64,000 nucleotides of DNA. Source: Chrysomallon squamiferum (lineage: Eukaryota; Animalia; Mollusca). The notes beneath the pieces are model-generated. The model did not search any database, was not told the DNA's origin, and saw nothing but the letters and a program-made list of their open reading frames with translations. A program made the translations under genes and the position numbers. This document shows, piece after piece, positions 1 through 64,000 of this stretch (its first letter is position 1; the number at the start of each line of letters is the position of its first letter). Location: NCBI GenBank assembly GCA_012295275.1, contig CM022679.1, forward strand, positions 24,304,001 to 24,368,000, given 5' to 3'.

Positions 1-959
1 CCCAGTAGTTTATTTTCTTGATCAATACCTGTATCTGGACTGTAGGTAGCTTGTTAGTTAAAGACTGGTGTTGTTTTCTTACTGAAGATGAGCTCAGACA
101 ATACTCCCTTTATTTCTTGCCTTGGAGATCCATTAAAAAGAACAGAGTTTGATATTATTTCTGTGTGTGTGTGTGTGTGTGTGATATAATGCTGATTCTC
201 TTGTTCCTTGAAAGTTATTATTTTAATGTTATTTATTTAATATTTATTGTTGTTATTTATTTACTAATTTATTTATTTATATATTTATTTGTTTAGTTAG
301 TTAATTTTTTATTATTATTATTTCATTTTGTTTCATTTTATATATTATTTACATTATCAATAACTGAAGTTTATTAACATCTGTATTACTACTATTATTA
401 TTGTTAATAATATTATTATAGCTCCTTGTACTATCACTATTTCTATTAATGTTGTTACTATTTGTGTTGTTGTTACATAAATATAAATAGTTATTGATTT
501 ATTTATTTATTCTTCATTTTTAACACTAGAAGTACATCAATAATATTATTAAAACAAAAGTATTTAAATGTTCTTGTTTGCTGCATTAACCGCAAAAACA
601 AACAGTAATAAATATCTGCTGATAATTTGTAAACATAAACGACAACTTTTGAGACAGTGGCTGGAACTGGAAAAACCCAATACGTCAACAAAAAATTATT
701 TATTGCAACATGGTGTACCTAACCCAGGTACTAAATTCTAACCACTGAACCTTAGCCCATGCTATTTCATGCACTGCACAAAAATCCCAGCATTGACAGG
801 TGCCATGGTTTTCAGTTTCTACAGTAGGCCTATGTGTTAATAACGGAACTGTATGCACAAAATAATGATTATATTTTTTTTCTGCCACTACATTATTTAT
901 TCTCAATTTATTCAGACAAATTCGTGAGGACGACACATCCCACTTCGTCTGAGTTTGCA

Positions 960-1330
960 TTTATTATTTTATACCAGGTAAACGATGGATAAAATCAATA
1001 ATCGTGGTTAAATCACGTGACATGTATTTCTGTACTTGACGACATGTGCGTGATGTTTGAATAGGTTGCTGATGGTGAGGTGTCATTTGTTAATAATAAG
1101 TTGATCAAATCGAGCTCAGTGGCATTATTTGCCTTAATTTTTCTTCGTGAATGTCACACAACGCTTATAATATCTGTTTCAGATTTTTTTAGCGCTGTAA
1201 TAATTGAACACCGTCTACGTATTTTCGACATGGAACTTTGGCCGTAATGATTTATTTTACTGATGTAAAAACCGAAACTGCTGTTGGGTCATGACCTATA
1301 ATGGATAGATCTATCACCTGATACTAAGTA
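960..1330 (+). promoter_or_regulatory. Putative ZDHHC4 promoter / non-coding first exon(s)
   Basis: Locally CpG-rich in a CpG-poor background. Palindromic TCACGTGA E-box at 1013-1020, donor-like gtgagg at ~1075, acceptor-like tttcag at ~1182; the coding exon acceptor is at 1813-1814. Confidence 0.4.
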
Positions 1331-1891
1331 ATCTAATCATTTTTAACACAGAATGTATATGTTTTTTCTAATATATTTTTTGATATTGGTTGCTGGGGGA
1401 ACGATTCAAGCGATCTCATAGTAAGCCCATGAGTGCCATTAAGTTAATAGCAGTAATAATAATACCAGTGCATGATGGCATTATTATCATCATCATTTTT
1501 AAATACTAGTAATTTGATTTTTAATTTAATGAGTGAATGTTCAAGGCATCTATGTTAAACCTTCAAACAATGAAAGATATTTGTTTATTGCCAAATTAAA
1601 CAAGGTGAAAGAAATGTAACTATCTTGTTGGAGAGAGGGGATGGGGGGCATGTTGAAAATATTTAATTATTTTTATCAGATTATTATTTTTATTATTTTT
1701 ATATATATTGATTTATGAAATAAATGCATTTGTAAAATTTTATTTTGTCTATTTACTGAATAAACACACAACATCTTCATATGTTGTTATTATTGTTGTT
1801 TATTTTTTTTTCAGATGGCACTTTTTCAGGAGAGAAAACCTTTTGATACACATTCCTTCTTCATCAGAATTTCAGTGATAAATATTTTATC

Positions 1892-4800
1892 ATGGATTTT
1901 ATACTTATATTTGTTTTGTATCTGCTGGTGTTTGGCTTAATGGTGCTCCTATACCTCTATGGAAACCATCCACTACTCAATACTGGAATTATAGGCAGGC
2001 TGAGAGAAAATGTTATGCAGGTAAGAAATAGTTAAAGCTGTCCATACTGTATCATGAGTTACTGTACCTTTTTAACCAGGTTAGAAAGTATATTATAAGA
2101 GTTTAGGAAAATGAAATATTTTTACATCCTAAATAATGTATATCCAATGGATATAATTTTTTATTTTTTTTTTATTTTATAAAATATTTTGTAGAGTCAA
2201 ATTTATTTTCAGTTTTGTCTTTCATAACTTTCACATCACATGATCATGTTATTATATTTAATTATAAATGTTTTTATTTTTATTTATATATTTTTTTATT
2301 TACAAATGGTTTGAACTGAATATTGTAGATCAACAAGTATTTTGTAATGTTTTTAATAATTATTATGAATTAAATAAAAAATATAGTTTTTTTTTTTTGT
2401 TGTATAACATTTTAGTATCACATTATTGTTGTTTTTATATTTATTTATTTATTTATTTATTTTTTTTTTTTTTTATTTTATTATTATTTTTTTCAGATTA
2501 TTTGGTACATTGTACCAAGTTCAGTGGTGGACATTACAAACGAAGCAATTAACTATGTTTTTAACACAAGGTAATAAACAAATAAACAAATATTCAAACT
2601 TTAAAATTAGGCTCTTTATATAACTCTTTATATAGAGAACACATGCCTGAAGTATGAATGGTCAGGGGTTAATTCTGAAACTTTTTAACCATGTTGTTGA
2701 CAACAAATATATTAAAAGCAATGAGTGTGGTAACTTTTATCTATGGGAGAAAATATATAAAAGATTTCTTTCTATTATTTAGTAAAGCATAGTGCATTGA
2801 CTGGCAGCATTTATGTTTATACAGAAAATATGGTTTTTGTTATGAATGAATGAATGAAATAGTGTAAGAGGATATTTTAGAAATATTACACAAATATTCA
2901 ATGTTTAAAATCTGACTGGATCATAGGGCATTGGTGTTATTGCATTTTTCTAAAGTTTCTCTAAAGATAATCAATCTCTATCATGTTATTCTTTATTTTT
3001 TTTTCTTTATTGCATGCTTTGTCTCAGAAATATGCCAGTGATTAATTGTGGATAGGTGTGTCTGAAGATATTTATAAATCTTGTTATATATATATATTTT
3101 TTTTTTTTTTAAAGAAACCATGTTATGCAGATTGTGTTCATGCTTCTGGTACTGCTGGGTCATGCGATATGGATTCTGGACGTACTGACCGTTTTCTACC
3201 TGGTGGACCCAGAGAGCAACCACACAACTGTGCCCATGTTTATCTGTTTGGCAAACTTCCTCTGTTTTTACAAGAGCTGCTGCTCTGACCCAGGGGAAGT
3301 AACTCCGAATAATCAAGCAGGACACTATCCCTATGATGGGATTCTGTACAAACCTGGTAAAAAATGCAGTACATGCAAGCTGAACAAACCTGCGAGGTCA
3401 AAACATTGTAGTAAGTTTTTAAATTTTGTGTCCATATTTAACTGGTGTAATAACTGCTCAATCTTTTTAAAGATAACAAAAAAAGAATCCCAGTTGTTAC
3501 TTTAAAGCGGTTAAAATGAATAAAGTCCTGTTTTTCTTCACATAGTTATTCTTTCCTAATAAAAAAAGTATCTCAACAAAAAGGTTTTCACCAAAGGTCC
3601 AGTTTTATTTTTGTGCTGGGTATCAAATTCTAATGCATATTTCCATATAAACATTGATAAAGATGTTTTTAGTGTATTTTAAATGAAAATTTCTACACCC
3701 AGAATTACTTTGGAGAAATATATTTATTTGTGTCTGTATACAGTGATATGTTTTTAGTTTATTTATAGGTTTGTGTAATATGTGTATATATGTCTATATA
3801 CTGTTATATGTTTATATTAAATTTATAGGTTTGTGTAATATGTGCGTGTATGTCTCTAAACTGATATATGTTTATATTTTATTTACTGGTTTGTGTAATA
3901 TGTGTATATATGTCTCTTTACTGTTATATGTTTGTATTTTATTTACTGGTTTGTGTAATATGTGTCTGTATGTCTGTACTGTTATATGTTGCTATTTTAT
4001 TTTTAGGTTTGTGTAATATGTGTGTTCATCGCTTTGATCATCACTGTGTGTGGACAAACAGCTGTGTTGGTGAAGGCAACGTTCACTATTTTAATTTATT
4101 TCTGATTACTCTTGTTATTATGTGCATCAATGGAACATACTTCTGTTTTAAATCACTGTATCTCATAACAACATTTCTAAAACTGATGGAAACATCTTAT
4201 CAAGATCCTGTGACAGGTGAACTGAAACCTATAACAGTTCCAGTTTTAATTCAGGTATGTTGTAAAAAAATTAAAAATATGTTGTTGTTTTTTTTGTTGT
4301 TTACTAAAAATATTATATTCTGTTATATTATATTATAGAAGGCTTATCTTATTTATATTTGTACAGACAACTAAGTTTAATTCATAATGCTGGGGACCAT
4401 TATTTTTTATTTTTAATTGATGGAAATAACAGTTCCTAAATAATTGTTTCATATAGACTAAATAAAAATAATTTCTTCAAATTTATAAAATTATATCAGT
4501 CTGGTTTGTAATTAAATGTATATTATCTTAAAATAATAGACTAAATATTTTAAAGTACTACTTTAAACATTTTGTTTTAATATTGTATCATCTTTTTTCA
4601 GCATCTATTTATGCAGTACCCAAGGATTGTTTTTCTTGCATTTTCATTACTGGTTTTATTGGTTTTACTCACCATGTTCTCATTCTACCATGTTTACTTG
4701 CTGGCAACCAATCAAACAACAAATGAGAGATACAAAATCAGCCATTTTGTCATGGAAGATGTTAAGATCGAGAATAACGGCAACAAAAATCAACAAAAGA

Positions 4801-4892
4801 AACTCATTATTTACAGGCCTTATGATAAAGGAATTTTAGAAAACTTTCAACAAGTCTTATTTCCTTGGAAGTTAAAAAACAAGAAGTATTAA
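1892..4892 (+). CDS. ZDHHC4: DHHC palmitoyltransferase, ZDHHC4-like; 5 coding exons 1892-2020, 2497-2570, 3115-3410, 4007-4254, 4602-4892 (345 aa)
   Basis: Exons join in frame at GT/AG sites (phases 0,2,1,0). Protein: MDFILIFVLY...FNTRNH...[37 protein letters not shown]...LIQHLFMQYPRIVF...LATNQTTNE. The DHHC-CRD and TTxE motifs are present, and the N-terminus and motifs match my recollection of ZDHHC4. Confidence 0.92.
3721..4025 (+). repeat. ~60-bp tandem minisatellite (about 5 units) spanning the ZDHHC4 intron 3 / exon 4 boundary
   Basis: The motif gtttgtgtaatatgtg recurs at 3769, 3829, 3889, 3949 and 4007. Confidence 0.9.
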
Positions 4893-7800
4893 ATTTGGTT
4901 TGGAACCTGTTTTTAGTGACGTATTTGTTTGTTATTGATGACAATTATCATGATTGATGATTTATGCATATCTATGTATCTACATATGCACAAGGAGACA
5001 TTTGATAATCAAATTTTGTATTATATGTGTTCTAGGTGCTTAAGTGTGACTTTCTGTATATAATGCAGATTATTTATTCACTTATTTAAGTATGTTTTCT
5101 AGGGCTGGTGAATTGATAAATGTAAATATTTAATAATTATTATTTGCATTTAAAACAAAAAGCTTTGTGATAATCAGCACAGAACTTTCTTTTCATTTTT
5201 TTTCCATCTGCAAAATTTAATTTGTTTCAATTTCAGCATTATCTAGCCTAATTAATAGATTTATCTCGATGCAAATTAAAAAATTTTTAATTTTTTTTAT
5301 TAAAAATAATGTGACAGCAATACCTGTCTTTATACTGATTTTGTTGGTAATCCATTGTGTACAGAAATTCATGAATACTGTTAATCTAGAATAGGCTGTT
5401 CATCTGTATTCTTCCCCTCCTCATTTTTATCAAATGAATTCAGTAATTAAGTGCTAATCCCAAAAGCTGACATATTTATTTATGCAATAAGTCTGGAATT
5501 CAGATGTAATATAAGAAAAGGTTTTATAGTTAAGAATAGCTCAGCTTTATTTTTATTTTTTATTTTTTCTTCTTATTTGTTTTATTTATTCATTTTTTTT
5601 AATTATTATTATTGTGTTTCTTTTATTTTTTAACAACTTTTTACTATTTAAAGTAAATTAATTTTAAAATTAATGTTATTTATTTAATGTAATTTCCAAT
5701 TTATTTTCTTTAACAGTTATCAAATTATATGTTACTTCAAATTTTTTACTTGTCTTTCTGCATCAATATTTTATTCAAACATTGTTTTCCAAAGACTAAA
5801 GAAATATATAAATAAAATAATAATTTTTAAATTATTTAATTAATAATAATAATAATTAATAAGCAAATAATATAAAAAAATATATATTTTAAATAATAAT
5901 AGAATACAAAATACTAAGATATGTTTGGTATTATTTCTAGTACAATACATTCTTGATACTATTTCATGTATTTAATATGAGCAAAACAGCAATTTATAAA
6001 ATATTATTAAATCTTGTGTGTATTTAATATTTTATATTCATTTTGAGTTGTTTTCTTTCTATGATGTGTGCTAATAATCAACTTAAACAGAATAACTGAA
6101 TCTTAAGATTATGTAGTTTATACCTTATATATGCATACACATATGCAATCAAACTGCTGTATAAGCCAGTGGTTGATGCACTAGTAGAAAAATATTTTGT
6201 CCAAGTATCTGCAGTTTTAAGATGAACAGTACAGTGGATTACTGGATTACCATAATGATATTATTCACACTGTAATTTTTTATAATCATTTGACAATTTT
6301 AATTTTAATTATCTTGAAGGCTGCAAGATCTAAACCAGTAAGCTATGGTTTATTTGTATGGTAAGTGTATGACAAGTTTAATGAGATTAAAATCATTACA
6401 ATTTTATTAAGTTTCATTTAGAACTGCTTGCAGAAAGATCATTATTAAACTATGCAAATTAATAATAACAAAGCTGATTATGATCAGATAACTTGAATAT
6501 TTAATAGAAACACAAAATGTACTGATTTTGAAAAGCTTTGTGTGCTTTCCTGTTTATGGAGGGATATAATAAAACACCCTTTCTGCTAATTCGTGAACAG
6601 CTTTTGTTCTCCCTGCCTCAGACTGTCATGTTTATTAAAATTCCAAATGCTAAAATGTTTTGAATATTCTTTCATCATTTTCTTTTTCACTTTTGATAAG
6701 TTTATATATATACTAACACAAACAGTTAGCACATGCTGATCACATTTGATTCATCTCTGTACTGATTATATTTCTTTTTAATAATATAAATTCTGTAATG
6801 AAGTGAAGGTTTTATTGTCAGTAATGACCAAGATGTTGAACATTACTCTTGAATTAAAAAAAAAATAATAATAAATTAAATTAAAATACTCTTATAAATT
6901 TACATATTATTGTTTTGTTTCAAAATGTGTATCAGTGTCTATATGCATATTATGAAATTCACATTCTGTTTCATGGATTATCAACATCATTAACACCTAG
7001 AATAAAATGACATCATTACATTTTTAATATTAAACAGTTAATTTAGTTTTGGTAATGTTTTCTTACACTAAAATGATGAAAAGAAATCTGCTGTTATTCC
7101 ATTGGCTTCATTAGCAGTATGTACATTAAATGTTTGTTCCCATAGAAAGGAAAACATACTACATGACATTTTGTTTGATAAAATAGGAATAACCCAAAAA
7201 CGTGCACTAAGAAGGATTGTGATCTCAGAACACAAGAATATTCACATCTTTATTACTATTTTTAGAAAGAACATTAATCTGCAGAGTTCTGTTCAAGATT
7301 CATGATACAAATTGTAGAATTAATGACTGCATTGCAGTACTTTGATCAAGAGATAAAACATTTTTATCACTTTTTATTTGTTTTGTTCTTATTTGTTGGT
7401 TTTTATATTCTGAGTGACAAACCAGAGAAAATGTTCAGCCTTACATATACATCATATCATCCACCACTGCTTTGTCAATGGTTACATTTTTTCACTCCAT
7501 GGAAAGGCACACAAATACAATATATTTTGCTGCTAACAGAAAAGTAATCAATCATATGATGGCAATGAGCTTTCAATATTATCCCTGTTGTCTTTTCAAT
7601 ATTATAACTGATGAGTATTTGTTCTTTTATTGCTTGAATTGTTTTGTAGTTATAACTTTAATAATCCAGAACTGCCAGTGAAGTTAACCATCTTTCACAG
7701 ACATTAAACAAATCTCAAGTTTGTTTTGATTTGTATTCTGTCCAGTGTGTTTGGAGAATTGTTGCTGATTTACACTAGATAAAACACTGATATTATTGAA

Positions 7801-8346
7801 GAGAAAAACAGAACGGTTATGTTATTTTTACTTTCTACAATACTTAATCATCATATGCAGAGAGAATTTACAAAAACAAAAAATAATAATACAAATCCAT
7901 ATTATAGTTAGTTGTTTTTTTTTTTAAACAAAACTGTCCAAGCCTATTCAAAGGTAACAAAAACAAATTTGCAAATTAAGCCAAATAGTTTATTTCCTGT
8001 CCATTGGAGACTGTTATACTTATTTATGTGAATTTCATAAATTTATTTGTATCTGTTACAATACCAAAAGTATAATGACTTCAGTACAAAAATCTTTTTA
8101 AATAATGACTACATGGCCATCACAAAATTCACATATTAACAAAGGAAAATATATATAATCTTTAAAAATAAACAAAAACCAGCATACAAAAGCATACAAT
8201 GATGTAGATAAGATCCTTATTCAGATTGAGGTAATTTTAAAACATGTAAAGGTAACAGTAAATAATCATTTCTTAAAAATCTTGACTTTTGGTTTATTTA
8301 TCATAGAAATAATGGTTTAAACTTTAAAAGCTCACAAAAAAAAAAA

Positions 8347-8383
<37 letters not shown>

Positions 8384-10099
8384 TTAAAAAAGAAAAGAAA
8401 CTATTATGTACAATTACGTAACTTTTTATAAACATATTCAAAACAGCAAAGAAGTTTGAATCTCATTTTCCAACTTTTTTTTCACTGCACAAGAAATTAA
8501 TGATTAAGAAAATAATAACAACAACAATAATAGTAATAAATAATATTATTAATAAATAAATAAGAATAATAATACAAGACTAAATCTTTTTTAGATTACT
8601 TTCATATTTATTTCTATTTATCTCTGCATTTGATATTTAAACTAATAATAAACATTTTACATTTAGCACAATGTCTTTTTATGTGAATATTTTTATGCTG
8701 CTTCACAAATGAATTGTGTAGTGATCTTTACACACAACATTTAACTGTTCAATGTAATTTAAGGCTATAAAGGTAAATAAACACAAACTGCAATGAAATG
8801 GATTCTCACTTATAAAACATTATGTACAAACATATTTTAAGTCTTACAACTTTCAAGCTATATGTTTGTGAAAAACATTTTATTTTATTATTTTTATTTT
8901 TTTCCCCCACAAAGATAACATTTACCGTATATACTTGTAGTTTTTCGATGTGTAAAGAACAAAATGTCATAAGTCGACTGTAAATTCCAGGCACCGTCAC
9001 TTTTTAGACCAGTGTGATTTGCCATGAAAAACGTTTTCCTACTGTAACATAACTTGCACGACACTGTAACTCACAACATTTAATCGTAAATGCATGTTTA
9101 CTATAGCCTCTGTATCATAAATAGTATCTCTTTAATGTAATAGGTCTAACATGGAGACCTAATGAATATTTTTCTATGTTTAAAAATGTGTCGGTATTTT
9201 GAATTGCAAATTTCACAAATTTTTACAATTAAACAAGGTTTTTCATGAAATTAGGACCGATATTTAGCATTTGGCTAATGTGTTTGTTCCTAGAAATTGC
9301 AAGACGCCGTAAGGCATAACGCCGTTTTTTCTCGAAAATGTATTTTTGTCATTAACAAAATCTCATGTTTTAAAAGATTTTTGGTTTTAATTTAATTTTT
9401 CAAAATTTTTTATACAAAAATTTTTTTTTAAAAGCTGAAAAACATTATTTTAGATGCATCCCTTAGCAAAAACAGTCAAAATGGCGACTCTTCACAACAT
9501 AAAAAGTTACCTCATAAGTCGAAAAATATTACCTTAATATAGTCTCCCAAAATTGTTATACAAAAGAATTTCGACATTTTTTGAACTAAAAGTCATTTTG
9601 AACAAACCTTTTCCACAAGTTTTTAAACGTTTTTTTTCTTATTAACCTTCTAATGAATATTTTTTTTTAAAAAATTTTTTACAAATTTTGTTTATTGGTT
9701 TTTCATATATGCATTCTTAATTATTTGTTCAAAATGCATGTTTATTTCAAACTTGTCCAACAAATCTCACATCTATAGATCATATAGCATCATGCTCCCT
9801 AATCTTTAGTGTTCATTGCAATTTTCTGGAGAAAATAATAAAAATTAAAATTATTTTATCATGAGCCAGAGTGCACAATACTGGTTTAGCTAGGCTGCTT
9901 TGAAACTTTCCTCTGTTCTAATTTATTAGTAGGATACTAATAGAGGTCCAGTTTTATTTATTTAAAACTGTTTTCACGACTAAGTTACATTAATTTTATT
10001 ATTATAAGATAACAATTTCTATCTCACATTTCTTTGCTAAATATATTAATTTAATTTGCTGTCATAACACTAGCCTTCTAATGCTAACATAAGACATTT

Positions 10100-10240
10100 T
10101 TGTGACATTTATTCCCGCAAAAAGTATATTTTGTTTCAGGTGTTTTTATTGGATCACTATATTCCGATTTATCCAATCACAATTAGTTTCTTTTCGTTAT
10201 TTGATAAATGAAAACAACATGGTGGCCATTGCTACATGTT
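10100..10240 (+). promoter_or_regulatory. IAP copy A promoter block (TTCCCGC E2F-like, ATTGG/CCAAT boxes, ATGGTGGC YY1-like)
   Basis: Motif cluster about 100-210 bp upstream of ATG 10321; homologous blocks at ~21740, ~37000 and ~59840. Confidence 0.5.
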
Positions 10241-10320
10241 GACAATTTTGTTAGGATTTACGTTCTTGATTCTTCAAAACTGTAGGTATTTGACTGGGAG
10301 TTTTAATTGCAAATCTAGAA

Positions 10321-11398
10321 ATGGATACTTTTGTTTATAATGAGATGAGAGATGAAGCGAAGAGACTCGTGTCTTTTCAGCAGTACCCCATTTTATATCC
10401 AGAAGATGAAGAAAGAACAGGTTATTATTCGCCACTGAAGCTGTCAAACGCCGGGTTTTTCCGAGAGCCTGGTGCTTCTTCAGATGAAGTGACATGCTTT
10501 GCCTGCGGAATTAAATATAGTGGATGGAGCGGCGAATCTCCAATGGCTGTTCACAGGATTCTAAATCCTGACTGCCAGTTTCTGAATGAAGAGGGAGAAG
10601 ACGTTGAAGAGAGACTACCATCAACACCAAATAATCTCGAACGAATGTCAAGTAATCCTGCAGTGAGGCGACGTTTGTTTGAGGAGTCAGAAGAACCAGG
10701 CAGTCCTGTTCATCGTGATCAACAGCAGACGCTTCTACCAAAATATAAACCAGTGTATGGTGGCTATAACATGCTATTTGAGAGTCACAGGCTGCTGACT
10801 TTTACAAATCCAAATAACCGACAATCAGAACAGTGGGCTGAAAATGGTTTTATTTTTCTAGAAGAGAATGGTATGGTGAAGTGTGTTTTCTGTGGTATAG
10901 AAATTTGCTTTGAAAATGAGGAACCTGTCATAGAAATTCATCGACTGGTTTCTGAGAACTGTCCGATTGTAAGATACATTGATGTGGGTAACATCTCAAG
11001 AGAACTGGAACATTCAGTGAAGTCGAAGCAAATGAATCTAAATACAGACATAAATACACAGAGATCAGTGGCTTATTTACATCCACAGTTTGAAGATGAA
11101 GATGTCAGGAAGAAGACTTTTGAATATTGGCCATGTTTGCCTCAGACAGAGGAGCAGTTGGTGGAAGCAGGATTTTACTTCACTGGTAAATATTTATGTA
11201 CAGTTATTACCAAGTTTACATCATACAGACATCTGTTATTATTAACTACCTGAACTAACTTTATTATTATTATTATTATTTTGTTTTCCTATCAACATCT
11301 TTAAACCAATTACATTTTGATTACTGTATTCATTGGTGTGAAAATGAGTCACTAAATCACTAATCTGTTTAGTTTCAACAATTGTGAAGAGAATAATG

Positions 11399-11438
<40 letters not shown>

Positions 11439-12768
11439 CTAATACTTTTGTCTGTTATGACACACATACAAACATGGCATAAATATGTCAAATAAGAGTA
11501 ATTATACTTCAGGATTGATTCTAATTTTCTTTTCTCTGCTTGCTATAATCATGGATTCACTTAATATATTCAGTTTTAAATATTGTTAATGTAAGTTAAG
11601 TTTCAAATAACAAAAGAGAATGATGTTGAAAATATAAACACATCTGTATAATATAAATAAATCATAATTTTACTCCACAGGTTACAGCAACTAATAGTCC
11701 TATCTCTTGCATGCATTTTTTAGTATTTATATATATATATATATACACCTGTGTGTCAATATGTAATTATATAAGTAGGTATGTATATGGGTGTGATTAT
11801 CTCAGGTTTATATCAAAAGTTAAACATCATTAAATATTTTTAAAAGCACAAGATAAATGCATTTACAATAATGTTTTGTTTACTATTACTCTCAAATATT
11901 ATTTTCATACTGACATTTCACTGTTCTAGAAAACACTATTTTTATTTTAATCTTCTGTGTAATTGCTGAATTTATTTTTACAGGATGTTCAGATAAAGTT
12001 GTTTGTTTTGCTTGTGGATATGGTCTGAGAAAGTGGAAACCTTCAGCAGTTCCTTGGGTGGAGCATGCCCGTCCACTCACCTGACTGTCAGTTTGTCAGA
12101 CAGAAAAAAGGGGTGGAGTTTATACAGCAAGCAGCTCAAATGACTGAGGTATATTTGTCAAAAAGTTAATTTGTTAATAGTTAAATTATTGATATTATCA
12201 TAATTTCTGTTTTTGATATTCCACTGTCAGGTCTTTCAGATAAAATTTATAAGTAATATAGTAACATGATCAAATTAGAAATATATCACTAAGTTTAAAG
12301 AAACAAAAAGAATAAAAGATTGGGTCTATCAGACTGATAAAACATTTCTTTTCTGTTATATTATTGTATTATATATTTGTTGATAGTGAAGCAGTGAGTA
12401 TGTACAGGTACTAAACCAACCGGTATCTATCTTATGAAAACCAGCTATTTTTTAAACTGTTTTGAATTAGAAGGGCATTGTTTTTGTTTCTGTTTCTGTT
12501 ACATCTTTTCAAGTGAACATGCTGATGTGTGCAGATGATCCAATTACAATAAGTTATTATTTGTTTCAGTTTACTGTTATTTTCAGTTATGTCCAAAAGG
12601 GTGTTAATCAGTATCTGTTCAATATAATTTCATTGTTTATCTTATATTTTAAGTAATGATGTAGCCCTGTGTCCAGAAATCTGTACCATCTCAGCTCCCA
12701 TGTTTGCTGGATAAATGGTTCAGGATTGATATTTAATTTATGGAAAAAAAATTATATTTGAATATTCA

Positions 12769-12834
<66 letters not shown>

Positions 12835-15084
12835 TCAGATTCTTACTGTGTCTGATCCTCCTAAGGAAGGTATGAATATTTGCTAAAACTTTTGTTATAC
12901 TGTTTTTCACTCATTTGTAACAAAATAAATCTGTATTAACAAAAAAAAATATGCAAAACCTCCCCAAAAAAAAAAAAAAACAAAAAAAAAAAAATCCACC
13001 TAAAACAAAATCGTACTAATACTACTAACATATTTTTTTTTTTTTTTTATATTTAAAAATTTCTTTTGTCATGCACTTTAAATAGAAAATTAAGGATACA
13101 AATGCCATTCAGTGTGTTTGTTCATGGATGAAAGTTAACAAAGAGGAGGTTACTCTGAGTGCTGTAGTCTATAAATAAAATGTAAATTATGCCATTGTTG
13201 TATTTCTAATAATCACTGTGTTCATCATTAACTGACATATTTATTAGTATCTTACTGTATTAAGAACTAAGACAGTTTTAATAACAACAGTTCACATTAA
13301 TTCTTATTTCTGTTCTGCAGGTCCAGTCAGTGAGGAAGGTCCAGTGCACACAGTTAGACCAGGAAAACCACACCTGGATATGTCAGCCATTGCAGCAGCC
13401 ATGGAATGTAATTACAGCATTGAACAAATTCGTGAAGCCATCCTTACATTTTTCTTTTCGTCCCGTGAGTCCAGTGATGTAGATAAATCACATACAAGCA
13501 ACCACAGCTGTTTTTTCTTTATTAACAGTGAAATGCATCTTCTCCCAAAGATTCAAGAAATTTACAAATTTTGAAATCCTCTTCTAATAATAGTATTATT
13601 ATTATTACTTGTATATAAATAGTTCTTATTACAAACTGTTTGTCCAATATGAACCATCCAATGAAATTAAATTGTTCTTAAATAAATAAATATATGGTAC
13701 TATGTAAACAATATATTTTAAATTTTGATATTCAGTATTTATATGTATAATAATTTGTTATTTTATTTAAGGTGGTCTCTACCCTAATGAAACATTATTG
13801 CTGGGATTGCTGCAAGCAGCTGATAAAAATTTTGATATGGTTAGAAAGAACAAAGAAGATCTTAGAAAGAACAAAGAAGATCTTAGAAAAACAGATGGTG
13901 CACTGCAGAATACTTTCCAGCAGCTGCAGAGAAAGGATGGAGAACTGCAGAGAGAGAGAGAAGAGTTAGAGAGAAAAGAAATAGAATTACAGAGAAAGGA
14001 ACTTGAGGCTCGAGCAGCTCAGATTAAACTTCACAGAGAACAGCAGACTCACTTGGCTTTGGCTGAGGGTCAGGCAGCAGTCATACGTAGACATGTCCAG
14101 GAGATTAGAAACAGAGAACAGCAGTACCAGCAACAACTACAGCAGAGAGATCAGTTACTACAGCAGAGAGATCAACATTACCAGCAACAACTACAGCAGA
14201 GAGATCAGTTACTGTACATTGCACATCAGCAGCTTGACAACCAGACAGAACAGCTGAACAACAGACAGCAGATTCAAAATAACTTGACTGAGATGATCAG
14301 ACGTCTGGCAAATGAGCTGCAGAGACTGGGTCGAGATGCTCGAGGTTTGAAACATTTAATGATTTGATTATTGTTTTGTACACATACATAAAAAAACATT
14401 TTTATTATTTTTATACAATATCAATTTTTGTGTTAAAATGGATGATTAACTATTATGTAGCAAACTCGTTGATGATAGATTTATTTAAATGTGGGATGTT
14501 CATTATTTTTATCATGTTACAAGAAGAGTAAGTCTTAAAGATTATCTGAATTAGATTTTCCCTGAACTCTGTTAATAACTATTTTGGTATATACACATGC
14601 ACAATTATTATTATTTTTTTGTTTATGTCAAACTTTTTAAAATGGACTACTGACTAATGACAAATATTAATTTTAATATTTATAAGATCGCATATAATTA
14701 TATGTAAAAATATCAAATTCACAGTAATTTAAAAAAAATAATAACCATTTAAAGTTACTGTTACCAAATTTCATCTACTTTGGTTCTTATTTTATTTTTT
14801 TAATTTATTTTTTTAATTTATTGTATAGAAAATAACTAATAGTTGTTTATGTCATAATCATTTTTCTGTTTTCAGATATACCAGATGACAACTCAGATGA
14901 TGGTTCTTCAACACCTCCAGGTGTTCCTAGATGTAAAGTTTGTCTGTCAGAAGATGTAAATGTTCTATTCAGACCTTGTCGACACGTTTGTTGTGGAGCC
15001 CAGTGTGCACCTCAGTTTGTAAATGAAGCATGTCCAGTCTGTCGTACAGTTGTACAGGAGTATGAGCTTGTCTTCATATCATAA
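10321..15084 (+). CDS. IAP/BIRC family E3 ligase copy A: 3xBIR-UBA-coiled coil-RING. Exons 10321-11185, 11984-12148, 12839-12869, 13321-13464, 13772-14344, 14876-15084. 661 aa if the extra C near 12073 is removed, otherwise it stops at 12084.
   Basis: BIR1 RLVSF..AGF..CFAC..H..C; BIR2 RLLTF..NGF..CVFC..H..C; BIR3 RKKTFEYWP..AGFYFTG|CSDKVVCFACG..PWVEHAR; UBA-like AAMECNYSIEQIREAI; RING CKVC..PCRH..CPVCR ending VFIS. All introns are GT/AG and phase-compatible after the 1-bp correction. Confidence 0.88.
12771..12833 (+). repeat. (ATT)n microsatellite directly upstream of the micro-exon acceptor
   Basis: Pure ATT run ending at tttcag 12838. Confidence 0.95.
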
Positions 15085-18000
15085 ATACTATCTTATATAT
15101 CATATATATGATGATCATAATGTTCAGTTTGATACCATATCCTGGTTTAATGAATAATCATGTACATTTTCATAGTATGTATTTGTCACAAATGACTTTT
15201 TTTAAAAATATATATTGTATCATATATAAATATCACTGATTTGATATTGCATTACATTGTGAGACACACCTTGTCATTAATAATATCTTACTTGAAATTT
15301 ATGATATTAATTATAGTTCTGTCATGTGGACATAAATATTCATGGTGCCATAGATTTAACAGTAAAATCATTTTGTAGAGAATAGTTATTTTTCACAAAA
15401 ATTTGCAGTTTTGACACATAGTGATGTATACAGTTGTGTATGTTCATGCTTGGATGTAAAACTGTTACAGAATTACAGTTTTTTATATATTGTTTGACTG
15501 TGAAGTACCATATGTTTGCTGTTGTCATAAATAATTTAAGATTTTAATTTTGATGTGGACATTTGAAGTTTAACAGTAAAACCATTTTGTCATTAGACAT
15601 TACTTGTATTAGAGATTTATTATAATGGTATTGACAGAGAAAAGTTATTTTTCCTAATAATTTGCAGTTTTCAGACGTGTATGTATATAGTTGTGTACAT
15701 TCATGCATGCATATAAATCAGCACAAACACACACACACACACACACACACATTTATCATACGTACCCATACTCATATATACATACATAAAAAACATTTAC
15801 ATATAAAACTGTATATAAATAAAATGTATATGTATATAGATTTATCATATGGAGTAGATAAAAAAAATTATATTTGTTATAAATCTCAATTTATCAACCA
15901 GTGTAGAAATATCTTCACTTTACAAATTTTTATTACATTTATTTATTTAACAGCACAAATTCTGAAGTTAATATTGTATTTCAGAAATTCATAAAATGTA
16001 GTAATTTTAAAGATTACAATGTATTCCAGTAAAAATTCAGTAATTAAGTCTGTACACTGGTGTGAGATTTTCTTCCTAACACTGTTTATTAATAAATGGC
16101 AGTTATTTTGAAATAGGGCACAAAGCAAAATAATTTGGTCATTGGAAATTCTTTACATCAATAATGTTAAAACAATTAACAGCTGATATCCAAATTTAGT
16201 TGTTTGTAAATAATATGAAATCAACGCTGGTATTTAACAGAAATCAAGGAAAGGAACATTTTCAAACTACAATTACTTTCTTTTACTAGAAGTGTAGATA
16301 AGAATAACAAAACCACATTTGAATAAGAAGTAAAATGAATTTAATAATATTAATTGTAACACAAAAGATCACCAAAAGAATTTAGAAATAACATATTAAA
16401 AAAAAAAAAAAAATAAAATAATAAAGCAGTAAAAATAATCATATTAGTGCTATTTGATTTTAAATATGTTGTTTATATTCACTTGATATCCTGCATATAA
16501 AAGTTATGTGTTTTATAGTTTGTTCTGGATGTCATACATTAATTGTGTTCATTTTTGTGTATTAACATTCTTTCAGTAGTAATGTAAATTTGTAGTAATT
16601 AATTTTTGCATTATCATTATTTTATAAATATTTTAAAAGATACTGTATTTCTGTACTAAATTCTTTTGATATTATATAGGAAAGGAAGAATTATTATTAG
16701 CTAAAACAAAACTATTACTTGAACTATGCATGGGTACATTTGAAACCTATTTTATGTTGAAATATGATTTTTTGGTTTAAATCATGTAGGTTAATTAAAT
16801 TTATTTTATTTTATTTTTTTTTTTTTTTTTTTCAGTCTAATATTTTCAGCCAATTTTTCTGGAATATTGTGGTTTTATCTTTTTTTTTAAAGTATGGTAT
16901 ATATATATATATATATCCTGTATATAATATTTCATAGATTAATTATGTTAAAGATATAATTATAAGAAACTGTTAACTTTTTTTTATACATTAGAGATAT
17001 TTTATTATTAAACTCATATTTCCAAAACATTTTTTCATTCATTCTTAAAGTTTGTACATATTTTTAAATTTTCAAAATTGTCAGTTTTTCAAAAGATTTT
17101 TTTTTTAAAGATATTCATTTGATTTATCCTTTTTTTAACAAAAATCTTTTAGCATTTTACTAATTAATTAATTTATTATTATTATTATTATTATTACTGT
17201 TAATATTAACTTTTGTTAGATAATTTAGAACTAGTCTTCTGAACATTTTGTAGGTAAATATAGACTTTTACTGTGTAATATAAATGCATGTTACTTGTAT
17301 ATTATGTATGAAATATTGTGGAGGATTTATGTGCAAGAATATGAATTCATATTTTTTGTATAATAATTTTCATTATCTTTTTCTTTCTTCTATTCACACA
17401 TTATTTCTGCATCTTATTTCATTTTCTTCAAAATATGGCAGCATAATGTAGTTGTTCTTTATTTTTATTTTTTTAAATTTCAGACATGAATGTCATTAAC
17501 TATTTGATACAATTTTGTATTTGATATATTTCTAACAATGTAAATTATTTTTTGTATTTACCAGATTTTTTTTGTTTAGCAAACTACTTAATCAATAAGT
17601 TTTGATTTAAGAAAATACTATCAATTATTATTATTTTTATTTTGATTCAGACAAATACGTATGTTATACATATTTACTTCAAAATTTTGATTGAACTTCC
17701 ATTAATTTGTTTTTCATCCGTTTTGTATTGTCAGATTTATTAAAAGGCAGCACTGACATTTTTTACTATATTTTTCATTGTTTATTTAAAAGATAATAGA
17801 AAAGTTAATCTCTTTTTTTCTTTTTCTACCTGGTAAATCTGTTTCGGTCAATAAAGGTCAATTTGTTTTTATTTAAAGTAATATTTATTATTATTTATTT
17901 AATCATGTAATAAACAACTATAAATGTTATGTTGAAAAGAACTGTATCAAAATTAAAATGTTTATTAAAGAGAAGATATAAATATTTTTTCATTTTACAT

Positions 18001-18859
18001 TGTATATAAAGTTGCAATGTTTTTAAATTATTCCTGGAATCCTGAGTGCTACATTTGCACTTTTTAATGGAATTTTTAGCTATTTATTTTTAATTACAAA
18101 AATGAAATAGTAATAAAATAAAAAACTTATAAACCTTTCACTGGTAAAAAGTTTTAACTCTTAAGACATTTTTTTAATCATTTTTGTGTTTTCTTTTACA
18201 GATGTTCATTGTGGAAATATTTTTATAATGAAACTATTATACCTAACTTTTTTTGAAATTATTAAATTACAAATAGCAGATGTTATAAATATGTCTGTTT
18301 CTGTACTGTTAAAATCAAGTCCAAGATTATCTATGCATTCTGAAAATACAACAAGATTTAGATCTCTGTTCTGTTATCTTTTGACTCTGTTTTTCTACCT
18401 AAATAAACTATTTAATAGTCTTTGATTTCTGTGATCTATTTTAAATTTATTATTAATTAATAATTTTGTTTCAGATGTGTTAGTCTTTCAAATATAATTA
18501 AACTCCAGTTGTTGTAAATGAATATAAGTGAATTGATCAACAATATCTCAAGACATTTGTGATAAAGAGATAAAGACTGTATAACTAATGTACAAATTTG
18601 TATGGATGAAAAAGAAACTAGTTAGGCAGGACACTATAAAACCAACACCAGCAAATATATTGGTGTCTTCAACATTGTTACACTGATACCCATTTTTTAA
18701 ATAAATATACAAAAAAAAAAATAATAATAATGATAATGCTTAAAAGGTTTTTTATGAACAGTGAATTCTCAAATGACACTTCTAACAACTTGGCTGTGAA
18801 AACGTTTTTAAAAAATATTTCATATTTAAATTTTTTTTTTCACTAGTATGATTTCTCTT

Positions 18860-19643
18860 GCATTTAAGCTTTTTTTTTTTTTTTTTTTTTAAATTTATTT
18901 AAAAAGCGGGCATTATATTATAATGTTGAAGACACACAATATATCTGCAGTCATGTTTTGTGTCACATGATAAAATGGAACCTAAGGGATCCAATCTTAA
19001 AAGTTATTTAAAAGGGGATGCTGAAATATGTTGCCTGATTAGAATAACCAAATATGACATCATTCCTTCATGTCTGAAAAAAAAGAGAGATTCAGTGGCT
19101 TATGGCTCAAAAGAAAGAGCCTACTTGTTTGCAAAAATGTTCTGGTTATTAAGGTATGTTACAGTTAAGTGAGAAAGAGATGCAATTCTAACTCTAAGGA
19201 AAGTGATAGAAATATTTATTTAGCATCTTCCTCAAAACAAACTTCCTTGATATTTTAAATTTGTTTTAATAATAAATTTATTTAACATACTGATAAAGAG
19301 AAATAACCTGGTATTTTAAATCTATTTTAATTAAACTGATGAGATTGTGAAAAATATTTATATAATATTTTTTTCTTGTTTGATGTTTTAACTTGACTAA
19401 TAGTTCTGTTGTGTCCTACAGCAGTGGTTCTTAATCTTTTATTTATTTATTTACTTATTTATTTATTTATTTATTATTTTTTTGAGCATCCCCTTTTAAA
19501 TAACTTTTAAGATTGGATCCCTTAGGTTCCATTTTATCATGTGACACAAAACATGACTGCAAATATATTGGTGTTCTTCAACATTAATACATTGATGCCT
19601 GCTTTTTAAATAAATTAAAAAAAAAAAAAAAAACTTAAATGCA
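18860..19643. repeat. Inverted repeat, ~160-bp arms (18860-19022 and 19486-19643) with ~460-bp spacer
   Basis: gcagtcatgttttgtgtcacatgataaaatggaacctaagggatccaatcttaaaagttatttaaaaggggatgct is the exact reverse complement of the stretch starting at 19486. Confidence 0.92.
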
Positions 19644-20191
19644 TGAATTCTCAAATGACCCTTCTAACAACTCAGCTGTAAAAAACGTTTTTTTTTTAAA
19701 AATGTCAAATTAAAATTTTTTTTTTTTTAAATGTCAAATTTAAATGTTTTTTTCTTTGAAATTGTAATTATGTTAAAAAAACAAAGAAAAACAAACATTT
19801 AACAAATTTCATATTTGAAAGGTTTTTACAAATACAAACTTTTGTGTGTCATTCAAGAAGCCCAACTTCAGAGAAGTAAATATAAAATAAAAGAATGAAA
19901 TTTTGATGACATCCCACTACAACAAACACTTGGCTCCTGAGTGTCAAACATGTTAATAATGAAATTAGATAGTGTGTGAAAATGGCAGTAAGATTGAATA
20001 ATTATTCCAAAAATAATAGGACGTATCAAGACTTATATTTTACAGATATTCATTAATCATATGAAATACTGATGTATTTCTTTTGAATTTTAATTTTTAA
20101 TCCATTTCACTCTGTAACAGTTACTGTATTCTGGTTAAAGCTCAAAATGGTTTTAACTTTTTTATAGACTAAGCAGAAACACAGAATTTGT

Positions 20192-20231
<40 letters not shown>

Positions 20232-20999
20232 TTATTAATGGCAGCAGCAGTACTGATCTAGTGTAACAATCCAGATTAAGCTTTTAGACCAAAATATAAC
20301 CCAGTGATTTAAAATGGCTTGAACAATAGACATACTACATCAGTGTTTATATTGGCCTTGACTGAGTATACCCCACCAGTCTAGACTATAACCTGTTTTG
20401 TTTTTCCATAAATTAGTCTGTTTGAATGTCCAGCTTCCATATCATCTTTGTATTAACCACTCCAACACTGACGATCAACACTGATAGTATAATAAGACAC
20501 AGCAAAAACCTCATAGTTACTGAATCATGTTGGTCAGTGAGGTCTCTCAACAGCATGTAGCACATGGGTTAAACAGTTATTTTGTCCTCACAGGTCATAG
20601 TAATGGAGAAGACTGATGACACTATTAGCACATTTCACATTTACTGAATAGTCCATAAGCAATGTCGCCTGATTAGAATAACTAAATATGGCATCATTCC
20701 TTCATGTCTGAAATAGACTGATCCAAGCTGTAAATGGTAAGATAAGTAATTCAGCTCTTGTGAAAAACCCACACTGTAATGCTTCCCCATCACCTATCTA
20801 TCAATGCCTTTTTGAAGTGAGGTATGGCTGCAGTCCAAACCTGCCAATTTTTCTGAATTCTGCTGACAATAGAGATGGAAATTATTTCCCAGGTTCAGCC
20901 TCTCCAGATGATCAGAAGACATCTCACACCAAACAGTTTGTTGACTCTACTGGCAATTCAACAAATTTGAAAAACTCATGAACCATATTACAATGTTTT

Positions 21000-21310
21000 T
21001 CTTTTTTGATAAATCTAGTGACTGCTTATTTATACTAAACCCATGTGTACTTCATTTAGCTCATGATTTACTGGAGTTTCCATTTGATTAGTCTGTAACA
21101 GCATTTAAATCAGTCTCGGGCAAACTGCGGCCCGCATGGCTTTCTGAGTGGCCTGCCTAATTGTTCCACTTACACTGTAAATTAGTACCTGCTTATTCTC
21201 ATGTGGCCTGCTTCTCAAAAAACATTGCCCATGCCTGATTTAAATGATTAAAATTGAGTACTGTTGTGGAGAAGGCTGTATCATCAGCAAGTGAAAATAG
21301 ATCAAAAGCT
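21000..21310 (-). mobile_element. Degraded LINE (CR1/L2-like) reverse transcriptase fragment, split by a MITE
   Basis: Minus strand reads SLADDTAF, then VNHELNEV..(frameshift)FSINKQSLDLSK. This resembles the FADDT...N.EL..V..W...NKLSLN..KT segment of CR1/L2 RTs. A more decayed copy lies at ~36420-36540. Confidence 0.55.
21111..21237. mobile_element. hAT-type (Charlie-like) MITE
   Basis: Termini cagtctcgggcaa...ttgcccatgcctg, with a perfect 8-bp TSD atttaaat at 21103-21110 and 21238-21245. Confidence 0.85.
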
Positions 21311-21996
21311 TAATACTGTATTCTTGAATATTTCATGTGTCTGAAAATGAGTCCTACAATCTGCACAGTTAACTTTTAACCCCATTTATTATTAGGGCAG
21401 GGGATCTATGTTAGGTTTCTTATTTCAATGAACACTATGTCATACATTTCTAAATATGTATCAGAAACCTAATAACACTGTCTAGTTACAATGCAAATGT
21501 CAGCATATATCACTTTGTTTATTTTCTAATTTACTATTGATATATTTATAAATGATCTTGTATTATTACTGCCGATCTTGAAAACTTTTATTTTACTTTA
21601 TTATAACCGTTATGATAACCGTTTCTGTCTGACATTTCTTTGCTTAATTTCCTATTTTTCTAATAATTATTTATGTATCTACCTGATTCAAAGTTTTCAT
21701 TTAATTTCGTTCTAAAGCTAACCATAATAGATTATTTGATTCCCGCAAAGAAATATATTTTGTTTCAGCTGTTTTTATGGACAGCTGAACTCCAACCGGA
21801 ATTTATTTCTTCTCATTCTTCGGAATGACTAATAAATGACCAGAAGCCATTCGTACTGCAATAAATGCTGTTCTTAAATCGTTAATTTTAAATAGAAAGT
21901 GCTTATGAGCTTCCTGACAGTTGCTGACTGTTGATGGGTGTTTCGAAATATTCTATTCATATGTAGAACGAAGTTGTTTCCCTTGCAAATATGAAA

Positions 21997-22036
<40 letters not shown>

Positions 22037-22084
22037 GTCTATACACTATTCGTACTGCAAACGATATTGTTTTTAACTTCCTGA

Positions 22085-22384
22085 ATGTTGCTGACGGTTC
22101 TCATCGCTGTTCGGTTAGTGACGTCGAATCACGTGAAGATTAATATGGATGGAAATCCACAATCGTCGGCGCTTTCTTTACATCCAGAGTCTGAAAAAGA
22201 AGATGTCAGAAAAAAGAATGTTGAATGTTTTGTGGAAACAGGTTATTAGTAACTACCTCAGCTAACTTTATTATTATTATTATTATTATTTTGTTTTCCT
22301 GCTACTAATGTTAAATCTCTAATATGAAACTGAAAGAAGGAAAATGTTGACAATACAAACTGTAATACTTCATTCTGTTAAAGA

Positions 22385-22452
<68 letters not shown>

Positions 22453-25400
22453 CGTATAATACGTATATTACTTACTCATCAAATACTTTAAATAGTATAG
22501 GTTTAATTTGATATAAAGATGCACACACATACATACATATGTATACTTAATGTTTTTCTATTTATGGATGTATAGACAGCAAAATCCAATGATTACATGC
22601 ATGTGGATACATTACTGAAAACATAAATCAATACACATAACCAGAAATGAATACCAAGTTTTTATATGTTTACATATCCATTTTCCAAAGTTGCCAGAAG
22701 TTATTCAATCCATACTGAAATTTTAATAACTTATTAGCACTAGATCAGTCATGGGCAAACTGCAGCCTGCCTGAGTTCACAAGGAAAATAACATAATTTT
22801 ATAACATGAGTCTGTTTTATATCTACTAATATACTAAAACAAATGTAATTTTTTTTATTAAAACAGTTCCTGAAGTAAATGAAAATGAAAAAATTCTTAA
22901 AATAAACTCGTAAAAACACAAAATCGCATAAATTAGTACCTGCATCCCATGTGAGGATGAACCATATCTCATCTGGCCTGCTTCTCTAAACAGGTTGCCC
23001 ATGCCTGCAGTAGATATTTTAGATCATTAGTACAATTCATTTTCTTATAGCTTATAATCTTTGATTACCATGTTTGTTCACAGTTGAGCAGATAGGATCA
23101 GAGGTTTACACATGCTTTCAAAACCTATCATCATTACTGTCATCTGGGCTATTTTTGCCTCATTTACAATGTCATCATCCATCATTTCTGTTCAGAATGG
23201 AATAGGGTTGTCCAGACTGATACAGTCCTGCATGGTGCATTGTGTCAGTCCATGTGACATTAGTGTAGATAAAGCAATGTCATTTCAAAAGCAAAGTTTT
23301 ATTGCAGCCTGTATGAAATAGAGATGACTACGGCAGGAATATTTCTTTACATTTAATCAATAACCCATGTTTCTTTATTTACCAAGTATAACAATAGCAT
23401 AACCATTCCAGCACTTGAAGTTTTCAAATGCTAATTTTTCTTAAGTCAGTATAAAATGAATTTGAGAAATAGTTTTTTTTACTGCTCTACATTTGTGAAA
23501 ATATCTGTCTGAATTGTTAAAGTTTGAATTTTATTTCAAGGCTGATTTTCATTTATTTTTTATTTTATATTTTTTTTTGTTTTATCTCCTAACAAAATTC
23601 TGCACACTGATCAAGAATTCACCTGATTTATTCTAACAACTGTAATTTTCCTTCACAACTGACTATATTTTCTTATCTTTAATGACATGTGTATATATAT
23701 ATATGTGCATGTGTAATTACACATATACACCTATATACATGGATTATCATGATAATGTTAGGCTAAAGAAAAGAAAAAAAGAAATATTGGTATTACTTAA
23801 GCAAAAGATAAATGAATAGACAAGAATGTTTTGTTTACTGTAATTCATATTGTGTTTATGTTGGTGTTTTACTATTCTAGTGCACACTACATTTTTTCAT
23901 AATCATCAGTAATTGCTAATTTATTTTTAATGTATTCAGATAAAGGTGTGGAGGAGTCCAGTCAGTCATCTAAATGTCAGTTGGTCAGAGAGGAAAAAGG
24001 GGAGGAGTTCACTAAGCAAACTCCTCAAATGACACAGGTATATTCATTAGTAGATTAATTTGGACTCTATTAGTGTTAGTAAATAAGTTGTTGATATTCT
24101 GTGGCATATATTTTGAATAAAACTGTTAACATATTAAAATTATCACACAACAAAATTAATAAAATGAAATGCAGTTACCTTGAGGTTGTCTCAGCAGATT
24201 TATGTATGAAGTGCTGTCATATAATTTATTGTTTATTTATTGCATTTTCCATTTGTCAATAATCAAACAGGGATCCATGCAATGTCAGTATGTATTTAAT
24301 GTGTAGAAACCAAAAAAACCACAAAAACCTGAATATTGTGGTATTATTATTATTATTATTATTATGATTCTTGTTATTTCAGGTGCCTACAGTGTCTGAT
24401 GCACCTGAAGAAGGTATGAATGTTTATTAAATGGTTTTCATTCACTTCAAAATAATTCTGCATTACAGAGCTCCAGAAAAAATCCCCAACAAAAGCATAA
24501 TAACTTGTTTTTTAGATTTATTATCTGTTTTGTAGATTGAAATAGTTAAAGACACAAATGGACATCTTTGTGTGTGTGTGTAAAGAGAAAATTATGTTTC
24601 TTGGTCCATAAATAAAAAGTAATCTTGATCATTGTTACATTTCTGACAACCACAATCTTCATCATTTACTGTCACATAAATATTACTCTGTGACAGAATT
24701 AGTAATTAGTTTCATATTATTTCTGTTCTATTAATACATTTTTTTATAAATAGTTCTAGTTACAGACAGATTGTTTAATATTAAGCATCCAATGAAATTA
24801 AATTGTTTTTAAAATTTTGTTGTGGTATACAGTAAATTACATATTTTAAATGTTTTGTTAAAGTCCATGCACAGCAGAGTAGTTTACAGCAGTCAGAGAG
24901 AATGATTCAGAAACTTGGCAGAGAGATAGAAGAATTAAAGAAAGAACTTGAGAATCACAGAATGGTCCTAAAGATGTATGAGCAAGGACTACAAGAGGAA
25001 AATAAACAAGTGTTCACTAATATTCAAGGTTTGAAATATTTTATGATTTCATTATTAGTTATGTCGGAAACTAAAGATTTTATTTAATTTTGGATTTAAA
25101 ATTATTCTTACAATCTCAACTACTTACTACTATGGTTTAGACCATATATAGTGATTTATATCACAGCATTTAGTTGTGTCTGCAAAGTGAAGGTCAATGT
25201 TGCTAACTAAGACGTAGTAACACCCTCTGCCCTTAAACTGAGTTTCATGATGCTCATGTCTATGCATTTTCTAAATCTACTCTTACTATGGATTAAATCA
25301 TATATAGTTATTTATTCCATAGCACTGAGTTCTCTCTGTAGGTAGGAACAAAATGGTTTATAAATTGCATTGATATATCCATCCCTGATAGTCAAGACCT

Positions 25401-28400
25401 GCATTGTTAAATATATTTTCATTAAACAGATATAAGGTTATGTTATATAACAAACACCATATTTCCAAAATAAATTGCATTATATATAAATTTAAAATAG
25501 AAATATTACTAAAACTATAATCGAAACACATAACCAGAAATGAATACCAAGTTTATTTATTTTTGGATATCCAGAATTGCCAGAAGGTATTCAATGTATA
25601 GTACAAGTAGATGTACAGTACAAATATTTAAAATCACATACACAAATAAACTGTTTTAAATCACAAAAATTTAAAATCATTTTAGGAAATACCATTATCA
25701 GAAAAGTTAGTGATGAAAGACTTTTTGCCTGGTTTTTTGAAGAAATTATCTTTGATTACTATGTTTTAATTCCATGTAAATTTATTAACATTTTCCAAAA
25801 TTGTTCACAATTCAGCAGATGGATTCTTAGGTTTACACATGCTTGCAAAATCTGTACTGTCATCTTTTGTCATCTGGACCATTTTTACCTGATTTACAAA
25901 GTCTTCATCCATCATTTCTGTTCAGAATGGAATATGGTTGTCCAGATATTGTCCTGCATAGTGCCTTTTGTCAATCCATGTGACATCAGTGTGGATAAAG
26001 GAATGTCATTGTTGGAACTGACTTCCAACCCAGCATAGTGAAGGCAAAGTTTTGTTGCAGCCTGTATGAAATAGACAAAGCCATAAGTTTGATAAGGCAT
26101 TGTTTTGTATTTACCAAATCAGTATTATGGGTCTATAAAATGACTTTGAGAAACAGTGATTTTGACTTCTCAACATTTAAATGTTCAAATGTCGTCATTA
26201 CTGACTTATTTAGGAGCTCAGCTGAAATCAGATTTTCATTTCTGTAGATTCATGTCAGAAAATCAAAGTGAATTATTTAGGTTTGAATTTTATTTCATAG
26301 ATGATTTTTATTTTTTATTTATAATCTTGCTGTGTTTTGAACACTAATCATTCTAACAACTGTAATTTTCCTTTGCAGCTTTAAATAGCTGACTTATATT
26401 TTCTTATCTTTAATGGTGTTTGTCTACATATATACATATATAATTATACATGTACATATATGTGTTTGTAATAATGATAATGTTAATGTAAGCGAAAGAA
26501 AAAAGAAAAGTAAAAAACTGAATTTATTTAGAAGCAAAAGATAAATGAGTTGACAAGAATGTTTTGTTTACTGTAATTCATATTATGTTTGGTGTTTTAC
26601 TATTCTAGTGCACACTACATTTTTTCATAATCATCGGTAATTACTAATTTATTTTTTATGTTCAGATAACCATGTTTCTGATGGGGAGCAATCCCTTCGC
26701 TCAGGTAGATCTCGGTTTGTCAGAGAGAAAAAAGGAGAGGTATATTTATTAGTAAATAAATTTTGACTCTGTTACTTTTAGTAAACAAGTTGTTGATGTT
26801 CTGAAGCAGATATTTTGAATAAAATTGGTAACAACATATTAAAATCATCAAATTTTACACAATAAAAAGAATAAAATATAATTAACCAGAGGTCAACTCA
26901 GCATGTGAAAGTGTTATATAATTTATCATTTATTTATTGCATTTTCCATTTGCCAGTAATTAAACAGTGAATATTCAATATGTATTTAACACACAGAAAC
27001 CCCCAAAAAACATGAATATTGCATGAACATGAATTATTATTATTATGATTCTTGTTATTTCAGATGCCTGCGGTGTCTAATCCACATGAAGAAGGTATGA
27101 ATGTTTATTAGTTGGTTTTCATTCACTTCTAAATAAATTTGCATTACAAAGCTCCAGAAAAAATCACAAACAAAAGCATAATGACTTGTTTTTTAGATTT
27201 ATTATCTGTTTTGTAGATTGAAATAGTTAAAGACACAAATTGACGTGTGTCCAGTGATGTATATAAATCACATACAACAACAGCAATTTTTCCTTTATTA
27301 ATAGTGAAATGCCTGTTCTGCATAAATTTCTAAATCTGTTTCTAATAATAGTATTATAAATTTCTAAATCTGTTTCTAATATGGTATTATTAATACTTTT
27401 TTATCAATAGTTTGTGTTACTGACTGGTTGTCTAATAAGAACAATCCTATGAAATTAAGTTTTTATATAAATTATAAGGTCTACAGTAAATAATATGTTA
27501 CAGTTGTACAGTAATATGTACATTTTTAATTAGTTGTTTTATTTAAGGTGGTGTGTATCGAGGAAACGAGGATAAAGATCTTAGAAAGAAGAATGGTGCA
27601 CAGCAGAGTACTTTACTGCAACCACAGAGAAAGGATGGAGAATGGGAGAGAAAATGTCGAGAGTTGGAGAGAAAATGTCAAGAGTTGGAGAGAAAATATC
27701 GAGAGTTGGAGAGAAAATATCAAGATGACTTGATGTTGATTGAGGAACAGAGAGTGGAAATAGATAGCCAGGTCCACAAGCAAGAGATGTACAAGCAAAA
27801 ACAAACGGAGATAGAACAAAAACTATCAATGCAAATTCTAAGTAACATGACTGAGATAACACGTCTAGAAAATCAGCTACAGAGAAAGGTTAGAGAACAG
27901 CTGAGTGAGAGAGAAGAGTTACAGAGAAAGGATACGGTCATACGTAGTCTTTGCCAGGAGATTAAGATAAAAGAACAACAACTAAATCAGAGAGATCAGT
28001 TAATAAAGGAGAAAGAGCAGTCAATACGGGAGAGAGATCAGTTAATACAGGAGAAACAGAGGTCAATACGAGAAAGAGATCAATTAATACAGGAGAGAGA
28101 TCAGTTCATACAGGAGAAAGAGCAGTTAATACAGGAGAAAGAGCAGTTAATACAGGAGAGAGATCAGTTAACCCAGGAGAGACAGCAACACATATTCAGT
28201 GCCATTGATTGGATATGTTATCTAGATCAGCAGCTGAACAACAAACAGCAGATTCTAGATAACATGACTGAGATGATCAGACGTCTAGCACATGAGCTAG
28301 AAAGACTGGGACGAGATCCTCAAGGTTTGAAATATTTAATTATTTGATTATTAGTTATGCAAAGAAAAGAATCAGTCATAAAAATGTCTAAATTATATAT

Positions 28401-28924
28401 TTACTAAATTATACTGAAGGCAATTTTAACACAAAAGAACATTATTAGTTTTGTATTAACAGAAACTTTTTAAATGGACTGAATTTATTGGTAAATATTA
28501 AAATTAATCGTTTTAATATTCAGAAGAAGAAACATACCTCTCATATTATATATTGATAGTAAAATACTGAATAAAAATAGTAAATTTATTATGCTTTTTA
28601 CTCTTTTTTAAAACCATAAACTATTTATAAAGTTATTCTTACAAACTTTTATCTCCTTCTTCTATTATTTTATTTATTTATGGTATAAAAATAATAATAA
28701 TGTTTCTGTTTTCAGATATACCAGATGACAACTCAGATGATGGTTCTTCAACACCTCCAGGTGTGTCTAGATGTAAAGTTTGTAGGTCAGAAGATGTAAA
28801 TGTTGTATTCAAACCGTGTCAACATGCTTGTTGTGGAGCCCAGTGTGCACCTCAGTTTGTAAATGAAAGATGTCCAGTCTGTCGAGAAATTGTAGAGGAG
28901 TTTGAGACTGTCTTCATATCATAA
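22085..28924 (+). CDS. BIR-less IAP-derived coiled coil-RING protein, copy B. Exons 22085 (or 22145)-22241, 23940-24037, 24383-24413, 24864-25028, 26666-26739, 27064-27094, 27548-28324, 28716-28924 (513 or 493 aa).
   Basis: Each exon aligns to a copy A exon (LHPESEKEDVRKK vs LHPQFEDEDVRKK; CQLVREEKGEEF vs CQFVRQKKGVEF). All junctions are GT/AG with compatible phase and no stops. RING CKVC..PCQH..CPVCR..VFIS is intact. The 3' two exons are more certain than the 5' ones. Confidence 0.72.
22387..22450 (+). repeat. (TA)n microsatellite
   Basis: Direct reading. Confidence 0.95.
22746..23007. mobile_element. hAT-type MITE, same family as 21111-21237
   Basis: TIRs cagtcatgggcaa...ttgcccatgcctg; 8-bp TSD cactagat/cagtagat. 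The empty site cactagatgtacag is present in paralogous introns at ~42047 and ~43303. Confidence 0.85.
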
Positions 28925-31900
28925 ATATTATCTAAATATCTGAGATATATCATATTAATATCATTTATATGAAGACTGTATTGTTTGAACAATAACATCA
29001 TTATAGACTTATGTATATAGTTGTTACATATAACATTATTTTTAATATTATATCATACATATTATCACTGGTTTGATATTCTTATGATACATCTTGTCAT
29101 AAATGGATCACATATGGTTAAATATCACATTACATTTCAATAAAAAAAAATACCAACTTTTTCATTTTGTGCAGACATATGAACTGTTTTGGTGCCACTG
29201 AATCTAGAGTAATAATGTTGTCATCAGACATTTAAAAAATGTGCTATAGTGAGATGTGTAAAACAATTTATTTGTAAAGACATTTGACTTTTTCTTTGTT
29301 CATATTTATACATATATATATATAGCTATGAATGATGGCACACATATGATACATACATACATAATAAAGACATAGAACACACCACCACCCACAATCAGTG
29401 CTTATATACCTGTAAAACATGTCAATTACTAGAAGAAAAAAATATTTCTTCCTATGTTTGATAAAAATCCAATATTCTTTCAAGCACTTTGCAGTTTTTG
29501 TATTTAGTCATTTCTAAATACATTACAATGTATTTCAATCAGAATTCAAAGTATTCAATTCGTTTAATAGGGTGGCATTTGTTTACTATTATTATTTACT
29601 AATAAGTGGCACTAACTTTAACATAGAGCATTAAAAAAAACAAAAAAAATTATGTTTGTGTATATATATTTAGATATATTATATAAACAGTTTATTACAA
29701 TATGATTTTATTCTACAGTTTCAGTAACAATAACATTAAAATGATTCACAGCTGGTATCCAATTAAATTATCTTAAGTAATAGAACCAAATTATTTTCTT
29801 CCTATAAGTAACAGTAGCAGTAAGTTGATTAGAATTAAAATTAAGCTATATATTAAGATTAACCAGAAATCATGGAAACAAAATTATTTTTATATTAAAT
29901 TTCTTGCAAGATAAGAAAACAAAACCACATGTCAAATTTTATGACATTTTTTTTATTATATATCATTCATATGAAATAAATTTAAATAAGAATGTGAACA
30001 ACAGGGTAGAGAAATTTACATTTTAATCACTGAATTGCTATTCTCAGATTAATTAAAAGGCAGCTGCGATATTTTTTCCCAATATTTCACATTTGCTGTA
30101 TTAAAACATTATAGAAAAGTTTATCTTTTTTCTTCTTTTAACTTGTAACACTGTTAATGTCAATAAAGTTCAATTTCATTTTTATTTAAAGTTAACTTTT
30201 ATATATTAAACCATGCAATAAACAACTATAAATGTTATTTTCAAAAGAATCATATACAAATTTAATAAATATATAAATATGTTTTTATTTTACATTTTAT
30301 TCACATTTGTAATTTGTTTTTAAATTATTCCTGGAATCTAGTTTATATGCTATGTTTATAAGATTTTAATGGAACTTTTATCTATTTATTTTTAAGAATA
30401 ATAATATAAAATTTATATACCATTCATTTTCAAAATCTTTTAAACGCTAAGATTTTAAAACCATGTTTGTGCATTTATTTTACAGATGTTCATTGTGGAA
30501 ATATTTTTTATAATGGAAAGAAATTATACTTATCTGTTGATTAATCAAGTTCTTTTTTTGAAATTATTAAATTACAAATAGCAGATGTTATAAAATGTAT
30601 ATTTCTGTTCTTAAAATCATGTCCAAGATTATCTATGCATTCCGAAAATACAAGTTTTAGATCTCTGTTTTGTTATCCTTTGACTGTTTTCTACTGTTTA
30701 CCACTGTTTTCCACTAAATAAACTATTTAATTTTTTTCTGTTATCTGTTTTTATTTTGTTTTTTTCCTGATTTTGTTTCAGAAGTTATGATCATGTATAA
30801 CTAAACTCCAGATTGTTGTAAATGAATGTCAGTAAATTAATAATTAATATCTCAAGTCATTTGTAATATGAGATTAAGAGACTATAATTAATATACAAAT
30901 CTGTGTGGTGTGAAAAAGAAAGTGGTTATAAAACCAACATCAGGAGACATGCTATAATTCTACCATGAAGCAGCAGTTATCTCGCGGTAAGTATAAATGG
31001 TTCTAGATCAATGTCACAGGAATAAAAACAGAAGAGAGATTCAGTGACTTATGTCTCATAAGAAAGATTCTCCTCTAGCAAAAGTTTCATCTTTATTAAG
31101 TAGTTGCAGTTAACTGGAAACTGATAGAAATATTTATTTAACATTTTACTAAAAAGAAACTTCCTTGATATTTTGAATCTATTTTCATAATAAATTTATT
31201 TAACATATAAGAGAAATCACCCTGGTAGTTTATAAATATATTTTAATTAACTTGACGAGATTGTTAAAAATATATAAAACATTTTTTCTGGTTTGATGTT
31301 TTAATTTGACTAATAGTTACATCATACAGCTGTGATTGTTAATCTTTTATCTTTTAATTTTTTATTTTTTTTTATCTTCTTGTTTTTAGCATCCCTTTTT
31401 AAATAATTTTTAAGGTTGGATGTCTTAAGTTCCATTTTATACTATAAAACAAACTATGATTCTTACGTTTCTGTAAATATATTTGTGTTTTCAACTGTTA
31501 AATTGATACACATTTTGTAAATAAAAATAAAACATTTATAAAAGTATTCTTACAAAGAGTGAATTTTCAAATGACACTTCAAACGCTCAGGAGTGAAAAA
31601 CACTTTTATGAAAATAAAATGAATTTTTTTTTTTTTTACCTGTATCCCACTCCCATGTAAACAATTGAATTATTAGGTAAAAATATTTCTGAACAAAATG
31701 ATTATTAGCAGTAAGACCCAAGATATTTTTCAGACATATATAATGCAAGAAAAATATAATAATAATTTTCCACAAATTTCATATTTCAAAGGTTTTTCAC
31801 AAATGAACTTTTGTATGTCATTTTAGAAATCCAACTTGAAGAAAATAAAATGAATGAACAAATAAATATTTATTGTCATCCCACTATAACAAACAATTGG

Positions 31901-33164
31901 TTATTAATCTTTGTCAAATATATGCTGAAAATAATAATTAAAATAACAATGATAATAATAAATATATATATATAAAACTATATGAGATTGTAACCCTGAT
32001 GACTATATTTCTAATTATTTATCTATTTGTCTTTTGTCTTTTATATTAAGTAGCTAAAACTATATTGTCATTGTAACTGTTATTCCTTTAATAAACATAT
32101 CAAATGATTGCGTTGAGTCTTTCTCTCCTATTGCAAAACCAGCTAGTAATCAGTTCACCACACAATACATAGAGGAATGTCTCTAAGTTGTGCTTTATTT
32201 TAGAACAGTCAAGCTTCATTTTTAATAAATAAATAAATAAACATCAGATCAACTCGGCAAGTTATGTACATACATACAGACGTTTGTTTCTGTTTATCTG
32301 CGTCTTTCTGCTTTATATTTAACCTTCCATCCATCGATCTTTCAGTCAATTCAACAGTCAATCCTATGTAGGTAGGTATGTAGCCAGACAGACAGGGAAA
32401 TAGATAGGCATGCAGATCCGTCGATAGATATATATCAATAGTTAGAAAGATAGATAAATGACAAAAAAAGGTAAGTAGGTAAAGGATGTACAAAGATCCA
32501 TCGATCTTTTTTCAGTTGTAGTATGGAGTAAAATAGTTTTATCTGTTACCTTTTGTCACGTTTCTAGCAGTAAACATTAACTTGTTTGTTTTCTGTAATT
32601 ATATTTGCATATTTTACTCCTATAAACAACACATGTATTGTCGTCTTAACACAAATGAAAAACATCGTCTTTATTTATTAAATTAATAACTTTACACAAG
32701 TGCGTGAAGGGTGGCAAGCTACCTAGATGGTTAGGGTAAACTGGTACTTGCATTGTGTTTATAGCGTAATTTTGCTGTAAGAAGTCTGTATTCACTGCAG
32801 ATTTGACTCTCTAGCTAGTTTTTAGACTTGTAGTTATGGAAATAAATATAGTAATATATTTGATCTTTCTGAATTAGAAATTGTTACGACAGATCTAAAT
32901 TAGTAGATGACTCGATACTTTTTTCTCTTATCTGCCCCCTTCCCAATAAAATGTTCACGGACAGGCTTATAATGTATACTCCCCTCTATCCTAAGATCCT
33001 TTTCCATCACCTTTCAAGACAAAATAAACTGAAATATAACAACAAAAATGATACAGCAATGACAACATAGTCATCATCATAATCAATATATATATATATA
33101 TAACCAAATGACTTTGTTAATAATGAATAAACTGACAATATATTATTCTTAAAACAAACGTTAG

Positions 33165-33270
33165 AGAAGAGTGCAGTTCAGTGGTTAGAGTTGTGACCTG
33201 AGAAATGAAACGTAGCAGGATCAGTTCTTTCTTTTTGACAATTTCCCATCCCACGCAGTGTTCCACGACA
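33165..33270 (+). mobile_element. Possible tRNA-derived SINE head remnant
   Basis: A-box-like gcagttcagtggttagag followed by a degenerate B-box-like ggatcagttc; I cannot fold a cloverleaf. Confidence 0.3.
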
Positions 33271-34196
33271 AATTTGTACAAAACATATTATTAGACTTAT
33301 TTCCGTAATTATTATTATTATTATTATTATTATTATTTTTTTTTGTCAATCTGAAATTTGTAACTGGAATAGTTTAGTTAAAATGAATGCCTAAAATATC
33401 AATAAATAACATATTACATTCTAGCAATATTTATTAAATAGCTGTTATATATATATTCACTTATTCGTTATTTTATATAATTCCCTTTCATTCTGTTTGT
33501 GTTGAAGATTTTATTTTTAAAAATCCACTTATTTATTATAAATGAATAAATTACTCATTTAATTCTTCACGTTTTATTATATCCTTATCATTAGTCACTT
33601 TATCATGGTTATTTATTTATTATGACAGCCCTTCACGACCAGGACATTCTTTGAGTTCCCCATCATAAACTGATGGGTGGAAGACTCTTAGAATTTTATA
33701 AGGTTTTAAATGGAAAATGTCAAACAAGCTTCAATTTTATCTTGGGGTGGTGGTGATATGATTCGAAGTTGAATCTAATAAATGGAGCATTAAACTAACC
33801 TTTATTTTTAACAGATAATAAATCATTTTTAACAGTAAAAAACAAATATGGAACATAATAAATGAATTAATCGTAATATTCATCGTTCGAATAACACTTA
33901 CGCCATGAATTCAATACCGTTCACCATTTATAGAATTGCTAACAGTGTTTGCCTTAAAACTGACATTATTGTGAAAATCTAAATTTAAGAAAAGCTACGG
34001 TCCTTGACAATTTAAAATACCAAAAACTATTCTATTTCTCATGTATAAACTGTTGATAACAGACTGAAGCAACAACAACCGTTGAAACTTATACAAACTC
34101 GATAATTTTATTTGGATTTCATTGTGAGCGCACTCGTGTTCAGTCTTTATTTTCATACAGTTGTTATATATTTTAATATGGTATTGTATTTAAAAC

Positions 34197-34218
34197 CAAC
34201 AACAACAGCAGCAGCAGC

Positions 34219-34255
<37 letters not shown>
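34197..34255 (+). repeat. (CAA/CAG)n microsatellite
   Basis: Direct reading. Confidence 0.9.
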
Positions 34256-34256
<1 letters not shown>

Positions 34257-34480
34257 AACTGAATACAACCGCCGTTATATATTTCGGACTCTGCGAAAAT
34301 TATAAAAATGGCTCAAATATGAATAGGAATTAAAATCGAATTCGTACCATATTTATACTTACGATTAAAAACATAGAACAATACGTGGAGTAATAAAAAT
34401 TAGAATGTTTATATATTCCTAATAATGATTTTTAAAGCAAAATTGTGAATATAATTATGTGGATTTATTAGCGACCGCAA

Positions 34481-34481
<1 letters not shown>

Positions 34482-34518
<37 letters not shown>
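34482..34518 (+). repeat. (CA)n microsatellite
   Basis: Direct reading. Confidence 0.95.
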
Positions 34519-34520
<2 letters not shown>

Positions 34521-34749
34521 TGTTATTTATTATTATAGGACATTAAAATAGAATAGTAATTGTAAGTATTAAGAATTTATACTTTGAAGATAAGTTCAAA
34601 TTTCGCGACCATTAAGCTACAGTTCGAAACACATTATTTATTTGATACAATAGAATGGGAGGGGGAAGAGAAAAGTATTGGAAAGTAGTCCTTTAAACTT
34701 ACGTTTCCTATATTCAGTAACATATAAATAGTCTTTTAGAACCCAGGGG

Positions 34750-34781
<32 letters not shown>

Positions 34782-35376
34782 GTAGAAAAAGAAGAATAAA
34801 TTACAAACGACAATATTATTATTTCCTTTATTACAAATATTGTCAAATTTATAGATAGTTTTCAGTATTTTTTGCGTGTGTGTGTGTTCTTTTTCCTTGC
34901 TGCAGTACATTTCTTTAAAAGCTATAATTATCCCTTTAAAAACACTTCATTAAAATCTTCTTTACTTAATTACTACAATCATACTGTAAGTCGGTCAAAT
35001 AATCTATGTCATTATTTTTATTCTTCAAGACAATTTGGGCATTTTCCTACAAAACACTGGCAATCAGACACAAGCAGCTTCCTTTTAATTATGAAGAATT
35101 ATAAAAAAAAATGAAATAAGAAAAAAAAAAAAAAAAAAAGTCAAAGCTTAGAATAATTAAAAACAACACGTAAATAATATTTATTTATTTATTTATTTAT
35201 TTATTTATTATCATGATTACTACTTTTACTGTTATTGTCGTTATTACTTGTATTATTATCATTATTATTATTATTTCTTAAATAGAAGTACTGAATAATA
35301 TTCAGTATATTTTACCGCCTTCACAAACCACCTTCTGTATACAATTTTAATGTAATGAAACATAAAAAAGCTATTT

Positions 35377-35379
<3 letters not shown>

Positions 35380-35446
<67 letters not shown>
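35380..35446 (+). repeat. (TA)n microsatellite
   Basis: Direct reading. Confidence 0.95.
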
Positions 35447-35447
<1 letters not shown>

Positions 35448-35574
35448 CATTCAAAATATATCCTAAAAGTATGGCGGATAATGTCGTTTGAAGTTAAAGA
35501 CATTTATGTATTTCTTTAGATTTCCTTTATATAAATATCCTTTTTATCATTTTATTATTTCCTTTTTATCATTC

Positions 35575-36090
35575 TTCAACCCAGTCGGTTCCGTCGCTGG
35601 CGAGTAAACATGAAATCCTTCAGGAAGCGACATGTCCACGTTTAGCCTCGAGGTCAGTGGCCTCGCCAAGAACGTCAGCTGTTTTCATTTGTTCTATATT
35701 CCACATCCATCCGTAGGAATCGAAGATAATTACTTCAGCAGTTCTTCACTCAGTCCAGGAGAGAGGCCTGGGCAGGTAAGTCAGTCCGCTTCCTTCTTCT
35801 GGTGCGCATTCTGTCTTCCCTCGCTGACGAATCCATGCGATGGCCTTTAGAAGGGCAGTCTGCCTTGAAGTCTCGAAGCCCACCTTCCCAGTTCGACCGG
35901 GGCCTCAAGAGAAAACCAAATTCGGGATCCTCGCGCAGAGGAAACAGAGGTAAGTCAAGCGCCTCGGTGGGGAAAGCTAATACCAAGTTCCATTTGCTTT
36001 CACTGAAGATCCAAATGTGTGGCCTTCAGCAGGTCCCCGTGCCCTCTGTCTGCCTGAAACCCACATTTCGGTGCTTCCAAGACAAGAACC
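35575..36090 (+). mobile_element. GC-rich insert, probable retroelement fragment (possibly DIRS gag-like)
   Basis: Abrupt rise in GC and CpG, absent from the paralogous units. One frame reads SRREAW...WPLEGQS followed by an R/G/S-rich tail, which is only reminiscent of DIRS gag. Confidence 0.35.
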
Positions 36091-36999
36091 TAACAACAAC
36101 AACAACAACAACAACAATAATAATAATGAAATTACTTAGTCTGTGACAATGACAGTAAGAATGAATAAGATATTATTCTAATCCAATTTACACGGTAGTT
36201 ACTCTATTCTAACGAAGCTGAAAATAGTTTTAATGTTTTTATAAACTAACCTCAAGCAGAATTTTCAATCTTGTATTATGTAATAAAGATATTTATATGC
36301 TGACAAGAGAGATGCTATATCAGTTCCAGCTTTTGCCAGGTCTGACGATCGGAGAACATTCGACACCAAACGGTTTGTTGACTCTACAGGAGATTCACCA
36401 GATTTGAAAAACTGATGAAGTATATATGTTTCTTTTTTGATAAATCTGATGACTGCATGTCTACCACACGCATCATATATTGTATTCAGCTTAGTTTTCA
36501 CTGTAGTTTGGGCTTGATTAGTTTGTAACAGCATTTGTGTAATTAAAACTGTATGCTGTTATTGAGAAGTATAATATTCTTGAATTCATATGTCTAAAAG
36601 CGAATCTATAATCTGGAAAGTCATCTTTAGCCCAAGGTATTATCTGGGCAGGAGGTTTGTGTTTGACTTTTACTCCCATGAATGTTGACCACGTCTAAAT
36701 CTCACATGTGTCAAACTGTCTAATTACAGTGCATATAATACTTAATTTGTTATTTTGTTATTTAAAGTTAATATATTTATATATGATTTTATATTATTGT
36801 AGCCCATCTTGAAAACTGTTTTCTCGTCTACGTTGCATTAATTATATTATTACAAGATAACAGTTTTCACCTCAGATTTCTTTCATTTATTGCCTGTTTT
36901 CTCAATAACTGTCGATGTAAATACTCTACTAAATACTTTCATTTAATTTTCTGTCATAACACCTTGCCTTGCCTTTTAAAGTTATTATATATTTTTTAT

Positions 37000-37700
37000 T
37001 TCCGCAAAGAAATATATTTTGTTTCAGCTGTTTTAATTGGATAAATATTCTCAGGTTAGTCCAATCGGAATTAATTTCTTTACGTTGTTAGTTAGAAAAA
37101 GATGGTGGCAAGCTAGCAAACGTTTCCAGCGAACTTTTAGAACCGTTACGTCAAAGAGTTATCGGTTGGTTAATGGAACATGTTGTCGTTAGCAATAACT
37201 GTATGATCAAGTATTTGCTATTGTTTTTCCTTTTCACGTCCAACATATACCAACATTTAATACCAACAATTAATGTCTGTCCTCCAGTTGTGTTCTTAAA
37301 TATCATTAGCAATTTGTAATAAAAGTAAATAAATCCAGTTCTGTAATTAAAAACAAGTAAAAAAAAAACAATAATAATAATAAAAAATAAATAAATCATA
37401 GGAGAAAAAGGAGCCATTCTGTAATAAAATTTGATTTCCATTAAGTGATATGTAGTCATATATTAAGGTTTGCAACAGACATGATATTTGATATACTGGA
37501 GTGGAGTTGAGATCATCTGATGAACTTGGTTTCCATGGATCTGATTACTGATGTAACACAACAAAGTAAAGGTCTCTGAAACAGAAACCCCTCAAAATTT
37601 TGCACCCAATAATTTAGAATTTATGTCATGTCACCCAACTGTAATCAGGTCCATCAATGAAGTTTCATTGTGTGAACCAAACAGAACAAGTCAGGTAACT
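37000..37700 (+). pseudogene. Third promoter block plus decayed remnant of IAP exon 1 (inter-BIR linker)
   Basis: ttccgcaaag..attgg..ccaatc..atggtggc block at 37000-37110; PNNLEFMSCHPTV at ~37605-37645 matches PNNLERMSSNPAV of copy A. Confidence 0.6.
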
Positions 37701-39243
37701 CCTACCCCAGTATATCAGAATTGGTCTATTTGCACATGCATAATGCACACGTTAATATATTAATTCAGAATGATCAACTTTGATTACAAAATGTTAAGAA
37801 AATAACAGAGAAATTTGTTTTAAAACCATTTATTTTGACATAATTTCACATGAACTTATGGTTTAAATAGTTGAAATAAAGAATTTATATTAACAAATGG
37901 AATATAAATTTATTTCTGTAAAGTTATCAGTTAAAACTTTATATTTACATGGAAATATATGAGTAAAACAATTTCTGTCATGACAAACGGTTGGCTTGGG
38001 TTTTTTTCTTTCGTTTATTGTATGCAATAGGGTATAAAATAATTTTCAATATTATTATTATTATTATTAAGAAAGTTCCCTCTAAACTTTTGGTTAATCT
38101 GTCAGCTAATAAATTTATTTTTATTTTAAACAGTCCTTTGATAAATGTAAACACAGTAACACATGGGTATGAAAAAAAAAACATGTAGTTAAAGTATCTG
38201 CAAACTGAAAAACACCATACATCATCACAACAAACTTGCTTCTTCAAGCAGTTTACAATGTCCAAAATGTATTCCAGAAAACCCCAAGAAACAAACCATA
38301 AAGAACATAATCAAAATCCCACCTCAAAAAACCCTAAAAAAAACAGCAAATTAATAGAAATAAGAATTTAGTCAAAAACAAATGAGACTAAGAAACAAAA
38401 TAATAATTAATTTTAAAGAACTCAAATCAAATAAATAAATAAATAAATAAATAAACAAACCAAAATGACTCCTCATTTGAGGTTATTGTATTCAGAAAAA
38501 ACTTACCATTGGTGTAAATTTAAACAATTCCAAAATATATCTCATCATTTCTGGTCATTCTCATCCTAGCTTACTCAGTTTAACATGTAATGCAATGCTT
38601 TTTGAATAATTATGAAACAAAGTAGAGAATAATTTGGATACTTGTAACCTACTTACTAATGTTATTCAAAATACAAAATAATTAAAACCAATGTGGTTGT
38701 TTATTTATTGTCACTATTTCAGGTAGATCCTTCATCGAACTTAAAGAATTTCAGATAAAATACAAAGGTTCTGAACTCCTTTAGGAAATGGTTGCAACCT
38801 ATATTAATGATTTAGTAGACAAAAATGTATAAAATATAATGCAAGATGTATTCAAGAAACAAGAATCTTAATTTCATATTATTTGAAATACATCTAGTTA
38901 AAAACTTCCAGAAAAACAATGAATCTAATCAATGGGCACTTTAATACTTTTGTTAAATTGTAAAATGATGCCTTTGTTACTAATAATTAGCTAATTGCAC
39001 ACACCTGTTTATTTCAACAAATTAAGTTTAGTTATCATGGCACTCAAGAGTTAAATAATGGGTTTTTTCATTTTCTACCTTGAGAGGCTCATAAAAAAAG
39101 AACTTCAGATACATCAGTACAGACTATATGAGATAATACATTTAAATAATAATAATAATTACAGAAATGTAATGCATGTCTGCATGAAATTCCCTGCTGG
39201 AATCTGATTCATGTGATAATAACTCTTACTTTTGCAACTAACT

Positions 39244-39870
39244 TTATCTCATCGTAAAAGAAACAATTTGTTTTCTGTTAAGATAATGCAGTATTTCTTT
39301 AACAATTTCATGTCTGTATAAAAATAAGTTTGGATACATAGGAATACACTTATTAGTTAAAACAGGTTTTGCTACAGCAGAAATATACACTCTGCAGGTA
39401 CTGGTATCAGTTTGTGTGGGAAAACCTGGCATTTCAGAGTAATTAGCATAAGACTATGCATAGAGTGATATTTAATGGTTTTCCATAATACATCGTATGT
39501 TCCAACATTAAATACCTGAACATATGAAAAATTACTTCATTATTTTTTACTCCCAAATGAATCACAGTAGAACAGTACTTTATTAGGTATGATTATTAAT
39601 ATTATTGTCCAGTGAGTGTTTCTTTCATTCAAAGGTACAACAACATATTTATAATCAAACCATCTTTTACTTTTACTTTCTGCAATGTGAAATGTCCATC
39701 TAGGTTGATCTGTGTCACCATTAACTAAAATCTTCTGACTGAACCAACCACAATCTACCATGTGAATATTCTGATTTTTTTCAGATGTTTTTGTAGAACA
39801 GGCATGAATACATTAATGTGGCTACTATTAAGGCAGTTATGTTGAAGAATGTTGTTTAAGAAATCTGCAT
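39244..39870 (-). pseudogene. Ulp1/C48-family cysteine protease relic, likely transposon-borne
   Basis: Minus strand gives CLNSSHINVFM, VVVPLNERNTHWTII, FYCDSFG and PTQTDTSTCRVY, i.e. the His, Asp, Gln and Cys motifs in C48 order, broken by stops and frameshifts. Confidence 0.7.
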
Positions 39871-40726
39871 TTACTGTTACACCAATTTCAGTGCTAATCA
39901 ATTTGTGTTCTGTTTGTTTCTTAATCAGTTTATTTTTACTAAAATGTAATGTCTCTAATGATACTTATTATATTTATAAATAATAACAATGATCTGCATG
40001 TTTATAAATCTGTTACATTTATGTCATTTACAGGTTTCATTTCACCTTTGTTTACTTCCATTTTTAATAAACTGTCACCATCACAAGAAACAAGAATCCA
40101 TTTTCTCTTCTTCACTTTTTCCCATAATGGGAAATTATTATCCTAATCATCAGAAGTATCATCCTGTGGTGTAGCTGTCTCATAAACATTGTCCTCAAAA
40201 ACTTGCTCCTCCTCACAAGTCTGATCTTCAGCTGACATATCAGTCTGAAATGTTTTGTTAATATCACAGCAAAGTACATGAACACTGTTCTTACATAATT
40301 AAAAGTAAAAAAAAAAAAAAAATGTGGAACTTCCTGAAGTATATCATCCCATCCAAATGTCACACAATCCATTTGTGGATAAAGAATTTCAACAAATGAC
40401 TGACATTTTCTACTTTTCATACACTGCAAAAATAAAGTGAAGAAATATCTGAATTGCAACAACGTATTATAATATTATGAAAAAAACCTATAGAAACGAT
40501 ACCCGAGAAGCAAAGGTGAAAATTAAGAATGTGCCTATGATCTGCTCATGAAAAAGGTAACAAATGGTAAAAATAATAGTTTATTCTAAAGTGGCAGTTC
40601 TGATATATCAATTAGTGAGAACATATACACAGCAATAAAGTTTATTAGAATTACTGATACATATAAGAACATAAACAGAAAGAACATTACCTACACAAAA
40701 TAATGCATCAAAAATTTTCAAGACTC

Positions 40727-41210
40727 TATGTCACAGCATAAAAAGAAGTTCAGTACTGCTAATGAGAACTTACAGGAACACCCATAGTGAAAACACTGTT
40801 CCTCTTAAACCGAGTTTCGTGACACAAAATGTCTATGCATCTCCTAACAATACTAGGTACTAATATGGTTCACACCACATATACAGATTTATGTCACAGC
40901 ATTTAGTTCTGTCTGTAAAAGGAAGACCAATGACGACTTACAGAAACACCACTGCTGCTCTTAAACCGAATTTTGTGACAGATGTCTATGCAGTTCCTAA
41001 CAGTACATGTTAATATGGTTTACACCACATATAGAGATTTATGTTACAGCATTTAGTTCTGTCTGTAAAAAGAAGGTCAATATTGCCAATGACGACTTAC
41101 AGGTATACACTGTGGAAAACACCACAATGCCCTTAAACCTCGTTTCTTGATGCACATGTCCGTGCATTTTCTAAATGTCCTCTTATTATGGAACAGACGA
41201 TATACAGTTA
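40727..41210 (+). repeat. ~150-165-bp tandem repeat (about 3 units); related copies at ~25120-25340 and inverted at ~48725-49080
   Basis: Recurring tatgtcacagcat..ctcttaaaccga..atgtctatgca..atatggtt..caccacatata. Confidence 0.8.
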
Positions 41211-41800
41211 TTTAGGTATATTCTATCATTGTTGGTCAGAACTGAAGTGGTTTATACAGTCTATTTATAGAAGCATCCCTAATAGTAATAGTTAAGACCT
41301 TTGTTGTTAAATATATTTTCATAGCCAGACATACGGTTATGATACACTGTTTGAAATAGGATTAACTTTAAATTTACGTGAATGGCTTTGATTGTTGAAA
41401 TGATTCTTAGTCAAGTTATTGTTAACACTAACAGACTTCTGGTTCCATCTCCTTTTAACAACCAGTGTTGAAAAGTAACGACTGGAATCTGAAAATAAGA
41501 CAAATTTGCTCATTAACAAAAGTGGTGATTGAGAATATAGTACACAGATAGTATAAATTTGATTTTCTTCAAACGCGGCGGGGCGGCGGCAGGTGAAATG
41601 ATAATGATGCATAACAAACACCATATTTCGAAAATAAATTTTAATTTTGCTACAGTTTTCAAAAACGTATGCTTTTTTTTATAATAAAGGTGAGTATGTT
41701 TCATACATTAGAAATTGAAACTGCTAACTATTTGAAACATCATTCCGCACCTCAAATACGTCATAGTTTTAATGAGCAAAGTTGAAAGTCGACTTACAAG

Positions 41801-44800
41801 ATGGAAAGCAAAGAAACGGGACTCATGTCTGAATATCAAAATCCCATTAGGATTCCACAAGATCAAGTAAAAACAGGTAATTATTCGTCAATTAACTGAT
41901 AAAGACATAAATCGAAACAAATAACCATGGTGATAATATTAAATATTTAACCAGCAATCAATACCAAGGTGAAGGTCATACATTTTTAGAGATCCAAAGT
42001 TGCCAGAAAGTATTCTGTCCATACTGAAGTATTCATAACTTAATATCACTAGATGTACAGTACAAATATTTAAAATCTCATACATAAATAAACTGTTTTA
42101 AATATCAAAAACTTAAAATCATCAGTGTAATTCATTTTGGGGAAATGTTGTTATGATTATCAATGTGACTGTCATTGTGTCAGCAAAGTTTTGTGACGAC
42201 ATGACCAGCCAGGAATATTTCTTTACATTTAATCAGTAACAGCATAGCCATTCTAACACTTCAAGTTTTTAAATGCTATTTTTTGTTTTAAATCAGTATT
42301 CTGGGACTATAAAATGACTGAGAAATAGAGGATTTTGACTTCTTTACATTTGAATGTTCAAATGTCATTATTACTAACATATTGGAGCTCAGCTGGATTT
42401 TCAGTTCTATATACTGAGGTTGTCATGAAATGAAAGTCTGAATTATTTAGGTTTCAATTTTATTTCAAGTCTGATTTTCACTTCTTTTTTTTTTTTCTTT
42501 TTTTTTATTAAATCTCCTACCTTTATTCTGCACACTAATCATGGATTCACCTGATGTATTCTAACAATTGGAATTTTCATTCACAACTTACCACAACTGA
42601 CTTACAAAGAAACATTGAATTTATTTAGAAGCAAAAGATAAATGAGTTGACAAGAATGTTTTGTTTACCGTAACTCATATTGTGTTTATGTCCGTGTTTT
42701 ACTATTCTAGTGCAAACTACATTTTTTCATAATCGTCAGTAATTGCTCATATATTTTTACAGCAATCTCAGATGAAGGTGTGGAACAACCCATTCAGTCA
42801 TCTAAGTTGGTCATACAGAAAGAAGGGGAGAACTTCACTGTGCAAGTAGGTCAAATGACCGAGGTATATTTATTAGTTTGGACTTTTTTACTGTTGGTGT
42901 TCTGATAATTTGAATAAAATGGTAACTAACTTATTAAAATCAAATTCCACACAACAGAAAGGATAAAATCAAATTTTATTACCCTGAGCTCAACTCTGAG
43001 CAGAGTTACCCTGAGCAGATTTATGTATAAAGTAGTGTTATATAATTTATTGTTTGTTTATTCCATTTTCCATTTGTCAGTAATCAAACAATGAATATTC
43101 AATATGTATTTAATGAATAGAAACAAAAAAACACAAAAATCTGAATAATGAGGTATTATTATTATTATTATTATTTTTATTATTCTTGTTTTTTCAGAAG
43201 CCTACAGTATCTGAAGGTATGAATGTTTATTAATTGGTTTTCATTCACTTCTAAGATCCAAAGTTGCCAGACTGTATTCTGTCCATACTGAAGTGTTAAT
43301 AGCACTAGATGTACAGTAGAAATATTTAAAATGACATACATCAATAAACTGTATTAACTCACTACAATTTAAAATCAGTATAATTTATTTTGGGAAATGT
43401 CATTATCAAGAAAAGTTAGTGATAAAAAACTGTTTGCCTGGTTTCTTAAAGAAATTATCTTGGATTACAATGTCTTTAATTCCACACAGACTTATTAACA
43501 TTTTGTTAAGACAGTCACAGTTCAACAGATAGCTTGCAAAGCCTGTATTGTCATTATCATCACTGACATCTTTTGTCATTATGGGACATTTATACTTCAT
43601 TTACAAAGACATGAACCATCATTTCTGTTCAAAATGGAACATGGTTTTCCATACTGAAGCTGTAAACAACATTTTAAATGTTTTGTTACAGGACCTCAAA
43701 TGAAAGAACTACAGGAGACAAAGGCAGAACTACAGGAGACAAAGGAAGAACTACAGGAGACAAAGGAAGAACTTCAGGAGACAAAGGTAGAACTACAGGA
43801 GACAAAGGTAGAACTACAGGAGAGAAAGAAAGAACTACAGGAGAGAAAGGAAGAACTACAGGAGACAAAGGAAGAACTACAGGAGAGAAAGAAAGTACTA
43901 CAGGAGACAAAGAAAGAACTACAGGAGACAAAGGAAGAACTATCCAAGTTTACTCAATACTGTAAAGATCCGGAAAAAGAAAATATGAAGACTGAGAAAC
44001 AAGAACTGAGAAAGAGTAAAGGTTTGAAATAGTTAATGATTTGATTATTAGTTATGACAGAAACAAATGATTTTATTTAATTTTGGAATTTTCATTAAAA
44101 AAAATTTATCATGCAAAGAAAAGAGTGAGTCACAAAGAATGTCTAAATTATATTTTTACTGAATTATACTGAAGGCAATTTTAACTCAAAAGAACATTAT
44201 TATTTTTGTATTAACAAAATTTTTGAAAATGGACTGCATTTATTGGTAAATATTAAAATTACTTGTTTTAATATTGAGAAGATAGAATAGTAAGTATTTT
44301 TTAAGAAGAATCATACCTATCATATTATCTGAATAAAAGTAGCAGATACAAGGTTATGTTACACTATTTCAAATAGGAATAACTTTAAACTTACGTGAAC
44401 AGCTTTGATTATTTTTATCTGGATTCTCCTTGTTAAGCGTTCTGCTGCTGTCTCCTTTTAACAACCAGTCTTGAAAAGGAACAACAGGAATCTGAAAATA
44501 AGACAAATTTGCTCATTATCAAAGAAGTAAATATATCTTATACAGGGGATTTAAAAAAAATTAGAAATGGTGATATTTCAGAATAGAATAAACAGATTTT
44601 ATAAATTTGATTTTCCTGAAATGCAGCTACTGAGCTAGCGAACAATGTCCTATGCATGAATGATATAAAATAAACACCACATTTCTAAAATAAATTGCAT
44701 CATATATCTGAAATTTTATTTTTACTATAGATCAGAAACAAATATGCTTTATTTCATAATAAAAGTGAGTGTGTTTTTTATCGTAGAAGTTTAAAGTATT

Positions 44801-47800
44801 ATTGATGTGTGAAAGAAATAAAGTGCTGGAGTTATCGTTCGATGATTTCACAGCAGCAGGAATTGTTTGCTGCCTTTATTTCACTTAGGAGGCAATTGCT
44901 GCATCTGCATGTTAACAATCTTGTTAGGATTTACCATTGAATTTTTGTCAGAACTTTATGTATTTAATGGACAGTTTTACTTGAAAACCTAAGAATGGAA
45001 AAGTTTATTAATAAGGAGATGAAAAATGAAGCAAAGATACTCAAATCTTTTCACCATAATCCCATTCAGTCTCCAGAAGATCAAGAAAGAAAAGTAATTA
45101 TTCACCAGTTAAGTAAATAAACTGATAAAGATGCACACACATACACACATGAATATGCAAATGGATTTATGGATTTATAAACAGCAAAATCCGATGATAC
45201 ATGCATATAGATACACTATAAAAACATAAATGAAGCACATAACCCAAAATGAATACCAAGTTCACACATTTTTGGAGATCCAAAGTTGCCAGAATATACT
45301 CTGTCCATACTGAAGTGTTAATAGCATTAGAAGTACAGTATAACTATTTAAAATGACATACATAAATAAACTATATTAACTCACTACAATTTAAAATCAG
45401 TATAATTCATTTTGGTAAATGTCATTATCAAGAAAGGTAGTGATAAAAAACTGTGTTTGCCTGGTTTCTTAAAGAAATTATCTTTGATTACACGCAGACT
45501 TATTGACATTTTATTAAAATATTCACAGTTCAACAGATAGCTTGGGAGGTTTGCACATACTTTTGTTATTATGGGACATTTTTACTTCATTTACAAAGTC
45601 GTGAACCATCATTTCTGTTCAAAATAGAATACTGCTGTCCAGACTGATACAGTCCTGCATGGTGCCTCGAGGCTGATTTTGTTTTGTTTTATCTCCTGGC
45701 AATATTCTGCACACTGATCATGAATTCTCTTGATTTGTTCTAACAGTTGTAATTTTCCTTCACAACTGACTACATTTTCTTATCTTTGATGGCGTGTGTA
45801 TATATGTATATGTGCATGTGTAACTACACATATATACATATACATGGATTATCATGATAATGTTAGGCTAAAGAAAAGAAAATAAGTATTGATATTATTT
45901 AGAAGCAAAAGATAAATCAGTGTTTTGCATACTATAACGCATATTATGTTTATGTTGGTGTTTTACTATTGTAGTGCACACTACATTTTTTTATAATCTT
46001 CAGTAATTGTTAATTTATTTTTACACAGGTTCTGATAAAGAAGTTCCTTCTGTGGGGAAATGCGTTGAAACATCTAAATGTCGATTTCACAGTCAGGAAA
46101 AAGGGGAGAACTCCACTGATGCGTTGGTATCCCTTCACTCGGATAAAAGTCAGTCTGCCGGAAAGGGAAAAGTAGACAAGTTCACTGAACAAGCACGTCG
46201 AACGGCACAGGTATAGGTATTAGTAAATTAATTGGACTCTGTGGTAAATATGTTGTTGATGTTCTGTGGTAGATATTTTGAATAAAATTGGTAACAAACA
46301 TATTAAAAATCATCAAATTTCACACAATGAAAAGATTAAAAAATAATTAACAGAGTTCAGCTCAGCAGATGGATGTGTAAAGTGGTGTTATATAATTTAT
46401 CATTTATTTATTGCATTTTCCATTTATCAGTAATCAAACAGTGAATATTCAATATGTTTTTAATGCACAGAAATAAACAAAAAAATATTTTTAACAAATG
46501 AATATTGCGGTATTATTATTATATTCATATTATTATTATGATTCTTGTTATTTCAGATGCCTGCAGAGTCTAATCCACATGAAGAAGGTATGAATGTTTA
46601 TTAATTGGTTTTCATTCACTTCTAAATAATTCTGCATTACAAAGCTCCAGAAAAAATCCCAAACAAAAGTATACTGACCTGTTTTTTAGATTTATTATCT
46701 GTTTTGTAGATTGAAATAGTTAAAGACACAAATGGACAGGTGTGTGTGTGTGAAGAGAAAATTGTTTCTTAGCCTATAAATAAAAAGTAATCTAGACCAT
46801 TGTTATATTTCTGACAACCACAGTCTGTCATTTACTGTGACATAATTAGTAATAAGTGTTCATATTATTTTTGTTCTATTAATACTTTTTTTATAAATAG
46901 TTTTAGTTACAGACTGATTATCTAATATTAACCATCAAATGAAATTAAATTGTTTTTAAATTTTGTTTATTAATTGGTTTTCATTCACTTCTAAATAAAT
47001 CTGCATTACAAAGCTCCAGAAAAAATCCCAAACAAAAGCATAATGACGTGTTTTTTAGATTTATTATCTGTTTTGCAGATTGAAATAGTTAAAGACACAA
47101 GTGGACATGTTTGTTTGTGTGTGTGTGTGTGTGAAGAAAAAATTGTTTAAAAGCAGTTCATATTTCTTATTTCTGTTTTACAGTGAATCAGGGAAAACCA
47201 AACCTGGATGTGTCAGCCATTGCACCAGAACAAATTTGTAAAGGTATCCTTACATTTTTCTTTTCATCTCATGTGTCCAGAAATATATATATAAATCACA
47301 TACAACAACAGCTATTTTTCCGTTATTAATAGTGAAATGCTTGTTCCGCATAGAGATAAAAGAAATATATAAATTTCCAAATCCTCTTCTGACAAATTAT
47401 AGCATTATTAATACTTTTTTATATAAATAGTTCTTCTTACAGACTGATTGTCTAATATTATCCATCCAATGAAATTAAATTCTTTTTATAAAAATGATAT
47501 CAATATAAGGTAAATAACACACATACACACATGAAATGCAAATGTATTTATGGATGTATAAACAGCAAAATCTGACAGGACATGCATATAGATATATTAT
47601 AAAACACATATTTGAAGCACATAACCAGAAATCAATGCCAATTTCATACATTTTAGGAGATCCAAAGTTGCTAGGCTGTATTCTGTCCATATTGAAGTGT
47701 TAATAGCACTAGATTTACAGCACAAATATTTAAAATATTTAATGCATAAAATTGTATTAAATCACGAAAATTTAAAATCATCAGTATAATTCATTTTGGG

Positions 47801-50800
47801 AAATGTCATTATCAAGAAAAGTTAGTGATGAAACACTGTTTTCCTGGTTTCTTAAAGAAATTATATTTGATTACAATGTCTGTAATTCCACGCAAACCTA
47901 TTAATATTTAGTTAAAATATTCACAGATAGCATGGGAGGTTTACAGATACTTGCAAAGCCTGTATTGTCATTATCAATGGTGTCATCTTTTGTCATTATG
48001 GGCCATTTTTCTTCATTTATAATGTCATCAACCAACATATCAGTTCAGAATGGAATATGGTTTTCTTAAGTCAGTATTATGGGACTATAAAATGACTTAG
48101 AGAAATAGAGGATTTTGACTTACCTACAGTGTTCAAATGTCATTATTATTGACTTGTATAGCAGCTCCTCACCTTTTAATTCTGTATATCGACGTTGTGA
48201 AAAAACCAAAGTCTGAATTATTTAGGTTTGAATTTTATTTCATGGCTGATTTTGATTTTATTATATATATTTTTTACTCATCTAGCTATATTGTGCACAC
48301 TAATTATGGATTCACCTCATGTATTCTAACAATTGGAATTTTCCTTCACAACTGACTTACATTTTCTTATCTTTAATGGCATGTCGGTATGTACTTGCAT
48401 ATGCATTTACATACTTGTCGGTATGGACTTACACATGTGTAATCATGATAATGTTAGGCTAAAGAGAAGAAATTTAAAAGAAATATTGATACTATTTAGA
48501 AGCAAAAGATAAATGAGTTGACAACGATGTTTTGTTTACTGTAACTCATATTATGTTTATGTTGGTGTTTTACTATTGTAGTGCACACTACATTTTTTTA
48601 TAATCTTCAGTAATTGTTCATTTATTTTTACACATGTTCTGGTAAAGAAGTTCCTTCTGTGGGGAAATCCGTTGTCGGAGAGAAAGAAGGGGAAAACTCC
48701 ACTGATCAAGTAGGTATAGAAATAAGTGCTGTGATATAAATTTCTCTATCTGGTCTAAGCCATATCAGCACCTAGTATTAGGAACTGCATAGACATTTGT
48801 GTCATGAAATTTGGTTTAACAGCAGCAGGGGTCTCACTAGGGGTGTGCCTGTAAGTTGCAGTTAGCAATATTGACCTTCATTTTACAGACAGAACTAAAT
48901 GCTGTGACATAAATCTGTATATGTGGTGTGAACCATATTAGTACCTAGTATTGTTAGGAACTGCATAGACATTTGTGTCATGAAATTCGGTTTAAGAGCA
49001 ACAGTGATTTCACTGGGGCTGTTCCTGTAAGTTGTCATTAGCTGTATTGACCTTCTTTTTATGCTGTGACATAAATCTCTTTAATTTAGATTAGAGTCTT
49101 GAAAATTTTTGACCGATTATTTTGTGTAGGTAATGTTCTTTCTGTTTATGTTCTTACATGTATCAGTAATTCTAATAAACTTTATTGCTGTGTATATGTT
49201 CTCACTAATTGATATATCAGAACTGCCACTTTAGAATAAACCATTATTTTTACTATTTGTTACCTTTTTCATGAGCAGATCATAGGCACATTCTTAATTT
49301 TCACCTTTGCTTCTCAGGTACCATTGTTTCTATAGGTTTTTTCATAATATTATAATACGTTGTTGCAATTCAGATATTTCTTCACTTTATTTTTGCAGTG
49401 AATGAAAAGTAGAAAATGTCAGCCATTTCTTGAAATTCCTTATCCTTTTTTTTTTTAACTTTTATATAAGAACAGTGTTCAAACAGTGATCAGTGAATAT
49501 TCAATATGTATTTAATGCATAGAAACAAAAAAACACACAAATCTGAATACTGAGGTATTATTATTATTATGATTCTTGTGATTTCAGAATCCTACAGTGC
49601 CTGGTCCACCTAAGAAAGGTATGAATGTTTATTAAATGGTTTTCACTCAAAAAACATACTGACATGTTTTTATATTTAAATTTATATATTACTGAAAACA
49701 TAAATCGAAACATATCACCAAAACGCTCATATATTTTTGGATATCCAAAATGAATTCAATCCATACTGAAGTGTTAATAGCTAGATGTACAGTAAAAATA
49801 TTTAAAATCACATACATAAATATTTAAAATCATTAAATACATTTTAGGAAATAACATCAGAAAGTTTAGTGATGGAAAGACTATGCCTGGTTTTCTAAAC
49901 AAATTATCTTTCATTACAGTGTCTGTACTTCCAAGCAAACTTATTAACATTCATAATTCAGCTGTTCTGTCTGTAATTCCACACTAACTTATTCACATTT
50001 TGTTAAAATATTCACAATTCAGCAGATAGCATGGGAAGTTTACACATGCTTGCAAAGCCTGTATTGTCATTATCATCACTGACATCGTTTGTCATTATGA
50101 GCCATTTTTACTTTATTTATAAAGATATGAACCATCATTTCTGTTCAAAATGGAACACGGTTTTCCATACTGATATGGTGCCTTGTGTCAGTCCATGTGA
50201 CATCAGTGTGGATAAAGCAATGTCATTTCAAAAGCAAAGTTTTGTTGCAGCCTCCATGAAATAGACATGACAAAGCCTGGCATATTTTTTTATATTTAAT
50301 CAGTAATCCATTTTTCTTTATTTACCAAGTAAAACAATAGCGTAACCATTCCAGCACTTCAAGTTTTCAAAAGCTAATTTTTCTTATGTCAGTATAAAAT
50401 GAATTTGAGAAATAGTTTTTTTTTTTACTTCTGTACATTTGTGAAAAAGATCTGTCTGAATTGTTGAATTTTATTTCGAGGCTGATTTTCATTTATTTTT
50501 GTTTTATTATCTCCTAGCAATATTCTGCACACTGATCATGAATTCTCTTGATTTGTTCTAACAGTTGTAATTTTCCTTCACAACTGACTACATTTTCTTA
50601 TCTTTGATGGCGTGTGTATATATGTATATGTGCATGTGTAACTACACATATACATATACATGGATTATCATGATAATGTTAGGCTAAAGAAAAGAAAATA
50701 AGTATTGATATTATTTAGAAGCAAAAGGTAAATCAGTGTTTTGCATACTATAACTCATATTATGTTTATGTTGGTGTTTTACTATTCTAGTGCACACTAC

Positions 50801-53800
50801 ATTTTTTTATAATCTTCAGTAATTGTTAATTTATTTTTACACAGGTCCTGATAAAGAAGTTCCTTCTGTGGGGAAATGCGTTGAAACATCTGAATGTCGA
50901 TTTCCTGTAGAGGAAGAAGGGGAGAACTCCACTGATGCATTGGTATCCCTTGACTCGGATAAAAGTCAGTCTGTCGAAGAGGGAAAAGGGGAGCAGTTCA
51001 TGGAACAAGCACGTCCAATGGAACAGGTATAGGTATTAGTAAATTAATTGGACCCTGTTACTGTTGGTAAATAAGTTGTTGATGTTCTGTGGTAGATATT
51101 TTGAATAAAATTGGTAACAAACATTAAAAATCATCAAATTTCACACAACAAAAATAATAAAAAATAATGAACAGAGTTCCAACTCAGCAGATAGATGTGT
51201 AAAGTGGTGTTATATAATTTATCATTTATTTATTGCATTTTCCATTTATCAATAATCAAACAGTGAATATTCAATATGTTTTTAACGCACAGAAATAAAC
51301 AAAAAAATATTTAAAAAAAAATGAATATTGCGGTATTATTATTATTATGATTCTTGTTATTTCAGATGCCCGCAGAGTCTAATGCACATGAAGAAGGTAT
51401 GAATGTTTATTAATTGGTTTTCATTCACTTCTAAGATCCAAAGTTTCCAGACTGTATTCTGTCCATACTGAAATATTTAAAATGACATACATAAATAAAT
51501 GTATTAACTCATTACAATTTAAAATCATCAGTATAATTTATTTTCGGAAATGTCATTAACAAGAAAAGTTAGTGATGAAAAACTGTTTTCCTGGTTTCTT
51601 AAAGAAATTATCTTTGGTTTCAGTGTCTGTAATTCCATGCAAACTTATTCACATTTTGTTAAAATATTCGCAGTTCAGCAGATAACATGGGAAGTTAACA
51701 CATGCTTGCAAAGCCTGTATTGTTGTTATCATTACTGACATCTTTTGTCATTATGGGCCATTTTTCTTCATTTACAATGTCATCAACCATCGTATCAGTT
51801 CAGAATGGAATATAGTTTTCCAGATTGATACAGTCTTGTTTGGTGCTTATGTCAATCCATTTGACATCAGTGTGGATATAAGAATGTCATTATTGGAACT
51901 GACTTCAAATTTTTGTTGCGGCCTGCAGGAAATAGAGGTGACGAAGCCAGGCATATTTCTCTACACTTAATCAATAACACATTATTCTTTATTTACTAAT
52001 GAAAACAACAGCGTTCCATTCCAGTACTTCACTTTTCAAAAGCTAATTTCTCTTAAGTCAGTATTATGGGAGTATAAAATGACTTAGAGAAATAGAGGAT
52101 TTTGACTTACCTACAATGTTCAAATGTCATTATTATTGACTTATATATTCAGTTCTGTATATCGAGGTTGTGAAAAAATCAAAGTCTGAATTATTAAGGT
52201 TTGAATTTTATTTCATGGCCGATATTGAATTTATTATATATATTTGTTAATCTCCAAGCTGTCTTCTGCACACAAATCATGGGTTCACCTGATGTATTAT
52301 AACAATTGGAATTTTCCTTTAAAACTTACCACAACTGACTTACATTTTCTTATCATTAATAGTTTTTTGTATAGGTATGAACATATGTAATTATACATAT
52401 ACGTACACATGTGTAATCATGATAATGTAAGGATAAACAAAAGAAAAAGGATTAACTGAATTTATTCAGAAGCAAAAGATAAATGAGTTGACAAGAATAT
52501 TAAGAACTATTACTTCTTTTCTGTTTGTTTTGTGAGTCCAATGATGTAGATAAATCACAAAAAAACCTCAGATGCTTTTTTTAAATTTATAATGTAATTC
52601 GTCTGTAGAACAAAAGAAAAAAGATATAAAATTTCCTCTGGAAATCCTCCACTAATAATACTTCAGATTTATTATTTCTTCTAATAAATATAGTTTTTAT
52701 TACAGATTGATTGTCTCATATGAAACATTCAGTGAACATAAATATATTTTTTATATAAATTATGTGGTATCAGATGATGTGTTTTAAATGCTTTGTTACA
52801 GCTGTAGATTCATGTTTATATGTTTAATTATTTATGATTTTTTATTTATTTAATCTCTGCCCTAACAAATCATTACCAGGATTGCTTCAAGCTACTGATA
52901 CAAATTTCAACATGGTTAGAAAGATCTTGGATGAAGATCTTAGAAAGAAGGATGAAGATATTAGAAAGAAGGATGAAGATCTTAGAAAGAAGGATGAAGA
53001 TCTTAGAAAGAAGGATGAAGAAAATCTGAGATATCGCCAACAACTAAATGAGAGAGAGATGCATTATCAGTGGCAATTAAATCAGATAAATATTTATCAT
53101 CAGCAGCAATTAAATGATATAAATGTGAATTGTGTGCAGTACCAACAACTACTAGTCATGAACATTCTGACTATTAATAATCAGTTAGAACATTTAAACA
53201 ATCAGGTACAAGAGCTGAACAACAGACAGCAAAGTCAAAATAACATGACTGAGATCATCATAGATCAAGCAAATGAGCTTCAAAGACTAAGACAAGGTAC
53301 TCGAGGTTTGAAATATTTAATGATTTGATTATTAGTTAAAACAAACTGATGATTTTATTTAATTGAGGAATTTTCATTATTTTTATTTTTATTTTTTTGT
53401 CATGCAGAGAAAAGAATGAGTCATAAAGAATGTTTAAATTGTATTTTTACTTAATTATATTGAAGACAGTTGTAACACAAAAGAACATTGTTATTATTTT
53501 TATATTAACAATTTATTGGTAAATATTAAAATTAGTTGTTTTATTATTGAGAAGATAAAATTGTAACTATTTGAAGAAGAAACATACCTGTCAAATTATC
53601 TATTGATAACATGACGTAAAATACTTTCCTCCGCTTTTTTTCTTATTTTATTTACTTATTTATATGTTTATTTATTTATTTATTTATTTTATAGAAAATA
53701 AATAATAGTTGTGTATATCATAATTTTACTTTTTTCAGATGGTGAATCTTCAACACCTCAAGATGTGTCTAGATGTAAAGTTTGTCTGTCAGAAAATGTA

Positions 53801-53920
53801 AATGTTATATTTGAACCATGTCGACATGCTTGTTGTGGAGTCACGTGTGCACTTCAGTTGACAAAATGTCCAATCTGTCGAAAAATTGTAAAGAAGTTGG
53901 AGACTGTCTTCCTATCATAA
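41801..53920 (+). CDS. BIR-less IAP-derived coiled coil-RING protein, copy C. Exons 41801-41876, 42763-42863, 43198-43216, 43692-44021, 46029-46210, 46557-46587, 47184-47243, [48648-48709, 49588-49618], 50845-51026, 51366-51396, 52880-53305, 53739-53920 (539 aa, or 570 aa with the bracketed pair). May instead be two genes, the second starting at 44995.
   Basis: All exons are homologous to copy A exons, GT/AG-bounded, phase-compatible and stop-free. Terminal RING CKVC..PCRH..CPICR..VFLS is intact. Connectivity across 44021-46029 is inferred. Confidence 0.6.
43704..43943 (+). repeat. Coding 21-bp minisatellite (about 11 units) encoding ELQETKE heptads
   Basis: Unit gaactacaggagacaaaggaa. Confidence 0.95.
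44995..45112 (+). other. Remnant or alternative first exon homologous to the IAP N-terminus
   Basis: MEKFINKEMKNEAKILKSFHHNPIQSPEDQERK vs MDTFVYNEMRDEAKRLVSFQQYPILYPEDEERT, with 5'UTR homology upstream. A phase-1 donor gtaaat is available at 45113. Confidence 0.55.
48720..49481 (-). repeat. Inverted duplication of ~40280-41130
   Basis: For example agagtcttgaaaattttt..ttttgtgtaggtaatgttctttctgtttatgttctta at 49093+ is the reverse complement of ~40665-40727. Confidence 0.9.
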
Positions 53921-56066
53921 ATATTATCTAAATATCTGAGATATATCATATTAATATTCTTAGATATCATTTATATGAAGACTGTATTGTTTGAATAATA
54001 ACATCATTATATCCTTATGGCTTATGTTTATCATGCTTATATATATATACACATGACATTATTTTTACATATTATCACTGGTTTGATATGGTGAAATTTC
54101 ACATTACATTTCAATAAAAAATACCAACATATACATCTTGTGCAGACATATGAACTGTTTTGGTGCCACTGAATCTAGAGTAATAATGTTGTCATCAGAC
54201 ATTTAAAAAAGGTGTTATAGTGAGGTGTGTAAAACAACTTATTTGTAAAGACATTTGACTTTTTCTTTGTTCACATTTATATTTATATGTAGCTACGAAT
54301 AATATTTCTTCTGATGTTTGTTAAAAATCCAATATTCTGTCAAGCACTTTGCATTTTTCGTATTGAGTCATTTCTTAATACATTACAATGTATTTCAATC
54401 AGAATTCACTGTATTCAATTTGCATAATAGTGTGGCATTTGTTTACTAATAAATGGCACTAACTTTAAAATGGAGAATTAAAAAAAAAATTGTGTGTGTG
54501 TGTATAGATATATTATATAATCACAATGGTAGTTTAAATATATTTTAATTAACTTGACGAGATTGTTAAAAATATATAAAACATTTTTTCTGGTTTGATG
54601 TTTTAATTTGACTAATAGTTATGTCACACAGCTGTGATTGTTAATCTTTTATCTTTTAATTTTTAATTTTTTTTTAATTTATCTTCTTTTTTTTATCATC
54701 CCTTTTTAAATAACTTTTAAGGTTGGATGTCTTAAGTTCCATTTTATACTATCACACAAAATATGATTGTTACGTTTCTGTAAATATATTTGTGTTTTCA
54801 ACTGTTAAATTGATACACATTTTGTAAATAAATAAAAAATTAAAAAAGTATTCTTACAAAGAGTGAATTTTCAAATGACACTTCAAACAGCTCAGCAGTG
54901 AAAAACATTTTTAAGAAATATCACATTTAATTTTTTTTTTCACTAGTATGATTTCCCATGTAAACTTCTGAATTACTCTGTGGTAGAAAATATTTCTGAA
55001 CAAAATAATTATTAGCAGTAAAACCCAAGATTTTTTTTCAGACTATAATAATGCAAGAAAAATATAATAATAATTTTCCACGAATTTCATATTTCAAAGG
55101 TTTTTCACAAATGAACTTTTGTATGTCATTTTAGAAATCCAACTTGAAGAAAATAAAATGGATGAACAAATGAATATTTATTGTCATCCCACTACAACAA
55201 ACAATTGGATATTAGTGTGAAACATATGCTGAAAATAATGATAATAATAATAAACCTGACATGGTACAAAACTGGTCAGAGATTGTAACCCTGATAACTA
55301 GTTTTTCTAATTATATATCTATTTTTCTACTTATCTTTTATATTAAGTAGCTAAAACTATGTTGTCATTGTATCTGTTATATAGTAAAGATTCACATTTT
55401 CTTTAGACATCTTTGAAGTTATTTTTCTTTGTAAAATGCGACCAATAAAAAAAATAAATTAAAACAACACATAAGTATACATATATATATATATATATAC
55501 GTCCATCTAGATAAAATCTTTATTTGTGTTTTGGTTTTCTAAGCGTCTTCTACAGAGAGAAAAAACGTAGTCCATTACTAAACATGTCTATGCTACATTC
55601 AAAATGATTGCGTTGAGTCTTTCTCTCCTATTGCAAAGCCAGCTAGTAATCAGTTCACCACACAATACATAGAGGAACATCTCTAAGTTGTGCTTTCTTT
55701 TAGAACAGTCAAGCTTATTTTTAATAAACAAAGAAATAAACATCAGTTCAACTCGACAAGATATGTACGTACATACAGATGTCTATTTCTGTTTATCTAC
55801 GTCTTTCTGCTTTATAATTAACCTTCCATCCATCAATCTTTCAGTCAATTCAACAGTCAATCCTATATTGGTAGGTATGTAGCCAGCCAGACAGGGAAAT
55901 AGATAGGCATGCAGATCCGTCAATAGATATATATCGATAGTTAGAAAGATAAATGGCAGAAAGGTAATTAGTTAAATGATGTTTGAAATCTGTTGGTAAA
56001 TTTAATGAACAGTAAGATGAACTATATTTATTTTATTTATAGAGAAAAAAGATTAAAAATATACTA

Positions 56067-56380
56067 CAGTGGTATCTTGACTTACGAGTTTAATTCGTTC
56101 CGTGACCGAAACCTTAACTCATTTTACTCATATATCAAATCAATTTTCGCAGATGAAATTAACTGAAATACCATTAATCTGTTCCAGCCCCCTAGAAAAC
56201 CACTACAATTTTTTGTAAAGTGTTTTTAAATAAGAAAAATGCATGTATAAATGACAATAATGACAAATATGACAACCACATAAAATAAAAGATAATGCAA
56301 AGAAATAAATTGGTTTTGTAAAGTGTACTGTGGGTTAAGTTTTCTCAAGTGAACAGCATTAACTGGGAGGTTCTATGTTT
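56067..56380 (+). mobile_element. Tigger/pogo-like DNA transposon fragment (one end)
   Basis: TA followed by cagtggtatcttgacttacgagtttaattcgttccgtgacc, a Tigger-like terminus; I found no second TIR. Confidence 0.55.
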
Positions 56381-57451
56381 TACTTGTGAAGAAGTAAAAT
56401 GAATTTAATAAAATTAATTACAGAACCTAGTTTCAGCAATAGAATTTAAAAATAAATAAATAAAAATTTGTACAATACACATGCAAATAATAAAATAATA
56501 AACTGTACAATTAATCATATTAGTGCTATTAGATTTTCACTTAATGTCTTTTATACATAAGTTATTATCTTTGTATAATTTGTCCTATATGTTGTACATT
56601 AATTGTTTTTTATGTTTTAACATTTATTTTCAGTACTAATGTAAATTTGTAGTAACTAATTTTTGCATTATCATTGTTTTATTGTCATCTTCATTAATAA
56701 ATTATAATTATAGAAGTTCATATTATCATTATTATCACTTAATTTCACTGCCAGTAAAAATGTTTGGTCATTAAAATATAACATTGCTTATTTTGGATAT
56801 GTTTAAAATTTTATATCTTCTATATTTACAGTTCATTGAAAATAAGTTTTTAGAGCACTTTTATGGATTATGTCTCTTTTAAAAGATACTGAGTTTCAGT
56901 ACCAAGGAAGTATTTAATAATTAAATTTATTTCATATTACATAAGAAAGGAAGAATAATTATTAGTTAAAAAACAGAAATATTTCTTGGACTGTTTTAAG
57001 GTGAAATATGATTTTTTGGTTTATATCATGTAGTTTACTCATAAATTAATTAATTTATTTATTTATTTATTTATTTATTTTTTTTTTTTTGCAGACATTT
57101 ATTTTTTCTTGAATACTTTGGTTTTATGTTCCTTTTTTAAAACACTATGTATTTATCCTGTATATATCTCATAGTTATGTTAAAGATATAATTATGTGTA
57201 ATTTCTTCTTTTATTATTTTATTTCTTTTTAATATTTTTTTTATAAACTGAGATTTGCAAAACACATTTTTCATTCATTCTTAAAGTCTGTACTTAATTT
57301 TTAAATTCTCAAAATTGTCAAATAGATTGTTTTAAAAGTAAATTTTATAAATATATCTATTTGATTTATAGTAGAAAATATAAATATAATTTTTTTAATA
57401 AAAAATCATTTTGCATTTTATTTTTTTATCATTATATTATTATTATTATTA

Positions 57452-57490
<39 letters not shown>

Positions 57491-57715
57491 ATTTTGTTAG
57501 ATAATTTAGAGCTAGTCTTCTGAACATTTTGTGTGTTAAATGTAGACTTGTAATATACAAGCATGTTACTTTGTATATACAAAAAATGTTGTAAAGGATT
57601 TTTTGTAGAAGAATTTTCATTATCTGTGTCAATTTCATTCTTCTATTCATGTATTATTTCTGTATCATTTTCTTCAAAATACAGCAGCATTCTCTAGTTG
57701 TTTGTTTTTTCATTT

Positions 57716-57760
<45 letters not shown>

Positions 57761-59595
57761 ATTCTCAAAATTGTCAAATAGTTTTAAAAATTTATGTTAA
57801 ATAGAACCATATCAAAATGAAAATGTTTATTAAAAAGAAGATAAAAATATTTTTTTCATTTTAAATTGTATACAAATTTGTAAATTGTTTCTTAATTACT
57901 CCTGTAATCTTCAGTGCTGTATTTGTAATATTTTAATTTAATTTTTATCTATTTATTTTTAAGAACAAAACTGTAATAATAATAAAATAAACCTTATAAA
58001 CCTGTCACTTTCTAAAATCTTTTAAATGTTAAGAATTTTTTTATTATTTTGTTTATCCAATTTCTGCTTTATTTTACAGATGTTTGTTGTGGAAATATTT
58101 TTATAATAAAAAATGAAAATTATACCTATCTGTTATTAATCAGGTTCTGTTTTGAAATTATTAAATTAAAAATTATAAACACATCTATTTCTGTCATTAA
58201 AATCATGTCCAAGATTATCTATGCAGTCTGAAAATACAAGTTTTAGACCTCTGTTCTGTTGCCTTTTGACTGTGTTTTAATATTTAAATAAACTATTTAA
58301 TATTCTTTGTCTTTGTGTGGTCTGTTATTAATTTATTATTAATTAATGATTTTGTTTTAGAAGTTTTAGCCTCTCATGTATAATTAATCTCCAGATTGTT
58401 GTAAATGAATTTAAGTAAATTAATAATTAATATCTGATGACATTTGTGATATAGAGATTAAGGGTCAACTATTAGTACACAAATATGTATGGTATCAAAA
58501 AGAAACTAGTTAGGCAGGACACTATAAAACCAACATCAGGAGATGTATTATAATTTTACCATGAATGTTTAATGGCATTCCACTGCAACAAACTGTTAGT
58601 TCCTGGGTGTCAAACATATGTTAACAATAATAATAATAGTAGTAATGATGATGATGAAATTACAGTCTGAAAATGCAGTAACTTGTAAGATAGAATAAGA
58701 TATTCCAAAAATAAGAAAATAATTACCATTACATCCATGATTGATGGATATTAATAAAAAAACAAAACAACAACATTAACATTTATTTATTTAACTGTTT
58801 ATTTTTCATATGATAGATATTATATTCCAGGTGCATTCTGCCTAAATGCATCAACAGACTTACATTTACAAGCATTCATTAATCATGTGAAATGTAGTAT
58901 TCATTAATCATATGAAATGTAGTTGTATTTTTTGTTGTTTTTTGGAAAAAAAAAATTTTTTCATTTTCATTTTTAATCCAGTTCATTCAGTAGTTACTCT
59001 ATTCTAACAAAGCTGAAAAGAATTTTAACAATTTATTATAGACTAAATACAAGCAGACTTTTGAATATTGTTATTTAATTTCATATATATATAATAACGT
59101 ATTTGAAAGTTCTGGTAACTTTCAAGTACCTTTTTTTTTTTCTCAAAAGTAATGAAAGTCATATGGTATTTTACCATTATGATCTGAAAAACGTTTTCTA
59201 CCAAGTATCACATTTAAAAGCTTTCTCGTCTTTGTGAATTCTTACATGCCTTACTACTGAATACTTTTCTGGAAAACATTTTGAAAAAATTTCACATTAA
59301 AAAGTTTCCATGCATTCTAAAGTATTTTTTCAGAAACGTTTATAATTTTATAAGTTTATATATAATTATAATACACTCGTAGTGTTCGTTGTAATTTTCA
59401 AGAGAAAATAATAAAAATTAAATTATTTTATTATGAGCCAGCGTGCTCAGTACTGGTTTGGCTACGTTGCTTTGAAACCTCTTGTTTTAATTTATTAGTA
59501 TGATACCAGTACAGGTCAAGTTTTATTTAAAACTGTTTTCACGACTAAGTTACATTAATTTTATTATTATAAAATAACAGTTTCTTTATCACATT

Positions 59596-59800
59596 CAGTA
59601 GCGTACATGGGGGGGGGCGAAGGGGCGGTGGCCCTGGCCATCCAAATATGAGAAAAGAACTTAATAAATTTAGTCGATTTATATTTAAATCGAATAGTTT
59701 ATTTTATGTTTCATCTGTGTTTACATATTCAAAATATTCTTCGTGTTTCGATATTGCTAAAAGTATTCATTTTTTTTTAATTATTATTATTCATTTAACT
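59596..59800 (+). mobile_element. Short insertion in the copy D upstream region, hAT-like terminus
   Basis: cagtagcgtac plus a G-rich tract, absent at the homologous site of copy A (~10030). Confidence 0.4.
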
Positions 59801-60044
59801 TTATCTTGCCTTCTCAACATAATACATTTTGGTAACATTCATTCCCGCAAAAAGTAAATTTTGTTTCAGTTGTTTTTATTGGATCGCTATATACAGATTT
59901 ATCCAATCACAATTAGTTTCTTATTTGATAAATGAAAACAATATGGTGGCCATTGCTACATGTTGACAATTTTGTTAGGATTTACGTTCGTAATTCTTCA
60001 AAACTGTAGGTATTTAACTGGGAGTTTTAATTGCAAATCTAGAA

Positions 60045-60912
60045 ATGGATACTTTTGTCTATGATGAGATCAGAGATGAAGCGAAGAGACTCGTGTCTTT
60101 TCAGCAGTACCCCATTTTATATCCAGAAGATGAAAGAACAGGTTATTATTCGCCACTGAAGCTGTCAAACGCCGGATTTTTTCGAGAGCCTGGTGCTTCT
60201 TCAGATGAAGTGACATGCTTTGCCTGCGGAATTAAATATAGTGGATGGAGGGGCGAATCTCCAACGGCTGTTCACAGGATTCTAAATCCTGACTGCCAGT
60301 TTCTGAAAGAAGAAGGAGAAGAAGTTGAACATGAAGAGAGAATTCCATCAACACCAAATAATTGTGAACGAATGTCTGGTAATCCTGAAGTGAGGCGACG
60401 TTTGTTTGATGTGTCAGAAGAACCTGGCAGCCCTGTCCATCGTGATCAACAGCAGACACTTCTACCAAAATATAAACCAGTGTATGGTGACTATAACATG
60501 CTGTTTGAGAGTCACAGGTTGCTGACTTTCACAGATCCAAATAACCGACAGTCAGAAGTGTGGGCTGAAAATGGTTTTGTTTTTCTGCAAGAGAGTGGTT
60601 TGGTGAAGTGTGTTTTCTGTGGTGTAGAAATTTGCTTTGAAAATGAGGAACCTGTCATAGAAATTCATCGACAGGTTTCTGAGAATTGTCCATTTGTGAG
60701 ATACATTGATGTAGGTAACATCTCAAGAGAACTGGAACATTCAGTGAAGTCGAAGCAAATGAATCTGAATACAGACGTAAATACACAGAGATCAGTGGCT
60801 TATTTACATCCACAGTTTGAAGATGAAGAAGACAGGAAGAAGACTTTTGAATATTGGCCATGTTTGCCTCAGACAGAGGAGCAGTTGGTGGAAGCAGGAT
60901 TTTACTTCACTG
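60045..60912 (+). CDS. IAP/BIRC copy D, coding exon 1 (BIR1, BIR2, first half of BIR3); the rest lies beyond the window
   Basis: Close paralog of 10321-11185 with the same donor actg|gtaaat at 60913. Confidence 0.9.
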
Positions 60913-62142
60913 GTAAATACTTGTGTACAGTTTCAATATGTTTACATCACATAGACATTTTTTATTATTTTTAGTTATTCTATAAACAGAATTGAACTGA
61001 TTGCATCTTGATAACAGAATTCATTGACAATGAATTCATCTTGCTAATGTATTCAGTTTTAATCCTTGTCAGATTAATTTTATAAAATAAACAAATGTTC
61101 GAAAATATAAACATTTATCTCATTGTAATACTTGTGTCTATTGGTTGTGCAGATATATGCATATAAACAATAACTTACTCATCAAATAAAGTCCAACTTC
61201 GATAATTCTAACTTGATGGGGAAGGCAAAATAGTTTGATATATTTACTATAATATTGCTAGACAAGTAAAGTATGTTTGACGCTGCAATAAACACATTCT
61301 TATGGATTTGGTAAATTAGCGAAATAACAAAATCAGTAAGACACAACTCAGATTAATTTGACATGAGTGCAAATACATACATACACATGTATATGCAAAT
61401 GTATTTATTGATGTATAAAACAGCAAACAGACTATATCACATTATCTAAACAACATAAATTGAAACATATAATCAGAAATAAATACCAAGTTAATCTATT
61501 TCTTTATTTCCAGTCTTGGAGGAACATATATGAGTGTTAATAGCACCAGATGTGCAGTACAAGATTATGAAAATCTTAAACAACAAAACTAGTTTAAATC
61601 AATAATATTTGGATAGATCAAGGTTGTCAAAGTTTGAATTATTAAAGTTTCACTGTAAGGTGTAATAGTAATTTTATTTCACAGCTGATTTTGATTTTCT
61701 TTTATCCACTAGCTGAATCCTTTACACTAATCATGGATTCAACTAATGTATTCTAACAATTGTAATTGTGCTTCACAACTTAACATAACTAACTGTTTTC
61801 TTTAATGTGTGTGTGTGTTGTGTTTGTACAATATATATTGTATAAACAACACAACACACACATCTCTGTGTACATGTATGTACACTTTGGAGTAATAATG
61901 ATAGGTTAATACTAGCAGATAAACAAATAAAAAATAAAAATACAAACTGAATATTTTTAAAAGCAAATGATAAATGCACTGATAAGAATGTTTTGCTTAC
62001 TGTAACTCTCAGTGTATAATGTTCATAATAGCAGTTGGTGGAAGCAGGATTTTACTTCACTGGTAAATACTTACGTACTGTTATTATCATGTTTACATCA
62101 CACAGATATCTGTCTGTTATTATTAACTACCCCAATTAACTT

Positions 62143-64000
62143 TAGGGTCATTCCGTGTCAAATCACCCAATGGTTTAAACCCGACCGTCTCAGATTTTTA
62201 TGAAACTTGGTATACTTGTTGACTGGGATCCCACAGCATAAAATCTGAAATTTTAGCTCAATCAGACCAGTGGTGTGGGAGATACGGCCCACCGAATTTT
62301 GAGATTTTTGCCAAAAATGGGTGTGACCACCAACCTTAGAACCCTCCTATCTCAGGAACTACTGGGCCAATCTTCATAAAATTGGTATTGTTAGAAAGGC
62401 AAAATGACAAGGATACCAAATCTGCCATTTTTGTTTAGTTTGGAAAATATTGGAGTACCTTGACCTTTTGACCTTTGCTATGACCTTGAAATTGACCGTG
62501 TGGATCACGTGATCTTGAGATGACCTTTATTGAAATTTAATCTCCCACATGTTAACTAAAACATATAAAAAGTTTCCTGGGTGTAATATTTTTGTTTAGC
62601 CAAATATAGATTTAAAAAATGCACATACATGAAAATAACACCTTTTCAGCCATTAACATCTGATTAACTAAAACCTGAATGATCAATTCTGGATGCTAGG
62701 AATCACCATCTCTCTTGATCATCGAGTAAGACATTGTAGGCCTACCTGTATGCATAAAGTTCACATATAAAAGATTCCTGGGTATAATATTTTTTGTTTA
62801 GCCATAATAGAGATTTAAAAAAATGCATACCTGCATGGATGATTGATACAATGCATTACAATGTACATTTTCTCTGAGACTAAAAACTCATCTTTGGAGT
62901 TAAAACCCACCTGACATGTCTGAAGGAATGCCTGAAAGATATGAAAAGATGCCAAATGGCATGACATGTTCTACACAATCAGGCTGAAAGGGTTAACAGG
63001 AAGTGATGCTTCAGGCAGGTCAGGAATTCCTTTAGATCCCCTGGTGCAATCCCCATTGAGCACATGGCAATTAGAAGTTTAAGAAAAAGAAGTTTCTTCA
63101 TCTGCATTTCTTTGACAATTTGAAGCTTTTTAACTTGGACACAATGTCAGATGTTGATATATAAACAATATTTTTATTTCATAAAACCTATTAAGTAATT
63201 TTATCATGTCATGTGGGCAGATTTGGTTTTGAACAAGGTTTCAGTCAACAACAGTACAACCCAGTCTGAAATCAGATGTCATCAAGTGATGTACTGCATA
63301 ATGTATTTGTACACCCAGTCTTCGGCACAGAGTATGAACAAGGTCTACTTCACCTTAATAAACTGTGATTTATACTTGAGAAGATTGACATAAATGCCCA
63401 AGACTTGTGGGCCTTTGGCAATAACACATGTACTCTGCTGCCATTTTATGACCTGCTTAACTTTACTGAAACGGTTTCAGCACTGACTTTGTTCTATTGA
63501 ATTGAAGGTGCAGGCCAATAATGAAAATCCTTATTTCTTCCAAGGCTAACTGCAGCTTTAACTCTCCTGAAAATGTGTGTTATCAACACCATCATATCAA
63601 AAAGGAGTTGTTGTTTAGTATGGAAAACTGAGGAAGTCGAACTCCTCACTCTTTGAAGTGGGATCAAACACGGGACATCAAGAGTATCATGAACAAGAAC
63701 TTTTCATCAAATTTTCAACATTGCAGAAAAACTGTTGTGATCCCCTTAATCGCCACCCTGAGCAAGCACGCACTAGATCTTTAAGAATTGTTAGCATGGG
63801 CACTTACAAATGCTTAGTAAATCCTCCAAAGACACTAGTGCCAGGAGACAAGTTGTGCTGTGACTGTCTGATTACCCTTCAGAAATCAAAGGTCCTGCAG
63901 AGGATGGCTTTAGTATGGGTGGTATTACAATGGGAGAATTTGGTGATAACTTGCCAGACAAACAACTGGTTGTTGTTTCCCAAGAAAAGGATTTTGATTT
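62143..64000. mobile_element. DNA transposon inserted in copy D intron 1 (possibly Academ-like), with decayed minus-strand coding remnants; incomplete
   Basis: Homology to the copy A intron stops at aacttt, then tagggtcattccgtgtcaaatcaccc begins. Higher GC, with internal direct repeats at ~62550-62640 and ~62760-62830. Confidence 0.6.

What the first reader, a model, noticed from the sequence alone, without database searches (positions are those of the whole stretch)
9800..62150. IAP tandem array producing BIR-less coiled coil-RING E3 ligases between full-BIR paralogs
Seen: four homologous units. A and D keep BIR domains. B and C have lost every BIR zinc-binding motif and all or most of the UBA, yet keep open frames across 8-13 exons and an intact RING with the CPxCR arginine and the F-x-S tail. 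Known: IAP RINGs dimerise through this C-terminal tail, and mollusc IAP families are expanded. Inference: B and C are a derived family of E3s, or RING/coiled-coil heterodimer regulators of the neighbouring IAPs, and BIR-based surveys would miss them.
Basis: partly seen in the sequence, partly recalled or inferred. Interest (0 to 1): 0.85.

Follow-up and report, generated by a model that had tools for sequence, protein, structure and literature searches.

The report
Snail IAP copies lacking BIR domains
In a snail genome, two of four side-by-side copies of a cell-death-regulating IAP gene have lost the BIR domains that define the family but keep open frames and the ubiquitin-ligase RING, one of them is spliced in RNA, and they likely act as ligases that would pair with and tune the parent-type IAP.

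Summary
The array is real: four head-to-tail copies of a gastropod BIR3-UBA-coiled coil-RING IAP (closest: Gigantopelta aegis, 58-60%). B (8 exons, 493 aa) and C (11-13 exons, 539-570 aa, model less sure) have no BIR zinc motif and keep a RING with the linchpin Arg and F-x-S tail. Two B junctions are spliced in two RNA runs of one study; C could not be tested. A model supports an A-B RING dimer, by likeness to solved IAP dimers. Verdict: young, fast-evolving BIR-less IAP derivatives, probably functional E3s; regulation of neighbours is untested. New variant of a known kind, and a real blind spot of BIR-defined surveys. Interest 0.45.

The parts
10321..11185 (+). Unit A coding exon 1: BIR1, BIR2, first half of BIR3
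   Evidence: PF00653 E 3e-28; 58-60% to G. aegis P0001/P0002
11984..12148 (+). Unit A exon 2: rest of BIR3; one extra base at about 12073 shifts the frame (allele or assembly error, not tested with reads)
   Evidence: (tblastn HSPs 11965-12072 and 12074-12148)
12839..13464 (+). Unit A exons 3 (12839-12869) and 4 (13321-13464; UBA-like helices, with a second possible donor after 13407)
   Evidence: isoform pair P0001/P0161
13772..14344 (+). Unit A exon 5: end of UBA-like region and coiled coil
   Evidence: heptad period, 0 of 500 shuffles; its end is joined to a RING exon in RNA run X9
14876..15084 (+). Unit A exon 6: acidic linker, RING, F-x-S tail, stop
21724..22241 (+). Unit B 5' end: conserved upstream element, decayed BIR exon, predicted coding exon 1 (22145-22241, remnant of the BIR3 start, new weak donor). 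Not tested with reads
23940..25028 (+). Unit B module 1: exons 2 (23940-24037, BIR3 remnant without ligands), 3 (24383-24413), 4 (24864-25028, short coiled coil)
   Evidence: exon 4-5 joint in RNA runs X8 and X9 (table 5c)
26666..28324 (+). Unit B module 2: exons 5 (26666-26739), 6 (27064-27094), 7 (27548-28324, long coiled coil with 21-nt repeats)
28716..28924 (+). Unit B exon 8: RING, F-x-S tail, stop
   Evidence: intron 28325-28715 spliced GT..AG in X8 and X9, in 0 of 2 DNA runs
36984..37109 (+). Unit C copy of the conserved upstream element and start of the 5' untranslated part
41801..44021 (+). Unit C module 1 (predicted): 41801-41876 (remnant of the BIR1 start), 42763-42863, 43198-43216, 43692-44021 (coiled coil of 11 x 21-nt repeats)
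   Evidence: not tested with reads
44905..51396 (+). Unit C further modules (predicted): dead exon-1 copy 44905-45113; exons 46029-46210, 46557-46587, 47184-47243 (UBA remnant), optional 48648-48709 and 49588-49618, 50845-51026, 51366-51396
   Evidence: not tested with reads
52880..53920 (+). Unit C last coiled-coil exon (52880-53305, cryptic acceptor) and RING exon (53739-53920)
   Evidence: not tested with reads
60045..60912 (+). Unit D coding exon 1: BIR1, BIR2, first half of BIR3; dN/dS 0.36 against A
62030..62144 (+). Second copy of the 3' end of D exon 1, where exon 2 should begin; unrelated sequence follows to the window end

Best explanation
B and C are tandem duplicates of a gastropod BIR3-UBA-coiled coil-RING IAP that have lost all BIR zinc sites yet keep open frames and the RING core, B is spliced in RNA, and they are likely dimeric ubiquitin ligases that would pair with the parent-type IAP through the RING tail and change its turnover. 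Shown: loss of BIRs by deletion in exons 1-2, rebuilding of the N-terminal half by repeated copying of the exon 2-5 module, two spliced junctions of B. Inferred: B and C are sisters that arose after the split from G. aegis; selection keeps the frame and the RING fold while surfaces change fast. Predicted: A-B RING dimer. Untested: E2 binding, ubiquitin transfer, mixed dimers in cells, effect on apoptosis or immune signalling, expression of C. With no BIR a B/C subunit cannot bind caspases or IAP antagonists in the usual way, so a mixed dimer would carry half the substrate sites and an extra active RING; by analogy with the cIAP1 RING this would most likely lower the parent IAP's level.
For: Splicing: B intron 28325-28715 removed in RNA runs X8 and X9 (GT..AG) and in 0 of 2 DNA runs; exon 4-5 joint in both RNA runs. 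Frame: 9 of 9 exon copies that changed length keep their length class mod 3 (3 of them are repeat-built coiled-coil exons); neutral simulation leaves B open in 19 of 3000 and C in 18 of 3000 runs at 0.04 changes per site without indels, 0-2 of 3000 at 0.07. RING core: of 16 positions invariant in 10 gastropod sequences C changed 0 (other positions 18 of 32, p=0.0001) and B changed 1 (10 of 34, p=0.06); zinc ligands, V21, P53, R56, F66 all kept. Asymmetry: against G. aegis 0 derived changes in A versus 7 in B and 13 in C. Model: A-RING with B-RING scored 0.61, best of 3 controls 0.24; mark reached by 51 of 78 solved and 2 of 108 mismatched pairs (eukaryotes 39 of 65 and 2 of 126); runs agree in at least 91% of contacts, partner pLDDT at least 78; F66 packs on His36 of the partner. 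Like complexes are solved, so the pass shows likeness only. An A-type exon 5-6 junction is present in X9, the same run that holds B. Precedent: RING-mediated homo- and heterodimers (PMC3972657, passage); cIAP1 RING degrades other RING-bearing IAPs (PMC3789170, passage).
Against: Whole-exon dN/dS of the RING exon is 1.09 (A-B), 1.98 (A-C), 2.78 (B-C) on only 3-5.5 synonymous differences, against 0.36 for A-D exon 1; 10 of the 11 listed coding variants of B change the residue, which does not differ from neutral expectation (p=0.47; 119 rows not shown). B's core test is not significant and B has L23R next to the second cysteine. Only 2 of 7 B junctions were displayed, both runs are one study, contigs not reads, with lower intronic cover too; the transcribed B haplotype differs from the window's by about 1% and in-frame indels. 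C is untested. The partner is in doubt: A is frameshifted as assembled and D is cut off. Three of four residue changes shared by B and C (17, 37, 64) lie in the predicted dimer interface, which could mean they avoid A rather than bind it.
Confidence: 0.42

Rival explanations
1. B and C are expressed duplicates under relaxed selection, on the way to loss; the RING core and frame reflect constraint early after duplication or weak selection against truncated products, with no current role.
For: dN/dS about 1 or above in the RING exon and in C's duplicated exons (1.06); 10 of 11 listed B variants nonsynonymous; dead exon copies, a lost acceptor and repeat insertions in C; young age (dS 0.07-0.35); A and D also damaged; no counterpart found in G. 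aegis.
Against: No stop or frameshift in 1482 nt (B) and 1620 nt (C) in spite of many indels; 19 and 18 of 3000 neutral runs stay open at best; C core 0 of 16 changed versus 18 of 32; coding length differences seen in RNA contigs of B are 3, 21 and 105 nt, all in frame.
Confidence: 0.25
2. B and C are functional homodimeric coiled coil-RING E3s that have left the IAP circuit and pick new substrates through their rebuilt coiled coils and acidic linkers, possibly under positive selection (for example in immunity or symbiont control).
For: All RING change lies on the B/C side; B-C dN/dS 2.78 with pN>=pS in 98% of bootstraps; shared B/C changes sit in the predicted interface; new repeat-built coiled coils; C's duplicated 182-nt exon differs at 19 of 181 sites against 19 of 690 in its flanking introns.
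Against: Few synonymous sites make the ratios unstable; synonymous sites in the duplicated C exon are raised as well (dS 0.12); the last coiled-coil segment and RING tail remain alignable to A; no substrate is known.
Confidence: 0.25
3. B or C are not separate BIR-less genes: their exons are spliced onto the BIR exon of A (phases are compatible), or the array is partly mis-assembled.
For: B exon 1 has a weak new donor and lay outside the stretch laid; A exon 1 ends in phase 1 like the B exon 2 acceptor; A's own exon 2 is frameshifted.
Against: Each unit has its own copy of the upstream element and spacer; A has its own RING exon, stop and poly(A) signals, and an A-type exon 5-6 junction is transcribed; DNA contigs of two studies match B's sequence in pieces of up to 1.5 kb.
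Confidence: 0.08

Closest known systems
Gastropod BIR3-UBA-coiled coil-RING IAP clade (G. aegis XP_041364314.1, XP_041364744.1; Haliotis, Patella, Babylonia, Biomphalaria relatives)
   Same: A is 58-60% identical over exon 1 and collinear over the whole length; same coiled coil, acidic linker and H-x2-C-G-x2-C RING.
   Different: B and C lack all three BIRs and most of the UBA, repeat the exon 2-5 module, and their RINGs evolve much faster.
cIAP1/cIAP2/XIAP/BIRC7 dimeric RINGs (PDB 6HPR, 3EB5, 4AUQ, 5O6T) and RING-mediated cross-degradation of IAPs
   Same: Best solved matches of the B RING; CKVC, P-C-x-H, CP-x-CR and tail Phe kept; predicted tail-mediated dimer.
   Different: No BIR or CARD; an acidic proline linker, not a helix, directly precedes the RING; a long coiled coil lies upstream; fifth ligand spacing differs.
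BIR-less ligases with an IAP-type RING (MYLIP/IDOL, CGRRF1; RNF34/RFFL, MUL1, LRSAM1, MDM2/MDMX recalled)
   Same: IAP-like C-terminal RING without BIR; dimer-dependent activity in several (recalled).
   Different: Those are ancient separate families with their own substrate domains; B and C are recent descendants of a true IAP, with exon-by-exon traces of the lost BIRs.
Partly BIR-reduced IAPs (BIRC8/ILP-2, recalled; single-BIR mollusc and aphid IAPs in PMC13159474)
   Same: [quoted passage not shown]
   Different: Those keep at least one BIR, which is the survey's entry rule; B and C keep none.

Membership tests
IAP/BIRC family (B and C) | At least one BIR domain (C-x2-C-x16-H-x6-C zinc site) | tested here: not met
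   No PF00653 hit in the 12 B/C exons scanned; six-frame clade profile finds only a ligand-free remnant at iE 0.04.
IAP/BIRC family (B and C) | Descent from an IAP gene (homology of exons, introns, RING) | tested here: met
   Exon and intron homology to A; A, B, C group together, support 83/89, drawn open.
IAP/BIRC family (A) | BIR domains in one frame with UBA and RING | tested here: inconclusive
   Three BIRs present but +1 base in BIR3 as assembled; not checked with reads.
IAP/BIRC family (D) | Complete gene with BIR3 and RING | tested here: inconclusive
   Exon 1 intact, exons 2-6 absent up to the window end; no genome held.
IAP-type dimeric RING E3 | C3HC4 zinc ligands | tested here: met
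   PF13920 above cut-off in A, B, C; seven canonical ligands plus C39 in place of the usual C40, a clade trait.
IAP-type dimeric RING E3 | Linchpin Arg after the last Cys and aromatic C-terminal tail (residue roles recalled) | tested here: met
   R56 and F66-x-S68 in A, B, C; alignment to cIAP1/2.
IAP-type dimeric RING E3 | RING-RING dimer through the tail | tested here: inconclusive
   Predicted only: 0.61 versus best control 0.24, by likeness to solved dimers.
IAP-type dimeric RING E3 | E2-dependent ubiquitin transfer | not testable with these tools
   Needs an in vitro assay.
Functional protein-coding gene (B) | Spliced transcript with open frame | tested here: met
   2 junctions displayed in 2 RNA runs of one study; 5' end not tested.
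Functional protein-coding gene (C) | Spliced transcript with open frame | not tested
   Frame open in the models; no RNA result was obtained for C.
Processed or unprocessed pseudogene (B, C) | Stops or frameshifts, uniform neutral change | tested here: not met
   No lesion in the models; core spared in C; but whole-exon dN/dS is 1 or above.

The most novel reading that the evidence does not exclude
An IAP gene has produced its own antagonists: BIR-less coiled coil-RING copies under positive selection that dimerise with and degrade parent-type IAPs. Such BIR-less offshoots would be a recurrent, hidden layer of the expanded mollusc IAP arrays, missed because every survey requires a BIR (short BIR-less models of the same clade exist in Nucella, Lottia and Plakobranchus, though they may be split gene models).
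Probability: 0.2. Interest if true: 0.75.

Novelty: new variant of a known kind. Interest (0 to 1): 0.45.

Why it matters
Large surveys of IAP evolution admit only proteins with a BIR (passages seen in PMC13159474 and PMC8917759), so IAP descendants that lost every BIR are uncounted. This locus shows one such descendant spliced and a second with an open frame, with the steps of BIR loss readable exon by exon. If they act on the parent IAP they would be a self-derived brake on an expanded anti-apoptotic family; if they have new substrates they show how a new E3 is born. It is so far one locus in one lineage, and domain loss after tandem duplication is in itself common.

Tried and rejected
No whole genome is held, so D's remainder and other copies could not be sought. 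Word-index search with the B RING exon: 0 of 13 candidates. With the G. aegis coiled-coil end plus RING: 2 of 44, both BIR-bearing, lengths 359-1143 only, and even Haliotis was missed, so absence of BIR-less relatives is weak. Profile search (best 150 of 3100 listed): top hit P0014 is a repeat artefact; three BIR-less short models of the clade (P0125 Nucella, P0027 Lottia, P0026 Plakobranchus) were not counted as support, since P0125 starts inside BIR3 and a Plakobranchus model lacking the RING exists (P0008), pointing to split models. My loose BIR regex also hits RINGs and was discarded in favour of Pfam and the clade profile. The tree did not resolve A, B, C; sisterhood of B and C rests on shared residues and flanking DNA (8-10% B-C versus 16-28% A-B). 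Non-coding divergences from global alignments are rough. No RNA result was obtained for unit C or for A exon 2. Rejected: 'coiled coil is new in B/C' (ancestral); 'RING under plain purifying selection' (dN/dS 1 or above); 'dN/dS near 1 proves pseudogene' (core spared, frame kept). Earlier scan notes: nothing found. Silke 2005 and Cheung 2008 are not held; known only through review passages. No supplements were read; those of PMC13159474 may list discarded BIR-less hits.
Full report
Setting. The window is 28% GC animal DNA without N. The nearest proteins to unit A exon 1 are all from gastropods (13 hits among 924 candidates), led by Gigantopelta aegis at 58-60% and Haliotis at 40-42%. I infer a gastropod related to G. 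aegis. No genome is held.

Anatomy. Self-blastn shows four head-to-tail units with homologous upstream regions and spacers. A has six coding exons (10321-15084): BIR1-BIR2-BIR3, a UBA-like segment, a coiled coil, an acidic linker and a RING, collinear with G. aegis P0002. As assembled, A has one extra base at about 12073, just after the BIR3 histidine, which gives a stop near codon 324; without that base the frame is 661 aa. D has an intact exon 1 (60045-60912), then an intron that breaks off shortly before exon 2, a second copy of the exon 1 end (62030-62144) and unrelated DNA; no exon 2-6 or RING lies within the window. So 'full-BIR paralogs' is not shown for either neighbour.

B and C. B has 8 exons with GT-AG ends and a 493-aa frame; C has an open 11-exon model (539 aa) and an open 13-exon model (570 aa). 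No BIR was found in the 12 B and C exons scanned with Pfam (the shortest exons were not scanned), and a clade profile over all six frames of the window finds only a ligand-free remnant (iE 0.04). The history is readable: B keeps the 3' stub of the BIR exon, C the 5' stub; the zinc-ligand core of exon 2 is deleted in every copy; the exon 2-5 module is repeated twice in B and about four times in C. The coiled coil is ancestral: A and its relatives have it, though B and C rebuilt theirs from 21-nt repeats (heptad period beats 493-500 of 500 shuffles). The RING keeps its ligands, R56 and the F-x-S tail. It has C39-G40 where most IAP RINGs have C40; this is shared with G. aegis and Haliotis. C's model is less sure: one acceptor is cryptic, one is shifted, and the first exon has no clear acceptor.

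Expression. Nine public runs hold the B stretch, two of them RNA from one study. Laid on 22470-30700 (4 runs, all contigs), both RNA runs skip intron 28325-28715 with GT..AG ends and neither DNA run does; both also join exon 4 to exon 5, with the exon end 3 nt shorter. That is 2 of 7 predicted junctions; 18 joints were not displayed and exon 1 lay outside the stretch. Introns have lower RNA cover too. One X9 contig ends in the exact end of A exon 5 joined to a RING exon, so an A-type gene is spliced in the same run. Another X9 contig matches B exon 7 at about 97% but carries an A-like UBA end before 27562 that the window lacks: a second B haplotype or an extra copy. No RNA result was obtained for C or for A's frameshift.

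Selection. Ten of 11 listed coding variants in B are replacements, none a stop (not different from neutral, p=0.47). But the change is not uniform. Against G. aegis, 0 derived residues fall on A versus 7 on B and 13 on C (binomial p=0.016 and 0.0002). At 16 positions invariant in 10 gastropod RINGs, C changed 0 (18 of 32 elsewhere, p=0.0001) and B changed 1 (10 of 34, p=0.06); with a looser 27-position set p is 0.0025 and 0.16. Nine of nine exon copies that changed length kept their class mod 3, and a crude neutral simulation leaves the frames open in at most 19 of 3000 runs (C's model was hand-picked, B's uses every homologous exon copy). The pattern fits kept fold and frame with relaxed or diversifying surfaces; the data cannot separate those two.

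Mechanism. The B RING's closest solved matches are cIAP1, cIAP2, BIRC7, MYLIP and XIAP. A model of A-RING with B-RING scored 0.61 against a best control of 0.24 (3 controls; mark reached by 51 of 78 solved and 2 of 108 mismatched pairs, on eukaryotes 39 of 65 and 2 of 126; contacts agree at least 91%, partner pLDDT at least 78), with the tail Phe on the partner's His36. Like dimers are solved and close cousins pass, so this shows the surface is of the dimer type, not that A and B bind. Reviews state that IAP RINGs form homo- and heterodimers (PMC3972657, passage) and that the cIAP1 RING degrades other RING-bearing IAPs (PMC3789170, passage; the primary papers were not held). I therefore commit, at 0.42, to BIR-less dimeric ligases that pair with the parent-type IAP and alter its turnover. 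Decay under relaxed selection (0.25) and an independent ligase with new substrates (0.25) are close rivals; three of four residue changes shared by B and C lie in the predicted interface, which could favour the latter.

Novelty. B and C fail the defining BIR test, so they are IAP descendants and not IAPs. Passages of PMC13159474 report frequent BIR or RING loss after duplication but admit only proteins with at least one BIR, noting just two Bruce-like proteins without BIR; PMC8917759 prunes BIR-less proteins as well. Six searches of the held library (listings only, apart from the passages cited) showed no description of BIR-less coiled coil-RING IAP offshoots in molluscs; subscription papers and supplements were not seen. 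No BIR-less counterpart turned up in G. aegis (2 of 44 candidates, weak search). Three short BIR-less models of the clade in other gastropods may be split annotations. Verdict: real, young, a new variant of a known kind; interest 0.45.

Noticed in passing
window 13401-13415 (A exon 4); P0001 vs P0161, P0005, P0007, P0022, P0032: A second splice donor inside the UBA-like exon would remove its middle helix. G. aegis has an annotated isoform pair differing by exactly this piece, and Haliotis, Bradybaena, Patella and Babylonia models lack the same piece: likely a conserved alternative splice that switches the UBA off across gastropods.
   Followed up: partly
window 45667-46625 vs 50476-51434: In C's recent internal duplication the 182-nt exon differs at 19 of 181 sites but the flanking introns at only 19 of 690 (Fisher p=4e-5); synonymous sites are raised too (dS 0.12). 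Diversifying selection, intron conversion or exon swap; unexplained.
   Followed up: partly
window 14876-15084, 28716-28924, 53739-53920: The usual fifth RING zinc cysteine is Gly, with Cys one residue earlier, in A, B, C, three G. aegis genes and Haliotis; other gastropods of the clade mostly have CCC here.
   Followed up: partly
window about 10110-10140, 21739-21769, 36999-37029, 59840-59870: All four units keep a short element (TT[CT]CCGCAAA, then TTTGTTTCAG) upstream of the first coding exon; it could be a splice acceptor region or an E2F-like site with an initiator (motif names recalled).
   Followed up: no
window 27562 (RNA run X9, record 28): A B-like contig carries an A-like UBA end that the window's B lacks: a second haplotype or an extra copy outside the window.
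   Followed up: partly
window 3113-4892: Exons of a DHHC palmitoyltransferase gene on the + strand upstream of the array (PF01529 E 1e-15).
   Followed up: partly
window 40377-41060 and 48718-49445; related pieces at 25119-25445: Two inverted copies (86%) of an element with 150-176 bp tandem units are inserted in C, one right behind the damaged exon at 48648-48709; likely a non-autonomous transposon.
   Followed up: no
window 35580-36070: A GC-rich island with two strong splice-donor-like sites lies between B and C; possibly a promoter exon of C or a transposon fragment.
   Followed up: no
P0125 and P0162 (Nucella lapillus, locus tags five apart on one contig): Two over 90% alike members of this clade with one BIR and none; may be a parallel tandem array with BIR loss, or partial models.
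   Followed up: partly
window 10321-11185, 60045-60912: BIR1 and BIR2 of this clade have 15 rather than 16 residues between the second Cys and the His; BIR3 has the usual 16.
   Followed up: no
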